Below, piece by piece: positions 1 to 64,000 of a DNA stretch of 64,000 nucleotides. The stretch spans positions 9,961 to 73,960 of the forward strand of contig DAOSXX010000006.1 in NCBI GenBank assembly GCA_035380685.1. The letters are read 5' to 3'. The number at the start of each line of letters is the position of its first letter. The first letter of the stretch is position 1. The translations under genes were made by a program, and so were the position numbers. This DNA is from Methanothrix sp. (lineage in GTDB: Archaea > Halobacteriota > Methanosarcinia > Methanotrichales > Methanotrichaceae). The notes under the pieces were generated by a model. It made no database searches, was not told the origin of the DNA, and saw only the letters and a program-made list of their open reading frames with translations.

Positions 1-1
1 C

Positions 2-451
2 ATAAAGTTCCTGGCCGAGGCCGCCGTCGAGCTGAAGGACGAGGAGATCGAGATCCTCTCCACCGACTCTCCCATGGACGGAGCCTACCTTTTAGAGATG
101 CTGAAGGACGATCCCGAGAAGCGGGAGAGGGTCCGAAAGCTCCTCAAAAACGCCGGGGGCTGCACCGCCGGGATAAAGGTCGCAAACATAAACCACCGTG
201 GAGACGTCCTCCCCTGCCACTTCATGCCCGAGGTCGTCGTCGGGAACGTCCGGGAGAGGAGCTTCGAGGATATCTGGATCGATAACCCGGTTCCCGAACT
301 TTTGGCCCTGAGGGATATCAGGTCCCATCTGAAGGGGGCCTGCGGCGAGTGCGAGTACCTGGAGGTCTGCGGCGGGTGTCGGCAGAAGGCGAGGTACTAC
401 TGCGGGGACGTCTGCGGAGAGGATCCGACCTGTGTGGTGAAGGATCTATAG
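2..451 (+). CDS. Radical SAM/SPASM-domain protein, C-terminal part (5' end lies outside the window)
   Basis: The frame is open from base 2 (IKFLAEAAVELKDEEIEILSTDSPMDG...). It has a Cys-rich SPASM-type tail: GGCTAG..., LPCHF, CGECEYLEVCGGCRQKA. Stop at 449-451. Confidence 0.8.
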   Translation: MKFLAEAAVELKDEEIEILSTDSPMDGAYLLEMLKDDPEKRERVRKLLKNAGGCTAGIKVANINHRGDVLPCHFMPEVVVGNVRERSFEDIWIDNPVPELLALRDIRSHLKGACGECEYLEVCGGCRQKARYYCGDVCGEDPTCVVKDL

Positions 452-497
452 TTTTTAAAAGTAAGGGTACATTGTGCAGGTTTAGTAGGGATTATAT

Positions 498-2249
498 TTA
501 CATTTTAGGTGCATATTTCGTTACTATATCTATTAGATCGTAAATGAGATGGGGCATTACAGGACTACATAATAATATAAAGACTAATACGAATTCTATT
601 AGAAAAATAGCAAAAAGATCTTCGAATTTATAATTGATCTTGAGACCTATTTCTGCGTAAAGTGTAGTAATACAAAAAATGATAATCACACTAATAGCTA
701 TCAATAAAGAAATAATATAAATCTTTCTGGGTTCCTTCATTTTTTCAATAGGAAATTGCTGTAACAAAGCGCACATAATTAATATTATCAATGCTGTAGC
801 TATATACCAAATTGCGAGTCCCATTTTCAAAATCTCTGGTAATAATTGGTGAAATATTATGAGGAATATTATAGATGTGATGCCTGCGTAATTCCAATCT
901 GTAGATTTAAAAATGACTTTATTGATATCATTACTAGTGCTAACCGTATTGTCAGTATATGTCACTGTTGATTCTGAAACACCTTCAGAGTGTAGTTTAT
1001 ACTTTATTGATATTATAGATACACACATGGCCATTAGATACACTAAACACTCGTACAAATATATTACATTAAAATAAATATTATCCAATGTTATATATAA
1101 CGAAACTAGTGATATGAAACTAACTAGTAACGTAGCCGATAATATTGAGATATGATTTTTTCTGATAAATGATCTTCGAGTTCTCTCGTGGTCGGTGGGA
1201 ACCTTGTGTGGAAGGTAAATAAACACACCTGCGGCTATCATACTTACAAGGATCAGCCCAAAAACATTTTTATATCTATGCGTCTTCACAGCTGTATTTA
1301 ATATATAATCATCTAATGTAATATTCTCAATCCTTATTGAATTGGTCCACATCTCGGTATGTTTTTCTTCACCATCGTTTACTTCGACTTCAAATTTATG
1401 AATTCCCGGCGTATTCAATTTGAAAGTACCATTTAGCACTTTTATTTCATTATTCTCACTTATGTCGTATAACGTTATATTTAGCTTATCTTTGTCCGTT
1501 TCTACGTCGAATGGCTCGCATTCAAATCCGATTTCTGCACCACTCGATAATATATATATCATATTGCCTTCAAATATATTTTTTCTTAGTATGTAGGTCT
1601 CATTTGGCGTTATGCCCCAGTTCGCTCTGGGCATATTATTCTTTATAGATATATTAGAAATATTAGGCTCTAACGGTTCTTTACAAATATATTTCGTAAA
1701 TATAACATTGTTTATGTTGGAACAATAGCGCTCCCCACGTGGCGCGTTTTTTGATATATTCGCACTATAATTAATGGATACAATATCCATTTCATTTGGA
1801 CGTAAATACCCGATTTCAGCCCTTAAGTGTCCCGAAGGATCCACTTTAACACTTACTTTCCGATCGTCACATTCTTTAAGTTCAGGATCAACTCGACATT
1901 CTAAATGAAACCCGCGCCCATCATTTATTTGTTCTATTTTACCCTTATCACTTTGGTATACCATAAGATCTTTTTCAGGTCCGTCAAATATATTGGATAT
2001 GTCCGCATTAATAATAACTATATCGGCTATAGCATTATTATCTCTCATTGTATTCGATAATTTATAACATATTTTCATATTTTCTGTTCTGTTGAAATCA
2101 TTACATATCAATGAGTTCTCATCGACTGCAAATGCATCTAATTTCAGCGTCACAGCATGGTGATTATTTTTATTTTGGGCACAACATGTAACTGTTAGAA
2201 GTAATACGATATTTAAGATAACAAGGAACTTTTTGCAGTTTATATACAT
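498..2249 (-). CDS. Hypothetical envelope/membrane protein: signal peptide, extracellular domain of about 330 aa, then a polytopic C-terminal membrane domain
   Basis: 583-aa ORF in a region of about 28-30% GC. N-terminal signal MYINCKKFLVILNIVLLLTVTCCA. Many N-x-S/T sequons. Multiple long hydrophobic segments after residue about 330. No family recognised. Confidence 0.7.
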   Translation of the reverse strand: MYINCKKFLVILNIVLLLTVTCCAQNKNNHHAVTLKLDAFAVDENSLICNDFNRTENMKICYKLSNTMRDNNAIADIVIINADISNIFDGPEKDLMVYQSDKGKIEQINDGRGFHLECRVDPELKECDDRKVSVKVDPSGHLRAEIGYLRPNEMDIVSINYSANISKNAPRGERYCSNINNVIFTKYICKEPLEPNISNISIKNNMPRANWGITPNETYILRKNIFEGNMIYILSSGAEIGFECEPFDVETDKDKLNITLYDISENNEIKVLNGTFKLNTPGIHKFEVEVNDGEEKHTEMWTNSIRIENITLDDYILNTAVKTHRYKNVFGLILVSMIAAGVFIYLPHKVPTDHERTRRSFIRKNHISILSATLLVSFISLVSLYITLDNIYFNVIYLYECLVYLMAMCVSIISIKYKLHSEGVSESTVTYTDNTVSTSNDINKVIFKSTDWNYAGITSIIFLIIFHQLLPEILKMGLAIWYIATALIILIMCALLQQFPIEKMKEPRKIYIISLLIAISVIIIFCITTLYAEIGLKINYKFEDLFAIFLIEFVLVFILLCSPVMPHLIYDLIDIVTKYAPKM

Positions 2250-2278
2250 TCTTTGACCACCATATTTAAGAGATTAGT

Positions 2279-4324
2279 CTAACAATGTTCGGAGCAAGGT
2301 TCATATACTTGCTCACCAAATGTATTTCCAGTGTCACACGCATTGCGATTCGTAATATTGCATTTGCTATTTACACAGTATATCCCATAGCTAACTCTAC
2401 ACATTTCATTAAATTCTACCAATATATTACTAGATGTATCTAATTTCACTCCTACAGTATATTCCTTTTTATCGTTTTGTATATGCTTATTAATAATATT
2501 ATTGATAATATTACAGCGATTACATTCGATGAGATGTATATGTTTAGGTTCACCCGTAGGAAAATAATCATCGAGAGAGTTGTTATGTATAGTAACGTCA
2601 TGACATTTTTCGAGATATATACCTCCTGCAGCGTATCCTTTGATGGCATTATTGCTGATATTTATACCGCTTAACATACTAAAATCATTTGTTATATATA
2701 TTCCATAACTATTAGAAGTAGCATTTAGTTCAAATCCTTCGAACTCGACATCATCCGAGCATATCTCTACCGTTCCAATAACTGCTGGCCTATTATTAAA
2801 TAATAATGTCGAGTTTCCTCGCAGGTTAATTGATTTATTTATTATAATATTTTCTTTATATTGATTCGGCTCGACAATTATTGTCGTGTTTTCGACAACA
2901 TCGTTAATCGCTTCCTGTATGCCATTGTAGTATCTTATCACAGATTCATCTCGATTATTTTTTGTCTTATTCTTGTCCACGTATACTGTCGTTGGTTGGA
3001 TCGATATTGACCACTTATCTGAGGCGTTCGACTGATAAGATTCATCCTCGCATACTACATACCATTTATAATAGCCGCTATCATTAATGCTGTGAGTAAT
3101 TATACACTCCTCACCGCTGTTTATTCTCGTGGAACTATTGACTTCAGAGCAGTTTATATATAGGGAACATTTCTTCAGCTCGCCATCATCCACCGGCTTG
3201 AACTTGAAATCAATTTGTGTTCCGACAAAAAATTTGCCAGAACTATTAGGCCACATTAGATCTACTGATGGCCGTTCATCCTGAAGTGATATAGTTCTGA
3301 CGGGGGATAGTATCGAATCCACTGTGACGTTAATGGATCGTGTGACTGGTACGGCAGATGTTGTAGTATTCGCCGACGTATTTAGCATGACACTTGTAAC
3401 ACCTTTGGCTTCCACAATGACCTCACTGGCAGATATAGCAACGTCTGAATTGTCCATTGTAACCTCATCGGAGGAGATAGCAACTTCATGCGGATTTATC
3501 AGGACATCTCCTGAAGCATTCATCGTGACGTTACCCATTACGACTTTTGTAGGCGCCATCACGACCTCAGAAGCGTTCATCGAAACCTTATCGGGGGATA
3601 TATTTACCTCGTTCGGATTTATCAGAATATCTCCAGATGGATTAATCGTGACGTTGGTGGTTTCCATAGTAACCTCATTCGCCACAATCGTAAAATTCGA
3701 TAGCTCTACTATAACACCAGAAGATATTACTCTGGCGTCAGAAGACATATTTGCACCTGAGATATTACCCCTTTTTATTTCGGAAGGGATAGTGGGCGTC
3801 TCAGACGAGATGCAAACATCATCGATCCAACCGGCTCCCGCGTTTTTTGGATAGCACTTGATCTTTCTGAACTCCCAGATTAGCTGATGGGTATTGTTAT
3901 CGCGGACGGTGTACGATATCGGCGACCATTCGGAGGAATCGCAGACGCGCCTGGTATCGTCTGCTGCGAAAGTCAGCTCTGCTATACCTTGCCGAAGGGG
4001 CTCACACTGCCACCAGAAGGTGACCTCAGCGGGGCCTTTAACCTCGCGACAAATTCTGCTAATACCAGTGCAATCGATCGGGCCCGATCTCAGCGAGAAT
4101 TTGCTGTCGTGACCGATGGAAGAATCGATATACCAGCTGCTTCCTCCACAGTCCCTCCACTCGGTGAGGTCGGCATCTTCAAAATCATGAAGCATACCAT
4201 CACAACCAGTGGCAAGAGCGGTAGAGTTTAGAAAAAATAATATAATTATGATTTTTATATGGCCTCTGCTAATAGCTCGCAAAACAAGCGAAGTCATAGT
4301 CTTACAACAGCAGACCGCCATCAC
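2279..4324 (-). CDS. Secreted multidomain protein with a C-terminal NosD-like right-handed parallel beta-helix (PbH1 repeats)
   Basis: 681-aa ORF with a signal-like N-terminus (IIIILFFLNSTALATGC). Jelly-roll-like N-domain ending GWIDDV. V/E/S/N-rich pseudo-repeat region (EVTM..NASGDVLINP.EV). C-terminal module YNGIQEAINDVVENTTIIVEPNQYKENIIINKSINLRGN followed by NN.I..N coils, the same entry module as the paralogs at 30.6-46 kb. Confidence 0.75.
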   Translation of the reverse strand: MMAVCCCKTMTSLVLRAISRGHIKIIIILFFLNSTALATGCDGMLHDFEDADLTEWRDCGGSSWYIDSSIGHDSKFSLRSGPIDCTGISRICREVKGPAEVTFWWQCEPLRQGIAELTFAADDTRRVCDSSEWSPISYTVRDNNTHQLIWEFRKIKCYPKNAGAGWIDDVCISSETPTIPSEIKRGNISGANMSSDARVISSGVIVELSNFTIVANEVTMETTNVTINPSGDILINPNEVNISPDKVSMNASEVVMAPTKVVMGNVTMNASGDVLINPHEVAISSDEVTMDNSDVAISASEVIVEAKGVTSVMLNTSANTTTSAVPVTRSINVTVDSILSPVRTISLQDERPSVDLMWPNSSGKFFVGTQIDFKFKPVDDGELKKCSLYINCSEVNSSTRINSGEECIITHSINDSGYYKWYVVCEDESYQSNASDKWSISIQPTTVYVDKNKTKNNRDESVIRYYNGIQEAINDVVENTTIIVEPNQYKENIIINKSINLRGNSTLLFNNRPAVIGTVEICSDDVEFEGFELNATSNSYGIYITNDFSMLSGINISNNAIKGYAAGGIYLEKCHDVTIHNNSLDDYFPTGEPKHIHLIECNRCNIINNIINKHIQNDKKEYTVGVKLDTSSNILVEFNEMCRVSYGIYCVNSKCNITNRNACDTGNTFGEQVYEPCSEHC

Positions 4325-4636
4325 TTATCTCCCATCCTCAGATCGCGACAGTCTACCGTCTCCCTCCAGACGATATGAATTTACGACCTCCAAAATAACT
4401 CAATGTACAAGCCGCATAAAATCTTTTCGGAATACTTACTGGACAACCCACAACGGATCAATTACGCGGTTCTGAGACGAACACACTTTGGCGCGCAAAG
4501 GTTGGAAAAAGATCCCCATAACTGGGATTTTTGGTGGATCGAAGGCGGCTTTAGATTCCAAATCGAGAAGAATGGGTCACGGTATCGGAAAGTTTAATAA
4601 ACGTGTACAGCCGAATTAATGTCAGGAGTGATGTAA

Positions 4637-4753
4637 ATGGCTGATGAGAAAAAGAAGAAGGAGAAGGAAGAGGAAGAGGTTGCAAAGGTCGACCCCATAA
4701 AGCCAGGCGAGAAGCGCGGTGGCCGGAAGAGGCTGCTGGACGGCTGCGTATAA
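4637..4753 (+). CDS. Possible small Lys/Glu-rich protein (38 aa)
   Basis: Hand-translated: MADEKKKKEKEEEEVAKVDPIKPGEKRGGRKRLLDGCV*. AGGAG lies 8 nt upstream of the ATG, and GC-rich hairpins lie downstream. It falls below the ORF-track length cutoff and no homology is recognised. Confidence 0.3.
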   Translation: MADEKKKKEKEEEEVAKVDPIKPGEKRGGRKRLLDGCV

Positions 4754-4932
4754 TCAGAACGAAAAGGCGGATCGCTCAGGCGATCGTCGTAGTTAGCTTT
4801 TCTCGGCGACTCTGTCGCCTCACCCGGTCGCCGCCCCCGCCATGGGGGCGGCTCCATCGGGCCGATTTGATTTCTTCCATAACCTATTTTCGACCTCAAA
4901 GTTTAATGTGGTAGAGACGAAGTAGTTGACCG

Positions 4933-7035
4933 ATGGCCATTCAGCTTCTAAACGACATAATCGTCATATTCCTCATATCGATAGTCGCCATCTTCGCGGG
5001 CCACAGGCTCCGGGTCCCGGAGGTGGTGGGGTTTTTGGCGACGGGGGTGGTGGCAGGCCCCTACGGCCTGCGGCTCGTCCAGGAGGTGGAGCAGATCGAG
5101 GTCCTAGCCGAGGTGGGGGTGGTCCTCCTTCTCTTCGCCATAGGGATCGAGTTCTCCTTCGATAAGCTCTTGCGGATCAAAAGGCCCACCCTGGTGGGAG
5201 GTCCCCTCCAGGTCGCCATCACCTTCCTCGCCACGGCCTTCGTCGGGGTCGAGGTCGGCCTCCCCCTCAACGAGGCGATCCTCGCTGGCTTCCTCGTATC
5301 CCTCAGCAGCACGGCGGTGGTCCTCAAGATCCTCCAGGACCGGGACGAGGTGGACTCACCTCACGGCGGCACCACCCTGGGGGTTCTGATCTTCCAGGAC
5401 ATAGCCGTCGTCCCCATGATGCTCTTCGTCCCCCTTCTGGCGGCGGAAGAGTCCACAAGCCTCTCGATGCCGCTACTTCTGATGCTGGCGAAGGGGGTCG
5501 GGATAATCTGTCTCGTCATCTTGGCCGCGAAGCTGGTAGTTCCGGCCCTCCTCTACCAGGTCGTCCGCCTCAGGTCCAGCGAGCTCTTCCTCCTGACGGT
5601 GATCCTCATCTGCCTATCCGTCGCCTGGATCTCCTACTCCGCTGGCCTATCCCTCGCCCTGGGGGCGTTTCTTGCGGGGCTGATCATCTCCGAGTCGGAG
5701 TACAGCTACCAGGCCCTGGGGAACATCATCCCCTTTCGAGACGTCTTCACCAGCTTCTTCTTCGTCTCCATCGGGATGCTCCTGGACGTCGGATTCTTTA
5801 TCGAGAGGGCGGAGCTGGTGGCGGCGGCGGCACTGGGGGTTCTGATCCTGAAGGCCGCCGTCGCCGGAGGCGTCTCCCTCCTCCTCGGCTACCCGGTCAG
5901 GACGGGGGTCCTGGTGGGGCTCGCCCTCGCCCAGATCGGCGAGTTCTCATTCATCCTCTCGAAGACGGGCCTCGACTTTGGCATCCTCGGCAAAAGCGAG
6001 TACCAGCTTTTTCTGGCGGTCTCTGTCTTGACGATGGCGGCGACCCCCTTCGTCATCGCCGCTTCGCCAAAGGCCGCAGACCTCCTGTATCAGCTGCCCA
6101 TCCCCGAGAAGTTGAAGGCGGGTCTCCCCTTCGCCGCGATCCCGGAGAAGATGGAGAACCATCTCGTCATCATCGGATACGGCTTCGTCGGACGAACTCT
6201 GGCCCGAGCCGCCCGGGTCGGGGAGCTCCCCTACCTGATCCTGGATATGAACCCCGAGAAGGTGAGAGAGGAGGGGGCGAAGGGAGAGCCGATCCACTAC
6301 GGGGACGCCACCCAGGAGCTCGTCCTGCGCCATGCAGACCTCGAGTTTGCGAGGGTGGTGGTGGTGGCCGTCTCCGACGAGATGGCTACCCGGAGGATCG
6401 TCGAGATGGCGAGAAAGATCAACCCCAAGGTCTACATCATGGCCCGGGTCCGGTACCTTCACGAGGCTGCGCCCCTCTACGACCGCGGGGCCGACGAGGT
6501 GATCCCCGAGGAGTTTGAGACCTCGGTGGAGATATTCTCGCGGGTCCTCGGCAAGTACCTCGTCCCCAGGACCGAGATCGATAAGATGATCGTCGAGGTC
6601 AGGTCTCACGGCTACGATATGTTCAGGAACGTCGAGATCGAGCCCGCCAGCATATCGGATCTTAGGCGGTACCTTCCGAACGTCGAGGTCGTCACCGTCA
6701 AGGTCGAAAAGAAGGCTCCCGCCGCCGGAAAGACCCTCGCCGACATGGAGCTGAGAAAGAAGCTGGGGGTGAACGTCCTCGGCATCATCAGGGAGTCGGG
6801 GAACATCCAAAACCCCCACAGCGACACCGAGATCGAGGCCGCGGACGTCCTTCTCGTCCTCGGGACCTCCGAGCAGATCGCACGGTCCAGGCACCTCTTC
6901 AGGGATCCCGTAAGATACCCCCGGCTTGGGGCGGGGGCCCTGAAGGACCGAGAGGGCGCCGTCGGAGGCGAGGGTAAAGGGGAAAAGAAGGCTGCTTCGG
7001 ATAACGAGGTGAAATCCGGCCCTATAGAGGACTGA
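4933..7035 (+). CDS. Monovalent cation:proton antiporter-2 (CPA2, Kef-type) with C-terminal RCK (TrkA-N / TrkA-C) domains
   Basis: 700 aa. N-terminal polytopic Na+/H+-exchanger-type membrane domain (MAIQLLNDIIVIFLISIVAIFAGHRLRVPEVVGFL..). Rossmann motif HLVIIGYGFVGR, followed by a TrkA-C-like end. Confidence 0.9.
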   Translation: MAIQLLNDIIVIFLISIVAIFAGHRLRVPEVVGFLATGVVAGPYGLRLVQEVEQIEVLAEVGVVLLLFAIGIEFSFDKLLRIKRPTLVGGPLQVAITFLATAFVGVEVGLPLNEAILAGFLVSLSSTAVVLKILQDRDEVDSPHGGTTLGVLIFQDIAVVPMMLFVPLLAAEESTSLSMPLLLMLAKGVGIICLVILAAKLVVPALLYQVVRLRSSELFLLTVILICLSVAWISYSAGLSLALGAFLAGLIISESEYSYQALGNIIPFRDVFTSFFFVSIGMLLDVGFFIERAELVAAAALGVLILKAAVAGGVSLLLGYPVRTGVLVGLALAQIGEFSFILSKTGLDFGILGKSEYQLFLAVSVLTMAATPFVIAASPKAADLLYQLPIPEKLKAGLPFAAIPEKMENHLVIIGYGFVGRTLARAARVGELPYLILDMNPEKVREEGAKGEPIHYGDATQELVLRHADLEFARVVVVAVSDEMATRRIVEMARKINPKVYIMARVRYLHEAAPLYDRGADEVIPEEFETSVEIFSRVLGKYLVPRTEIDKMIVEVRSHGYDMFRNVEIEPASISDLRRYLPNVEVVTVKVEKKAPAAGKTLADMELRKKLGVNVLGIIRESGNIQNPHSDTEIEAADVLLVLGTSEQIARSRHLFRDPVRYPRLGAGALKDREGAVGGEGKGEKKAASDNEVKSGPIED

Positions 7036-7378
7036 AGTCCCAGACCTCAAACTCGAATCATATCCGTCCCGCTCATCGTCTCCGCCGCTGTCTAGATTTT
7101 AATTTTTGTCCCTTCTCCCATCGGTGATGAAACATCCCGACGATGCTCATCCCGATTCTTCGCCCAAAAGTTACATATAATCCGGAGGACAGACTACGTT
7201 CTATCAGGGAGAGGTTTTCCCTGAATTGAAATGATCTACATGGGGCAGCTTTGATCCGGAGGGCTGAAAGCCCTCCCGCCTCCCTCCAAGCCGCCCTTCC
7301 TGTTCTGAAGTAATTTTGAAGATCTGTGGAGAAAGATATAAAATATAAGAGGACCAAGTAAATGCAGGAGGCCTAAAA

Positions 7379-7696
7379 ATGAAAGAAGAGGTATTCTTCG
7401 GCGAGGGGATGGTCCACGTCAAAAAAGATTACCCCGACCTTTACGAGGCCATAACCGGCCTGAACGAGGCGGCGTATACCGGGAAGGTCATCGACTACAG
7501 AACCCAGAAGCTGATCGCCCTGGGGATCGCCGCCGCGTCCTCTGACGAGAGGGCGACTAAGAAGCAGATGATGAGCGCCATGAAGGAGTTCGGCGTCACA
7601 AGAGACGAGATCGTCGACGTCCTGAGGGTGGTCCTCCTCACCTCGGGGATGCCCCCCTTCACCAAGGCGATGAAGATTCTGTACGAGCTGAAGTAG
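7379..7696 (+). CDS. Carboxymuconolactone decarboxylase (AhpD-like) family protein
   Basis: 105 aa. Typical CMD-family length and sequence (..LDYRTQKLIALGIAAASSDE..). AGGAGG lies upstream of the ATG. Confidence 0.75.
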   Translation: MKEEVFFGEGMVHVKKDYPDLYEAITGLNEAAYTGKVIDYRTQKLIALGIAAASSDERATKKQMMSAMKEFGVTRDEIVDVLRVVLLTSGMPPFTKAMKILYELK

Positions 7697-7744
7697 GGGA
7701 GAATTCGAGGGTGGGGGTTGGCAATCTTCCCTTCACCCTTTCGT

Positions 7745-9721
7745 CTATTTTTCCGCCACCTTCATCTCTTTCTCCAGCTTCTTGATCGTGTCCCTCAGCT
7801 GAATCGCCCGCTCGAAGTCGAGGACCTCGGCAGCAGACCTCATCTCGGCCTCCAGCTCGATGACGAGGTTCGGAATATCGGACTTCGGGATGTGCCGGGT
7901 GTCAGTGATCTCCACGACCTTCTCCCGGATCGGCTTTTTTATCGTCTGAGGTACGATGTTGTGCTCGGAGTTGTACCTCATCTGGAGGGCGCGCCGCTCC
8001 TCGGTCTTTCTGACCGCCCCCCGGACCGAGTCGGTGAATCTGTCGGCGTATAGGACGACCCGGGAGTTTGCGTTCCGCGAGGCTCTCCCGATCGTCTGGA
8101 TCAGGCTCCTCTCGTCCCGGAGGAAGCCCTCCTTGTCCGCGTCCAGAATCCCGATGAAACCCACCTCGGGGATGTCGAGCCCCTCCCGGAGGAGGTTTAT
8201 CCCCACCAGGACGTCGAACTTTCCGAGGCGGAGCTCCCGGATAATCTCGGTCCTCTCGATCGTCTGGATCTCGGAGTGGAGGTAGCGGGCCCGAATCCCG
8301 TTTTGGGCGAGATAGTCTGTCAGCTCCTCGGCGAGCTTCTTCGTCAGGGTCGTCACAAGAGCACGATCCCCCACCTCGACGACCCGACCGATCTCCTCCA
8401 TCACGTCCCTGACCTGCCCCTCCACGGGCCTGACCTCGACGATGGGGTCGAGGAGGCCCGTCGGCCGGATGATCTGAAGGGCGACCTGGCTGGATTGTTC
8501 CAGCTCGAAGGGGCCGGGGGTCGCCGAGACGAAGATCGTCCGTCTCATGAACCGCTCGAACTCCTCGAACCGGAGCGGCCGGTTGTCGTAGGCGCTCGGA
8601 AGCCTGAAGCCGTAGTCGACGAGGCTCTTTTTCCGGGAGCGATCGCCCTTGTACATCGCCCGGAGCTGGGGGATCGTCTGGTGGCTCTCGTCTATCACCA
8701 AAAGGAAGTCCTCGGGGAAGTAGTCGAGGAGGCAGTAGGGGGGCTCGCCGGGCCGCCTTCCATCGAAGTGGCGGGAGTAGTTCTCGATCCCCTTGCAGCT
8801 TCCGGTCTCGTTTATCATCTCGATGTCGTAAAGCGTCCTCTGTCGGAGGCGGTGGGCTTCGAGCATGTCGAGCTCCGGCAGCCTCTCCTCCAGCTCCGCC
8901 AGGATCGACTCGATGGCGCCCTTCTGCTCCTCCTCGGGGATGACGTAGTGTCTGGCGGGGTAGACGTAGAAGTACTTCATCTCCTCCCGCCTTTCGCCTG
9001 TCTGCCGGTCGATCTCGGATATCCTGTCCACCTCGTCCCCGAACAATTCGATTCGCACGATATCGTTGAAGTAGCCGGGGACGAGGTCGATCGTCTCCCC
9101 CTTCACTCGGAACCGGCCCGGAGCAAGCTCAAGATCGTTTCTCTCGTACTGGCTCGCTACGAGCCTCTCCAGGATCTCCCGTCGGGAGATCCGGTCTCCG
9201 ACCTTCAGCTCAAAGCCCATCTTGAGGAAGTTCTCCGGATTTCCCAAACCGTAGATGCAGGATACCGAGGCGACGACGATCACGTCCCGCCGGGACAAAA
9301 GAGACGCCGTCGCCGCAAGCCGCATCTGCTCAATCTTGGGGTTGATGGTGGCGTCCTTCTCGATGTACTGGTCTTTTGCCGGGATGTAGGACTCGGGCTG
9401 GTAGTAGTCGTAGTAGGAGACGAAGTACTCGACCCTGTTCTCGGGGAAGAACTCCCGGAACTCGTTGTAGAGCTGGGCTGCCAGAGTCTTGTTGTGGGCG
9501 ATGACCAGAGTCGGCTTTTTGACGGCGTCGATGACCTTGGCAACGGTGTAGGTCTTGCCGGAGCCGGTGACGCCGAGGAGGGTCTGAAACCTCTGCCCTG
9601 CCTCAAGGCCGCTGACGAGTTTGCGAATAGCCTCGGGCTGGGAGCCCTTCGGCTCGAAGTCGGAGGCGATATTAAACTGGGGCTCTTGATCAGAATCTGG
9701 ATTTTGGCTTGATTTGGTCAT
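7745..9721 (-). CDS. uvrB: Excinuclease ABC subunit B
   Basis: 658 aa. Walker A GVTGSGKT. Helicase motifs (DESH, ...[10 protein letters not shown]...). C-terminal UVR domain ([21 protein letters not shown]). Confidence 0.97.
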
Positions 9722-10097
9722 GAAGCTGCCGGAAAAGAGGATTCTCCGAGGGGAAGTACTTTTTGCCCTGGGTGGGTTCGTCCAATAAGACGTTCAGTGC
9801 TGATGTGAAATATGAATACAATTTTTTTGGTGTATGTGTTTAGCTCCTACCTAAATCCATGCGGATTGACCTAGAACCTATTCGGCCAGAAGAATGTTAC
9901 TCCGGGATACTGCTACATCGCGATTTTTCTCTAACCGATGACCGATGAAACCTAATTAGGGCAGACTACCGAAAATTTTAAGAGTGATTGGCTCCTAATT
10001 AAAAATGCATATGTCTCTAGACTGTGAAGAGGCGTGTGTATCGTTTAGAGTTGTAACTTGGTAAGTTAAGTTAGAAATAGCATGGGAATTGATTCAA

Positions 10098-11585
10098 ATG
10101 AAAGTTAAACGTTCGATAACTCAGATGATGATAGCGATGGTACTTTTAGGCGAAATAGCTGGTACGGCTTTTGCCTTATCTAATTCGGGGGATGGTGACT
10201 GGGCATACTACAAAGTGATAGAAATCAGAGAGAATTCAGGAAGGACCCTCTCTGATTTCCAGGTTAGGATAGAATTGAGTTCAGCAAATTTCGACTTCTC
10301 AAAAGCTAAATATGATGGCTCAGACATAAGGATCTCTGTGGATGGCAAAGAGCTGAATTATTGGATTGAAGAGTGGGATTTTGGGGCTAATAAGGCTGTG
10401 ATCTGGGTAAAAGTGCCTAACATCCCCGAGAATGAAGTGACGGAATTAAGGATGTACTGCGGTAATCCGAACGCAACTGCAGTAAGTAATGCAAACAGCG
10501 TTTTCGAATTTTTTGATAATTTCTCAGAAGATACATCCTCTGACTATATAGTAAAAAATCTATCCCAACGAACGGGCTCCATTTGTTGGGATCCTTCTAA
10601 TGAACGGCTGATTCTGAATACGTCGTGGGATGAAGGCGGAACTGCAGGTTGGAATGCGTTTTACTACAACAAGAAATTTGGCAGTGACATAATCACAGAA
10701 TCTACAATGAAACTTCTTGATGGCGGATTAGATGTGAATAACAACGGAATGATGTTTGGCATCATGGGCAGATATAACCCGAGTGTTTATTGGACTCATG
10801 CCGGAAGGACAGGGGGACTGGAGACAAGATCTACTTACAGTCCAAGCCAGATTTCCACGATAAAAACAACTGTGAACAGAATAATTGGGTACAAAACCTA
10901 CAGTTATTCTACCGACGAGACTTACGATTTTAAGCTTGGGTGCGTCGGGTTAACGTCGAACTATTATATAAATGACATTCTGATATCTTCTGCCTGTTCT
11001 TCGGATAATCTAGACGGTGGACATGTGGGATGGATGGTTTATGCCGCTGATGTGGCGGTGGACGACCTAAAAGTACGCAAATTCGCCTATCCAGAACCGA
11101 CAACCACTATATCTTCAGATTATTCAGACGGGGTAGCAGGCATAGAGGCAGAAGCCCCTTCATCTGCAAAGCCGGATGCAACGTACGCACCACCTACTGG
11201 ATACTGGGATCAGCCGTCCTACACTGGCGATTGCACCGAGTGTCCGGAAGGTAGCATCTGTATAAAATACAGTGATGGTTTTATTTGGCTGGTTTACGAT
11301 TTGGCAAATAAGCCTGTGATTGATGAAAGAGCGTCGTCCGTAAATACCAAGATCGAAGTGGCCAAGGGCCACCACTGGCATTACTACCACGTCCTGGAAA
11401 CTCAGTATGCGAGCGTGAAAACGCCCATAACTCAAGCTGAAGAATTATTTGCGAGTATAATAACGTCCAAAGATCAAGAGGAAAACGCGGAAGATTCCGG
11501 TTGGACATTAACATCAGAGGTCTGTCCAGAAGGGAGTGAAAATTCTATGTGGCCCGATTGGACACAGTATAATACCGAACGATAA
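10098..11585 (+). CDS. Secreted DUF2341 / LamG-like domain protein
   Basis: Signal peptide (MKVKRSITQMMIAMVLLGEIAGTAFA). DUF2341-type N-domain (YYKVIEIRENSGRTLSDFQVRIEL...DGSDIRI...LNYWIEEWD...AVIWVKVPNIPENE...YCGNPNA). The longest ORF starts at a TTG at 10089. Mid-GC region (27/60 at 10141-10200). Confidence 0.8.
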   Translation: MKVKRSITQMMIAMVLLGEIAGTAFALSNSGDGDWAYYKVIEIRENSGRTLSDFQVRIELSSANFDFSKAKYDGSDIRISVDGKELNYWIEEWDFGANKAVIWVKVPNIPENEVTELRMYCGNPNATAVSNANSVFEFFDNFSEDTSSDYIVKNLSQRTGSICWDPSNERLILNTSWDEGGTAGWNAFYYNKKFGSDIITESTMKLLDGGLDVNNNGMMFGIMGRYNPSVYWTHAGRTGGLETRSTYSPSQISTIKTTVNRIIGYKTYSYSTDETYDFKLGCVGLTSNYYINDILISSACSSDNLDGGHVGWMVYAADVAVDDLKVRKFAYPEPTTTISSDYSDGVAGIEAEAPSSAKPDATYAPPTGYWDQPSYTGDCTECPEGSICIKYSDGFIWLVYDLANKPVIDERASSVNTKIEVAKGHHWHYYHVLETQYASVKTPITQAEELFASIITSKDQEENAEDSGWTLTSEVCPEGSENSMWPDWTQYNTER

Positions 11586-11742
11586 CTTTTTATCAAACCT
11601 ACTACAGCTACTTCTAGTGTGAAGAGATAGTCGGGACGACGACTTTAACGATTGAAGCGGCGGGGGAGTTAGCACCTTTTGATCGCTTCGATCTCTTTTT
11701 TGGCTCTTCGCTATTTCTCATGAAAAATATCTGCTAAATATA

Positions 11743-12355
11743 TTAATCTACACAGGTTCCACCCATATTCGTCCATCCGATGCTGGATTTACATAGATTC
11801 ATCTTTCCTAAAGTGTCCATTTGCTCCAAGAAATCGTCTAGCGCCTTGATGCGTCCCTGGAATGAGATCTTCCTCTCATGCGAGACCCCATCCTCGATGT
11901 ACGTTTCTCTGTTTACGAGAAGATGGTGCAGAATGCTGATTAGCTTTCTCGCCACCGCTACAATAGCTACATTATATCACTTCTACCCCTAATCCGAAGA
12001 AAGAACGTTTTCAGGATGGAGTTATTGAGATACGCAATGGACTGAGCTACCTGCACTATAATCCATCGAAGATGTCTAGACCCGTGCTTAGTTATGTTTC
12101 CTGTGACCAGCTTATCTGCAGATTGGTAAGCAGAAGGGATGAGTCCTGCCCACGCTGCAAGTTGTTCTGCCTTCTTAAAGTCCATGAAGTTTCCGATCTC
12201 TGCCAGAATGGTCACTGCAGCGATGAACCCAATTCAAGGAACAGACATTATGATCTTTAGGTCAGAACGTCGGTATCTGATCCGAGAGACGATCTCTTTC
12301 TCAATCTCCATGATCCTTTTCCACCAAGATTTATCAAGGGTAATGAAAATATAAA
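11743..12355 (-). mobile_element. IS110-family transposase remnant (N-terminally truncated, at least two frameshifts)
   Basis: Three collinear pieces lie in different frames: ..LDKSWWKRIMEIEKEIVSRIRYRRSDLKIIMSVP*, then IGFIAAVTILAEIGNFMDFKKAEQLAAWAGLIPSAYQSADK..GNITKHGSRHLRW..RIRGR.., then ..AIVAVARKLISILHHLLVNRETY. This is the Transposase_20 C-terminal region of IS110 enzymes. No DEDD N-domain is present. Confidence 0.8.
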
Positions 12356-12479
12356 TAATCTAAGGAATATTCTAGGGCTGTGAAATCCTAATATTGGATC
12401 AGCTCGACAAACTACCTACGAAATACCGGGAGCTTTTCTGTCCCCCACATTAGAGGGGGTCCCAGAACCCATCTCCGCC

Positions 12480-12660
12480 TCTTCTATGTATTCGAGGAGG
12501 ATCCTCATCTTCATCTCGCAAGCCTAGATTTTGTCGGGTCCAGGAAGATAGCCCTGTCGAAGGCCTCCCCGTACTCTCAAGGCCCTGGAGGGCGATACCT
12601 CTCATCATCCAACCTGGACGAAGTTGGGCATCGACTTGACGAGCTCTATCTCGGCATCTT
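12480..12660 (-). pseudogene. Decayed duplicate of the 3' end of the TPR gene at 12884-13669
   Basis: About 180 bp align by eye with 12900-13085 (e.g. catcttcatctcgc.agcct, gggcgatacctctca.catcca, gacgaagt.gggcatcgact.gac). The alignment has an indel and in-frame stops. Confidence 0.6.
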
Positions 12661-12883
12661 ATCTCCCCAGTCTCACGACCTTCACCTCGGGCTTAACCAC
12701 CTTCCTCTACCCGTCCATCGAGTACAGGGCCGAAAAGCACAAGCGCCTAGTAATCCTGGAGCGGCTCCTCGGCTCCGTCTTCCTGGCCCTTTTGATCACC
12801 GCCATCAGCAAGACCTATCTGATAAGATAAGGTGAGAAGCGAGGATGGTCGGGCGCGAGGTCGTCCTCGAAAAAATAGGCGCT

Positions 12884-13669
12884 TCAGCCCTTCTTCACTT
12901 CTTCCAGGTACTCCAGAGTCCTTATCTTCATCTCGCGAGCCTCGGAGTTGGTGGGGTCCAGAAGGATCGCCCGGTCGAAGGACTCGACGGCCTCGTCGTA
13001 CCTCTCCATGCCCAGAAGGGCGATACCTCTCACCATCCAGCCAGGGACGAAGTCGGGCATCGACTCGACCAGCTCCTCGGCCAGATCCGCAACATCGTTG
13101 TACCTCTTCAGCTTCGAGAGGGGTCCGAGCTTGTTGAACTTGTAGCTCGGCTCGTCGGGCTCCAGGTCCAGGAGGAAGTCGAGAAAGTCGATGGTGGCCG
13201 CAAAGTCGCCCCGGTCGTAGATCGCCCCCGCGAGGTCGTTCCACTCCTCGGGGTCCTTGAGGCTCGGGGCCTGGCTTACACCCTGCCGATAAGCCTCCTT
13301 CGCCTCCTCGATCCGATCGAGGTTTCGAAGAGTCATCACCTTCGAGATCCAGCCCCGGACGTGATCGGGCCTCGCCTCGATCGCCCTCTCGAAGTACTCG
13401 AGAGCCCCCTCGTCATCGTTTTTGAGAGATAATATCCCGCCCAGAAGGTCCAAAAGCTCCGGATCGTCGGGCTTCAGCTCGACGGCCCGCTCTGCGCTGG
13501 CGCGCCCCTCGTCAAGCCTCCCCGCCCCCAGGCACGCGACCGCCAGCTTGTACCACGCCTCGACGTCGGAAGGATCGGCCTCGACGAAGCTCGTGAAGAA
13601 CTCCACCGCCTCCTCGAACCTGTCCGTGTGCATCAGGAAGATGCCGTCCTCAAACCTGTTTTCTGCCAT
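12884..13669 (-). CDS. Tetratricopeptide (TPR) repeat protein
   Basis: 261 aa with 34-residue repeats carrying the W/Y..LG/A....A...F..A pattern (VEAWYKLAVACLGAGRLDEGRASAERAVELKPDD...). Confidence 0.85.
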   Translation of the reverse strand: MAENRFEDGIFLMHTDRFEEAVEFFTSFVEADPSDVEAWYKLAVACLGAGRLDEGRASAERAVELKPDDPELLDLLGGILSLKNDDEGALEYFERAIEARPDHVRGWISKVMTLRNLDRIEEAKEAYRQGVSQAPSLKDPEEWNDLAGAIYDRGDFAATIDFLDFLLDLEPDEPSYKFNKLGPLSKLKRYNDVADLAEELVESMPDFVPGWMVRGIALLGMERYDEAVESFDRAILLDPTNSEAREMKIRTLEYLEEVKKG

Positions 13670-14006
13670 CTAAAGCCCCCTTGGAACTGGTGATCCGACC
13701 CGGCCCCATAAGACAGATCTCGATCCGCCTGGTCGGCTTCGCCACTCATCGGTACAAATCCGGCGCTGAACACCCTTATTTGAAGGGCCTTCCAGGACCC
13801 GGCCCGAAGAGGAAGCGAGGCCACAAGTGGCGCGGTCTCTGACCTCATACGATAAAAACCTCTGCGCAGCTTTCGGGGCTATACAGTGAGGCGCGCTTCT
13901 GGACGATGGAGCTCAACATGAGGGGGGGATGAGGCACCGAGGGTCCGAGAACTCGATCAGTATCTGATTAGTCGAAGATTCGTACCAGGAGGAAAGAGCA
14001 GACAGG

Positions 14007-14195
14007 CTACTCGTCCTCGACGAACCTGAACGGCCAGAAAACTGCCTTGAATCCGAGGAAGGACATCAACAGCACCAGGAAGACTCTGGATGCCAGAATG
14101 TATCCAGGGGGCCAGTAGCCGGGCTGGTCCAGTATCCCGACCGAAGACATGAAGATGCACGGCAGATGCCAGAAAACCAAGGGTTCCAGTCCCAT
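14007..14195 (-). CDS. Possible small two-TM membrane protein (62 aa)
   Basis: MGLEPLVFWHLPCIFMSSVGILDQPGYWPPGYILASRVFLVLLMSFLGFKAVFWPFRFVEDE*. GAGGTGG lies 5 nt upstream of the ATG at 14195. A TTAATATAT box lies about 45 nt upstream. The longest ORF extends to 14273. Confidence 0.45.
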   Translation of the reverse strand: MGLEPLVFWHLPCIFMSSVGILDQPGYWPPGYILASRVFLVLLMSFLGFKAVFWPFRFVEDE

Positions 14196-14360
14196 ATTCC
14201 ACCTCTGAAAGATCTGCTTTTTGCATTCTTTCTCACAATATATTAAGAAGATTTTGGCTGAGCCCTTCCTCATCCATCAAGCGAGCCGAAGATCGCTGCC
14301 GGCAGAGATGAAGCCCACGCAAACCTCATCTCAGCCCTCACCTCAGCCGCTCGCTTAGGC

Positions 14361-16196
14361 TCAACCAAACCCCTCGATAATCGCGAAGGTCGTAGCGAGA
14401 TGAATCACCCTGACGAGCTCAGGTAGGGGAAAATATCCTCCGAAGATGCCGAGGTGAGGGCCGTTTTCGACCTCCAGATCCGAGCCGTACGGACCTCCTC
14501 CCCTGATAAGCCCCCTCATGTATCTATTTCCTCCCATCTCCTCCCCCATCCTCGACGCGAGAAGATCCCAGTTGACACATCTGTCAAGGGGCGTTTTGGA
14601 TCGGAGACCGGAGCGAGAAGAGGATTTGCTCGAGACGAAGGCGAGACGGTACGCCTCGAATGCCGACTGTAGGGCCTCGCTTACGAGGTCATCGTCGAAC
14701 CCGCCCGAACTTCGGAAATGACTTGCGAGGACGAGGCTTATGCTCAGAAGCTGGTCGCCGATGAGATGCTGAAGCTCCACGGGCGAGATCTCGGCGACCT
14801 GGCGAAAGTGCTCAAAGTCAGCGATCCCCGAGAGCCTGAGGTTTGGGTATCGGCAAGACTCGAGCCACCGATCGAGTCTTCCCGGGATCATTGACCACCA
14901 ACGGTAGACGCCCCGATCCCCTCTCCGGCCAACCTGCTCGCGGTTGTGGAAGAGGGGGATGAGGGCGTCGTGGACGAGACCGTTCCGGGCCAGAACGGCG
15001 AGATCGTGGGCAGATCTGATGAGGCCCTCAGATACGGAACCCGAAGAGAGGCCGGGATCGTTCAGGTAGGTGAAGTAGCCCGAGGGCGGCGAGTAGCAGA
15101 TCGCCCAGGGGTCGGCCAAAAGGTTAAGATCCACTCGAACTCTTCGAGGCAGGCTTGAAAGGCGGAGCCTGAAGAGGTGCCCACCGCCGTCGGGGGCGAT
15201 GGGCCTGGGGATCGGGCTTTCGAGGCTGAGACTTTCTTTGAGCCGACCGAGCCCGTCCTGCATAGCCGCCTCGACGAGGAGCTTTTTGCCATCTTCCAGC
15301 CCGAGACCGAGCTTGATGGCAAGGACACCCTCGTCGTGAGAGAGGATCAGAGTTCTGCCCGCCCGCTTCAAAAGATCGCCCTTCGATCCGAGGAGATCCT
15401 CGAAGCAGATCTCCCGCGAGTCCGGCTCATCTGGTGCAGACACCTCATGATCGAAGAGAGGAGAGAAAACGATCTTTTCTTCGCCCAAGATCGATTCCGA
15501 GATCTCGCCAAACCCTGTGTACTCCACCCTTCTTACAAGCCCCGACCCATCGACGGTGGTCCTGAACCGGTAAAGGGAGGCGATCTTCGCCGGGCTCCAG
15601 GATCTGTCACCTCTTTCAAGGGACGCCTCCATCTCGGCCCTGATTAAGCGGGCCAGGACCCGTGCCGCGTCCCTCCTGACGAAGAAAGAGTCGTCCTCCA
15701 GCCTTTCGGTCAAAACCTCCTCGGCGAGCAATTCCATTCTGACGAGGGAGGCAGTCACCCGATCGTCCCCGGAGGAGAGAAGCTTCAGCAGAAATTCCAG
15801 GTTCTCTGGATCGGGCCCCGGAACCCCGACGAGGGCGATCAGAGCCTTCGCCGCCCTCTTCTGGACCTGGCGGCTCTCGTCGTCGAGGGCGGCCAAAAGC
15901 GCCTCGACGGCTCGGCAGCCGCCGATCTTCCCCAGGGCGGCGGCCGCCTTCCACCGGACCACAGGGCTCTCGTCCTTGAGGGACACGGCGAGAAGGGGGA
16001 CCGATCCCGGATCTCTCATCTCCCCCAGAACCCGGGCCGCCCTCCACCGAACCTGGCTGGATCCCCCCTCAAGCTCAGACCTCAGCCTTTCTTTTACCGA
16101 CTCCGGACCCGAAAGGGCCTCCCTAAAATCGTCACCAGATCCCAATAATTTGGCGGTGCTCCTGGAGCCCGATCCGCCCTCTCCGATCCTTTGCAC
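14361..16196 (-). CDS. HEAT (PBS-lyase type) repeat protein with a large uncharacterised C-terminal domain
   Basis: 611 aa. N-terminal repeats VRWRAARVLGEMRDPGSVPLLAVSLKDESPVVRWKAAAALGKIG..AVEALLAALDDESRQVQKRAAKAL. The C-terminal 400 aa or so match no family I recognise (see finding). Confidence 0.85.
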   Translation of the reverse strand: MQRIGEGGSGSRSTAKLLGSGDDFREALSGPESVKERLRSELEGGSSQVRWRAARVLGEMRDPGSVPLLAVSLKDESPVVRWKAAAALGKIGGCRAVEALLAALDDESRQVQKRAAKALIALVGVPGPDPENLEFLLKLLSSGDDRVTASLVRMELLAEEVLTERLEDDSFFVRRDAARVLARLIRAEMEASLERGDRSWSPAKIASLYRFRTTVDGSGLVRRVEYTGFGEISESILGEEKIVFSPLFDHEVSAPDEPDSREICFEDLLGSKGDLLKRAGRTLILSHDEGVLAIKLGLGLEDGKKLLVEAAMQDGLGRLKESLSLESPIPRPIAPDGGGHLFRLRLSSLPRRVRVDLNLLADPWAICYSPPSGYFTYLNDPGLSSGSVSEGLIRSAHDLAVLARNGLVHDALIPLFHNREQVGRRGDRGVYRWWSMIPGRLDRWLESCRYPNLRLSGIADFEHFRQVAEISPVELQHLIGDQLLSISLVLASHFRSSGGFDDDLVSEALQSAFEAYRLAFVSSKSSSRSGLRSKTPLDRCVNWDLLASRMGEEMGGNRYMRGLIRGGGPYGSDLEVENGPHLGIFGGYFPLPELVRVIHLATTFAIIEGFG

Positions 16197-16349
16197 CGCC
16201 AGAAACCCTCCTCTAAATAAAAGAGGTCCGAACCTAGTTATAAGCTCCGTTTTCCGGTGAAACTGTTGAAGACTGATGATCCTGATGCTCTAATTTGAGT
16301 TCGAATTCGGCGTTTTGTTTAGCCTGGCCGGATGGACCAATTACAGGTA

Positions 16350-18619
16350 TCACTCCATCCTTTCTGTAACTCCCGGCCAGTCGTATCTCCAATCGTCAGA
16401 ATAACCTGCTGTAGTATAACGCCATCGACCAGTGAAAGTACAGTCATCGGCCATTTCGAATTCGTAGTCTCCAGCGATCGGCTCGCCTCCACGAACCTGG
16501 GTCCAAGTACCTTTAAGCTCGTTACCTGCGATCGTACCGCTCAGCTTCCCCTCCTCATACGGATAAGTCCCTGTAACAGTATCGCCCGTTTGTTGAAGCA
16601 CCAGCGGTCCACCATATGAGATATCCCACGTTCCCGTCCAGCTGCAGTCCTGGCCTGCAAGATGATCTTTAAGCCCGATCACTTCGACTATTCCGCTGTT
16701 CCCGCTCTCGTAATTGTAAGACCAGGTCGCCGGGTTCGAATCGATGACCGTATAAGTTCCTGCGGGCAAATCCACACCCGGTGATAAATAGACGGTCCAG
16801 TAGGCATTGGGAATTCCATTCATGCCCGGCTCGCCTTGCGCCTGCCAGGGACCATAAATATCGCCGAACTGATCTTTCAGGCCAATCGTTCCCGGCGCAT
16901 CGCCGGATGCATAATTCCAGTGATACGTGCCGATTTTTGTAATGGTTCTGGGCTCGTCGATGGAGAAGACGGTGGGGTTTGGCGGGCTATTGCTGACACG
17001 GCTGCAAGCGTCTTGAGCAAAGATACGCTCTTCACCCTCATCAGGATAGGGAAGAGCGTAGCACGGGCCCCTTGTTGTGGGGAGACCCGTATATCCCGGA
17101 TCGTCGTTCAGAATAGGCGTCTCTCGCCTTTTTGCAACGCCCGGCCAATCGTATCTCCAATCGTCCGAATAACCTGCTGTAGTATAACGCCATCGACCAG
17201 TGAAAGTACAGTCATCGGCCATTTCGAATTCGTAGTCTCCAGCGATCGGCTCGCCTCCACGAACCTGGGTCCAAGTACCTTTAAGCTCGTTACCTGCGAT
17301 CGTACCGCTCAGCTCCCCCTCCTCATACGGATAAGTCCCTGTAACAGTATCGCCCGTTTGCTGAAGCACCAACGGTCCACCATATGATATGTCCCACGTC
17401 CCACTCCAACCACAACTTTCTGGTTCTTTACCACCGGTCTGCACTCCCGGCAAGGAGCCCTGCTCCCCCCTCGGGTACTCTGTATCGGAAATCACGGTGT
17501 ATTCAGCCGTAGAAATCACGTCAGGCTTTGATGCAAGCCAGGCCTGATCGATATCTTGGACTATTTCAGGAACTATGACCCCACCCTCAGACTGAAGAGG
17601 GCCGCCTTTTGTATCCGCTGAAACCTCGTATATCTCGCCCGGAGTGACGTTCAGGCTGTACCTATAAATTCCACCCTTGTCGTCTACATCCGAGGAAAAG
17701 CCCAAAAAGATGTCCGCTTCGCCGATACCCGTGCCTTCCATGATCAGCCGATAATTTCTATCTGAAGGATAATCCAGCTCGGTCCAGTATGTGCCATCTA
17801 CAAGGGGAACTCTGACGAATGAGACTTCGGGCATCTCCCAAGTTGGAACCCCTTGTGGAAATCCGGATCTTCTTCCGTCTGCGTCCTCAACCCACAAATT
17901 CAGGGGACACCAGCTGAATGTTGCTCCACCCCTGGGCTTTTCGCCAACTTGTTCTCCAGTATAATCTGGAACATACTTTGGATTCTTATAATCATTACCG
18001 TATATCGGATAAGGACCATTTTTGTATAAACTACTAGGACCGTCTGAGGACTTCCAAATTAAAGACCATTCTAGCACGTCAAAAACGCCCTTAGCCGGAT
18101 CTTGTTTTATCCAGGGGTCAAGAATGAAACCCTGCGTCATCCAATTTGCCCCTTTTGGATATATGATCACGGCCTGGTGGCCCCCAAATAACGCCTGAAC
18201 GGGACCATAATCCCAATCATCCAGTAAAGCGCGCTCTTCCGGTTTATCGCTGAACTTTAATCTGTTTAAAAGGTCGAGAATACTACTTTGGTACATCCCA
18301 CATTTGAATTTGTCGTATTTATTGTCCATCCAGGATCTGATGTTATTTTCGGGGCCCGTTTTGCAAATTCCTTTCGGGATTCTCTGTTCATAGATGGCGA
18401 TGATCTCATTAAAGGATCTCTGGGCGGGAGTTAGGGGTAAATCGAAAGTCCCTCCAGCGATGCCTGACCCTCCATCCGATTCGGGACATGTCCCCAAAAT
18501 CTCACACATTGATTTCCTGACTTTTCCGGCTGGCGGATCTCCCAATCCTGGGATGCAGCCACCAGAATAAATGATAATAATATTAATAAAATAATTGTAA
18601 ATGGCCTCGTTACTTTCAT
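16350..18619 (-). CDS. Secreted multidomain protein (putative transglutaminase-like Cys-His-Asp core plus a duplicated 90-aa module), with its signal peptide in a different frame
   Basis: The main 731-aa frame is 16350-18545 and starts at a TTG. A typical signal peptide, MKVTRPFTIILLILLSFILVAAS, is encoded at 18619-18551 in another frame. The two frames overlap in an A/T-rich stretch, so a frameshift or sequencing error is likely. Confidence 0.8.
16372..16640 (-). repeat. Intragenic direct repeat, copy 1 (about 269 bp)
   Basis: Near-identical to 17140-17408 with an offset of exactly 768 bp (256 codons). I saw only a handful of mismatches by eye. The ORF-track antisense peptides 16332-16619 and 16836-17387 share identical tails. 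Confidence 0.95.
17140..17408 (-). repeat. Intragenic direct repeat, copy 2 (about 269 bp)
   Basis: See copy 1. It encodes ..TGTWDISYGGPLVLQQTGDTVTGTYPYEEG(E/K)LSGTIAGNELKGTWTQVRGGEPIAGDYEFEMADDCTFTGRWRYTTAGYSDDWRYDWPGV. Confidence 0.95.
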
Positions 18620-18894
18620 GTGGTTTTTATTGTTGGTACGTGTTAATATGCCTTGTGTCGTTTCATGATAAATTTACTTTGTCTTGCCGTGGAGACTCAG
18701 CTATCTTGGGTTTATGTAATACGACTATGAAAGCAGTTCTCTCGTATACTATTGACGGATTGGTCGGGCACACTTTGCAATATAACCGAGGTTGTCCTGG
18801 GCACGCGGCAAGCAATTGTATGACCGAGTCCGCTTATCTTTATCCTGAAGTTCCCCCCAAGAAAATAGCAAAGATCCACGGACTCTTTTTCAGG

Positions 18895-19209
18895 TTACCG
18901 GGGCCGTCGGTAAGGATACCTCATCTGCTCTCCGCACTCGGCGCAGGTCACCGTTACGACCCCGTCCCTCAGCCGCACCCGCGTTCTCTCGGGGGAGAGG
19001 TAGCACCGACATCCCTTGCAGATTCGCCTCTTCAGCCGGCGGGGTATCCGGACCCTCATTCTCATCCCCATCCTCCTCGCGAGGGCGACGTACCGGTCGC
19101 TCCTCTCAGGGTGGAGGACGTGCTCCTCCTCGGCGAGGAGAAAGAGCCGCTCGATCCTCTGCCTCGCCAGGTCCCTCGCCCTGTAATATCCCTTCTTCCT
19201 CCTGGCCAC
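18895..19209 (-). CDS. rnp4: Ribonuclease P protein component 4 (Rpp21/Rpr2 family)
   Basis: 104 aa: MARRKKG..ARDLARQRIERLFLLAEEE...RYVALARRMGMRMRVRIPRRLKRRICKGCRCYL...VTCAECG. This is the basic N-terminal helix plus the zinc ribbon of Rpr2. Confidence 0.9.
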   Translation of the reverse strand: MARRKKGYYRARDLARQRIERLFLLAEEEHVLHPERSDRYVALARRMGMRMRVRIPRRLKRRICKGCRCYLSPERTRVRLRDGVVTVTCAECGEQMRYPYRRPR

Positions 19210-19277
19210 GGTATAGGCTCACCACCGGTCTGTATAAAAGGTATACTATTTCTAGGGGCGAGGAGATCTCCCTCAAG

Positions 19278-19559
19278 ATGCCCGCGAAACCCGCCAAAAA
19301 AGATCCTCTGCCGGGCCCGGAGATCGCCCCCGAGATGAGAGACTATATCAAAAACAGCTTCTCTGAGCTTCGGATCTGCACCACCTGCGAGGGGCCGATC
19401 CTCCTGCCGCTGAGGCTAAGCCCCCCAAAGCCGATGGACGTCAAGGTCGATGTCGAAGGCAGAACCCTCTACATCTCCGCGGTCCAGGCTCCGCGGATAA
19501 AGACCATCGACGGCCGGATGCTGCCCAAATGCGTCCTCCAGAAGAGAAAAAAGTGCTGA
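19278..19559 (+). CDS. Hypothetical protein (93 aa)
   Basis: ORF divergent from rnp4, with coding-like composition. It contains a CTTCEG motif and a C-terminal KC. No family recognised. Confidence 0.5.
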   Translation: MPAKPAKKDPLPGPEIAPEMRDYIKNSFSELRICTTCEGPILLPLRLSPPKPMDVKVDVEGRTLYISAVQAPRIKTIDGRMLPKCVLQKRKKC

Positions 19560-19586
19560 TCGAAGGCAGTGGGTATAGGGAGCAGG

Positions 19587-20120
19587 TCACCGGGACAAAA
19601 GCCAGCTCTTCAGGGCGCGGATCGAGGCCCCCCGGTGAGATATCTCGTTCTTCTCCGCGAGGTCCATCTCGGCGATCGTCTTCCCGCCCACCTCGAAGAT
19701 GGGATCGTACCCGAAACCCCCCGTCCCCCGGGGCTCGATGGCGATCGCCCCTTCAAGCTCTCCATGAAAGAGGATCGGCTCCATCCCCGGCTCCACGTAT
19801 CCGAGAACCGACCGAAAGACGGCCCTCCGGTCAGTGACGCCATCCATGAGACTGAGGATCCCTTCGTTTCCGATGGTATCGAAGACATAGGCAGAGTATA
19901 CCCCTGGAAAACCCTTCAAGCTCTCGATGAAGAGGCCCGCATCCTCGATCATCACGGGACCGTCCAGCTTCTCAGAAACCTCCCTCATGCCGAAGGCTGC
20001 CACTTCATCGAGGTCGTCGGCCTGGATCTCGGTGTACCCGATGTTCCTCTGCTCGACCTCCCCGAGGATTCCCCTGGCCTCCTCGAACTTGCCCCTGTTT
20101 CCGGTGACGAAGTAAATCAC
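19587..20120 (-). CDS. Non-canonical purine NTP pyrophosphatase (HAM1/RdgB, ITPase family)
   Basis: 177 aa: MIYFVTGNRGKFEEA....EIQ.....VA........L.GPVMIEDAGLFI..L.GFPG.YSA...GGFGYDPIF......T.AEM....KN.ISHR. Confidence 0.92.
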   Translation of the reverse strand: MIYFVTGNRGKFEEARGILGEVEQRNIGYTEIQADDLDEVAAFGMREVSEKLDGPVMIEDAGLFIESLKGFPGVYSAYVFDTIGNEGILSLMDGVTDRRAVFRSVLGYVEPGMEPILFHGELEGAIAIEPRGTGGFGYDPIFEVGGKTIAEMDLAEKNEISHRGASIRALKSWLLSR

Positions 20121-20247
20121 GATAAACGCCTCTATCGCAGACTTTGGAGGGACCGTATTAATGAGCTTTCGCCCGGATGATGAGAACGAAGAGAGGGGGG
20201 TGAGGAAGAGATCCGAAAGTCAGGCCAGAACTGGCCCGGAGTCTGAA

Positions 20248-21261
20248 TCAAAAGAGGTTTGGACCTGGGCCGGAGCCGATATCGCGGCTCAAGCTGAACG
20301 AGTCGGAGTTGCAGATGGTATCGGTCGTATCCATCCAGCTGACGGTGGCCGTGGTAACCTGAACGGGAGACCGGCGCCCTGGGACCAGCTCAACCTCCGC
20401 CAGAATTCTCCTCGCCTCCCCCGGGATAAGGTCGCCGAGGCCGATAAAGCCGCTCCACGCCTCTTCAGCGGCTCCGCCGTCGTCACTGTATCTGACGCCG
20501 CCCAAAAGCTCGACCGGGGGGAGGATGTCTCTGAACCATACCTCGCGGGCGTCGCTGGGCCCGTTGTTTGTTATTTCGACGACGTAGGAATATCGACCCT
20601 CGAGCCCCTCCGGCTCGTCTTGGCGCTTCACGACCACGGCCACGTGGGCGTCGGTCTTTATCACGACCACCGAGGCGGCCTCGTTGTCGTCGGGGTTCTC
20701 GTCGATCTCGTCTCCCGTCACCTTCGCCGAGCTTGAGATCACGGTCCCCGACGGCACCGAGGAGCCGACTTCCAGCCCGAAGGTCAGAGTCTCGACGCCG
20801 CCCACGGGCAGCCGTTCCAACGTCCAGAAGCCAGTCTCTGCGTCGTAATTTCCTCGGGTGGGAATGGCGGATACCAGGGTCACGCCCTCGGGCATAGTCA
20901 GCCTCCCGACCACTAGAACCCCGGTGGCGTCGTCGGGCCCGCGGTTTCTGACTGTAACGACGAAAGTCGACGCCTCGCCCGCGATGACCGGATCCGGAGA
21001 TCCTTCTGACGCCACCGAGAGGTCTGCCGACGGCAGAGAGACGCCTTCGCTCGCCACAGCACACCCGATAGCGAAGAACAGAACGATAAACGCTGCCATG
21101 AGAACGAAAACGGACACAAGCCCGGATCCGGGCCCCCGACGACTCCGACCTATCTGAGATCGCTGCCCCGACCAGCATTCACACCTTCGACCGCCTTCCG
21201 AAAGGCCGAGATAGATATCTCGAGTCCACCTCCAAGACGCTGACCTCCACGATAAAACCAT
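20248..21261 (-). CDS. Secreted DUF11 (conserved repeat domain) protein
   Basis: Two DUF11-type repeats (VTVRNRGPDDATGVLVVGRL..P.GVTLVSAIPTRGNYDAETGFWTLERLPVGGVETLTF; YVVEITNNGPSDAREVWFRDILP..). The hydrophobic leader begins around the ATG at 21099 (MAAFIVLFFAIGCAVA), so the true start may be downstream of the longest-ORF start. Confidence 0.8.
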   Translation of the reverse strand: MVLSWRSASWRWTRDIYLGLSEGGRRCECWSGQRSQIGRSRRGPGSGLVSVFVLMAAFIVLFFAIGCAVASEGVSLPSADLSVASEGSPDPVIAGEASTFVVTVRNRGPDDATGVLVVGRLTMPEGVTLVSAIPTRGNYDAETGFWTLERLPVGGVETLTFGLEVGSSVPSGTVISSSAKVTGDEIDENPDDNEAASVVVIKTDAHVAVVVKRQDEPEGLEGRYSYVVEITNNGPSDAREVWFRDILPPVELLGGVRYSDDGGAAEEAWSGFIGLGDLIPGEARRILAEVELVPGRRSPVQVTTATVSWMDTTDTICNSDSFSLSRDIGSGPGPNLF

Positions 21262-21720
21262 CCTTACCCACCTCTTAAATGAAATGACCTTAGTCTACCA
21301 GAGTTTCTTGGGCAACATTGCCTGATCCAAGCAACCTTGCTGTTGCAATACGTATATAAATCTATCTAATCTTGCCGCGAAGAAAACAAGGACATGATCG
21401 ATCTTTTTTGTCAAATCCAACCTGGAAATGTTCCGAAAGATCAGATACATCTCACTTAATTAATCAACAAATATCTCGGAGAGATCCACATTCTTCGATC
21501 TTATACCCGTTTCTGCAGAACTTCTCTGATGAAAAAAAGATCTGGATATCGTCTCCTTACGGACGAAATATCTTCAGAATTGGAAGACGAAATTGACCAG
21601 AGGGCCTTCTTTCTCATCCGCGGAGCCCGGCTCTCCCCGGAGGCATATTTTTTGGAGGGCAACGTTTTTCATCCCCCGACATCACACCTTGCCAAGAAGA
21701 AGGCAGGAGCTGATACGGTC

Positions 21721-22965
21721 ATGCTGGAACTGGGGGACAGAATTGCGGTCACAAAGGACGGCGTTCGGCGCGAGGGCGTTCTGATGCCCTCGGTGAGCGG
21801 CAGAGTGGTCATAAAGATGGACAGCGGCTACAACGCCGGGTTCGACAGGGAACGCTCCACGGTTGAGCTGGTGGCTAAGGGAAAGGCTCTGAAGATCCCG
21901 CCTCCTCCTCCTCTGAAAAGCCGGGAGGGGCTCCCGAAGGTCTCGATCCTCTCCACCGGTGGGACGATCGCGAGCAAGGTGGACTACAGGACGGGAGCCG
22001 TGACGAGCCAGTTCTCCGCCGAGGACATCATATCCTCGATCCCTGAGCTCCTCGATATCGCCAACTACGAGGGTAAGGTGATCTACAACATCCTCAGCGA
22101 GAACATGAAGGCAGAGTACTGGCAGGAGCTGGCGAGGGCCGTCGGCTCCGAGATCAGGAAGGGAGCCGACGGCGTCATCGTCACTCACGGGACCGACACC
22201 ATGACCTACACCGCCGCCGCCCTATCTTTCATGGTCAAAACCCCCGTCCCCATCGTCGTCGTCGGCTCCCAGAGAAGCTCCGACCGGCCCAGCAGCGACG
22301 CCGCCATGAACGCCATCTCTGCGGCTGCCGTTGCGACGAGCGATATCGCGGAGGTGACCGTGGTGATGCACGGGACCACCAGCGACGACTTCTGTCTCGT
22401 TCACAGGGGGACGAGGGTCCGAAAGCTGCACACCTCTCGAAGGGACGCCTTCCGAAGCATAAACCAGCACCCCATCGCAAAGGTAGACTATCCATCAAGG
22501 GAGATCGAGGTTCTGGGGGAACACCGGAGAAGGGAGGAGGTCGACCTGGAGGTGAATGACAAGCTGGAACCGAGATGCGCCCTGGTCAAGTACTTCCCCG
22601 GAGCCAAACCCGACATCTTGGAGCACTACATAAACTCCGGGTACAGGGGGATCGTCCTGGAGGGGACGGGCTTAGGTCACGTCGCCTCCGACTGGGTCGA
22701 GATGATAAAATCCGCCACCGGCGCTGGGGTTCCCGTGGTGATAACCTCCCAGTGCATCCGGGGCAGGATCTGCGATCGGGTCTACGATACGGGAAGGGAT
22801 ATGCTGGCTGCTGGCGGGATCGAGGGCGGAGACGCCCTTCCAGAGGTATCTCTTGTGAAGCTGATGTGGGCCCTCGCCAACACCTCCTCCGTCGAGGAGG
22901 CAAAATCCCTGATGAAGGTTTCTCTGGCGGGAGAGATATCGTCCTCTACCCCGACGACGGTGTGA
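21721..22965 (+). CDS. gatD: Glutamyl-tRNA(Gln) amidotransferase subunit D
   Basis: Asparaginase-type core ([22 protein letters not shown] ... VTHGTDTM ... [11 protein letters not shown]). The ATG at 21721 has GGAG about 10 nt upstream and gives a typical length of about 414 aa. The longest ORF starts at 21529 in low-GC sequence that looks non-coding. Confidence 0.9.
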
Positions 22966-23100
22966 AAGTGGTGGTATGGAGGTCGGACCCCCGGTTTCAC
23001 AGAGGCCCCCCATCAGCGGGCCCATCGCCCTTCCCCCCAACGCTTATAAACCTGATAGATATATTAGGCTGGCTCAAGATTACTTTGGAGGAATTCAGTT

Positions 23101-23616
23101 TTGGCACGTAAACCAGCAAGCATGTACCGAAGACTGGAGCGCCCCTACACCCGAAGGAAGTACATGGGGGGCGTTCCGGGAAGCAAGGTCGTCCACTACG
23201 ATATGGGCAACCTCAACACAGAATTTCCCGTTACTCTGACCTTGGTGGTCAAGGAGCCCTGCCAGATCAGGCACACCGCTCTGGAGGCAGGGAGGATCAC
23301 CGCCAACCGTTACCTCATGACCTATGTGGGCAGGCTCAACTTCCATCTCAAGCTGAGGGTCTACCCCCACCAGGTGCTCAGGGAGAACAAGCAGGCCACC
23401 GGTGCGGGGGCAGACCGTGTCTCCAGCGGGATGCGGCACGCCTTCGGAAAGGCCGTCGGCACCGCCGCGCGGGTGGACGCAGACCAGAAGATATTCTCCG
23501 TCAGCACCACGCCCCAGTACGTCTCTCAGGCCAAGATGGCGCTGAGGAGAGCGGGACACAAGCTTCCGACGCCCGTCTACATCGTGGTCGACAAGGGCGC
23601 GGAACTTATAAAATAA
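23101..23616 (+). CDS. rpl10e: 50S ribosomal protein L10e (uL16)
   Basis: M(TTG)[36 protein letters not shown]... GGAGG lies 9 nt upstream of the TTG. Confidence 0.95.
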
Positions 23617-23637
23617 TCGAGGTCAATCGGTGTTTTG

Positions 23638-24264
23638 ATGGAAGACTACATGAAAGGGCTCGATCGGGCCATGAGCAGGCTGCCCGCCTCCAGGGGGACC
23701 GAGGACAGGTTCGTGATACCCCCGCCCAAGATATTCTACGAGGGGAAGGCCACAGTCCTTGAGAACTTCGCCAGCATCGCCGACGCCCTGAACCGGGATC
23801 CTGACCACCTGATGAAGTTCATCCTCCAGGAGATGGGGACCGCTGGCAAGATCGAGGGTCAGCACGCCGTCTTCCAGGGAAGGTTCACTGAGCAGAGCCT
23901 CGAGCGTCACATCGACTCATACGTCCAGGAGTACGTCATATGTTCCGAGTGCCATCGGCCCGACACCCAGCTCATAAGGAGCGACCGGGTCCTGATGCTG
24001 AAGTGCGAGGCCTGCGGGGCTCATCGGCCCGTCCGAAAGAGGAAGACGAAGACGGTCGTCCCCAAGGACGTCATCGAAGAGGGCGAGACCTACGAGCTTC
24101 GGATCGACTCGGTGGGCAGAAAGGGCGACGGGATCGCTCGGGTCGACAAGTTCATGATCTTCGTTCCGGGGACCGCGAAGGGTGACATCGTCCGGGCCAA
24201 GATCAAGAAGATCAGCGGAACCCTAGCCTTCTCAGAGGTCGTGGAGAGGAAGAGCTCGTCCTGA
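23638..24264 (+). CDS. eif2b: Translation initiation factor 2 subunit beta with a C-terminal TRAM domain
   Basis: aIF2-beta core with zinc ribbon CSECHRPDT...[10 protein letters not shown] linker is followed by a TRAM-like tail [54 protein letters not shown]. Confidence 0.9.
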
Positions 24265-24280
24265 TGGGAGCTGATCGGTC

Positions 24281-24514
24281 ATGGAACCTCATATAGGCCT
24301 TGAGTTCACCGACCGCCACCTCTACCTGCTGGAGTTCTCCCCCGCGGACTTCTGGATGCCCTTCGCCGAGAGCTACAACTCCCTACCCTGGGAGGAGAGG
24401 AGCGACGAAAGGCTCGCCATCATCGCCGAGAACTATTCTTATCTTCTCGACCTGCTGGTACATGCGAGGCTGTACTACCTGAGCAGAAAGCCTTACGAGG
24501 AGCGGTTCAGGTAG
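24281..24514 (+). CDS. Hypothetical protein (77 aa)
   Basis: ORF lies tightly between eif2b and cofE on the same strand. No family recognised. Confidence 0.45.
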   Translation: MEPHIGLEFTDRHLYLLEFSPADFWMPFAESYNSLPWEERSDERLAIIAENYSYLLDLLVHARLYYLSRKPYEERFR

Positions 24515-24543
24515 AACTCTGAGCCGCTCCGGAGCCGATTTCG

Positions 24544-25275
24544 ATGGACTCGGTCAGTTGCCATCTGGTGAGGGGCCTGCCCTCCATCAAAGAGGGGGAC
24601 GACCTGGCGGCGATGATCGAGGACAGATTTCCGGTTCGGGACGGGGACGTCGTCTGCATCGCCTCCACCGTCGTCTCCAAGGCGGAGGGGAGGGCGAGAA
24701 GGCTCGAGGAGTACTCGCCCTCGGCTCGGGCCGAAGAGATCGCGGAAAGGCTCGACAAAGATCCACGGTTCGTCCAGGCGGTCCTGGAAGAGTCCGAGGA
24801 CGTTCTTCTCGATCAGCCCTTCCTCCTGGTGGCAATGAGGTTCGGCCACATTGGGGTCAACGCCGGGATAGATCGATCCAACGTCGGAGGGGGCCGAATC
24901 CTCCTTCTTCCTGAAGACCCCACGGCCAGCGCCGACCGGATCAGGAGGGGGCTACAAAAGGACTGCGCCGTCATCGTATCCGACACCTGCGGGAGGGCCT
25001 TTCGCTGCGGCGTCGCGGGGGTTGCCATCGGCTGGTCGGGGATCGGAGCGCTTCGGGACTGGCGGGGAGAGAGAGACCGAGAGGGGAGGGAGCTTGAGAT
25101 CACCCTGGAGGCGATCGTCGACGAGATCGCGAGCATGGCTAACCTCCTGATGGGGGAGGGTGGGGACGGGACCCCCGTCGTCGTCGTGCGGGGGCTTGAG
25201 TTCCCGAGATCCGGGGGCAGGATCTTTAGGCCGAGGGAGCTGGACGTGATCAGGGACCGTCTCCAGGAGAAATAA
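24544..25275 (+). CDS. cofE: Coenzyme F420-0:L-glutamate ligase
   Basis: 243 aa: ..GLPSIKEGDDLAAMI......DGDVVCIASTVVSKAEGR...... GVNAGID.SN........LLPEDP..SA..I...L....AVI+SDT.GR.FR.G..GVAIG. Adjacent to cofC. Confidence 0.9.
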   Translation: MDSVSCHLVRGLPSIKEGDDLAAMIEDRFPVRDGDVVCIASTVVSKAEGRARRLEEYSPSARAEEIAERLDKDPRFVQAVLEESEDVLLDQPFLLVAMRFGHIGVNAGIDRSNVGGGRILLLPEDPTASADRIRRGLQKDCAVIVSDTCGRAFRCGVAGVAIGWSGIGALRDWRGERDREGRELEITLEAIVDEIASMANLLMGEGGDGTPVVVVRGLEFPRSGGRIFRPRELDVIRDRLQEK

Positions 25276-25299
25276 TAGCAACGATCTTGGCGACCAGCT

Positions 25300-25968
25300 A
25301 TGCGGCCGATAAAAGTTGTCATACCCTTCAAGCTCGACTGCGCCAAGAGCAGGCTATCATCCGTTTTATCATCCGAGGAGAGGAGAGGTCTCGCCCTGGC
25401 GATGCTGGAGGACGTGATCGACGCCGTCTCGGGGCTCGGCGAAGTCGCGATTTTGATGAAAGATCCGATCCCAGATGGCAACCCCTTCGACAGCCTCCGA
25501 TCCAGGCCGGGTTTTGACGTCCTTGAATGTCCTCAAGAGCTGGACACAGCCCTCAACTCCATGATCGAGGCCGAGGAGAAGAAGGGCTGGCCTTCGGACA
25601 TCTTGATCGCCATGGCTGACCTTCCCCTGATGAGGCCTTCCGACCTGGAAGATCTGGTCAGAACCCCTGGAGACGTGGTGATCGTCCCGGGGAGGGGCGG
25701 AGGGACGAACCTGATTCTCGTCAGAGACCCGAAGTTCCGGGTCAGCTACTACGGCTTGAGCTTCTTAAAGCACCTCCAGACGGCAGTGGACCTGGGCCTC
25801 TCTGCCGGGGTCTTCGAGTCCTTCCGGTGCTCATCCGACATAGACGAGCCCTCAGACCTGGTGGAGGCGCTGATCCACTGTCGGGGCAGGACGCCAGAGC
25901 TGTTGAAGAAGCTCGGCTTTGAGCTATCGGGCAAAAGGGAGAAGGCGAGGGCGGGATGCCTTCGATGA
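25300..25968 (+). CDS. cofC: 2-phospho-L-lactate guanylyltransferase
   Basis: 222 aa: MRPIKVVIPFKLDCAKSRLSSVLSSEERRGLALAMLEDVIDAV.. ..DLPLMRPSDLE... A MobA-like nucleotidyltransferase directly downstream of cofE. Confidence 0.85.
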   Translation: MRPIKVVIPFKLDCAKSRLSSVLSSEERRGLALAMLEDVIDAVSGLGEVAILMKDPIPDGNPFDSLRSRPGFDVLECPQELDTALNSMIEAEEKKGWPSDILIAMADLPLMRPSDLEDLVRTPGDVVIVPGRGGGTNLILVRDPKFRVSYYGLSFLKHLQTAVDLGLSAGVFESFRCSSDIDEPSDLVEALIHCRGRTPELLKKLGFELSGKREKARAGCLR

Positions 25969-25999
25969 GAAGGGACGAACCGTACGTAACCGTCGAGGT

Positions 26000-26230
26000 T
26001 TAACCTGAGATGTACTGGCAGAAGCCGTAGCTTATGGGCCCCGTTTTCGTCGTCTCGCAGGGGAATTCAGGACACTCGAAGCAGTGTTTCACGTTTTTAT
26101 TGAAGGCGCAGGTCGTTATTTTGCAGAACTCGTTCTCTCTGGGAACGCATCCCGCATCTCCGTTGGGACAAACGCCTTTGACCCTTCGAGGACAAATTTC
26201 ACAAGGTACGCCGCAGACTCCGATCTTCAT
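26000..26230 (-). CDS. Cys-rich DUF3795-like small protein
   Basis: 76 aa: MKIGVCGVPCEICPRRVKGVCPNGDAGC....CKITTCAFNKNVKHCFECPEFPCE. Confidence 0.75.
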   Translation of the reverse strand: MKIGVCGVPCEICPRRVKGVCPNGDAGCVPRENEFCKITTCAFNKNVKHCFECPEFPCETTKTGPISYGFCQYISG

Positions 26231-26257
26231 TCGTCATCACCACATATCCGACAAACG

Positions 26258-26761
26258 CTAGTAGACCGTGACCCTCCTCACGCCGTTTATGTCCATGAGG
26301 AGCCGGACCAGATCCCCTGGGATCTTAGCCTCGGTGATGATGGTGAGCTTCGGCTGCTCCACGAAGAAGGGGTCGTCGGAGACCGCCTGCCTTATGGAGA
26401 GGCCGTACTCGGCGACGGCGCTCGCCACCTCGCCCAAAAGGCCGGTCTGGGCCGCGTTGACGGGGGTTATCTCGATGACGCCGAGGCCGACGACGGGAGC
26501 CACCTCCGCGAGGAAGGTCATGGACCTGACGTTCTTGAATATCTTCCAGAGATCTTCGTCCTCGACGATCGCCGCGGCGGTGGTGTCCACCACCCTTCTG
26601 TCAACATCCAGCTCCTTTGCGATCTGGGCGTGGGGTATCTCGATCCCTCCCGAGGCGACCCTCCCCCGCTCGCTCACCTGAAAGCCCCTCTCCAGGATCA
26701 GCCTTACGACCTTCTCCTGGGCCGGATAACGCTTGAACTTAGCCAGAATCTCCCGCCACAT
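26258..26761 (-). CDS. ACT-domain protein (COG2150-type predicted regulator of amino-acid metabolism)
   Basis: 167 aa: an N-terminal wHTH-like part (..YPAQEKVVRLILERGFQV..) followed by an ACT-like part (IEITPVNAAQTGLLGEVASAVAEYGLSIRQAV). Confidence 0.7.
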   Translation of the reverse strand: MWREILAKFKRYPAQEKVVRLILERGFQVSERGRVASGGIEIPHAQIAKELDVDRRVVDTTAAAIVEDEDLWKIFKNVRSMTFLAEVAPVVGLGVIEITPVNAAQTGLLGEVASAVAEYGLSIRQAVSDDPFFVEQPKLTIITEAKIPGDLVRLLMDINGVRRVTVY

Positions 26762-26923
26762 AACATCGCCATTTCCAACCCTATTGGACTAATTTGTACA
26801 AAAGCCCTTTCCTCTGAACTTCGGCAAAAGGCCGGTGGGGGTTTCGTGGACGCGGTTGATGGATGAAGGAGGTGATGAGGGCTGAAAACGGGCTCAAAAG
26901 AAGGGCCTGAAGGGCTTCTGCCC

Positions 26924-28036
26924 TCAGGAGAACATCTCTCTTGGCGGCTCTCTCGTCTCCTTCTTCGCCTTTGCCACCGCCTCTTCCAGGTGCCTCTGCT
27001 CAATTGACGCCTCGTCGATGATGGCGCCATGAAGGGCCACCTTCAGGACCTTCTCCACCAGGTCCCGGCCTGAGAACCCCTCGGTGAGCCTCGCGAGGGC
27101 TGCGAGGTTCAGATGTCCCACCTCCGCCGGAAGGGTCGAAACGTTCTTTTCGAGGATAGAAAGCCTCTCCTCGGCGTTCGGGAGACCGAACCTTATCTCC
27201 TCCTCGAACCTGCTCCGGATGGACTCGTCGAGGAACTCTATTTTGTTGGTGGCGGCGATGGTGCAGACCCCCTTCCTCGAGTGGATCCCGTCCATCTCCG
27301 TGAGAAGGGCGTTCACCACCTCCGAGACGTCGCCCCGGAGGTCCTGGTACCTCCTGTCCAGGGCTATGGCGTCCAGCTCGTCGATGAAGATTATGCAGGG
27401 GGCCATCTCTTCTGCCCTCTTGTAAAGTCCGTGGATCTGTCTCGATCCCTCTCCCACAAACTCGCCGATGAGGGTGGTCGCCTTTATCGGGATCATGGGG
27501 ACCTTCGTCTCGCCGGAGAGGGCCTTCGCCATCATCGTCTTGCCCGTGCCGGAAGGGCCGTAGAAGAGTATGTTCCTCGGAGCCCACCTGCCGAAACGCT
27601 CCGGCTCGGAGAGGAACTTCTCGACGATCTTCATCTTACGTCTCGCCTCAGTCTGGCCGACAACGTCCTCGAAGCTGACCTCACTTTTGATCCTGGTAGC
27701 CTCGGCCTTCTTCCTCTCCACCACGATCTTCGTATCCGACCCCACCACTGAGACGCGAGGATCGGCCCTGATCACCTTGAAGGCGAAATCGGGATAGAGC
27801 CTCCGATCGAAGAGGAAACACCCCGGCCTCACCAGCTCGCCGTACCACTGTTCGCGGGCGTAACGTTCGAAGAGACGGGGGTCGGCTACCTCGGGATAAT
27901 CCTGAAAAATGCTCTTGAGAGGATATCCCGCCGGCCTCAACAGGATGTATCTCGCCCCCGACGTCCTGCTTCGTTCCAGCTTGCCGCCAAGCTCCTTAGT
28001 TCCGGTCTTCTGGATCGATCGCACATCTTTCATCAC
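26924..28036 (-). CDS. AAA-family ATPase (single AAA+ module, CDC48/FtsH-type)
   Basis: Walker A ILFYGPSGTGKT. Walker B CIIFIDELD. Second region of homology ATN....LDESIRSRF. Confidence 0.9.
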   Translation of the reverse strand: MMKDVRSIQKTGTKELGGKLERSRTSGARYILLRPAGYPLKSIFQDYPEVADPRLFERYAREQWYGELVRPGCFLFDRRLYPDFAFKVIRADPRVSVVGSDTKIVVERKKAEATRIKSEVSFEDVVGQTEARRKMKIVEKFLSEPERFGRWAPRNILFYGPSGTGKTMMAKALSGETKVPMIPIKATTLIGEFVGEGSRQIHGLYKRAEEMAPCIIFIDELDAIALDRRYQDLRGDVSEVVNALLTEMDGIHSRKGVCTIAATNKIEFLDESIRSRFEEEIRFGLPNAEERLSILEKNVSTLPAEVGHLNLAALARLTEGFSGRDLVEKVLKVALHGAIIDEASIEQRHLEEAVAKAKKETREPPREMFS

Positions 28037-28164
28037 GAGGCCGAAGATAGTTAAAGGTATTGGCCTCAGTTCGTGACCCAGGTTCGAGACCTTCCGATAG
28101 TAATTAATACAACCTCACCCTACCTTTCGGCCAACTGGCTGAACATGCTGAGGTGAGGATATTC

Positions 28165-28257
28165 ATGGGAGATAATGGGTTAGCAATCGTACTGATGGTT
28201 GTAGGGTTCCTGGTCACGTTCATGCTGCCGCTGTACGCCTTGGCGGCGATATTCTGA
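28165..28257 (+). CDS. Possible 30-aa hydrophobic micro-protein
   Basis: Hand-translated: MGDNGLAIVLMVVGFLVTFMLPLYALAAIF*. A strong SD (GAGGTGAGG) lies 6 nt upstream, and a TAATTAATA box lies about 55 nt upstream. Confidence 0.35.
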   Translation: MGDNGLAIVLMVVGFLVTFMLPLYALAAIF

Positions 28258-28446
28258 GGGCGGGAACGGCCTAAAGGTCGCGTTAGGACGCCCTCTGACG
28301 CACTCTTTTTTGTAGGAATCGCTCCAAAAGCAGAGCTTTACAGTTAGGTATGGGCCGATTATGAGGAGTTCGTCTCCGATCAATCGATTATATTTTATAT
28401 AAGGGCGGGTTATACCTTTTGCCACTGAAACAACGGCAGGGTCGCG

Positions 28447-29130
28447 ATGAGCTACGCCAGAGCAGAAGTCAAGATATTGTTTTTGGTCTTCGCCTTGGCG
28501 CTCATCACCGAAACTCAGGACTGTGCCGAGGAGAACGACCTATGGCTCCTCATTTCCAGCTACGAAGACATCGGAATGACCGTCCAGGATCTCGCCTTTT
28601 TTCTGGCGACCCACGGCTATGACGCCACCCCCGAGAGGTCCTACGTATCGGTCAAGTTGTCGGGAGGAAACATGGCTTATCTGACTCCCAACGGTGGAAA
28701 TCCCAGGCTAGCTGACCTATGGGCAACGCCGCCGGTCCTTTCAGGACCGGTGATGGTCATCCTCCCCGAAGCCATACAGAAGAACGTCACATACAGCAAG
28801 ACGGACAACAGCGGTTTCATCAAGGATGTGACTCGGAGGGTCGTTTTCCCGGTAACGCCCCTTGGAATGTGTTACGATGGATCGAAGAAGCTTGCTGATA
28901 CCTACGGAAGTTTTGGTTATAGAGTAAAATATATGTATGATCCGAGCGAATGGGACTGGCAGGGACACCTATGGATTCTGGTCGAAGATCCGGAGCAATC
29001 CGACCGCTGGATGGCGGTTGATAGCTATTATGGAGTCATGAGAGACGACGACCAGTATTACTCCGCACCTTACAGCTTCGCCGACTTCGAATACCTGGAC
29101 TCCATAAACCCGAAATGGAGATTGGCATGA
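28447..29130 (+). CDS. Secreted hypothetical protein with a candidate transglutaminase-like Cys-His-Asp core
   Basis: Signal peptide (KILFLVFALALITETQDCA). Ordered motifs: PLGMCYDGSKKLA ... WQGHLWILVE ... WMAVDSYYG. Confidence 0.75.
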   Translation: MSYARAEVKILFLVFALALITETQDCAEENDLWLLISSYEDIGMTVQDLAFFLATHGYDATPERSYVSVKLSGGNMAYLTPNGGNPRLADLWATPPVLSGPVMVILPEAIQKNVTYSKTDNSGFIKDVTRRVVFPVTPLGMCYDGSKKLADTYGSFGYRVKYMYDPSEWDWQGHLWILVEDPEQSDRWMAVDSYYGVMRDDDQYYSAPYSFADFEYLDSINPKWRLA

Positions 29131-29174
29131 CTGGCCCCATCGGATCCAACCCAAAAATCATCGAGAGGTTCAAC

Positions 29175-30344
29175 ATGACGGAAATTGGCCTTAAAGTCGT
29201 CAGGCTGCTCAGCACCACGGCGATCTTATCGCTCCTTCTTTGCCTTGGTGGGAGCGGCGTTGACCCCGAGAGCATAGAAGATAAGATATTTGATCGCACC
29301 GATCTGAGAGGAGCTGATTTATCCGGCCTTGATCTCAGCGACGCCGAGCTGAACCAGTCCGACCTGCGAGGCACGAGTCTGAAGGATGCCGACCTCCGCA
29401 ACGCCTACCTGATTTCTGCCTGGCTGGTGGACGCCGAGCTGACCGGAGCCAAGCTCAGGGGTGCGGACCTGACCGGAGCTGACCTCTCTGGCGCGATCTT
29501 GACGGGCGCAGACATCTCAGAGGCCACTCTATGGGGTGCGAAGATGTCGGAAGCCGTGCTGGTGGATTCGGATATGACGAAAGCCGACCTCACCCGGGCT
29601 GACCTGTCGGATGCCGACCTGACGGGCGCAGAGCTGACGAACGCCAGGCTCTTTCGGACCGACCTGTCGGGGGCGACGATGGTGGACGTCTACCTCATCG
29701 GCGGCAACTTCGTCGGAGCTCACATGAGCTGGGCTGACATGAGCAACAGCTATCTCAACAGGGGCCAGTTCTCAAGGGCCGAGTTCTACGGAACCGACCT
29801 CTCAGGCGCCGACCTCACCGACGCTGACTTTTCAAGGGCCTATCTTATGAGGTCAGACCTCTCCGGCGCGAACCTCAACTGGGCCCTCCTGGCGTACGCC
29901 GACCTCACCGAGGCGAAGCTTATCGGCGCCAATCTGCGCGGGACGAAGCTTCCCTATGCAGACCTCACCGGCGCGGACCTGTCAGGAGCCGACCTGACGG
30001 ACGCCGACCTTACCTCCGTTCGCCTCGTCAAAGCGAACATGACCAACGCGAGGCTCGGGCGGGTCTATCTCCAGGGGCTCGACCTCAGAAACGTGGATCT
30101 GAGTGGGGCGTACCTCAAGAACGCCAACCTCGACCGGATATACCTAACCAACGCCAACCTGACCAGGGCGGACCTGAGAGAGGCCACCCTGACCACCGTG
30201 GAGATGACGGGGGCTGACCTCTCGGGCGCAAACCTCGAGAACGTCAGGTACGACCAGTTCACCCTCTTCTCCCTCTCGAAGGCGAATATGGACGGGGTTC
30301 TGATGGGTGACGATCTGAGAAGAGATCTGGAAGCCCTGAGCTAG
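29175..30344 (+). CDS. Pentapeptide-repeat protein with an N-terminal hydrophobic leader
   Basis: About 60 tandem A(D/N)LxG/A pentapeptides (DLRGADLSGLDLSDAELNQSDLRGTSLKDADLRNA...). The longest ORF starts at 29115 and overlaps the upstream gene. The ATG at 29175 precedes the leader LKVVRLLSTTAILSLLLCLGG. Confidence 0.9.
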   Translation: MTEIGLKVVRLLSTTAILSLLLCLGGSGVDPESIEDKIFDRTDLRGADLSGLDLSDAELNQSDLRGTSLKDADLRNAYLISAWLVDAELTGAKLRGADLTGADLSGAILTGADISEATLWGAKMSEAVLVDSDMTKADLTRADLSDADLTGAELTNARLFRTDLSGATMVDVYLIGGNFVGAHMSWADMSNSYLNRGQFSRAEFYGTDLSGADLTDADFSRAYLMRSDLSGANLNWALLAYADLTEAKLIGANLRGTKLPYADLTGADLSGADLTDADLTSVRLVKANMTNARLGRVYLQGLDLRNVDLSGAYLKNANLDRIYLTNANLTRADLREATLTTVEMTGADLSGANLENVRYDQFTLFSLSKANMDGVLMGDDLRRDLEALS

Positions 30345-30454
30345 AAAGAAGGCCAGAAAAGACTCCGACGTTTGGCCAAACCGCTCGATGTCTCATCCGA
30401 TGTCCGGGATCGATGAAAGCCGAAGGTAAGAGAATGAGAGAGCCCAATTCCGGT

Positions 30455-30516
30455 GGGGCCCTCTCTCCTCAAGCCACGCCTTCAATGCCACCTGGGTCAA
30501 GCCAGAAGCGTTGAAC
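30455..30516 (-). pseudogene. Relic of the 3' end of a further beta-helix paralog
   Basis: The reverse strand reads *FNASGLTQVALKAWLEERGPH.., which matches the C-terminus of paralogs 2/3 (..FDLSPVVVKAWLEERGPD*). There is a stop just upstream and no preceding ORF. Confidence 0.6.
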
Positions 30517-30641
30517 TATCAATGAAGATGCTGCGCCTGTATCGGAGGGCGTAAAAGGCCGCTGCCCTTGGCAGAGAAAGCCCGTTTTGCCTTTTAAATA
30601 TAAATATGAGCGGGTCTTCCGCCCCCCAAGGTTCTCTCAGA

Positions 30642-32393
30642 TCACGTCCTGTTGAGGGCTGACGTCACATCGCCGATCTCGGAGACGTTCACTGCCTCCG
30701 GTATCAAGGGGCCTCTTTTTTCCTCCGACCAGACCGGCACCATCATCGGGTTGGGATCGAAGGATACCACACCTCTCCGACCTCGGATGGCGTAGGGCAC
30801 GTCGCCAATCAGATTTCCGTCGAGATCTCTGCCCGAATAGTCTCCGTAGAAGTTGGTGAGCCACCTGTTTCCGCTGTTGTCTCTGACGTTGAAATTCTCG
30901 TTATCTGTGAAAATGTTGCTGAAAAAGAGGTTCATATCGCCCTCGTAGACGTACACCCCACCGCCGTTGTGGCGAATGGTGTTGTACATGAGCAGGTTCT
31001 GGAAGCTCAAATCAAGCAATTGAGCTCCGTAATCGCTGTTGTTCGTGATGAGATTCCGATATACCATGACATTTTCCGATCCCGATACGTGAACGCCATC
31101 AGCGCCGTTGTCGCGTATATCGTTCCCCCATAATTTGCTCCGATGGCTGTTCTTCAGTTGGACGCCGTGATCGGTGTTGTTGTGGACACAGCTTTCAGAG
31201 ATGACGACGTTATCGACGAACTCCATGTTCAGGCCGAAACGGTTATGGTGGACTTCGTTGGACTCCAGGACGTTATCGCTGGAATGAACCATGATGATGC
31301 CGTTCAGGTTGTCGTGCAGATCGTTGTTCCTGATGACGTTGGTGTTGCTGCCATCCAGGTTGAGGCCGTACCTGGTGTTCCCGTAAATATCGTTATCGGA
31401 GACCATAATGCTGCTGCTGTTGTCACGCAGGGTGATCCCGTTGTACCCGTTCTGAAATATCTCGTTATTCGAAAAGGCGCTGAAATAAGATCCGTATACG
31501 CTTATTCCGTTGATATCGTTGTCGTTAACGATGTTTCCGGAGACTGTGTTGTCGTTGCTCAATCCGACCAGCAAAAGCCCATCCTCGCCAGAGCTACGTA
31601 TCACGTTATTCAAGACGAAGTTGTTGCCGGAACGGTACAGGTTTATGCCGTTGAGACGGGAGTCGTGAATCACGTTTTCTGCCAGGAGGTTGCTGCTGGA
31701 GTCCAAAAAATAGATTCCATCTTCCGCGTTGAGGCGAATATCGTTGAGGACCACATCGTTGGCCTTCGAGCCGGCAAGGCGGATCCCCACTTCGCCGTTC
31801 TCGCCGACCTCGTTTTGAACCAGCTCGTCGTTTTGAGAGCTCTCCAGAGCTACGCCCGATCCTCCGTTATGGATTATTCGATTTCCCACCACCTGGCTCG
31901 AGTTGGCCCTGATGACGCAGACGCCGCCGTACCGGTTGTCGCGTATCAGGTTCCCGAATACGAAGTGATCCCTCGAATCGCGAAGACAAAGACCGTTACC
32001 CGAAGAGCCGGATATGGTGCAGTCCAGAATCTTGCACCCGTCGGCGAGGACCAGAACGGCCCCGGAATCGAAGCTCTTATTTTTTCCTACGACGATGCTG
32101 AACCCCTCCATAGTGACGTTCTCCGAGGTGACGATGATCAGAGGGGCCGATGAGCCGCTGCCTCCGACGACGGGGCCGCCTTCGCCCTTCAACGCGATCG
32201 ACCTGTCAACCACTATGTTTTCGGGGTAAGTTCCGTTCAGGACGACGATCACGCCGCCGGTCTCGGAGGCCTTTATCGCGTCCTGGATAGTTGTGAAGTT
32301 CCCGGAGCCGTCATCGTCTACTACGACCGTCGCGCCGGAGGTGGCGCTAGTCAGGATCAAAATCAGCATCATAGAATCTGGGCATCTGAACAT
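30642..32393 (-). CDS. Secreted NosD-like parallel beta-helix repeat protein, paralog 1
   Basis: Leader MFRCPDSMMLILILTSATSGA. Entry module VVVDDDGSGNFTTIQDAIKASETGGVIVVLNGTYPENIVVDRSIALKGE. About 18 PbH1 coils of about 23 aa. C-terminal NFYGDYSGRDLDGNLIGDVPY. The ATG at 32393 has a better SD spacing than the one at 32399. Confidence 0.92.
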   Translation of the reverse strand: MFRCPDSMMLILILTSATSGATVVVDDDGSGNFTTIQDAIKASETGGVIVVLNGTYPENIVVDRSIALKGEGGPVVGGSGSSAPLIIVTSENVTMEGFSIVVGKNKSFDSGAVLVLADGCKILDCTISGSSGNGLCLRDSRDHFVFGNLIRDNRYGGVCVIRANSSQVVGNRIIHNGGSGVALESSQNDELVQNEVGENGEVGIRLAGSKANDVVLNDIRLNAEDGIYFLDSSSNLLAENVIHDSRLNGINLYRSGNNFVLNNVIRSSGEDGLLLVGLSNDNTVSGNIVNDNDINGISVYGSYFSAFSNNEIFQNGYNGITLRDNSSSIMVSDNDIYGNTRYGLNLDGSNTNVIRNNDLHDNLNGIIMVHSSDNVLESNEVHHNRFGLNMEFVDNVVISESCVHNNTDHGVQLKNSHRSKLWGNDIRDNGADGVHVSGSENVMVYRNLITNNSDYGAQLLDLSFQNLLMYNTIRHNGGGVYVYEGDMNLFFSNIFTDNENFNVRDNSGNRWLTNFYGDYSGRDLDGNLIGDVPYAIRGRRGVVSFDPNPMMVPVWSEEKRGPLIPEAVNVSEIGDVTSALNRT

Positions 32394-32423
32394 CGGCATC
32401 TCCTCTCTAAGGGATACTTGCTA

Positions 32424-32452
32424 CTGATTAATTTAAATAGGTTGTTCCAGGG
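32424..32452 (-). promoter_or_regulatory. Putative archaeal promoter (BRE/TATA) of paralog 1, class I
   Basis: The gene strand reads CCCTGGAACAACCTATTTAAATTAATCAG. The TTTAAAT core lies about 40 nt upstream of the ATG. The block is conserved upstream of paralogs 1, 2, 6, 7 and 8. Confidence 0.6.
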
Positions 32453-32566
32453 TAGAAGAGATCAATGAGGGGGTGAGGGCCTTCGATCATCGGCAAGACC
32501 GCTCGATTATTTTTCAGAATTCGAAATTGCATGGGGACTGGGGAAGAGAGGCTGAAAGGGCCCGAC

Positions 32567-34264
32567 CTAATCGGGCCCTCTCTCTTCCAGCCAAGCTTTC
32601 ACTACGACCGGGCTTAAATCAAAGGTTACTGCCCCCCTCCGACCATGGATCGGATGAGGTTCGGTTCCGACCACTCCTCCACCGATGGCTTCTCCCGAAT
32701 AGTCGCTGTAGAAGTTGGCGATCCACCTGTTGTTATCTCCGTTGTCTCTGGCGTTGAAATTCTGATTATCGACGAAGATGTTGCCGGTTATCAGGTCGAC
32801 ATTTCCCTCGTAAATGTAGATCCCGCCTCCATCGTTCTGCCGGACGACGTTGTACATGAAAGTGGTCTGAGCGGTCTGGTCGAGCATCTGGATCCCGTAT
32901 TTGCTGTTGTTTTCGATGATGTTCCGAGACGCTACGAGATTTTCCGATCCTGATACGTGAACCCCATCCCCGCCGTTTTCGCTAATGTCGTTCTCCCAGA
33001 CCTTGCTCCGATCGCAGCTCTTGAGCTGGACGGCATGATCCGAGTTATTGTACAGATCGTTGCCTGAGATGGAAGCCGCATCGGAGAACTCCATGCTCAA
33101 CCCGAAACGGTTATCGTGAATCTCGTTGGCTTCAAGAACGCTATCGCTGGAACGGGCCACGATGACGCCGTGAAGGTTGCCGTAAACGTCGTTTCCCTCC
33201 ACGAAGTTTTTGTTGCTTTCTTCCATGTAACAACCGTACCTTTTGTTCCCATGAATCTGGTTGTCGGATATCAGATTGTTGCTGCAGTTGTCGCGCAGGG
33301 AGACCCCGTTATAATTGTTGTCGAATATCTCGTTTTGGGATAACGTGCAGAAATAAGATCCGTATACGCCAATTCCATTGATGCCGTTTTCATAAAGGCT
33401 GTTTCCTATGATTATGTTGTCGTCACTGAACCCGATGACCAGGAGCCCCTCCTCGCCTGAGCCGTTAATGACGTTATTCAGCAAGAAGTTGTTTGGCGCG
33501 TGGTCCAGATTGACACCGTTGAGGACGTTATCGCTGATCCCGTTTTCTAGTATAGCAGTGTTCATGGACCCCATGAGGTGCATGCCGTCTTCTTCGTTGA
33601 GGTGAATCCTGTTGAAGAGGGCCTGGGTGTAAAACGAGCCGACGAGCTGGACCCCCGCCTCCCCGTTCTCGCAGACCTCGTTTTGGATCAGCACGTCATA
33701 TTCGCACCGGTCCAGAGCTATGCCCCACTTTCCGTTGCTGAATATGAGGTTTCCAGCCACCTGGCTGAAGTTGGCTCCGATGAGGCAGACTCCGCCGCGC
33801 CGGTTGTCGTGGATCAGGTTCCCGGATACGAGGTGATCTCTGGAATCGCGAAGACATAGGCCGTGGCCTGACGAGTCCGATATGGTGCTGTTCAGAAGCT
33901 TGAACCCGTCGGCCAGCACCACGACGGAGCCGAAATCGGAGCTGTAGTTGAGGCCGCCGGAGAAGGTGAGCCCCTCCAGGGTGACGTCATCTGACGTTAT
34001 GGTGACTAGAGGTTCTGATGATAGGATGCTGCCTTTGACGACGGTACCGTCTTCGCCCTTCAATACGACTGATCTATCCACCACGAGGTTCTCAGGGTAA
34101 GTGCCGCTCTGAACGACTATTTCGTCGCCAGCCTCTGAGGCGTTTATTGCCTCCTGGATCGTCGTGAAGTTTCCGGCGCCGTCGTCGTCAACGACGATCA
34201 TCGCGCCGGAGGCGGCACTCGCCATGAGTAAAACCAGCATAACCGAAGCGGGACATCTGAACAT
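32567..34264 (-). CDS. Secreted NosD-like parallel beta-helix repeat protein, paralog 2 (C-terminal class A)
   Basis: Same architecture as paralog 1. Ends ..NFYSDYSGEAIGGGVVGTEPHPIHGRRGAVTFDLSPVVVKAWLEERGPD*. The GTG of the longest ORF (34273) lies inside the SD GGTGAT, so the ATG at 34264 was chosen. Confidence 0.92.
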   Translation of the reverse strand: MFRCPASVMLVLLMASAASGAMIVVDDDGAGNFTTIQEAINASEAGDEIVVQSGTYPENLVVDRSVVLKGEDGTVVKGSILSSEPLVTITSDDVTLEGLTFSGGLNYSSDFGSVVVLADGFKLLNSTISDSSGHGLCLRDSRDHLVSGNLIHDNRRGGVCLIGANFSQVAGNLIFSNGKWGIALDRCEYDVLIQNEVCENGEAGVQLVGSFYTQALFNRIHLNEEDGMHLMGSMNTAILENGISDNVLNGVNLDHAPNNFLLNNVINGSGEEGLLVIGFSDDNIIIGNSLYENGINGIGVYGSYFCTLSQNEIFDNNYNGVSLRDNCSNNLISDNQIHGNKRYGCYMEESNKNFVEGNDVYGNLHGVIVARSSDSVLEANEIHDNRFGLSMEFSDAASISGNDLYNNSDHAVQLKSCDRSKVWENDISENGGDGVHVSGSENLVASRNIIENNSKYGIQMLDQTAQTTFMYNVVRQNDGGGIYIYEGNVDLITGNIFVDNQNFNARDNGDNNRWIANFYSDYSGEAIGGGVVGTEPHPIHGRRGAVTFDLSPVVVKAWLEERGPD

Positions 34265-34294
34265 CGGAATCACCTATCTGATGCATACGTGATC

Positions 34295-34323
34295 CTGATT
34301 AATTTAAATAGGTTCTTCCAGGG
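34295..34323 (-). promoter_or_regulatory. Putative promoter of paralog 2, class I
   Basis: CCCTGGAAGAACCTATTTAAATTAATCAG on the gene strand, about 40 nt upstream of the ATG at 34264. Confidence 0.6.
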
Positions 34324-34409
34324 CGAAGGAGAGCGGTGAGGGGCAACCGGTGTGTCCTGTCCCTGGATACACCGTGAGATGAGGCGGAAGAGGTTGAGAG
34401 GCCCCCGAG

Positions 34410-36107
34410 CTAGTCGGGCCCTCTCTCCTCCAGCCAGGCTCTCACTACTACGGGGTTAAGATCGAGGTTTTGGGCGCCCCTTCGCCCCCGGATCACGTAA
34501 GGCTCGGACCCGACCACGCCTAAGCTGATCGCTTCTCCCGAATAATCGTCGTAGAAGTTGGAGAGCCAATTGTTTATCTGTCCGTTGTCTCTGCCATTGA
34601 AATTCCGGTTATCTTCGAAGATGTTGCCCGTGATCAGGTTGATATGCCCCTCATAAATGTACATCCCGCCAGCGCCATTATGCTGAATAATGTTGTACAT
34701 GAAAAGGGTCTGGGTCGTATCGTCCAGCACCTGGATTCCGTATTTGCTGTTGTTTCCTATCAGGTTTCGAGATACCACAAGATATCCTGATCCCGATACG
34801 TGAACCCCATCCCCGCCGTTTTTGGTGATATAGTTCTCCCAGACGTTGCTCCGATCGCAGCTTGTAAGCTGGACGCCGTGATCAGAGTTGTTGAATACGA
34901 AGTTGTTCGCCATGGATACGCTATCGACAAACTCCATGCTCAATCCGAAACGGTTGTCATGGATCTCGTTATCCACCAGGACGTTATCGGCAGAATGGGC
35001 CATGATGACGCCGTGAAGGTTGTCGTGGACGTCGTTTCCCTCCATGAAGTTTTTGTTGCTGTCGTCCAGGTAAAAACCGTACCTTTTGTTTCCGCTGATC
35101 TCGTTGTCGGATATCAGAATGCTGCTGCTGTTGTCGCGAAGAGAGATCCCGTTGTATTCGTTGTCGAATATCTTGTTTTGGGTCAACTTGCTGAAATAAG
35201 ATCCGTACACACCGACCCCATTGATGCCGTTTTTGGAGAGGTTGTTTCCTGTGATTATGTTGCTGTCACTGGAATCGATGACCAAAAGCCCCTCCTCTCC
35301 GGAGCCCTGGATCACGTTGTTAACCAAGAAGTTGATGGGTGCGCGTTCCAGACTGACGCCGTTGAGGCCGTTATCTCGGATCTCATTTTCTACGATCGCG
35401 GAGTTCCTGGATTCTATGAGGTGTATGCCGTCTTCTTCGTTGAGGCTAATCCTGTTGTAAGCCACTTCGGTGTAAAGCGAGCTTGAGAGCTGAAATCCGA
35501 CTTCGCCGTTATCACGAATATCATTTTGAGCCAGTGTGTTAAACAAAGTGCCCTCAAGAGCTATGCCCCACTTTCCGTTCTCGAAGATCTGGTTTCCCAC
35601 CAACTGGCTGAAGTTGGCACCGGGGCCAAAGACTCCGTTGCGCTGGTTGTCGCGGATCAGGTTCCCCGATACGAGGTGATCCCTGGAGTCGCGAAGACAG
35701 AGGCCGTTGCCCGAAGAGGCCGATATGGTGTTGTTCAGAAGCTTGCACCCGTCGGCCAGCACCAGAACTGCACCGGAATCGAAATTTTCGTTGAGGCTGC
35801 CGGAGAAGCGGAACCCATCCAGGGTGACGTTCTCTGAGGTTATGGTGACGAGAGGTTCCGATGATAGGCTGCTGCCCTTGACGACCGGACCTTTTTCGCC
35901 CTTCAATACGACTGATCTATCCACCACGAGGTTCTCTGAGTACGTGCCGCTCTGGACGACTATTACGTCGCCGATCTCTGAGGCGTTTATCGCCTCCTGG
36001 ATCTTCGTGAAGTCTCCTCCACCCTCGTCGTCGACGACGATCGTCGCACCGGAGGCGGCGCTAGCCAAGATCAAAATCAGCGTCATACAGGCGGGGCATC
36101 TGAACAT
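34410..36107 (-). CDS. Secreted NosD-like parallel beta-helix repeat protein, paralog 3 (class A)
   Basis: MFRCPACMTLILILASAASGA... Ends ..GEAISLGVVGSEPYVIRGRRGAQNLDLNPVVVRAWLEERGPD*. SD AGGTGAT. Confidence 0.92.
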   Translation of the reverse strand: MFRCPACMTLILILASAASGATIVVDDEGGGDFTKIQEAINASEIGDVIVVQSGTYSENLVVDRSVVLKGEKGPVVKGSSLSSEPLVTITSENVTLDGFRFSGSLNENFDSGAVLVLADGCKLLNNTISASSGNGLCLRDSRDHLVSGNLIRDNQRNGVFGPGANFSQLVGNQIFENGKWGIALEGTLFNTLAQNDIRDNGEVGFQLSSSLYTEVAYNRISLNEEDGIHLIESRNSAIVENEIRDNGLNGVSLERAPINFLVNNVIQGSGEEGLLVIDSSDSNIITGNNLSKNGINGVGVYGSYFSKLTQNKIFDNEYNGISLRDNSSSILISDNEISGNKRYGFYLDDSNKNFMEGNDVHDNLHGVIMAHSADNVLVDNEIHDNRFGLSMEFVDSVSMANNFVFNNSDHGVQLTSCDRSNVWENYITKNGGDGVHVSGSGYLVVSRNLIGNNSKYGIQVLDDTTQTLFMYNIIQHNGAGGMYIYEGHINLITGNIFEDNRNFNGRDNGQINNWLSNFYDDYSGEAISLGVVGSEPYVIRGRRGAQNLDLNPVVVRAWLEERGPD

Positions 36108-36133
36108 CTGAAATCACCTTTATCAGGCTTTTT

Positions 36134-36160
36134 CCTCATAAATTTAAATACGTTATTGCA
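36134..36160 (-). promoter_or_regulatory. Putative promoter of paralog 3, class II
   Basis: TGCAATAACGTATTTAAATTTATGAGG on the gene strand. TATA core at 36143-36149. Confidence 0.55.
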
Positions 36161-36290
36161 AGACAAAACTCTCTCTGGAGGAAAGGACGACAATTACGGT
36201 CGGTTCTATCCGTCCCTTCCTCGTGAGGGCCGAAGTGGACAAGACTTCGATGGAATCTGGCCCATAAAAATATATGGAGGGGCCCTCCGG

Positions 36291-37979
36291 CTAGGAAGGA
36301 CCCCTCACATCCAGCCATTCCATCGCCATGAAGGGCCTGCTATCGATAGATGCCACTCCCCTGCTGCCCAGGATCACGTACGGCTCGTCCCCGACCTCGT
36401 CGCCATTAAGATCCTCTCCCGAATAGTCGCCGTAGAAGTTGCCAAGCCACTTGTTTCCTCCGTTGTCCCTGGCGTTGAAGTTCTGGTTTTCGGCGATGGT
36501 GTTGCCGGTGACCAGGTTCATCTCGCCCTCATAGATGTAAATACCTCCACCTCCGTTCTGCCGGACGGTGTTGTACATTATCAGCATCTGAGCGGACTGA
36601 TCCAGCACCTGGACGCCGTAATCGCTGTTGTTCAAGATGTCGTTCTGTGACATTATGGTATGCTCTGAACCCAGCACGTGAACGCCATCCTTCCCGTTTT
36701 TGTATATCTCGTTGTTATATATGCCGCTCCCGATGCAGCTTTTCAGCTGGATTCCGTCATCGGTGTTGTTGTGGATGCCGTTTCCAGAGATCATGACGGT
36801 ATTGACGAACTCCAGATTCAGGCCGAATCGGTTATGGTGTATCTCGTTTGAGACGAGATTGTTATCGTCGCAGCGGGACATTATGATGCCGTTCAGGTTT
36901 TCGTAGACGTTGTTATTCTGGATGAAGTTGGAGCCTGAGTCCTGAAGGTCAAAGCCGTATCTCACGTTCTGATAAACGTCGTTATCTGACACAACAACCC
37001 TGCTCGTCCCATCGCGCAGGGCGATCCCGTTGTACCCGTTTTGAAAGATCTCGTTATCGGATATCGTGCTGAAATTGGATCCGTACATCCCGATCCCGTC
37101 GATCCCGCTATCACTGACGACATTTTTGGAGATGATGTTCTCGCTTCCGGGTCCAACGACGATCACCCCATCTTCGCCTGAACCGACGATCGAGTTGTCT
37201 ATTACGAAGTTGCTGCTGGAACTTTGCAGATTGACGCCGTTGAGATCGTTATCGTGAACCTCATTTACTATCACGACGTTGCTTTTGGAGTTCAAAATGT
37301 GAATCCCGTCTTCTGAGTTCGAGCTTATCCTGTTCGCCGTGATCTCGTTGCCGATCGAACTTATGACGTGGACCCCTACCTCGCCATTTTCGCGGACTTC
37401 GTTTGACGTCAGGCCGTTGTTCAGGCAGCCGTCAAGGGTTATGCCCCAATTTCCGTTGCTAAATACCTGATTTTCTGTCACCTGGCTGGAACTGACGCCA
37501 TGCAAGCAGATGCCTCCGTACCGGTTGTCAAAGATCAGGTTCCCGGATATGAGGTGGTCCTTGGACTCACTTAGACATAGGCCGTGGCATGACGAGCTCG
37601 ATATGGTGCAGTTCAGAAGCCTGCAACCGTCCGCCAGAATCAAAACCTCTCCGGCGTTGAAGCTGTCGTTTTTGCAGCCGGAGAAGACGAGCCCCTCCAG
37701 GATGACGTTATCTGAAGTTACGGTGACAAAAGGATCTGAAAGGTCGGACCCTTTGACTAGAGGGTTATCTTCGCCCTTCAAGACGACGGGTTTATCGATC
37801 ACGAGGTTCTCGTCGTAAGTTCCGTTCCGGATGACGATCAAGCCTCCAGGCTCAGAGGCGTTTATCGCTTCCTGGATTTTCAAAAAATCTCCTAAGCCTT
37901 CGTCATCGACGACGATAGCACCCGCAGCAGCGTTTGTCAGGATCAAAATCAGCATCATCGAAGTTGGGAATCTGGGCAA
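36291..37979 (-). CDS. Secreted NosD-like parallel beta-helix repeat protein, paralog 4 (class B)
   Basis: TTG start (M)PRFPTSMMLILILTNAAAGA, preceded by GAGGTGG. Ends ..GEDLNGDEVGDEPYVILGSRGVASIDSRPFMAMEWLDVRGPS*. Confidence 0.88.
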   Translation of the reverse strand: MPRFPTSMMLILILTNAAAGAIVVDDEGLGDFLKIQEAINASEPGGLIVIRNGTYDENLVIDKPVVLKGEDNPLVKGSDLSDPFVTVTSDNVILEGLVFSGCKNDSFNAGEVLILADGCRLLNCTISSSSCHGLCLSESKDHLISGNLIFDNRYGGICLHGVSSSQVTENQVFSNGNWGITLDGCLNNGLTSNEVRENGEVGVHVISSIGNEITANRISSNSEDGIHILNSKSNVVIVNEVHDNDLNGVNLQSSSSNFVIDNSIVGSGEDGVIVVGPGSENIISKNVVSDSGIDGIGMYGSNFSTISDNEIFQNGYNGIALRDGTSRVVVSDNDVYQNVRYGFDLQDSGSNFIQNNNVYENLNGIIMSRCDDNNLVSNEIHHNRFGLNLEFVNTVMISGNGIHNNTDDGIQLKSCIGSGIYNNEIYKNGKDGVHVLGSEHTIMSQNDILNNSDYGVQVLDQSAQMLIMYNTVRQNGGGGIYIYEGEMNLVTGNTIAENQNFNARDNGGNKWLGNFYGDYSGEDLNGDEVGDEPYVILGSRGVASIDSRPFMAMEWLDVRGPS

Positions 37980-38012
37980 TCCGAACCACCTCTCTCAGCC
38001 ACATAAGTTTTC

Positions 38013-38037
38013 CTTAATTAAATATGTAATTCCATAG
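38013..38037 (-). promoter_or_regulatory. Putative promoter of paralog 4 (variant)
   Basis: CTATGGAATTACATATTTAATTAAGG on the gene strand, about 40 nt upstream of the TTG at 37979. Confidence 0.45.
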
Positions 38038-38265
38038 GATGATGAAACCTGAGCGGACGATCAGCGGGCAATCTCCAGGCGGGTGTGGGGGCACAGAGCA
38101 GCCGCAATCCACATCTCGCCTGAAGCTGTGCCGCCTGACAGAAAGGGGCCGGATCCTCGCAAAGCTCCGAAGCCCGCCCGGCCCCCTCACCGGCTGAATG
38201 CCGTACCAAAGGCGTTCGTTTCGTCCCGGCCCTCAGGAACGGTAGTTCAGGCACGACAGACTCGC

Positions 38266-39993
38266 CTACCGTATCGACATCCAAATCCGCTCCCTAGCCT
38301 GATAAGGACGTATCTCTTCAAGCCTAGCCGCTGAGACGAAGGGCTTGGGATCGAAGGATGTCATGCCTCTCCTGCCGAATACGACGTAAGGCTCATCACC
38401 GAAATCGTCGCCGTTTTGGTCCACACCCACATAGTCACCGTAGAAGTTGCCGAGCCACTTGTTCTCTCCCGTGTTGTCCCTGACGTTGAACTTCTGGTTA
38501 TCGGAGATCATATTGCCCGTGATCAGGTTCATCGCGCCATCGGACACGTAAAACCCACCGCCTCCGTTCTGCCGGACAACGTTGTACATGAGAGCGTTCA
38601 ATGTAGCCCCATCAATCAGCTGGACGCCGTAATCGCTGTTATTCTGGATATAGTTCCCAAATATCGCAGAATGTACCGACTCTAATACGTGAATCCCGTC
38701 CTTCCCGTTGTCGCGGATATCATTGACCCAGATCCTGCTCTCGTCACATCTCTTCATCTGGACACCGTCGTTGGTGTTGTTGTGGATCTCGTTCTCGGAT
38801 AAAACGACGGTATCTACGTACTCCAGGCTGAGGCCAAAGTAGTTGTGGCATATTTCATTGAAGATTATGGAGTTATTTCCACAACGGACCATTACGATGC
38901 CGTTCAAGTTGTCATGCACTCGATTGGCCTTGATGAAGTTGGAGTTGCTCTCCTCAATGTAAAAACCATATCTGACGTTTCCATACACTTCGTTGTCAGT
39001 GACCAAAATCACGCCGCTGTCGTCTCTGAGCGAGAATCCGTTATTCCCGTTGAGAGATGCCTCGTTGTTGATCAGCGTGCTGAAATAAGATCCGTATACT
39101 CCGACGCCGTCGATGCCATTCTCGCTGATCCGGTTATTGGCGATCAAGTTGTCGTTGCTGCTTTTGATGACTAGGATCCCCTCTTCTCCGGAACCTTGGA
39201 CCTGGTTACCTATAACGAAGTTGGAGCTGGACTGGTACAGATTTATGCCGTTGAGTCCGTTTTCACGAATCTCGTTGTCCATCAGAGCGTTGGTTGTGGA
39301 GTCCATCAGGAATATTCCGTCTTCCCCGTTGAGTCGGATCTCATTTGAATCGATCTCGCTGGTAGTGGTGTTGATCATGTTGATCCCCACCTCGCCGTTC
39401 TCGTAAAGGCTGTTTGACGTCAGAGCATCATACACGCATCCCGAGAGCGTTATGCCGCATTTTCTATTGCCGAAGACTACGTTTCCGAGCAGCTGGCTGA
39501 AGTTGGACCCGGAAAGACAGATGCCGCAGTAGCCGTTGTCGTGGACGATATTTCCGGATATCAGGTCGTTTTCGGAGGAAAGCAGATGCAGGCCGAAACC
39601 CGACGAGCTGCTTATTGTATTGTTCAGTATCTTGCATCCGTCAGACGCGACGAGAACCGCGCCGGAGTCAAGGCTCGTGTCGATGCAGCCAGTGATCGTG
39701 AACCCTTCAAGGACGACGCCATCTGCAGTTATCTTGATCAGAGGGCTTGAAAGGCCAGAACCGTTGACGACGGGATCGCCTTCGCCTTTCAGGGAAACTG
39801 ATCTGTCCACCACGACGTTTTCGGCGTAAGTGCCGCTCTGGACGACTATTTCGTCGCCGGTCTCCGAGGCGTTTATCGCGTCCTGGATTTTCGTGAAGTT
39901 TCCGGCACCATCGACATCGACGACGACCATCGAGCCGGAGGCTGCACTCGCTAGCATCAGAATCAGCATCGTAGAAGCGGAGAATCTGAGCAT
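38266..39993 (-). CDS. Secreted NosD-like parallel beta-helix repeat protein, paralog 5 (class C)
   Basis: MLRFSASTMLILMLASAASGS... Ends ..GVDQNGDDFGDEPYVVFGRRGMTSFDPKPFVSAARLEEIRPYQ...*. SD GAGGTGAT. Confidence 0.92.
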   Translation of the reverse strand: MLRFSASTMLILMLASAASGSMVVVDVDGAGNFTKIQDAINASETGDEIVVQSGTYAENVVVDRSVSLKGEGDPVVNGSGLSSPLIKITADGVVLEGFTITGCIDTSLDSGAVLVASDGCKILNNTISSSSGFGLHLLSSENDLISGNIVHDNGYCGICLSGSNFSQLLGNVVFGNRKCGITLSGCVYDALTSNSLYENGEVGINMINTTTSEIDSNEIRLNGEDGIFLMDSTTNALMDNEIRENGLNGINLYQSSSNFVIGNQVQGSGEEGILVIKSSNDNLIANNRISENGIDGVGVYGSYFSTLINNEASLNGNNGFSLRDDSGVILVTDNEVYGNVRYGFYIEESNSNFIKANRVHDNLNGIVMVRCGNNSIIFNEICHNYFGLSLEYVDTVVLSENEIHNNTNDGVQMKRCDESRIWVNDIRDNGKDGIHVLESVHSAIFGNYIQNNSDYGVQLIDGATLNALMYNVVRQNGGGGFYVSDGAMNLITGNMISDNQKFNVRDNTGENKWLGNFYGDYVGVDQNGDDFGDEPYVVFGRRGMTSFDPKPFVSAARLEEIRPYQARERIWMSIR

Positions 39994-40023
39994 GTGAAAT
40001 CACCTCAACATATATAGTTACTC

Positions 40024-40049
40024 ATCATTAATTAAAATATGTTATTGCG
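40024..40049 (-). promoter_or_regulatory. Putative promoter of paralog 5, class II
   Basis: CGCAATAACATATTTTAATTAATGAT on the gene strand. It shares GCAATAAC.TATTT.AATT.ATGA with paralog 3. Confidence 0.55.
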
Positions 40050-40201
40050 GGTCGGTGGATATCCCGGGGGTCACAAGCTGCCCATCGTGCTCTCCGAGCA
40101 GGGACCTGGATTCGCACAACCGGGCAGGACTCTGCATTTGTCCTGTGGGAATCCAGGGTCTGTGGGGTCGCTGAAGGGGACTGAGGGCTGAAAGGCCCCG
40201 A

Positions 40202-41890
40202 TCAGTCGGGCCCGCCCCCCTCCAGCAACGCCCTCACCGCCACCGGGTGTAGATCGACGGCTACCGCCCCCCTTCGGCCCTGGATTGCATAGGGCTCGGC
40301 CCCGATCCCCCTGGTGCTCTCTGCCGAGTAGTCGCTGAAGAAGTTGGCGAACCACCAGTTGGTTTTCCCGTTGTCTCTGGCGTTGAAGTTCTGGTTATCT
40401 TCGAAGATGTTGCTGGTGATCCGGTTGGTCTCCCCCTCGTAAATGTAAATCCCGCCGCCACCGTTCTGCTGGACGAAGTTGTACATGAAAAGGGCCAGAG
40501 TGGTCTGATCCAGCACCTGGATTCCGTATTTGCTGTTGTTCGCGATCAGGTTCCTAGATACCGCGAGATTTTCTGATCCCGATACGTGAACCCCGTCGCC
40601 GCCGTTGTCGTGAATATCGTTCTCCCAGACCTTGCTCTGATCGCAGCTTGTAAGCTGGACGGCGTGATCTTTATTGTTGTGGACTTCGTTATTTGAGATG
40701 GAGACGCCATCGACGAACTCCATGCTGAACCCGAAACGGTTATCGTGGATCTTGTTGCTCTCCAGGACGTTGTCAGAGGAGCGGACCATGATGACGCCGT
40801 GAAGGTTGCCGTAGACGTCGTTGCCCTCCACGAAGTTTTTGTTGCTGTCTTCCAGGTAAAACCCGTACCGCTTGTTCTCGCTAATCTCGTTATCGGATAT
40901 CAGAATGCTGCTGCTGTTGTCGCGCAGAGATATACCGTTGTAACCGTTGTTGAATATCTCGTTTTGGGATAAAGTGCTGAAATAAGATCCGTATATGCCA
41001 ATTCCGTTGAGGCCGTTATCGCTAAGGATGTTCTCCATGATGATGTTGTTGTCGCTGAATCCTGTGACCAGAAGCCCTTCGTCTCCAGAGTTGTTGATTA
41101 TGTTCTTTATCAATAAGTTGTGCCTCGCCCGATCCAAGCTGACCCCATTTAGGCCGTTATCGCGGATCTCATTTTCCGCGATCGCGTTGTTTCCGGATTC
41201 TATGAGGTAGATGCCGTCTTCCCGGTTCAGGTTGACGCTGTTATAAACCAAGTCGATGTGGTTCGATCCGACTAGCTGGACTCCCACCTCCCCGTTCTCG
41301 CGAACCACGTTTATCGTCGCCTCGTCGCGCTCACAGCTCTCCAGAAGCATGCCCCACTTTCCGTTGTGGAACGCTTGGTTTCCAACCATCTGGCTGGAAT
41401 TTGCCCTGATGGCGCAGATGCCGCCGTATCCGTTGTCGTGGACTACGTTACCGTATACGAAGTGATTCCTGGAATCCCGAAGATAGAGGCCGTTGCCCGA
41501 CGAGCCGGATATGGTGTTGTTCAGAACCTTGGACCCGTCCGCCAGCACCAGAACCGCGCCGGCGTCGAAGCTGCCGTTGAGGCTGCCGGCGAATTTAAAA
41601 CCATCCAGGATGACGTTCTTCGAAGTTATGGTGATCAGAGGGACCGATGAGCCGCTGCCTTTGACGACGGGATCGCCTTCGCCCTTCAATACGACGGATC
41701 TATCCACCACGAGGTTCTCGGCGTAAGTTCCGTTGAGGACGACTATTTCGTCGCCGGTCTCTGAAGCGTTTATGGCATCCTGGATCGTCGTGAAATTCCC
41801 GGCGCCGTCGTCGTCGACGACGACCATCGCGCCGGAGGCGGAGCTCGCCATGATCAATATCAGAATCGCAGAGGCGGGGCACCTGAACAT
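40202..41890 (-). CDS. Secreted NosD-like parallel beta-helix repeat protein, paralog 6 (class A)
   Basis: MFRCPASAILILIMASSASGA... Ends ..SAESTRGIGAEPYAIQGRRGAVAVDLHPVAVRALLEGGGPD*. SD GGTGAT overlaps the GTG of the longest ORF. Confidence 0.92.
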   Translation of the reverse strand: MFRCPASAILILIMASSASGAMVVVDDDGAGNFTTIQDAINASETGDEIVVLNGTYAENLVVDRSVVLKGEGDPVVKGSGSSVPLITITSKNVILDGFKFAGSLNGSFDAGAVLVLADGSKVLNNTISGSSGNGLYLRDSRNHFVYGNVVHDNGYGGICAIRANSSQMVGNQAFHNGKWGMLLESCERDEATINVVRENGEVGVQLVGSNHIDLVYNSVNLNREDGIYLIESGNNAIAENEIRDNGLNGVSLDRARHNLLIKNIINNSGDEGLLVTGFSDNNIIMENILSDNGLNGIGIYGSYFSTLSQNEIFNNGYNGISLRDNSSSILISDNEISENKRYGFYLEDSNKNFVEGNDVYGNLHGVIMVRSSDNVLESNKIHDNRFGFSMEFVDGVSISNNEVHNNKDHAVQLTSCDQSKVWENDIHDNGGDGVHVSGSENLAVSRNLIANNSKYGIQVLDQTTLALFMYNFVQQNGGGGIYIYEGETNRITSNIFEDNQNFNARDNGKTNWWFANFFSDYSAESTRGIGAEPYAIQGRRGAVAVDLHPVAVRALLEGGGPD

Positions 41891-42185
41891 CGGAATCACC
41901 TATTTCATGTATACTTAATCCTGATTAATTTAAATAGGTTATTCCAGGGTCAGAGGAAATATGTGAGGAGAAGAGGGAAGGCCGATATTCTTGGGGCGAC
42001 CTTCGTCGCCGTCCGGAGGACTCCGGGGCTGAGATCTCCGACGCGAACCTGGAAATCTCGCCATGGCGCGGTTAACCCCCATCCGCTCGTCGAAGCCGAC
42101 ATGACCCGTGCCACGATGAGCTTCGATCTGAAGGGATGAGAGTGGTCCAAAAAACGGAGCTAAACTCTCCCACCCTCCAGCCATT
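41613..42185 (-). repeat. Segmental duplicate, copy 1 (paralog 6 5' CDS, promoter/leader, and paralog 7 3' end)
   Basis: Aligns with 43571-44145 at a constant offset of 1958 bp. Very high identity across the first 280 bp or so of CDS and about 240 bp of upstream sequence. Confidence 0.85.
41921..41949 (-). promoter_or_regulatory. Putative promoter of paralog 6, class I
   Basis: CCCTGGAATAACCTATTTAAATTAATCAG on the gene strand. Confidence 0.6.
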
Positions 42186-43848
42186 CCGGCGTCACGAAGG
42201 GTTTGGGGTCGACGGACATGGCCCCCCGACGCCCATAGATCAGATGGGGTTCATCGCCAACCTCGTCTCCGTCGAGATCTTTGCCCGAATAGTCGCTGTA
42301 GAAGTTGCCCAGCCATACATTTCCGCCGTTGTCTCTGGCGTTGAATTTCTGGTTCTCAGAGAGGATGTTGCCGGACATCATGTTCATCTGAGCTTCATAA
42401 AGATAAATGCCTCCGGCACCGTTGCCAAGGATTGAGTTATACATGAACAGGTTCTGTGCGCTAAAATCCATTAATTGGATGCCGTATCCGTCATTGTTCC
42501 ATATGTCGTTGTTGGAGACGGTCGTGTTTTCCGATCCTGATACGTGAATACCGTCCCTGCCGTTTCCGTTTATTTCGTTCGCCCAGATCTTGCTCTGATC
42601 GCAGCGAACCACCTGCACGCCGGCATCGGTGTTATTATAAATGCCATTCTCGGATATGACGATCTCGTTTATGAACTCCAGGCTTAAGCCGAAACGATTG
42701 CTGTAGACCTCATTAGACACCAGGGTGTTGTTGTAGGAGCGCGCCATCACGACCCCGTTCATGTTTTCGTAGATCTCATTATTCTGAAGGAAGTTTGAGC
42801 TGCTGTCCTCCAAGTTAAGACCGTACCTAGCATTTCCGTGGACCTTGTTGTTGTAAACAAGAGAGCTGCCGGTGCCGTCCCGCAAGGAGATGCCGTTGTA
42901 ACTGTTGTTGAAGAGATCGTTATTCGAGATGGTGGTAACATGACATCCGTATATCCCGATGCCGTTGATACCATTATCGGAAATTATATTTTTGGAGATC
43001 ACGTTGTTGTCGCTGGATTCAACCAGCATCAGCCCCACTTCGCCGCAGTTATGTATCACGTTGCCCACTAAGAAGACTCTGCTGGTTCGCTGCAGGTCTA
43101 TGCCGTTGAGGCCGTTCTCATGAATCTCATTTTCTATAAATATGATGTAATTGGAGTTCATCATGTGGATTCCGTCTTCCGCATTGTCGTAAATCTTGTT
43201 TCCGACAAACATGTTGCGTATCGAGCTGTGATCGTGAATCCCCACCTCCCCGTTCCCATGGACGTCATTTGCGGTCAGCTCGTTGAACTGGCAATCTTCC
43301 AAATCCACGCCCCATTTTCTATTTCTGAATATTTCATTTCCGACCATCCTGCTGAAATTGGCCCCTATGACACAGACGCCTCCTTCCAAGTTGTCGTAGA
43401 TCACGTTCCCGGATACGAAGTGATCCCTGGAATCGCGGAGACAGAGGCCGTGACCTGGTGCCCGATATACTGTGTTGTTCAAAAACCGGCACCCGTCAGC
43501 TAGCACCAGCACAGCATCATAATTCAACCCGTCGTTTATGCTGCCGGAGAAGGTGAGCCCTTCCAGTGTTACGTTCTTCGAAGTTACGGTGATCAGAGGG
43601 CCCGAAAGGCCCGAGCCTTTGACGACGGGATCGCCTTCGCCCTTCAATACAATCGACCTGCCCACCACGAGGTTCTCGGGGTAAGTTCCGTTGAGAACGA
43701 CTATTTCGTCGCCGGTCTCTGAAGCGTTTATGGCTTCCTGGATCGTCGTGAAATTCCCGGCGCCGTCGTCGTCGACGACGACCATCGCGCCGGAAACAAC
43801 GCTCGCCATGATCAATATCAGAATCGCAGAGGCGGGGCATCTGAACAT
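42160..43848 (-). CDS. Secreted NosD-like parallel beta-helix repeat protein, paralog 7 (class B)
   Basis: The first 90 aa or so are nearly identical to paralog 6. Ends ..GKDLDGDEVGDEPHLIYGRRGAMSVDPKPFVTPEWLEGGRV*. Confidence 0.92.
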   Translation of the reverse strand: MFRCPASAILILIMASVVSGAMVVVDDDGAGNFTTIQEAINASETGDEIVVLNGTYPENLVVGRSIVLKGEGDPVVKGSGLSGPLITVTSKNVTLEGLTFSGSINDGLNYDAVLVLADGCRFLNNTVYRAPGHGLCLRDSRDHFVSGNVIYDNLEGGVCVIGANFSRMVGNEIFRNRKWGVDLEDCQFNELTANDVHGNGEVGIHDHSSIRNMFVGNKIYDNAEDGIHMMNSNYIIFIENEIHENGLNGIDLQRTSRVFLVGNVIHNCGEVGLMLVESSDNNVISKNIISDNGINGIGIYGCHVTTISNNDLFNNSYNGISLRDGTGSSLVYNNKVHGNARYGLNLEDSSSNFLQNNEIYENMNGVVMARSYNNTLVSNEVYSNRFGLSLEFINEIVISENGIYNNTDAGVQVVRCDQSKIWANEINGNGRDGIHVSGSENTTVSNNDIWNNDGYGIQLMDFSAQNLFMYNSILGNGAGGIYLYEAQMNMMSGNILSENQKFNARDNGGNVWLGNFYSDYSGKDLDGDEVGDEPHLIYGRRGAMSVDPKPFVTPEWLEGGRV

Positions 43849-44145
43849 CGGAATCACCTATCTGATGTATACTTGATCCTGATTAATTTAAATAGGTTAT
43901 TCCAGGGTCAGAGGAAAGATGTGAGGAAGAAGGAGGAAGGCCGATCTTCTTGGGGCGGCCTTCGCCGCCGTCCGGAGAGCTCCAGGGCCGAGATCTCCGA
44001 CGCGAGCCTGGAAATCTCGCCATGACACGGTTAACCCATCCGCTCGTCGAAGCCGACGTGACCCACGCCCCGATGAAGTGACGACCTGGAGGGATGAGAG
44101 GGATCCCAAACCGAAGCTAACCTCTCCCACACTCCAGCCCCTAAG
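43571..44145 (-). repeat. Segmental duplicate, copy 2 (paralog 7 5' CDS, promoter/leader, and a decayed class-B 3' end relic)
   Basis: See copy 1. The distal end (about 44118-44145) reads ..LECGRG* on the gene strand, a decayed copy of the paralog 7 terminus ..WLEGGRV*. Confidence 0.8.
43879..43907 (-). promoter_or_regulatory. Putative promoter of paralog 7, class I
   Basis: Identical 29-mer to the paralog 6 promoter block. Confidence 0.6.
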
Positions 44146-44247
44146 ACGAACCGTGTTCATCGGTCCTGAACCCATCTCACCGGCTATCGCAGGTACCTCC
44201 GGAAACGTTAAAGGCGCTCGTGGTTCAGGAGCGACAATTACGGCCAG

Positions 44248-45966
44248 CTAAACCCAGCTGGTGCCCTCCAACTCGGCGGGGCTTATCTCTTCCAGCGTGG
44301 CCGTCGAGATGATCGGCCTCGGATCGAAAGATTCCGCTCCCCTCCGCCCGTAGATGGCGTAAGGCTCGTCACCGAAACTGTCACCGTTGAGATCCTCTCC
44401 CGAATAGTCGCCGTAGAAGTTTCCAAGCCACTTATTCCCCACCATATTGTCCCTGACGTTGAACCTCTGGTTTTCTGCGATTATGTTGCCGGTGATGAGG
44501 TTTATATCGCCTTCATAGAAATAAAATCCGCCGCCAACATTGTTCCGGACGTTGTTGTACATGAAGGTATTCAGAGAGGACCAGTCCAACACCTGGACGC
44601 CGTAATCGCTATTGTTCAGAATGGTGTTCCCGAATATTACGGTATGTAGCGACTCCGATATGTGAATTCCGTCATTTCCGTTTTCGAGTATATCGTTCTC
44701 CCAGATCCTGCTCTCGTCGCATCTCTTCATCTGGAAGCCGTCGTTGGAGTTGTTGTAGATCTCGTTTTCGGATATGACGAAGCTTCTGACGAACTCCAGA
44801 CTGAGGCCATAATAGTTCTGGGATATTTCGTTGAGGGTGACATGGATATTTTCACAGCGGACCATTATGATGCCGTTCAAGTTGTCATGCACACGATTGG
44901 CTTTGATGAAGTTGGAGCCGCTGTCCTCAAGGCCGATACCGTACCTGAAGTTTCCGTAAACATCATTATTTGCGACCATCGTCCCGCCGCTGTAATCTCG
45001 AGAGTATATCCCGTTATCTTCGTTGAAAGATACTCTGTTATTGATTATCGTGCTGGAATAAGACCCGTATATCCCGATCCCGTTGATGCCATTCTCGCTG
45101 ATCAAGTTGCTGGAGATCAAGTTGTCGTCGGCCCGCTCGACGATGAGGATCCCCTCTTCTCCCGAGCCTTGGACCTCGTTACCTATAACGAAGTTGGCGG
45201 TGGAATGATACAGGTTTATGCCGTTGTGTTTGTTTTCGCGGATCTCGTTATCGATCAAAGCGTTGTTCATGGAGTTCTTCAGGAATATTCCATCCTCCTC
45301 ATTGAAGCGGATCTCGTTGAGACGGATCTCTCCGGTCGTGGAATTGACCACGTTGATCCCGACCTCGCCGTTCTCGTAGACCCGGTTTGCCGTCAGAGCA
45401 ACGTAATCGCAGCCGAAGAGCGTTATGCCGCACTTTCTATTGCCGAACGCCTCGTTTCCGAGCAGCTGGCTGAAGTTGGACCCGATAAGGCAGATGCCGC
45501 AGTGTCCGTTGTCGCGCGCGATATTTCCGGATACGATGTTGTTATCGGAATTTAGCAGAGAGAGGCCGTAGCCTGATGAGGAGCGTATGGTGTTGTTCAG
45601 AATCTTGCATTCGTCCGACTCGACAAGGACCGCGCTGGTGTCGAGGCCTTCGTCGATGCATCCATAAACGGTGAACCCGTCAAGGACGACGCCATCCGCA
45701 GCTATCCTGATCGGAGGGCTTGAAAGATCGCAGCCATCGACGACGGGGCCGTTTTCGCCCTTCAATACGATCGATCTGTCCACCACGACATTTTCGGGAT
45801 AAGTGCCGTTTTTGACGACTATTTCGTCGCCGATCTCGGAGGCGTTTATCGCATCCTGGATTTTCGTGAAGTTCCCGGCGCCGTCGTCGTCGACTACGAT
45901 TATCGAGCCAGAGGCTGCGCTCGCCAGGATCAAAATCAGCATCATCGAAACGGGGCATCTGAACAT
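44248..45966 (-). CDS. Secreted NosD-like parallel beta-helix repeat protein, paralog 8 (class C)
   Basis: MFRCPVSMMLILILASAASGS from the ATG at 45966 (SD GGTGAT). The longest ORF (to 46125) would overlap the upstream gene. Ends ..GEDLNGDSFGDEPYAIYGRRGAESFDPRPIISTATLEEISPAE...*. Confidence 0.92.
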   Translation of the reverse strand: MFRCPVSMMLILILASAASGSIIVVDDDGAGNFTKIQDAINASEIGDEIVVKNGTYPENVVVDRSIVLKGENGPVVDGCDLSSPPIRIAADGVVLDGFTVYGCIDEGLDTSAVLVESDECKILNNTIRSSSGYGLSLLNSDNNIVSGNIARDNGHCGICLIGSNFSQLLGNEAFGNRKCGITLFGCDYVALTANRVYENGEVGINVVNSTTGEIRLNEIRFNEEDGIFLKNSMNNALIDNEIRENKHNGINLYHSTANFVIGNEVQGSGEEGILIVERADDNLISSNLISENGINGIGIYGSYSSTIINNRVSFNEDNGIYSRDYSGGTMVANNDVYGNFRYGIGLEDSGSNFIKANRVHDNLNGIIMVRCENIHVTLNEISQNYYGLSLEFVRSFVISENEIYNNSNDGFQMKRCDESRIWENDILENGNDGIHISESLHTVIFGNTILNNSDYGVQVLDWSSLNTFMYNNVRNNVGGGFYFYEGDINLITGNIIAENQRFNVRDNMVGNKWLGNFYGDYSGEDLNGDSFGDEPYAIYGRRGAESFDPRPIISTATLEEISPAELEGTSWV

Positions 45967-45994
45967 CGGAATCACCAATGACGTATTCTTAATC

Positions 45995-46022
45995 CTGATT
46001 AAGTTAAATAGGTTGTTCCGGA
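45995..46022 (-). promoter_or_regulatory. Putative promoter of paralog 8, class I variant, overlapping the stop of the upstream giant gene
   Basis: CTCCGGAACAACCTATTTAACTTAATCAG on the gene strand. The TAA stop of the giant ORF (45999-46001) lies inside it. Confidence 0.5.
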
Positions 46023-49000
46023 GCAGATCGAATCGGAAAGGGACGGGTCGCACGTCTCGCCTCCGGAGACCTCGATACAGCACCCGATCCCGCCAGAGGT
46101 CAGGTTCCAGTCGGGCGGGGACCAAAGCTGGACGATTTCGGAGGCGTTCTCCTCTGCCACAGTCTCATTCTCGAAAACAATCAGAACTTCGGGACGAAGA
46201 TAAAGCCCCGGTGGTCCCACGATGCAGGAGCTTTCGGCGGTCACCGTCCCGCCGTCGTAATCGGCGACGGCCGTGACGACGTTCCTTCGAGCCTGAGCAG
46301 GACCCGTCAGCCCCGTCCAGAGATCTATCGTAAACTTGCCGCCTATCGGCAGAGACAGGATCGTCCAGGAGACCCGATCTCCCTCGATCTCAGGCCTCAG
46401 GCTCGAGTTGATGAAAGAAAGGCCGGGTGGGAGAATGTCGGCTACCACGATCGGTCCAAGGGGCTTGTTTCCGTCGTTGGTGACGTTTATCCTGAATAGG
46501 ACCGCATCCTCGCCCGCAGCAATCTGGTCTTTCGTCACGTTGACGTGAGGCTCCAGGTATTTGGGAACTTTGTGGATCCCTATGGAGGTGGCGACCTGGT
46601 AGCGTCCCAGGAACGTCTGATCTATCACCACCTTCACCTCGTCGTGAGGTCCTGCCTGGACGGCAGCTTTGATGTCCTGTCTTCCCTCGAACTCGCCCAA
46701 TATCGAGATCGACGAGGAGTCCGTTACCGACTCCATCTCGATATAGTCTGCAGAGCTAATCCTCTCACTTATGAGATGCTCATCGCCTCTGGTGGAGATC
46801 CCCTCTTGCCATTTGGACGAGCGGTTCAGCAAGACGCCCCCCGCCATCTGGGCGCTCGGCACGTAGACCATCCTCGAGTCCTTGTAGACGGTGCCGGTGG
46901 CGATCAGCTCATCGGCCTCGTAGTACCCCGACCCGTGCTCAAAGGACCTCTGGGAATCGTCCACCCTGTGGTCCGCGGAGACAAAACCCTCGCCGATCGC
47001 CCCCTTCTCATAAGAAACGCCCTTCCCGTAAGAGTCGATCGACTCCTCCACCCTGAAGCTCCCGTGATAATCCTCGTCGATGGATATCAGCGGATCGCCC
47101 GTTTCGGGATCGAGCCTTAGATAGCCGATGTGGCCCATCCCCCCGATGAACTCAGAATCGGACCCGTAGACGGTCTGGTTCTCGTCCAGGAGGAACGAGC
47201 TTCTCTTGTCGATAATCTCAACGTACCGAAAGTCTTCTGCCACCGACTCCGACCGGACACGATTTCTGGCGCAGGTCCTGTCGGTCCAGGATGAGTTGTA
47301 GTCGATCGTGCGGCCGTTGTAGACCGAGAAGGTGGTGGGCCTCCGGGCGGCGAATATCTCCTTGTCGAGAGACGTGCTCTTGTTGGTGGAGTTGAGCCTC
47401 GCTATCCGATCCTCCTCGTAGTAGCCGGAGCCGTGCTCGACGGCGGAGATCTCGGTGCCTTTGGCCTCCAAAACCCTGATCGTCTCGGAATATGAGGCTA
47501 GAATCGACACCGACTCGTTCTTGAATCTGTAAGTCCCGGTTATGTTGACGCGATTTGTGAGGTCGTAGGGTCTGCGGCTGGTGGAGAGCCTCTCTCTTAT
47601 GGAGACGAACCCCTCGCCGCTGACCGAGGAGCTCTCATCGAACCGAACGTCCGGCCTCTCAGGGATCCTGACGACGAGGCTGATGGACCGGGTCTCGTTT
47701 TGATCGAGGGATCCGACGACCCAGACCAGGACCTTCCCGCTCGCTCGGCTGGGCGGAGGGTTTGCCGATATGTACTCCGCCAGATCCGGGAGCCTGTCGA
47801 TGACGACGACGTTATTTGCGGTGCAATTTGAGGCGTTGCCGGGATCGCTGCAGTTCATGTTGTTCCCGAAAAGGATGGTGTAGACGACCACCTCCCCCGC
47901 CGAGTACTCGGACTTCTCGGCGGTCTTCCTGATCCAGAGGGATGAGACGATCAGGGTATAGACCTCGGCGAAATCGCCCTTCGACTGGTCTGAGTCTATC
48001 TTGTAGCGGTTTTTGATCAAGTCGGAGGTGTTCTCCTCAGGCTTCACCTTCACCCCGATCGTGATGGTACCAGTCTCATTTGGGGCCAGGTTCAAGAAGT
48101 TCCACCATCGAAGTCTTCCGTCGTCTCCAGACCCATTATAATTGGGTTGGAAGGTGGAGGTGTTGAACAGATGAACGACGTTTTCGTCCAATATGTCGGT
48201 CACGGTCACGTTCGTGGCGTTTCCCGTCCCCTCGTTCCAGAAGGTGATGGTGTAGTTGAAGGTTCCCCCCGGACTCGTTAGGCTCGGGGCCGTCTTCGCG
48301 ATCCGCAACCTCGGACCTTTGACGGTGGTGTTGATGGTGACGTTGGCGGTCCGGTTCTCATCGCAGGTGATCCTCACCGAGTTGTTCAGGATCGACCCGT
48401 CCTCGGCGTCGTTGGAGACCTTGACGCTTATCCGGATCGTACCCCCTGCGCCGGCCGAGAGGTTTCCGACCTTCCAGACGTCGCTCGTCCCCGGATCGGG
48501 GAGAGGATCTGAGGATAGGAACTCCACCATGTCGTCGTAGGTCTCCCGGACGACGACCCCGTGGGCGACGCCGTCGCCCTCGTTTCTGTACCTTATGGTG
48601 TAGTTCAATACGCCCCCGGCATCGGCGGGGTCTGGATCGTCGAGCTTTTCGACCACCAGCACCGGAGCGACGACCGCGGTCTCGACCGTCGCCTCGTCGG
48701 TGACGTTCTCGGCAGAGGCGATTCTGACCTGATTCTCAAGGATGTGGCCACTATCAAGGCTCGAGTTCACCTGGACGAAGATGACGATCGATCCCGAGAC
48801 ATCTCTTGCTAGATCGCCGATGGTCCATCGATCGTCGGTTCCAGGATCGGGAGGTGGGCTCGAAGAGACGAAGGTCACGTTCTCGTCGTAGGTCTCCAGT
48901 ATGACGACGCCGGTGGCGTCGGCGTCACCATAGTTGGCGTAATCGATGGTGTACTTCAGAACCCCTCCGGCCTCAACAGGGTCGGGATCTGCCCGTTTCG

Positions 49001-50753
49001 CGATCTTCAAATCGGGCTGAGGAACTTCGACCTCAAGGGAGAAGACGTCCCAGTCGGTGACGTTCTCGCCGCCGGGGCCGACGGCGGTGACGGCGGCGGT
49101 GTTGTGAACCCAGACCCGCTTCTTGTAGGGAATGTAGCCGGGAGTTTTTCTGTACTCTCTGCTGATGACGACCCCCAATGCGTTCATCACCGTGATCAGG
49201 GTATCTCCGGTCGCATAATCGGTGGCGGTATAGGTCTTGTATCCCGCCGTCGGCTTATCATATTCTATCCGGAGACCCTCGTTCGTCCTTCTTGAAAGGT
49301 AAAAGTCCGAGGTCAGTTTGCCTGAAGGGTCATGCTCGCTCGTCAAAACCGCATCTTGAATTGGGCTGTAGTATTCGGACCTTCTGAGAACTCCGGCTTC
49401 GTCGACGGCAAGGCTCAGGGTCTCCTTCGTGACGGAGTCTGTGTAATTTAGGAGGGTGAGGTTCGTCCCGTAAAGGAATATCTCGCTCTCTGCCATCTGA
49501 GCCCTGCTGAAATTGAACCGGTCCCTCATTTCGATCATGCTCTTCAGCTTGATCTCCAGCCGGACGGTCATCCTGGAGAGCCTCGCGATCAGGGCCTCGT
49601 CGCGTCCGGGCATGGGGCCGTCGGCCATGATGGTCAGAAGCTGATCGTAGTCGGAGGGGTTTGGCATCTGGTACCTGCAATCGTAAAGCCACGCCTCGCC
49701 GGGGTCGAGGACGCCGTCATCACCCGAGTCGCCGCTCACAAAGGTTGGATCGCAGTCGGGACCCCAGTCATGAACGTCCGTCAGGTTCACCTCCCTGAGG
49801 GGGAGGTCGCCGACGTTCTCGACCTCGTAGGTGTAGGTCACATAGTCGCCGACCCTGACGGGAGGCTCGTATACGCAGTCTTTCACCACGCTGATCTCAG
49901 ACCGACAAGGTTCGACGGTGACGACCTCAGACGAGACGCAGTTGCAGTCAAAGACGGCAGACGAGACCATCAGGTCGATGGTGTATTCCCCGGGCTCTTT
50001 GGGGGCGGTCCAGTTCGTCGTTGACGAGTTCGAGGAGATGAAGGCGCCGCCGGAAGCCTCCCACCAGTACCGGTAATCCGGATCTTCCAGCGTTTCCATG
50101 GTGATGGTGGCCCCGGCGCAGACGACGTCTTCGGCGACGATGGCGCATCTTGGCACTTCGAGAACGGTTATGGTCAGGAAGGTGCCCAAATCCACGTCAA
50201 ACAGCGTCGGATCTGCTGAGATCTTGTATTCGCCGGGTGCCGGCGGGGTCCATCGAACCGTCGAAGTCCTGGTATCGTTGAACCTTCCGACTTCGGCGTC
50301 CTCGGCGTCAAAGGCCCTCCACTCGTAGCTATCCAGCTGCGATATGGCTGTAAACTGGGCTGATTGCCCGTAACAGATTTTGTCGGGCCCCGTCACTATG
50401 GTCTTTGCCGGAAGGACTACCACCACCATCTCCTCCTGGCCGGAGCAGCCATAATCATCCGTCGTGGTCAGGTTGATCACAACCGTCTTCGATGACAGCA
50501 CGGTCGGAGCGGTCCAGTTGAAGACCATCGAGTCCGACCAAAGGGGGTCGCCGTCCGACGCCGCCCAGCGGTAGGTGCAGTTGGGGCAGAGGCTTGTTGG
50601 CTCAAAGGCGCATACTTCACCTGAGAAGACCTGCTGTCCCTCCAGCTCCGCACCTGCCGTTGTGACAAGGAGGGAAAAAAGCAAGAAGGTAATCGCCCCG
50701 ACCTGAACCCTCAATCTCTTCCATCCAGATGGGAAACTTGACTGCGAACTCAT
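45999..50753 (-). CDS. Giant secreted adhesin-like surface protein with multiple DUF11 repeats and N-terminal PKD/Ig-like modules
   Basis: About 1584 aa from the ATG at 50753 (MSSQSSFPSGWKRLRVQVGAITFLLFSLLVTTAGA). At least five DUF11-type repeats (e.g. LKIAKRADPDPVEAGGVLKYTIDYANYGDADATGVVILETYDENVTFVSSSPPPDPG..W.IGDL; LVVEKLDDPDPADAGGVLNYTIRYRNEGDGVAHGVVVRETYDD..). Cys-rich C-terminus. The longest ORF start (50861) would overlap the upstream gene. Confidence 0.9.
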   Translation of the reverse strand: MSSQSSFPSGWKRLRVQVGAITFLLFSLLVTTAGAELEGQQVFSGEVCAFEPTSLCPNCTYRWAASDGDPLWSDSMVFNWTAPTVLSSKTVVINLTTTDDYGCSGQEEMVVVVLPAKTIVTGPDKICYGQSAQFTAISQLDSYEWRAFDAEDAEVGRFNDTRTSTVRWTPPAPGEYKISADPTLFDVDLGTFLTITVLEVPRCAIVAEDVVCAGATITMETLEDPDYRYWWEASGGAFISSNSSTTNWTAPKEPGEYTIDLMVSSAVFDCNCVSSEVVTVEPCRSEISVVKDCVYEPPVRVGDYVTYTYEVENVGDLPLREVNLTDVHDWGPDCDPTFVSGDSGDDGVLDPGEAWLYDCRYQMPNPSDYDQLLTIMADGPMPGRDEALIARLSRMTVRLEIKLKSMIEMRDRFNFSRAQMAESEIFLYGTNLTLLNYTDSVTKETLSLAVDEAGVLRRSEYYSPIQDAVLTSEHDPSGKLTSDFYLSRRTNEGLRIEYDKPTAGYKTYTATDYATGDTLITVMNALGVVISREYRKTPGYIPYKKRVWVHNTAAVTAVGPGGENVTDWDVFSLEVEVPQPDLKIAKRADPDPVEAGGVLKYTIDYANYGDADATGVVILETYDENVTFVSSSPPPDPGTDDRWTIGDLARDVSGSIVIFVQVNSSLDSGHILENQVRIASAENVTDEATVETAVVAPVLVVEKLDDPDPADAGGVLNYTIRYRNEGDGVAHGVVVRETYDDMVEFLSSDPLPDPGTSDVWKVGNLSAGAGGTIRISVKVSNDAEDGSILNNSVRITCDENRTANVTINTTVKGPRLRIAKTAPSLTSPGGTFNYTITFWNEGTGNATNVTVTDILDENVVHLFNTSTFQPNYNGSGDDGRLRWWNFLNLAPNETGTITIGVKVKPEENTSDLIKNRYKIDSDQSKGDFAEVYTLIVSSLWIRKTAEKSEYSAGEVVVYTILFGNNMNCSDPGNASNCTANNVVVIDRLPDLAEYISANPPPSRASGKVLVWVVGSLDQNETRSISLVVRIPERPDVRFDESSSVSGEGFVSIRERLSTSRRPYDLTNRVNITGTYRFKNESVSILASYSETIRVLEAKGTEISAVEHGSGYYEEDRIARLNSTNKSTSLDKEIFAARRPTTFSVYNGRTIDYNSSWTDRTCARNRVRSESVAEDFRYVEIIDKRSSFLLDENQTVYGSDSEFIGGMGHIGYLRLDPETGDPLISIDEDYHGSFRVEESIDSYGKGVSYEKGAIGEGFVSADHRVDDSQRSFEHGSGYYEADELIATGTVYKDSRMVYVPSAQMAGGVLLNRSSKWQEGISTRGDEHLISERISSADYIEMESVTDSSSISILGEFEGRQDIKAAVQAGPHDEVKVVIDQTFLGRYQVATSIGIHKVPKYLEPHVNVTKDQIAAGEDAVLFRINVTNDGNKPLGPIVVADILPPGLSFINSSLRPEIEGDRVSWTILSLPIGGKFTIDLWTGLTGPAQARRNVVTAVADYDGGTVTAESSCIVGPPGLYLRPEVLIVFENETVAEENASEIVQLWSPPDWNLTSGGIGCCIEVSGGETCDPSLSDSICSGTTYLT

Positions 50754-50781
50754 GCTTACTCGTTCCAAATTGTTCCAATCA

Positions 50782-52239
50782 TTACAGCATAACGATCGAT
50801 GCCGTCGGAGATTCGACGTAGAGCACCTCAAGCTGACAGCCACCGGTCGCCATCGACCCATCGGGATTCTTTCTGACGATATAGAGATAGAGATCGTGGG
50901 GGCCGAACTCGAATCGGCTCCAGTCGACGATCACTTCCTCACCGGATCCCACCTCAACGCCGTCAACCTTCCAGGTAAAGTTGAAGCTGGCCAAAGACGC
51001 CTGCAGATCTTCTCCCGCGTAGTAGAAGACTGCAACTGGCTGGTCGTCACAGACGGAGTCTGGACCCGATATCCCGCACAAAACCGGTTCGGTGACCGTC
51101 ACTCTGACCTCGTCGCTGTCCCGACATCCGCGCCCGTCGGTCACCGTCAAGGTGTAATTCGTGGTGCTGGACGGCGAAGCCACAGGGTTCGATTTTGCGG
51201 GGTCGTCTAGGCCGGTTGCAGGAGCCCAGATGTAGGTATATCCTCCGCTTCCGCTCTTCGCCGCGGGACTGCCTCCGATCACCACGGAGTCGCCGAGGGT
51301 GATGTTCCTGTCCGGCCCTGCGTCCGCCTCGGGACCGAGTTTCGCCGCTACCTGGCTGGAATACCGGTTGTTGTCGATGATCTTCTCGCTCAGATCCCCA
51401 ACGACAAAACCGCTGGACACGATGGTCTCGCCATCGGCCACCCCATCCTTCAGGCGGACGGTGTAGCTCGCATATCCTTCGCCTCCTGCAGTAAGGTCTC
51501 CGATGCGCCAGATGATGACGTCCCCGTCGTCCTCGCCCCCACCGTCATCGGTTACCTCAACCTTCGTCTCGTCGTAATCTTCGACGAGGGTGACGTTTCT
51601 CTGATCTGCAGGCCCCGCATTTGAATAACGAATAGAATAAGTTATACGGCCGCATTCAGCGATCGCCGTCGCTCTTACGGCAAGATCAGGAACCAAAAGA
51701 TTCTTCGCCATTATGGGAACATCCCTGCTTCCGCCGTCTTCGACGCTGACGTGGAGGCTCGCTCCTGGCCAGAGGCCGGCCTCGTCGCTCAGCCGTGCAC
51801 ACCATTCGAGGACGTAAGTTTCGCCCTTCGGCACAGTCGCTATCCAGCGGTAGCGCCCCTCATCGCCATCGAAGTAGGGCCCGTTTATCGACCCTCCAGG
51901 AACCACAAACGACTCGAAGCCCACGATCCCCCTCGTCCCATCCCTTTCGCTGTCGAAGGCCAGCTGCAGATTCAGAGTCTCTGCGCTGGACCCCTTGTTC
52001 TCCACCGAATAGCGGAAGGGTATGCAGTCGCCTTCAGACCAGCCCTTCAAGGCCCCTGTGGTCCAGCCCTCGTGAGGATCGAGGGTGTAGCCCTCCAGCC
52101 TCTCGTTAAAAGATGCTCCGATCGCAGGCGTCGCGATCCCGGAGAAGAAGAGAGATATCAACGATGCCGTCAAAACCGCGCCCGAGATGCGACCCCTTTT
52201 CACTTCCCCCTCCCGATGATCTTTCCCATGGAGCATCAT
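50782..52239 (-). CDS. Secreted surface protein (DUF11 repeat plus PKD/Ig-like modules)
   Basis: 485 aa. Leader GRISGAVLTASLISLFFSGIATPAIGA. DUF11 repeat (ITYSIRYSNAGPADQRNVTLVEDYDE..IIWRIGDLTAGGEG). Module YTYIWAPATGLDDPAKSNPVASPSSTTNYTLTVTDGRGCRDSDEVRVTV. C-terminal domain is shared with the next gene. Confidence 0.88.
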   Translation of the reverse strand: MMLHGKDHREGEVKRGRISGAVLTASLISLFFSGIATPAIGASFNERLEGYTLDPHEGWTTGALKGWSEGDCIPFRYSVENKGSSAETLNLQLAFDSERDGTRGIVGFESFVVPGGSINGPYFDGDEGRYRWIATVPKGETYVLEWCARLSDEAGLWPGASLHVSVEDGGSRDVPIMAKNLLVPDLAVRATAIAECGRITYSIRYSNAGPADQRNVTLVEDYDETKVEVTDDGGGEDDGDVIIWRIGDLTAGGEGYASYTVRLKDGVADGETIVSSGFVVGDLSEKIIDNNRYSSQVAAKLGPEADAGPDRNITLGDSVVIGGSPAAKSGSGGYTYIWAPATGLDDPAKSNPVASPSSTTNYTLTVTDGRGCRDSDEVRVTVTEPVLCGISGPDSVCDDQPVAVFYYAGEDLQASLASFNFTWKVDGVEVGSGEEVIVDWSRFEFGPHDLYLYIVRKNPDGSMATGGCQLEVLYVESPTASIVML

Positions 52240-52319
52240 GCCGAATTTCGCACAAAATTATGGATGCAGGGAGCAGGACCCCTGCATCCCGTCTTGGCTT
52301 AGAACGTCCAGCACTCCAT

Positions 52320-52994
52320 TCATCGGACCAAGGAGAAGGTCGCAGAGGGGGACTCAACGTATAACACGTCGTACTCACAGGTGCTGGTGACCTCCGTGCC
52401 GTCGGGATACGTCTTCTTCACCTCCAGGGTCAGAAGATGATCTCCGAAATCTAAACCGTACTTGTTATCGCTGAAATCGATCTCCACAATCTCCGTGTTT
52501 CCATGCTGAACATCTTTATCGTCGATCTTCCAGTCGAAGGCGAAATCAGCGGTGGTCGTATCTTCGCCGACATAGCTGAACTCCTTGATCGGGCTATCCT
52601 CGCAGACGCCCTCGGGACCATCGATGCCGCATACAGGAATGGCGTGGATTGCGAGGCAGTCGCTTGTCCGGTCGATACAGCCGTATCCGTCAGTCAAAAG
52701 GAGGGTGACGGTGACGGTCTTCGTCCCCTCATCGGGGGTGACGTCGGGGGTTGTGAAGCTGAAGTTCCTGTCGGACCCCGAAGCTATCGTAGACCCGTCC
52801 ACCTCGGCGGACCAGTCGTAATAGTAGGTCACGTTCTCCACATATTCGAGCTGCACGGGCTCAGGACCCTGGTAGGTTACGACCTGTCCGGGCGCTTCGG
52901 CAGGGCAGACGACAGCCGCAGCCTGAGCACCAGTCAACTGAACCGCCAAAATAAGAGACGCCGTAACGGCGACCACAATTGCACGTCCAAGCAT
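52320..52994 (-). CDS. Small secreted protein with two PKD/Ig-like modules (first gene of the surface operon)
   Basis: 224 aa. Leader MLGRAIVVAVTASLILAVQLTGAQA. The C-terminal 85 aa or so are homologous to the C-terminus of the 485-aa protein (both end ..VLYVESP(S/T)A). A TTTAAAT box lies at 53066-53072. Confidence 0.85.
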   Translation of the reverse strand: MLGRAIVVAVTASLILAVQLTGAQAAAVVCPAEAPGQVVTYQGPEPVQLEYVENVTYYYDWSAEVDGSTIASGSDRNFSFTTPDVTPDEGTKTVTVTLLLTDGYGCIDRTSDCLAIHAIPVCGIDGPEGVCEDSPIKEFSYVGEDTTTADFAFDWKIDDKDVQHGNTEIVEIDFSDNKYGLDFGDHLLTLEVKKTYPDGTEVTSTCEYDVLYVESPSATFSLVR

Positions 52995-53476
52995 AATTTA
53001 CACCTCATATTGGAGTCTTCGAGGGCTGATGGACGAGGCACCATTTGCGGAAGTCTGCCCACATATTTAAATTCAATGATTTTTTTGAGGGAGATCGGCT
53101 CACCCGCTCAACGAATGCCACCCACGCAACGCCGCTCTATTCTGCCACGATCTAACCGCTTCAGATAAATTATCTCCAATAGTATATGATTATTTCGCCT
53201 TTTTAAAAAGCAATATATGTATTTTAAGCAGGATCCTAATTCGAAGGGCGACCTTCATTTCTCATAATCAGGATATTTCAGATAATTTGGATCGATGCAG
53301 TCTGTTATTTGGAACTCACGTCAATTAAAATTGAATATTAATTTTAAATTGTGGTCAACAAGCCCTGATTCTGAGATGAACAGCGCATAAGAATAATTAA
53401 GATGAAGGACCAGTATAGTTTGTATACGACATTCCAAAGTTGGAGAATCGCGATAACCTATCAGGTGGCGTTGAAG

Positions 53477-54385
53477 ATGACCCAAAATAGACTGATCTTG
53501 TACGGATGCGTAATCTGCTCGGCTCTGATTTTTCTGGCCGGAGCAGCTCAATCTGATAATACCGCAACGGTCAACGTTATGATCGGTGCAGAGCTCCATC
53601 CCGGCTCCTCCGAGATGACGGACGAGGAAAAGTGGAACCTCGAAGTGAACTCCATGGTCCAGATGCTGAACGAGATCGATCCCGATGGGCTGAACGTCAC
53701 GGTCTACGTGACGGGAGACTACGTATCAGAGTTTGCGGGGAACGCCTGGTACAAGCTCTATGTTACCCGGATCGGGTCGAAGCCGAACCACGAGCTGGCC
53801 ATGTACGGCATGACCACAGGAGAGATGCTCGGAACGATGTCCTATGGAGAACAGTACCCGCTGATGAGAGAGGCAAAAAGGCTCATCGAAGCCGCCTACA
53901 TCTGCGACGGCAGGGTCATTGAGGTCAAAGGGTTTTTGCCCCAGTCCTTCAGTCAGAGCGCGACCACCCTCGGGATCCTGGACAGGATGGTGATCGAGTA
54001 CGACGCGGGATACCAGGCGGGCATCGTTTTTGAGCCTGGCCACGTGAACGATACGTGGCCATATCCGGTGGAGGGCCACGACTTCTCAGCGGTTCCCATC
54101 AGCACCCACCTGATCTCGGGGGAGCTGGTGCCGTTATCAGACCGATTCGCCAAAGAGGTGCTCGATCTGAGCGGGGCCGAGTGGGAAGATCTTCTGATGA
54201 GCGAGTTTGACGAATGTGCCGAGGGAGGAGACCCCATGGTGGTGATCTTCACCAACGTCGTCACCGGCGAGGACGAGGGGTACATGGAGGCTTACAGGAA
54301 CTTCATAGATCGCGCCAACTCGAAGGACGCGAGCTTCGTCTCGACCCTGGAGCTGGTCGAGATGGCAAGATCGAGGACGGGTTAA
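53477..54385 (+). CDS. Secreted hypothetical protein, possibly polysaccharide-deacetylase-like
   Basis: The ATG at 53477 (GGTGG 9 nt upstream) gives the leader MTQNRLILYGCVICSALIFLAGAAQS. Weak NodB-like hints (NVTVYVTGDY, NHELAMYG). The product name is tentative. The longest ORF starts at 53402. Confidence 0.7.
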   Translation: MTQNRLILYGCVICSALIFLAGAAQSDNTATVNVMIGAELHPGSSEMTDEEKWNLEVNSMVQMLNEIDPDGLNVTVYVTGDYVSEFAGNAWYKLYVTRIGSKPNHELAMYGMTTGEMLGTMSYGEQYPLMREAKRLIEAAYICDGRVIEVKGFLPQSFSQSATTLGILDRMVIEYDAGYQAGIVFEPGHVNDTWPYPVEGHDFSAVPISTHLISGELVPLSDRFAKEVLDLSGAEWEDLLMSEFDECAEGGDPMVVIFTNVVTGEDEGYMEAYRNFIDRANSKDASFVSTLELVEMARSRTG

Positions 54386-54431
54386 ATAAAACTCGGCTTG
54401 AGAAGAGGTTCGAAGGACGAGAGGAAGGATC

Positions 54432-54760
54432 TCAGCCCTCACCCTTCCTCGTCGTACCGCCCCAGAGGGGGTCGTCTCCGAACCTCTCCCGCCACCATCT
54501 CTCGTACGACCCATCGCTATTTTCCCGGGTCGGCATCTCCTCGTCGAAGGGGTCCTCATAATTTTCGCAGTATGACAGGACGATCTCGTAAGCCTTTTTA
54601 ATCTTCTGAGACACCTCCTTAAGCAAAGCTCCTCCGGCTGATCTTTGCGGGCGTCGGGGTGCCATCGGACCATGAGGTCCCTGCGACAGGCTTTGATCGC
54701 CTTCAAGCTAGCCCTCTCGGGAAGGCCAAGCACCTCTGCCGCCCATCTCAGCTCCTCCAC
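54432..54760 (-). pseudogene. J-domain (DnaJ-like) protein gene interrupted by a frameshift
   Basis: Frame A (from 54760): MEELRWAAEVLGLPERASLKAIKACRRDLMVRWHPDARKDQPEE, i.e. helices I-II plus the HPD motif. Frame B (to 54432): ..ALLKEVSQKIKKAYEIVLSYCENY..., i.e. helix III. The frames switch near 54640-54650. Confidence 0.7.
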
Positions 54761-54782
54761 CTCAAAAGGCGGTCTTTCATCG

Positions 54783-55247
54783 TCAGATATCGAGCCTCAC
54801 CCCGAAGAGCCTCTCGAACTTCTCGTACTTGGCCCGAGCACGGTAGAGGTTCTGGCGGGTGTAGGCTTCGCCCCTCTCGCACCGTTCCATGTCTCTCAGC
54901 TCTGCGGGGGTGAAGACCGCCTCCAGCTCTTCTCGAGGAATATCGGAGAGGCTGGTGGTTTTGGGTTTCTCCTTCGCGGACCGTTCAGGCTCCGCCGCCT
55001 CCAGATCGAGGTCCTCCTCCCAGGACCAAGACGGGCCGTATCGCGAGAGGACCATCCTCTCGCATCCCTGGCAGCGGGATGCCACGAGCCAGCCTATAGA
55101 GAGCTGATAGCAGGCGAGGGACGATAGCTCCCCGTCGCAGAAGGTGCAGAACCCCACCACGTTCTCCTCCACCGAGCGGGGTTCGAGCTTTCGTCCCTCA
55201 AAAAAGAGGTGCCTCTTCTCCTGATCCAGCCTGTACATCTTTTCCAA
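54783..55247 (-). CDS. Hypothetical protein with a CxxC...CxxC zinc-ribbon motif
   Basis: 154 aa: ..FCTFCDGEL...ASRCQGCERMV.. It ends 22 nt upstream of the J-domain start on the same strand. Confidence 0.65.
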   Translation of the reverse strand: MEKMYRLDQEKRHLFFEGRKLEPRSVEENVVGFCTFCDGELSSLACYQLSIGWLVASRCQGCERMVLSRYGPSWSWEEDLDLEAAEPERSAKEKPKTTSLSDIPREELEAVFTPAELRDMERCERGEAYTRQNLYRARAKYEKFERLFGVRLDI

Positions 55248-55289
55248 ACGACTGTGCCGCCAGCACGACGGCGTCCAAACTGAGCGGTT

Positions 55290-56063
55290 TTATTTCTGGC
55301 CCAGCACATTGGCCATGGCGTATACGCCGCTGGGGACCGCCGTCACCCATCTCGCGGCCCGGACAGCGCCGCTGGCGAAGGCCTGTCGGCTGTGGGCCTG
55401 ATGCTTTATCTCCAGCCGCTCGCCGGGTCCTGCGAATAGGACGGTGTGGTCGCCGACGATGTCTCCGGCCCGGACGGCGTGGACCCCGATCTCGTCTCCC
55501 CGGAGGCCCTGCCCCTCCCTGCCGTGGACGGCTTCCCTCTTGCCGGTCGCCTCCGCCAGGACGCGAACTGCCTCCATCGCCGTCCCGCTGGGAGCGTCCA
55601 TCTTGTTTCGATGATGGGCCTCGATCACCTCGATGTCGTAGCCCTCCAAAGACCTCGCTGCTACCTCGATCAGCTTCCAGAAGAGGTTGACGCCGACGCT
55701 GAAGTTTGGCGAGATGACGGCGGCCACCTTTCCATCGACCGACCGACCGATCTCCGTCTTCTGATCCTCGGTGAGGCCGGTGGTACCCACCACCAGGTTG
55801 ACGCCGAGGTCCGCCGCTACTCGGACGTTCTCGACCGTGGCGACCGGCGTCGTGAAGTCGATGAGGACCTCTGCCCCCGACCTTTTTAGGACCTCTGCCA
55901 GCTTCGAGGCGTCAGAGACGAGGACCCCTCCACCGAGAGGGTCGCCCGCCCCCCGGACGTCGAATCCCGCCACCAGCTCCAGATCCTCGAACCTCTTGAC
56001 CTCGTCGATGATAAGCTGGCCCATCCTTCCTTTGGCACCTGCCACGGCTATCTTGACGGTCAT
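55290..56063 (-). CDS. dapB: 4-hydroxy-tetrahydrodipicolinate reductase
   Basis: 257 aa: MTVKIAVAGAKGRMGQ..., ..IEAHHRNKMDAPSGTA.. The start overlaps the dapA stop (ATGA). Confidence 0.95.
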   Translation of the reverse strand: MTVKIAVAGAKGRMGQLIIDEVKRFEDLELVAGFDVRGAGDPLGGGVLVSDASKLAEVLKRSGAEVLIDFTTPVATVENVRVAADLGVNLVVGTTGLTEDQKTEIGRSVDGKVAAVISPNFSVGVNLFWKLIEVAARSLEGYDIEVIEAHHRNKMDAPSGTAMEAVRVLAEATGKREAVHGREGQGLRGDEIGVHAVRAGDIVGDHTVLFAGPGERLEIKHQAHSRQAFASGAVRAARWVTAVPSGVYAMANVLGQK

Positions 56064-56935
56064 CGAAACTCGCCCAGGAGGTCGACGGTCTCTTTCAGCC
56101 TTTTCTCGTTCGTCTCGGACATCGGCGCCAGAGGAAGCCTCAGAGGACCTGCGGCAAGGCCGATCATCCCCGTCGCCGTCTTCACGGGGATGGGGTTAGT
56201 CTCCAAAAACAGGTCTCTTGCGAGGGGTGATAGGGTGTAATGCATCCTCCTCGCCGTCTCCAGGTCGCCTTTGAGCATGGCGTCCACCATCGCCACCATC
56301 TTCCTCGGTGCCACATCCGCGACCACCGATATGACGCCCCTCCCTCCAAGGGCCATGATGGGGATGGTGAGGCCGTCGTCTCCGGAGAGGACCACGAAAT
56401 TCTCGTCTTTTGTCAGCTCGATGATGCTGGAGATCTGAGAGAGGCTGCCGCTCGCCTCCTTGATCCCCACGACGTTCTCGATCCTGGCCAGCTCCGCCAC
56501 CACCTCTGGCTTGAGGTTGACGCCGGTCCGGGACGGGACGTTGTAGAGGATCAGGGGGATGTCGCAGCTCTCGGCCACGGCCCTGAAGTGGGCGATCATT
56601 CCCCGGTCGTTCGGCTTGTTGTAGTAGGGGGTGATCAGCAGGGCCGCATCGGCGCCAGCGTCCTCGGCGTGCTTGGTGAGCTCCACCGCCTCCCTGGTGT
56701 TGTTGGAGCCGGTGCCCGCCACCACCAGGACTTGCGAAGAGTCGACCGCGACCTCGACGACCTTCTTGTGCTCCTCAAAGGTCAGAGTAGCAGACTCGCC
56801 TGTGGTGCCGCAGGGGACTATGCCAGAGACGCCAGCCTCGCCAAAAAACTCGATATTTCCCCTAAAGCCCTCCTCGTCCAGCTCACCGTCCTCTTTGAAG
56901 GGCGTGATGATGGCCGGAAGCACACCTTCAAACAT
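56060..56935 (-). CDS. dapA: 4-hydroxy-tetrahydrodipicolinate synthase
   Basis: 291 aa: ..GIVPCGTTGESATLT.EEH..., ..YNVPSRTG.., ..GIKEASG.. Confidence 0.95.
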   Translation of the reverse strand: MFEGVLPAIITPFKEDGELDEEGFRGNIEFFGEAGVSGIVPCGTTGESATLTFEEHKKVVEVAVDSSQVLVVAGTGSNNTREAVELTKHAEDAGADAALLITPYYNKPNDRGMIAHFRAVAESCDIPLILYNVPSRTGVNLKPEVVAELARIENVVGIKEASGSLSQISSIIELTKDENFVVLSGDDGLTIPIMALGGRGVISVVADVAPRKMVAMVDAMLKGDLETARRMHYTLSPLARDLFLETNPIPVKTATGMIGLAAGPLRLPLAPMSETNEKRLKETVDLLGEFR

Positions 56936-56940
56936 CCACC

Positions 56941-57132
56941 TTACTCTCCTCGGAACTGGACTTTGCGGGTTATGTAGCCCGCCACCCGGTTGCGGATGGA
57001 CTTGTACTTGATGTCGGTGTACTCCGTCACCATATCCTTGTTATGCTCGAAATCGTTGTTGAAGACGCCCTGGTGGGTCTTCATCAGGTCATCTGCAAAA
57101 TTCTTGATGTAGTTAGGCTTCACACTTCCCAT
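56941..57132 (-). CDS. rps17e: 30S ribosomal protein S17e
   Basis: MGSVKPNYIKNFADDLMKTHQGVFNNDFEHNKDMVTEYTDIKYKSIRNRVAGYITRKVQ.. from the ATG at 57132. The longest ORF extends to 57174. Confidence 0.9.
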   Translation of the reverse strand: MGSVKPNYIKNFADDLMKTHQGVFNNDFEHNKDMVTEYTDIKYKSIRNRVAGYITRKVQFRGE

Positions 57133-57177
57133 ATCGGACACTCCAAATAAAGAACCGCAATGTCCAAGGATCAAACA

Positions 57178-58560
57178 TCAATTTATAGGTTCCCGTCTGA
57201 CCGAAGGACTTCTCGCTATCGCGACCGCGATGCTCGCCACCTCGGCGGCAGAAGCTCCGAGGAGCCTCACCATCGGCTCCTTTCCGGCCCCTCCCCGGTC
57301 CCAGATTACCTGGGGAAGAGAACCCGAAATATCGGGCGGCGACCCCGCACCGGATCCGGGCCTCGACCTGAACCTTTTTATCGCCTCGGCAGTGCCCCAG
57401 CTCATGGTCTTCGAGCCCGAGGGCTCGGAATTCCTGCTGAAGGAGGATGCGGTTAAGCCCAGGTCCGAGACCGCCTCCAGGACGTCGGGGCCGTACCTGA
57501 TGTTCATCCCGGCCCTGGCCTCGGGATCGAAGCTCATGGCCGCGAGGATTATCCGGGCGACGTGGCTGCTGGCCCCGAACCGGACAGCTCCGCAGGCCTT
57601 AACCCTGTACCCGACCCTCACCATCCTCCCCTCGACGGCGGCGACGTCCCGAGGGCCCGAGGCGCCCGATATCGCCATCCCCAGGTTCGATCCCACCTCC
57701 GGGATCAGATGGCGAAACTCGGGCTCATCCATGAGAAGGTCGACACCCTCCTGAACCTCCGTCAAAACATCGAACCTCTCGGCCCTCTCCAGGGTTTCGC
57801 CCAGGGCGTTCACAGGCGATGCGCCCCTGCCGACGTTGATGCTCTTTCTGACCGAGGCTTTCGCAAACTTCTTTGCGGCACCTGCGGCCTCTTCCAGCTC
57901 CAGGCCCTTCGCCAAAAAGGCCGTCAGAGCCGCAGAGTAGGTGCATCCTACCCCGTGGTTTCCGCCCTCCGCCTTATCGCCACGGATGATGACGTGGCCT
58001 TTAGCCGTCACCAGAACGTCGTTTCCCTCAAGATGACCGCCGGTGACGATGGCGGCCTCGGCCCCCATATCGACGATGACAAGGCCCGCCCCGAGGGCGC
58101 TCTCCTCGTCTCTGACCTCGATTCCGGTGATCGTCTCGGCCTCGAAGATGTTGGGGGTGACGACCCGGGCGAGGGGGATCAGCCTCTTGCAGAGCAGGTC
58201 GACCGCCGGAGATTCGAGGAGCCTTCCTCCGGCCTCGGCCTCGATCACGGGGTCCACAACCAGAGGGATTTTTTTCCCCTCGAAAAATTCGGCGACGTTC
58301 GATACGATCTCTTTTGAAGAGAGCATCCCCGTCTTGGCGGCGGAGATCTCGAAGTCCTCGACGAGCGCCTCCATCTGGGCAGCGACCGCCTCTGGGGCGA
58401 GGGGATAAACCATTTTCACGCCGAGGGTGTTTTGGGCCGTTGCGGCGGTAATGGCGGAGGTCCCATGAAACCCGAGGCCGGCAAAGGTCTTGATGTCGGC
58501 CTGAATACCCGCTCCCCCGGAGGAGTCGGAGCCGCCTATGGTCATTAGGACCTTTTTCAT
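57178..58560 (-). CDS. thiDN: Bifunctional hydroxymethylpyrimidine/phosphomethylpyrimidine kinase and thiamine-phosphate synthase (ThiD-ThiN fusion)
   Basis: N-terminal ThiD (MTIGGSDSSGGAGIQADIKTF...). C-terminal ThiN-type domain (..PEVGSNLGMAI...RFGASSHVARIIL..). Confidence 0.9.
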   Translation of the reverse strand: MKKVLMTIGGSDSSGGAGIQADIKTFAGLGFHGTSAITAATAQNTLGVKMVYPLAPEAVAAQMEALVEDFEISAAKTGMLSSKEIVSNVAEFFEGKKIPLVVDPVIEAEAGGRLLESPAVDLLCKRLIPLARVVTPNIFEAETITGIEVRDEESALGAGLVIVDMGAEAAIVTGGHLEGNDVLVTAKGHVIIRGDKAEGGNHGVGCTYSAALTAFLAKGLELEEAAGAAKKFAKASVRKSINVGRGASPVNALGETLERAERFDVLTEVQEGVDLLMDEPEFRHLIPEVGSNLGMAISGASGPRDVAAVEGRMVRVGYRVKACGAVRFGASSHVARIILAAMSFDPEARAGMNIRYGPDVLEAVSDLGLTASSFSRNSEPSGSKTMSWGTAEAIKRFRSRPGSGAGSPPDISGSLPQVIWDRGGAGKEPMVRLLGASAAEVASIAVAIARSPSVRREPIN

Positions 58561-58563
58561 GGG

Positions 58564-59124
58564 TCACCTGCGACCTTTCGCCTTCGTCTCCGCATCCCGG
58601 ATCAGGTCCTCGGAGAGCTCGTACTTTCGGGCCATCTTCAGGGCCTTGTTGTAGAGGCCGGAGTCCATGAACATCAAGTACGCCTTCTCAGCCGCCTCGA
58701 TCCTCATCTCGTCGGGAAGCTCGAACATGACCGCGATCTCGGCGGCGTTCTTGGCGAGGCCGTAGTCCATGCTCTTTTTGAAGGCCTGGACCGCAGCCTC
58801 TCTGGTCATCTCAGGGGGCAGATCGAACTTCTTGGCGTACTCGGCCGCGGCTTTGTAATGCTCGCCGTCAACCTTCCTCGAAAAGGACCTGGAGGCGGCG
58901 TCCCTCACCAGCTTTTCTGGGAGGCGGTACTCCTTCGCCAGGTCAGCCGCAAGAGAGTATTCGCCAAGGCCCAAGACCCTCGAATACTCTTTTGTAACGG
59001 CATCTGCGAGCATATCGAGAGGGAGGGAGTGGTCCTCCTTAATCTTAGCAGCCTCTTTGTACCTTCCTTGAGCCATCTTCTCCTCGAAGAGCCTGACCGC
59101 ATCGGTCAGAGCTTTCTCTGCCAT
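58564..59124 (-). CDS. Hypothetical all-helical repeat protein (five units of about 34 aa)
   Basis: Repeats carry the motif Y..AA..AK.(Y/F).LP.E....A. The ATG at 59124 has GAGGTG 8 nt upstream, and a TTG at 59130 is an alternative start. Confidence 0.75.
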   Translation of the reverse strand: MAEKALTDAVRLFEEKMAQGRYKEAAKIKEDHSLPLDMLADAVTKEYSRVLGLGEYSLAADLAKEYRLPEKLVRDAASRSFSRKVDGEHYKAAAEYAKKFDLPPEMTREAAVQAFKKSMDYGLAKNAAEIAVMFELPDEMRIEAAEKAYLMFMDSGLYNKALKMARKYELSEDLIRDAETKAKGRR

Positions 59125-59180
59125 GATCAAAACACCTCAAAGCCCATAATCTGTCGGCATCCTATAAAAATACAGCAACA

Positions 59181-59594
59181 TCATCTCAGAGCCGTGATGA
59201 AGGCGTACTGGCTGGTGGTGGGAAGGCTCCGCCTGATCTCTCTTATCTCCGGCATGTAGATGATCACCATCTTCCGGTCTCCCCGGTCGATCTTGAGAAG
59301 CTTTCTCACAAGGGTGCACTCGGCCTCCCCCTGGACCCGGGCCGAGCCGCTCCCATACTGGGGGGCCATCTCTATCAGCATCGGAAGCCTGAGCCGGTCC
59401 CAGAGGTAGCGGGGGACGGATTCGGAGATGAGGTCCAGCTCCTTTCTGTCCATGATGTAAAAGGTGTTGTCCTTGCCCCGGACCCCCGGCTTCTCCTCTT
59501 TGAGAAGCTCGGTGAGCTTCTTCCTCCTCCCCGGGAGATGCTGGTTCATCGACTGAACCGTCTTGACTATCAGGTTGTTGTCAACGGCGACCAT
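59181..59594 (-). CDS. UPF0216 / DUF61 family protein
   Basis: 137 aa: ..LPGRRKKLTELL....P.V..KD...Y.....EL..I.........LRLP++IE...........V.G......V.K+L........+++Y.PE+.E+RR.LPTT+QY.F. Confidence 0.8.
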   Translation of the reverse strand: MVAVDNNLIVKTVQSMNQHLPGRRKKLTELLKEEKPGVRGKDNTFYIMDRKELDLISESVPRYLWDRLRLPMLIEMAPQYGSGSARVQGEAECTLVRKLLKIDRGDRKMVIIYMPEIREIRRSLPTTSQYAFITALR

Positions 59595-59671
59595 CCCTTT
59601 TCCATCAGCCCCTGACCGACTTAAAGGTTATCCGTGACCATCTTTGCGAGGTCAAAAAGCCGCCTTCGACC

Positions 59672-60880
59672 TCAGAGGTCCTCGAAAGTGTGCTGGATGG
59701 GGTTACGCCTGATGTTTAGATGCCTCATGGCCGCCTTCTTCACTCGCTCTCGGTTCTCTTCGGTAGTGTAGACCCCGAGCCTCCAGGCCGCAAGGTGCGC
59801 GCTCTCCATGATGGTGACGAGGGGAGAGACATCACGAAGGGGCTTTCTCTCGCCGTCCTCTCCTATTATGGCCACGTTTCCCTCTGCGATTCTGGGCAGG
59901 CTTGGCTTATCGACGAGGACGTACAGTGGGTCTATCCCAGCCAATCCGGCGATCTCCTCGGCCATCCTGTCCTCGCGCCCTCGGTAGATAGTCGCTGGAG
60001 ACTCGAGGCGGTCCCGGCCTACGTAGACCGCTCGCTTGAAAAGGCGCCTCGACCTAATCCGGCTGATGATCTCCCCAGGGTAGCCGCCAGCAGAGGTCAT
60101 GGCGGCCACAAGCTCGATGTCATCCATATCCCTGATCTTTCGGGGATCGAACCCCTCCTCGACCATGACGTGGACCCCGACCCCCAGCATCTTCTGGGCG
60201 ATCCTCGATACGTGGTGGAAGTAGACCGTCGGGTACATTAGAAGCCTCGAAACCAGCAGGGACTCGGCGGCGTGAACCCCCCCTTCCTCCAGGGCGAGCT
60301 GGCCATCCCTAATGGTCATCGTCTTCATCAACCTCTGATAATCTACGACGCCGTAGGCGACGCCGGTGTAGTGGGCGTCACGGGTCAGGTAGTCCATTCT
60401 GTCGACGTCGATCTCGCCGCTGACCATCTGGCCCAGATGAGTCTCCCCGCTGATCAGCCTTTGGATCCGGTAGGGCTTGAGCCCATAATCGGCGAGAACG
60501 TCCCCAAGTTCACCCCTTTTGAGCCGGTCGGAGACGTTCTCGTGCTCCTCCCGAAGGTAGGCTGAGAGTACCTTTTCGGTGACGTGGGAAAAAGGGCCGT
60601 GACCTACGTCGTGAAGGAGGGCGGCGGCCTGGATCTCCGCTCTGTCGTCTACATCCAGCTCGAGATGGCGGGCCAGAAGGGCGGAGAGGTGGTAGGCTCC
60701 CAGGCTGTGCTCAAACCGCGTGTGATTGGCGCCGGGGTAGACGAGGTTGGCAAGCCCCAGCTGCTTTATCCATCTCAGCCTCTGCATCTCCTGGGTGTCG
60801 GCGAGATCCAGGGCCATCTCGTCCAGCTCGACGTATCCATGGATCGGATCCCTTATCGTGGTCATGGGGAACCTCGCCAT
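59672..60880 (-). CDS. HD-domain metal-dependent phosphohydrolase (SAMHD1/dGTPase-like superfamily)
   Basis: 402 aa: IRDPIHGYVEL......L.DT.EMQRLR.IKQLG......PGANHTRFEHSLG..HL....., ..LLHDVGHGPFSH.. Confidence 0.88.
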   Translation of the reverse strand: MARFPMTTIRDPIHGYVELDEMALDLADTQEMQRLRWIKQLGLANLVYPGANHTRFEHSLGAYHLSALLARHLELDVDDRAEIQAAALLHDVGHGPFSHVTEKVLSAYLREEHENVSDRLKRGELGDVLADYGLKPYRIQRLISGETHLGQMVSGEIDVDRMDYLTRDAHYTGVAYGVVDYQRLMKTMTIRDGQLALEEGGVHAAESLLVSRLLMYPTVYFHHVSRIAQKMLGVGVHVMVEEGFDPRKIRDMDDIELVAAMTSAGGYPGEIISRIRSRRLFKRAVYVGRDRLESPATIYRGREDRMAEEIAGLAGIDPLYVLVDKPSLPRIAEGNVAIIGEDGERKPLRDVSPLVTIMESAHLAAWRLGVYTTEENRERVKKAAMRHLNIRRNPIQHTFEDL

Positions 60881-60948
60881 CTCGTTTCGCCCTTCGTCAA
60901 TTTACCCTTTTTGTCGTCCAGGATAGTTTTAATAAATCCGGGCCCAAT

Positions 60949-61557
60949 ATGATAAGACAAATGATCAAAAATACCCTATTGATCTGTGCAGCTCTGGCGT
61001 CTCTGGTATTGATCGCCGGCCTTGCCGAGGCCAACCCAGACCTTACGGGGCTTTGGGCCTTCCGATGCGAGGAGGATCAAATCTCCGGCGATCCTCTCCC
61101 CCTAGAGGATTTCACGGCGGCTCTCTTCCAGGCGGGATCGGCCATCTCCGGAGCCTGTACCGGCGAGTCCCCCGACCCCTGGAATGGGATGGTGACGGGC
61201 CGATTCGATGGAAGCAGCCTCGATATGGAGGTCCTGTTGATACAACGTCCCCTGGCGGTCGCAAGAATGAACGGCGTCTTCAACGATTCGGGCCTTCTTG
61301 TGGGAACCTTCGTCTGCTCGGATGAGATCGGGGCTGGCTGGAAGGGCAGCTTCAGCGCCTCGCTGACAAGCCCGAACGTTTCCCTCTACGAGCCAGCCAT
61401 CTCTGAACCCTTCTCCTTCGTTCCCATCGTTTCGGGAGGAATTTCAGACTTCGAGGAGGTGACCATGACGCCCCCGATCGAGGAAGCCCCAACGAAGAGA
61501 GCGGTCCAAGTCATCAGCTACTCCAGGGACACGATCTACGCACGGCCCGTTATGTGA
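60949..61557 (+). CDS. Secreted hypothetical protein
   Basis: 202 aa. Signal peptide MIRQMIKNTLLICAALASLVLIAGLAEA. No family recognised. Confidence 0.7.
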   Translation: MIRQMIKNTLLICAALASLVLIAGLAEANPDLTGLWAFRCEEDQISGDPLPLEDFTAALFQAGSAISGACTGESPDPWNGMVTGRFDGSSLDMEVLLIQRPLAVARMNGVFNDSGLLVGTFVCSDEIGAGWKGSFSASLTSPNVSLYEPAISEPFSFVPIVSGGISDFEEVTMTPPIEEAPTKRAVQVISYSRDTIYARPVM

Positions 61558-61635
61558 GATTATAGAAAAAGAGATACAAAAAAGAGAAGCAGAAGGCCTG
61601 GAGTTCTCGAAAACCCCGGGCCCTTTTATAAACGT

Positions 61636-63015
61636 TTAGTGGGCCTCTCCGACGAGGTCTTTCCCCTCGGCCTTTCTCTCGACCGTCTCGACCTTGCAGA
61701 CTTCCTCGTCGCAGACGATTACGTCCTGCTCCTGGAACTTGCTGTAAGAGTTCTCTGGGATGGTGATGTCCAGGCCCATGGCTGCGGTCATCAGCTCGAC
61801 GACGTCGACGACCTTGATGTCGGACTTCTCCGGCATGGCCGCCCTTCCGTCCATGATGTTACGCCTGCAGAAGGGGCAGGTGCTGGCGATGATGTCGGCG
61901 GCTACGAGCTGGGCGTCGCCCATCCGAGCCTTGGCGCAGTCGAGGGCGAGGTCTGGAATTCCGGCCTTGACGCCGCCGCCGGCGCCGCAGCACCTCTGAA
62001 ACTCTCGTGACCGAGCCATATCCTCGAACTGAACTCCGGGGATGGACTTCAGGATGTCTCTTGGGGCCTCATAGGCCCAGTCTCTGCCGTTTATGTGCAT
62101 CAGGTGCCTTCCGTTGTGGCAGGGGTCGTGGTAGGTGACCTTGAAGTTGAGGGGCCTCTTCCACTCCACCTCGCCGCTCCTAACCTTTTCTCTTAGGTAG
62201 ACGGAGAGGGGGACGTTCTTGTAGGGGATGTAACCCTCGTACCATCTCGGCCAGTCGACGGTGGCGGTTCTCAGACAGCCCGCACAGGCGTAGAGGACCG
62301 TCTTTACGCCCCTGTCCTTGAGGGCGTCGACGTTGTGGACCGCATGTTCCTTCATGATAGGACGCTGACCGGTTCTAACCAGAGCCGAAGAGCAGCACCA
62401 CTCATCTTCTCCGAGCATGCAGAAGGGTATGTCCAGGTTGTTCATCAGCCGGACAGAGGCGACGGCGAGGGCCTGCTGCCGATAGGCTGCGGTGCAGCCC
62501 GCGAAGTATGCGATCTCCGACGACTCAAGAACCGTCGCATCCTTGGGGACCCAGCAGAGCCTCTCTTCCTGCTTTGCCTGGAAGGGGTTTCTGTCCTTTC
62601 CGAGAAGTCCTGGGAAGAAGGACTGCTTCCCGTAGGGGCCGTTTCCTCTTGCAACCAGGTTTGGCCTCATGGCCTCCCAGAGTTCGACGGTGTTTATTCC
62701 AGATTCGCAGACGGTGCCGCAGACGCCGCAGGTGGTGCAGTAGTACGTATCTTCGGAGAACTTGTTGATCTCGTCCTCGTTCAGGGGCTTGGACCCGAAT
62801 AGCTTCGCCCGCAGGCCATACTGGCTTCCGAGAAGCTCCCTGAACTTGGCGATCTTGTACATGGGTGTGATCTCGGGGCGGTCCTGCCTCACGTCAAAAG
62901 TAGGACACCACTTCATGCACTCCTGACATCGGGTGCATCCGTCCAGCTCCATCAGCTGGGTGGACATGAGGAATCCTGATACGAGGGGCTTTTTCTCGTT
63001 TCCTGCGTCAGCCAT
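61636..63015 (-). CDS. hdrD: Heterodisulfide reductase subunit D (Fe-S / CCG-domain subunit)
   Basis: 459 aa. Two ferredoxin-type motifs (CTRCQECMKWCP, CTTCGVCGTVCE). Two CCG-type Cys-rich domains (..EWCCSS.., ..CCGAGGG..). Immediately downstream of hdrE. Confidence 0.88.
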   Translation of the reverse strand: MADAGNEKKPLVSGFLMSTQLMELDGCTRCQECMKWCPTFDVRQDRPEITPMYKIAKFRELLGSQYGLRAKLFGSKPLNEDEINKFSEDTYYCTTCGVCGTVCESGINTVELWEAMRPNLVARGNGPYGKQSFFPGLLGKDRNPFQAKQEERLCWVPKDATVLESSEIAYFAGCTAAYRQQALAVASVRLMNNLDIPFCMLGEDEWCCSSALVRTGQRPIMKEHAVHNVDALKDRGVKTVLYACAGCLRTATVDWPRWYEGYIPYKNVPLSVYLREKVRSGEVEWKRPLNFKVTYHDPCHNGRHLMHINGRDWAYEAPRDILKSIPGVQFEDMARSREFQRCCGAGGGVKAGIPDLALDCAKARMGDAQLVAADIIASTCPFCRRNIMDGRAAMPEKSDIKVVDVVELMTAAMGLDITIPENSYSKFQEQDVIVCDEEVCKVETVERKAEGKDLVGEAH

Positions 63016-63016
63016 T

Positions 63017-63769
63017 TTATTCGCCTCCTCTGTTTGCGAGAATCGTCAGTGGCGCGGCTATTACGTGCATGTACTTGCTGTAGGGAAGGATTGCGACGAA
63101 GAGGAGCAGCGCCAGTATTGTGTGGAGCAGGGAGAAGTGGGGCGCATATATCGGGTTTGCGAAGGCGTCTCCGATGAGGAAGGAGTTGCCGCGCAGCCAC
63201 TCCGCGTAGAAGCCGGTGATGGTGATCAGAAATACTCCGCCCAGGAGAACCACGTCGTAGGCCGAGGTCCGGGATCTGACCTCTCTCAGGAAGACCCTTC
63301 TGAGGACCCCTATGGTGGCTCCTAAGAGGAGCAGGTAGCCGAAGATGTCAAAGGGAAGCTCCATATAGCCCTTCACCATCTCGGCCTGGTGGGCGAGGCC
63401 CAGGACATTGAAGTGCTCGATTATGTCCATGAAGAGGCCGAGGCCCGAGAGGGCGGCGAGGGTCAAAAACCCGTAGAATATCGTCATGTGCATGACCCAT
63501 CTCACGGGGCTCCTCCTGAGCGTCCGCCTGAGGAGCAGCACGTCGAGGATGAGGGTCTTTACGAATACCCATATGCCATCTTTGAAAGCTTCATGAATCC
63601 ATGTTGCGATAAAAAGCCAGAAGCTGTGTCGCAGCTCGTCCTGATAACCGGTGGACCCCATCCCCCACTTTTTGAAGTTAAAGTAGAGGCCGTAGATCCA
63701 GAATCCCAATACCACAACGGTAAGGGCGATCACTAACCAAAAGGTGAGACCAAGGGTGTAAAACGCCAT
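63017..63769 (-). CDS. hdrE: Heterodisulfide reductase subunit E (NarI-like b-type cytochrome membrane subunit)
   Basis: 250 aa with 5-6 TM helices and conserved His residues. AGGAGG lies upstream of the ATG. The stop abuts the hdrD start, the classical hdrED arrangement. Confidence 0.8.
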   Translation of the reverse strand: MAFYTLGLTFWLVIALTVVVLGFWIYGLYFNFKKWGMGSTGYQDELRHSFWLFIATWIHEAFKDGIWVFVKTLILDVLLLRRTLRRSPVRWVMHMTIFYGFLTLAALSGLGLFMDIIEHFNVLGLAHQAEMVKGYMELPFDIFGYLLLLGATIGVLRRVFLREVRSRTSAYDVVLLGGVFLITITGFYAEWLRGNSFLIGDAFANPIYAPHFSLLHTILALLLFVAILPYSKYMHVIAAPLTILANRGGE

Positions 63770-64000
63770 CTTATTTCCTCCTTTTTAAACCACTACCGAC
63801 TCCATCCGACCATCCTTTTCATTTGAGAGTAACCTACCTGAGAAACTAATACTTAAACGTTCCCTTCTGGTCATTTTGATGCTCGAATAATTTTGTGGGG
63901 AGAGAATTTCGACGACGACTTGAGATCGACTTTTGGTCGCTCGTTTGATTCGATCCCTTCTTCAGCCTGGCTGCAAATATGTAGTCTTTCGATCCGGCAC

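Follow-up and report, generated by a model that had tools for sequence, protein, structure and literature searches.

Eight consecutive genes on the minus strand, at 30642-45966 of the window (the whole stretch of 64,000 nucleotides that was analysed), encode paralogous proteins of 562-583 aa in a methanogen of the Methanothrix/Methanocrinis group (Methanotrichaceae). This array is a large but ordinary expansion of a surface-protein class already known from archaea. Of the unusual scale claimed in the first-pass annotation the size stood, the array of eight being the largest among the related loci examined, whereas tandem multi-copy NosD-like surface genes are common in archaea. The proteins are tentatively read as a secreted set of adhesin-like or ligand-binding proteins that would act in the cell envelope or in the extracellular matrix, with one face conserved and the rest diversified.

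The gene coordinates were set with homologous start codons, which are spaced 1.84-2.12 kb apart, and the same-strand series of paralogs described earlier was recovered:

30642..32393, minus strand: c1, ORF of 583 aa, which closes the array; its C-terminal tail is extended
32567..34264, minus strand: c2, 565 aa, named 'pectinesterase family protein' by NCBI
34410..36107, minus strand: c3, 565 aa, the copy used for the AlphaFold2 model
36291..37979, minus strand: c4, 562 aa, start codon TTG
38266..39993, minus strand: c5, 575 aa, sister of c8 (69%)
40202..41890, minus strand: c6, 562 aa, groups with c2 and c3 in one clade
42160..43848, minus strand: c7, 562 aa
44248..45966, minus strand: c8, 572 aa, the first gene of the array

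The homologous ATG of c8 is at 45966, which replaces the previous array end of 46022; the ORF finder's version of c8 runs to 46125. The 'MIPM' GTG starts in the ORF finder list are within the Shine-Dalgarno sequence. The intergenic gaps were measured as 145-399 nt, one of them being 399 nt, and not as 145-290 nt. The pairwise identity among the eight proteins is 51-71%, which indicates old paralogs and not collapsed or expanded repeats. At least three independent assemblies contain the complete array, and two further ones contain parts of it; with the divergence of the copies, this speaks against the assembly artefact considered in the first-pass annotation.

All eight proteins matched the Pfam families Beta_helix PF13229 (E 1e-49 to 1e-85) and NosD PF05048 (E 1e-47 to 1e-68); the corresponding values of c1 were 2.7e-63 and 8.4e-51. 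The NCBIfam scan of c1, c3, c5 and c8 gave 6-11 TIGR03804 parallel beta-helix repeats per protein. The AlphaFold2 model of c3 (pLDDT 93.1, pTM 0.88) is a right-handed beta-helix with 18 regular coils of 22-24 residues each plus caps, about 20 coils overall, and beta-helix proteins were the only matches in Foldseek searches with this model. By profile and model, the predicted fold of the array proteins is the NosD/PbH1-type right-handed beta-helix, as had been proposed together with about 18 coils of about 23 aa.

The hydrophobic maximum of the proteins is at residues 6-9 and corresponds to a Sec-type leader. A C-terminal transmembrane segment is absent, the Kyte-Doolittle value being at most 1.54 in every 19-residue window past residue 40, and no anchor or known cell-wall-binding domain was found that would account for surface retention, which counts against the adhesin-like reading. 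In agreement with the earlier description, the proteins look secreted without an anchor, judging by their sequences. They are acidic (pI 4.3-4.6) and about 59 kDa in size. The N-x-S/T sequons, previously regarded as very frequent, number 7-10 per protein, which is the composition expectation (z -0.9 to +0.8) and does not support the glycosylation proposed before; their positions alone are conserved. The C-terminal D.[ND]GD motif, which had been ascribed to all copies, is present in c4, c5, c7 and c8 and as a variant in c1, and has been lost from c2, c3 and c6.

The nearest class comprises the methanogen NosD 'cell surface proteins with copper-binding domain', such as Mthe_0322, 0787, 1273, 1510, 0046 and 1626 of Methanothrix thermoacetophila and NosD-annotated Methanosarcina genes. 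Like the array proteins, these are secreted, carry Pfam NosD and Beta_helix domains, are multi-copy per genome and have no nos operon. The multi-copy proteins of M. thermoacetophila are expressed above the median (PMC10470525; PMC12904285), namely 2-5x (PMC10470525, Table 3). In contrast to them, the eight array genes stand in tandem on one strand and share a promoter box, and their subfamily (threshold >450 bits) is restricted to Methanotrichaceae and tied to pentapeptide-repeat and 227-aa protein genes. The 'RBH-only' group of the Methanobacteriales adhesin-like proteins (ALPs) also has a right-handed beta-helix domain and is often NosD-annotated. Archaeal adhesin-like proteins are defined by beta-helix and Ig-like (DUF11-annotated) domains, and ALPs adjoin or partner Ig-like DUF11-annotated proteins and show species-specific repertoire expansion (bioRxiv 10.64898/2026.08.03.742440). 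However, ALPs belong to another archaeal order and resemble the array proteins at the repeat level only, and the latter combine the beta-helix with no membrane-anchor, pseudomurein-binding or Ig-like domain.

NosD from the NosDFY(L) machinery that matures N2O reductase (PDB 7O0Y, 7OSF) agrees with the array proteins in fold, in the cap motif G.G.F.TIQ.AI..A..GD.I.V..G.Y.E at the N-terminus and in the C-terminal segment N.W..Y.DY.G.D..GD..GD.PY. The strong Pfam NosD matches and the NosD-like C-terminus N.W..NFY.DY.G.D..GD..GD.PY would fit true NosD-type accessory proteins acting with an ABC transporter in metal-centre maturation. This was rejected, since the proteins scored 133-148 bits with TIGR04247 compared with the family cut-off of 300, and neither nosZ, nosF, nosY, nosL nor an ABC transporter was present among the neighbouring genes scanned. 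The array proteins are also about 130 residues longer than NosD, and in c2, c3 and c6 the motif at their C-terminus has degenerated. Such accessory proteins, or else an array of artefacts or pseudogenes, are very improbable; in several assemblies all eight reading frames are uninterrupted, and purifying selection acts on them.

A polar stripe common to all paralogs was located on one face of the C-terminal half, formed by R323/D324, R341-Y342-G343, E391, Q412, H435, Q458/D461, Y481 and R504/D505. With the stripe mapped via the coil register and not via coordinates (the register slips in 24-residue coils), the mean paralog identity of the outward positions on the strand after the conserved Gly was 0.72 in the C-terminal and 0.38 in the N-terminal coils. 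The remaining outward registers had mean identities of 0.27-0.30. In the adhesin-like interpretation, each protein would be exported by the Sec pathway with leader cleavage after ...SGA and fold to a rod of about 20 coils, as modelled for c3, and of roughly 10 nm, as estimated from the usual rise of ~4.8 A per coil. The shared stripe may then dock on a common envelope ligand or partner, such as a sheath or matrix glycan or protein, and the diverged remaining surface, including the N-terminal half of the stripe face, would provide paralog-specific binding surfaces. In favour of this interpretation, the coils of the c3 model are very regular and lack long loops, by which the clefts of enzymes are usually formed, and none of the eight copies has a catalytic motif known from beta-helix enzymes.

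By its invariant His, Glu, Asp and Arg, the conserved polar stripe could equally well be an active site. In the main rival explanation, which is rather unlikely, the proteins are carbohydrate-active enzymes (pectin-lyase-fold epimerases, lyases or hydrolases) remodelling an extracellular polysaccharide or glycoprotein matrix, with the stripe as the active site and paralogs differing in substrate specificity. The closest sequence-level PDB relatives include enzymes as well as NosD, the best profile matches being the mannuronan C5-epimerases AlgG/AlgE (PDB 4NK6, 2PYG; E 2e-11 for AlgG, up to 5e-6), with which an 'N..YG' turn is shared at equal coil register. NCBIfam epimerase_AlgG matched with E as low as 6e-18, the Foldseek neighbours were mostly epimerases, lyases, glycosidases and phage depolymerases, the stripe contains invariant R, D, E, Q, H and Y, and anchorless secretion fits a diffusible enzyme. 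However, the scores are repeat-level and far under the family cut-offs (AlgG 30-65 bits compared with 700), the identity is at most 18% and the TM-scores are 0.2-0.55. None of the eight copies has the DPH[DE] motif or a GH28, PL1 or CE8 signature, the catalytic APHD segment of AlgG aligns with a non-conserved 'GvcliG', the coils have no cleft-forming loops, and the neighbouring genes scanned included none for polysaccharide synthesis or export. The NCBI name of c2 was rejected separately, as Pfam Pectinesterase scored 23.4 bits with a cut-off of 27 and the protein lacks the CE8 motifs.

The array represents the expanded part of a conserved three-gene module, which consists of beta-helix gene(s), a pentapeptide-repeat protein gene and a 227-aa protein gene. 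The genes adjoining the array are:

28447..29130, plus strand: P227, 227 aa, the third member of the module, Methanotrichaceae-specific, with invariant Cys142/His174/Asp192
29115..30344, plus strand: pentapeptide-repeat protein (NCBIfam pentapeptide families) that starts with a hydrophobic leader; its gene converges on the array
45999..50861, minus strand: DUF11/CLIPPER-repeat adhesin-like protein of 1620 aa, directly upstream of c8
50782-52239: second DUF11/PKD gene

The module occupies one chromosomal slot across Methanothrix and Methanocrinis, and the pentapeptide-repeat/beta-helix arrangement was repeated in L010, L012 and 11 metagenome loci. The adjacency to an adhesin-like DUF11 gene, already noticed in the window, recurs in M. 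harundinacea UBA1 (L007). The module and its variation from 1 to 8 beta-helix copies across lineages had been missed by the first-pass annotation. In another explanation, which has little probability, the proteins would serve as structural parts of an envelope element peculiar to Methanotrichaceae, for instance spacer plugs, cross-walls, a matrix layer or thin fibrils; they would assemble jointly with the pentapeptide-repeat protein, and the Cys-His-Asp protein P227 would process or cross-link them. The conserved slot of the module, the family-restricted P227 and the beta-solenoid rod form of both partners are consistent with this; plug proteins are still to be identified (PMC6242892), and M. 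alkalitolerans has thin appendages of unknown nature (PMC10598746). Against it, signs of polymerisation are absent, both end caps are intact in the c3 model, the fold match of P227 is not significant (best E 0.039), and within a genus the conservation of structural subunits usually exceeds 42-45%, and their number would not range from 1 to 8 copies.

Identity with the sheath or disaggregatase proteins that had been named for comparison was not borne out. Pfam Disaggr was not matched. The same organisms also secrete the archaeal sheath (SH) proteins and MspA, which are likewise multi-copy proteins of the envelope, but the core of the published SH proteins is an amyloid-like two-sheet structure and not a beta-helix (PMC11576556). 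MspA of Methanothrix is reported as 60.9 kDa, compared with ~59 kDa for the mature array proteins, and would be set apart by its description as having no homologues (PMC6242892), whereas the array proteins belong to widespread Pfam families.

The promoter-like box TATTTAAAT or a one-base variant was found upstream of all eight genes, as had been claimed, with its final T 34-37 nt before the start codon:

32421..32448, minus strand: c1 promoter-like box, TATA-like part 32431-32439
34302-34310, minus strand: c2 TATA-like box
36142-36150, minus strand: c3 TATA-like box
38016-38024, minus strand: c4 TATA-like box
40031-40039, minus strand: c5 TATA-like box
41928-41936, minus strand: c6 TATA-like box
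43886-43894, minus strand: c7 TATA-like box
46002-46010, minus strand: c8 TATA-like box, overlapping the final codons of the upstream DUF11 gene (stop 45999)

TATTTAAWT occurs 7 times in the window compared with 0.4 expected, and the 28-mer box 5 times compared with 0. The Shine-Dalgarno sequence GGTGAT (GGAGAT in c1, GGTGGT in c4) is 4-5 nt before the start. Both elements are conserved between paralogs and in the M. harundinacea UBA1 orthologues, and each copy would be transcribed from its own TATA-type promoter and translated with the help of a strong Shine-Dalgarno sequence. Of the earlier term 'independently transcribable', the separate elements stood, whereas independence is conjectural, as oligo-T runs of at least five occur in 2 of the 7 internal gaps only and read-through is therefore possible. 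The near-identical promoters favour co-regulation, which is the most likely mode, over the alternate expression proposed before.

One-to-one orthologues with 73-85% identity were detected in M. harundinacea UBA1 and the MAG UBA9297, including those of c1 (L006 of UBA1, 81%), c4 (L007, 79%) and c7 (L008, 85%); a further c4 orthologue, in L090, has 90% identity. The dN/dS values of orthologue pairs were 0.18-0.36, which corresponds to purifying selection. The expanded clade of the subfamily lies in the M. harundinacea group, and array content and copy number differ even between close lineages. Together with a ninth-copy relic, these values and the copy-number range indicate birth-and-death evolution under purifying selection, as read from the sequences; an ancestral gene for a secreted, anchorless, acidic beta-helix protein, part of the family-wide envelope module, would have undergone lineage-specific expansion. 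Alternately expressed surface variants or receptor decoys against viruses or episymbionts are improbable. The differing repertoires of close lineages, the merely moderate purifying selection, the own promoter of each gene and one conversion tract would suit them; however, the promoters suggest common regulation, the array has no invertase, recombinase or switchable repeat, the old paralogs with stable orthologues are unlike rapid variant shuffling, and no relative was found among viral contigs. The conversion tract and the relic are:

41601..42159, minus strand: c6 part of a tract of gene conversion or recombination with c7, the c7 part being at about 43559-44110
30456..30500, minus strand: remnant of the lost ninth copy, from its 3' coding end, located after c1

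In the tract, the upstream region and the initial ~290 nt of the coding sequence are ~90-93% identical between the two genes at the nucleotide level, although the whole c6 and c7 proteins are only 58% identical. The relic, LTQVALKAWLEERGP compared with LSPVVVKAWLEERGP of c2, was detected by tblastn with E 1.4e-5 and by blastn with 80% identity over 40 nt (297-nt search space).

All eight consecutive minus-strand ORFs described in the first-pass annotation were recovered with ORF finding, each with a homologous start codon. The array begins with c8 and ends with c1:

30642-32393, minus: c1
32567-34264, minus: c2
34410-36107, minus: c3, the copy modelled with AlphaFold2
36291-37979, minus: c4, with TTG as the homologous start codon
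38266-39993, minus: c5
40202-41890, minus: c6
42160-43848, minus: c7
44248-45966, minus: c8

The GTG starts ('MIPM') returned by the ORF finder lie within the Shine-Dalgarno sequence. The encoded proteins range from 562 to 583 aa, share 51-71% identity with each other and have computed mature masses of about 58-60.6 kDa and pI values of 4.3-4.6. Each has a hydrophobic leader at the N-terminus, and no hydrophobic segment was found beyond it in c1-c8, in agreement with the reported lack of a C-terminal transmembrane segment. Three independent assemblies carry the eight-gene array and two more carry parts of it; therefore the assembly artefact, previously named as a possibility, was ruled out. 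Antisense (plus-strand) ORFs of 228-336 aa were observed inside the beta-helix genes at 31143-32153, 34800-35486 and 44662-45555. Most likely they arise from the repetitive codon composition with its bias and are not genes.

The proposed NosD/PbH1 fold was borne out by profile matches, modelling and structural comparison. All eight copies matched Pfam Beta_helix (PF13229; E 1e-49 to 1e-85) and, strongly, the Pfam NosD domain, and 6-11 TIGR03804 repeats per protein were detected in the four copies scanned with NCBIfam. The AlphaFold2 model of c3 (pLDDT 93.1, pTM 0.88) is a right-handed beta-helix of 18 regular coils plus caps, with a coil size of 22-24 residues. Its Foldseek neighbours were beta-helix proteins only, with identities of at most 18% and TM-scores of 0.2-0.68. 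The proteins belong to the right-handed parallel beta-helix, or pectin-lyase-like, fold (PbH1, CASH-type repeats), whose defining features are Beta_helix/PbH1 matches and a tandem series of three-stranded coils with about 22-25 residues each.

The automatic names 'NosD' and 'pectinesterase' are misleading and are corrected here. True NosD (TIGR04247) was rejected, as the scores were 133-148 bits vs the NCBIfam curated cut-off of 300. Pfam scans of the larger flanking ORFs resulted in DUF11, pentapeptide, AAA, dapAB, thiDN and other matches, and no nosZ, nosF/nosY/nosL or ABC-transporter genes were found beside the array in these scans. NCBI names c2 a 'pectinesterase family protein'. The PF01095 scores were 17-23 bits vs a cut-off of 27, the match covered the N-terminal cap alone (residues ~23-100), and the CE8 motifs DF[IV]FG and GT[VI]DF were absent from c1-c8 in the motif search; pectinesterase CE8 was thus rejected. 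The same applied to the mannuronan C5-epimerases AlgG/AlgE, with 30-65 bits vs the equivalog cut-off of 700 and the DPH[DE] catalytic motif in none of the eight copies. The two relatives proposed earlier for comparison, Methanosarcina disaggregatase and the Methanothrix sheath protein, were not upheld either. The Disaggr_repeat and Disaggr_assoc Pfam domains remained unmatched at E <= 0.01 in all eight copies. The core of the sheath SH proteins consists of two six-stranded antiparallel, amyloid-like sheets forming hoops (PMC11576556), a fold set apart by this published description from the parallel beta-helix of the c3 model. The sheath protein MspA (ABK14853.1), considered through indirect statements in PMC6242892 and PMC11576556, was reported to be without homologues (PMC6242892). 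A viral origin was rejected because no relatives were present in IMG/VR and the BFVD fold matches were generic (identity at most 18%).

The very frequent N-glycosylation sequons from which a glycosylated envelope had been proposed were not confirmed: the 7-10 sequons per protein match what shuffled sequences give (z -0.9 to +0.8), with no enrichment over composition in c1-c8 of the kind expected for N-glycosylated archaeal envelope proteins. As for the C-terminal D.NGD motif, previously assigned to all copies, c4, c5, c7 and c8 retain it intact, c1 has a variant, and c2, c3 and c6 have lost it.

Archaeal adhesin-like proteins, or ALPs, include beta-helix proteins as a recognised class (bioRxiv 10.64898/2026.08.03.742440), and Methanothrix, like other methanogens, carries and expresses multiple copies of NosD-domain 'cell surface proteins' (PMC10470525, PMC12904285). 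Of the beta-helix (RBH) and/or Ig-like (ABD) domains of ALPs, c1-c8 contain the beta-helix only, the Ig-like DUF11 repeats being located in adjoining genes. The anchor or cell-wall-binding domain of ALPs is missing from c1-c8, which have no later hydrophobic segment or further Pfam domain. The array is an unusually large instance of this known beta-helix surface-protein class and no new kind of system. In the literature searched, there was no mention of the copy-number dynamics or of the three-gene module of beta-helix, pentapeptide-repeat and 227-aa-protein genes described below.

The helix was unrolled along the coil register to map conserved positions. Structural ladders were found at Asn registers 6 and 11 and Gly register 15; in the C-terminal half of the helix, the strand that follows this Gly bears a conserved polar stripe. 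The stripe residues, R323/D324, R341-Y342-G343, E391, Q412, H435, Q458/D461, Y481 and F501-N502/R504-D505-N506, are kept even in relatives at 42-45% identity. The C-terminal coils have a mean paralog identity of 0.72 at these outward positions, compared with 0.38 for the N-terminal coils; another face has 0.27-0.30. From this conservation we read the stripe as a putative common docking or active surface, the remaining surfaces being diversified.

A putative adhesin-like, ligand-binding role in the envelope is the best single reading, which we put forward tentatively, since the coils are regular and without cleft-forming loops, the known catalytic motifs are absent and there is linkage to adhesin-like DUF11 genes. 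A DUF11 gene of 1620 aa adjoins c8 upstream, and the DUF11-to-beta-helix linkage occurs also in M. harundinacea UBA1. A catalytic, glycan-modifying role, with the stripe as active surface, is a strong rival, though the less likely of the two; none of the known catalytic motifs of beta-helix enzymes was detected in c1-c8 in the motif search. The use of the copies as variants or decoys appears improbable.

Housekeeping genes (dapAB, thiDN, cofC, F420 ligase, AAA ATPase, uvrB, gatD) surround the array. Two genes convergent with it lie downstream:

29115-30344, plus: pentapeptide-repeat protein with leader, directly downstream of the array
28447-29130, plus: 227-aa protein, beyond the pentapeptide gene

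The 227-aa family comprises 177 clusters, all from Methanotrichaceae; each of the 120 clusters listed shares at least 56% identity with the query, and Pfam domains are absent from all of them. The protein has an N-terminal helix or anchor, Cys142, His174 and Asp192 are invariant in the family, and its gene always adjoins pentapeptide-repeat genes. In the structural model, which is of moderate quality (pLDDT 73.5, a value reached by only one of five models), the Cys lies at the N-terminal end of a helix, and the two strands that follow carry the His and the Asp. No Foldseek match was significant (best E 0.039), the weak matches being mostly papain/transglutaminase-like proteases; therefore the reading of the protein as a candidate papain/transglutaminase-like arrangement rests on the invariant Cys/His/Asp and the secondary-structure context.

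The arrangement of n beta-helix genes, then convergent pentapeptide and 227-aa genes, was also found in Ca. Methanocrinis alkalitolerans, in another Methanotrichaceae MAG and on 11 metagenome contigs; two further contigs have the beta-helix/pentapeptide pairing only. The same slot, adjoining the AAA gene and in one case near dapAB, was found in two large contigs (3.0 and 2.3 Mb) of other Methanothrix genomes, where a single strand carries the 227-aa gene together with two pentapeptide genes and either one or two NosD-like genes of greater length. Paralog content and order vary among the module loci, as does the copy number.

Number of beta-helix copies at the compared loci (L, comparison contigs)
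1 copy: L105, L108, L109, L117
2 copies: L095, L102, L103, L107
3 copies: L093
4 copies: L088
at least 5 copies (contig-limited): L090, L091
8 copies: window

Of the versions seen, the window array thus shows the greatest expansion of one component of this family-wide module. At the Ca. M. alkalitolerans locus (L010, 2005-9571) the order is beta-helix, pentapeptide, beta-helix, pentapeptide, then a 234-aa protein; there, but not in the window, the pentapeptide gene was duplicated together with the beta-helix gene.

The trio might constitute a putative Methanotrichaceae-specific envelope-assembly system, held in the same chromosomal slot, that builds or anchors a filament structure, an interpretation we regard as quite unlikely. 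Its components would be the 227-aa protein, the secreted pentapeptide-repeat solenoid(s) and the secreted NosD-like beta-helix protein(s), and its target could be a structure such as the spacer plugs, cross-walls or thin fibrils of the sheathed filaments. The beta-helix paralogs would act as interchangeable structural or adaptor subunits, which the 227-aa protein would process or cross-link, analogous to LapG and transglutaminase-like proteases. A structural or assembly role of the beta-helix proteins within the module, considered on its own, is likewise improbable next to the adhesin-like role.

Methanothrix and Methanocrinis rank among the major methane producers that consume acetate, and they form the structural backbone of anaerobic granules. 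The envelope of their filaments is only partly understood and the sheath proteins are known; to our knowledge, no plug, matrix or adhesion components of these filaments have been described. The region supplies candidate envelope genes, encoding eight secreted beta-helix proteins, the pentapeptide-repeat protein and the family-specific Cys-His-Asp protein.

The beta-helix family, defined by scores above 450 bits with a profile built from c1-c8, was found only in Methanotrichaceae in the scan of one genome per species and the metagenome scan, and the next-best proteins outside the family scored below 215 bits. A contig of a MAG labelled 'Pirellulales' (L011, CAZSXM010000126.1) contains a beta-helix gene with the same score as the second copy of L010; very probably this contig is from an archaeal Methanocrinis and was wrongly binned with a bacterial MAG. 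For seven of the eight window copies, M. harundinacea UBA1 or MAG UBA9297 has a one-to-one orthologue (73-85% identity), and therefore the duplications predate the split from these. Judging by the orthologue dN/dS of 0.18-0.36, purifying but not strong selection on the beta-helix genes is indicated. A relic of a lost copy was found between c1 and the pentapeptide gene, downstream of c1:

30456-30500, possibly to 30553, minus: relic of a lost ninth copy, 3' coding end, 15 codons

The relic reads LTQVALKAWLEERGP vs LSPVVVKAWLEERGP in c2. The array is a clear case of birth-and-death evolution among archaeal surface genes.

A single conversion tract was detected, between c6 and c7, extending from about -271 to +290 with 90-93% identity, the identity of the proteins overall being 58%. 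The upstream regions of the two genes (41891-42159 and 43849-44110, minus) are ~260 nt long, ~90% identical and GC-rich, and contain two short hairpins, one with a compensatory double change (GGCGAC-GAAG-GTCGCC vs GGCGGC-GAAG-GCCGCC). RNA folding of the conserved 220 nt upstream of c6 resulted in z = -1.9 with no Rfam match, which was judged insufficient for a convincing RNA structure; the region may represent nothing more than a conversion tract, or else a small structured element. Across the whole window, neither Rfam matches nor tRNA genes were detected.

The own promoter-like box claimed for each gene was found before all eight copies as a TATA-like box, with its last T 34-37 nt ahead of the start codon:

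TATTTAAAT: c1, c2, c3, c6, c7
TATTTAATT: c4
TATTTTAAT: c5
TATTTAACT: c8

A GGTGAT-type Shine-Dalgarno sequence is located 4-5 nt ahead of the start codon in c1-c8, and both motifs occur far above chance. The longer box AACAACATATTTAAATTAATCAGGATTAAGTAT...GGTGATTC also precedes the M. harundinacea UBA1 orthologues in conserved form, despite a dS of 0.3-0.7 between these and the window copies, and is therefore under selection. The boxes are near-identical, which suggests a common regulation of c1-c8, and the conserved motif could be used to search for co-regulated envelope genes. Oligo-T runs of at least 5 were present in only two of the seven internal gaps. Thus, of the independent transcription proposed for the copies, initiation is plausible from these predicted signals, and read-through between the copies may occur. 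The gaps, described as ~145-290 bp, reach 399 nt in the largest case.

At 45999-46019 (minus), the c8 box encodes the last codons and stop of the 1620-aa DUF11 gene (...GTTYLT*); coding sequence and the conserved TATA/BRE-like element therefore overlap. Further DUF11/PKD surface-protein genes were observed at 20248-21261 and 50782-52239 (both minus), so the region is rich in secreted repeat proteins overall. Two low-GC islands, at 1-4324 and ~10000-12000 (38% and 43% vs 52-61% elsewhere in the window), may be horizontally acquired; the first contains the large ORFs 498-2249 and 2279-4324 (both minus), with no Pfam match, and the second a DUF2341 protein at 10089-11585.
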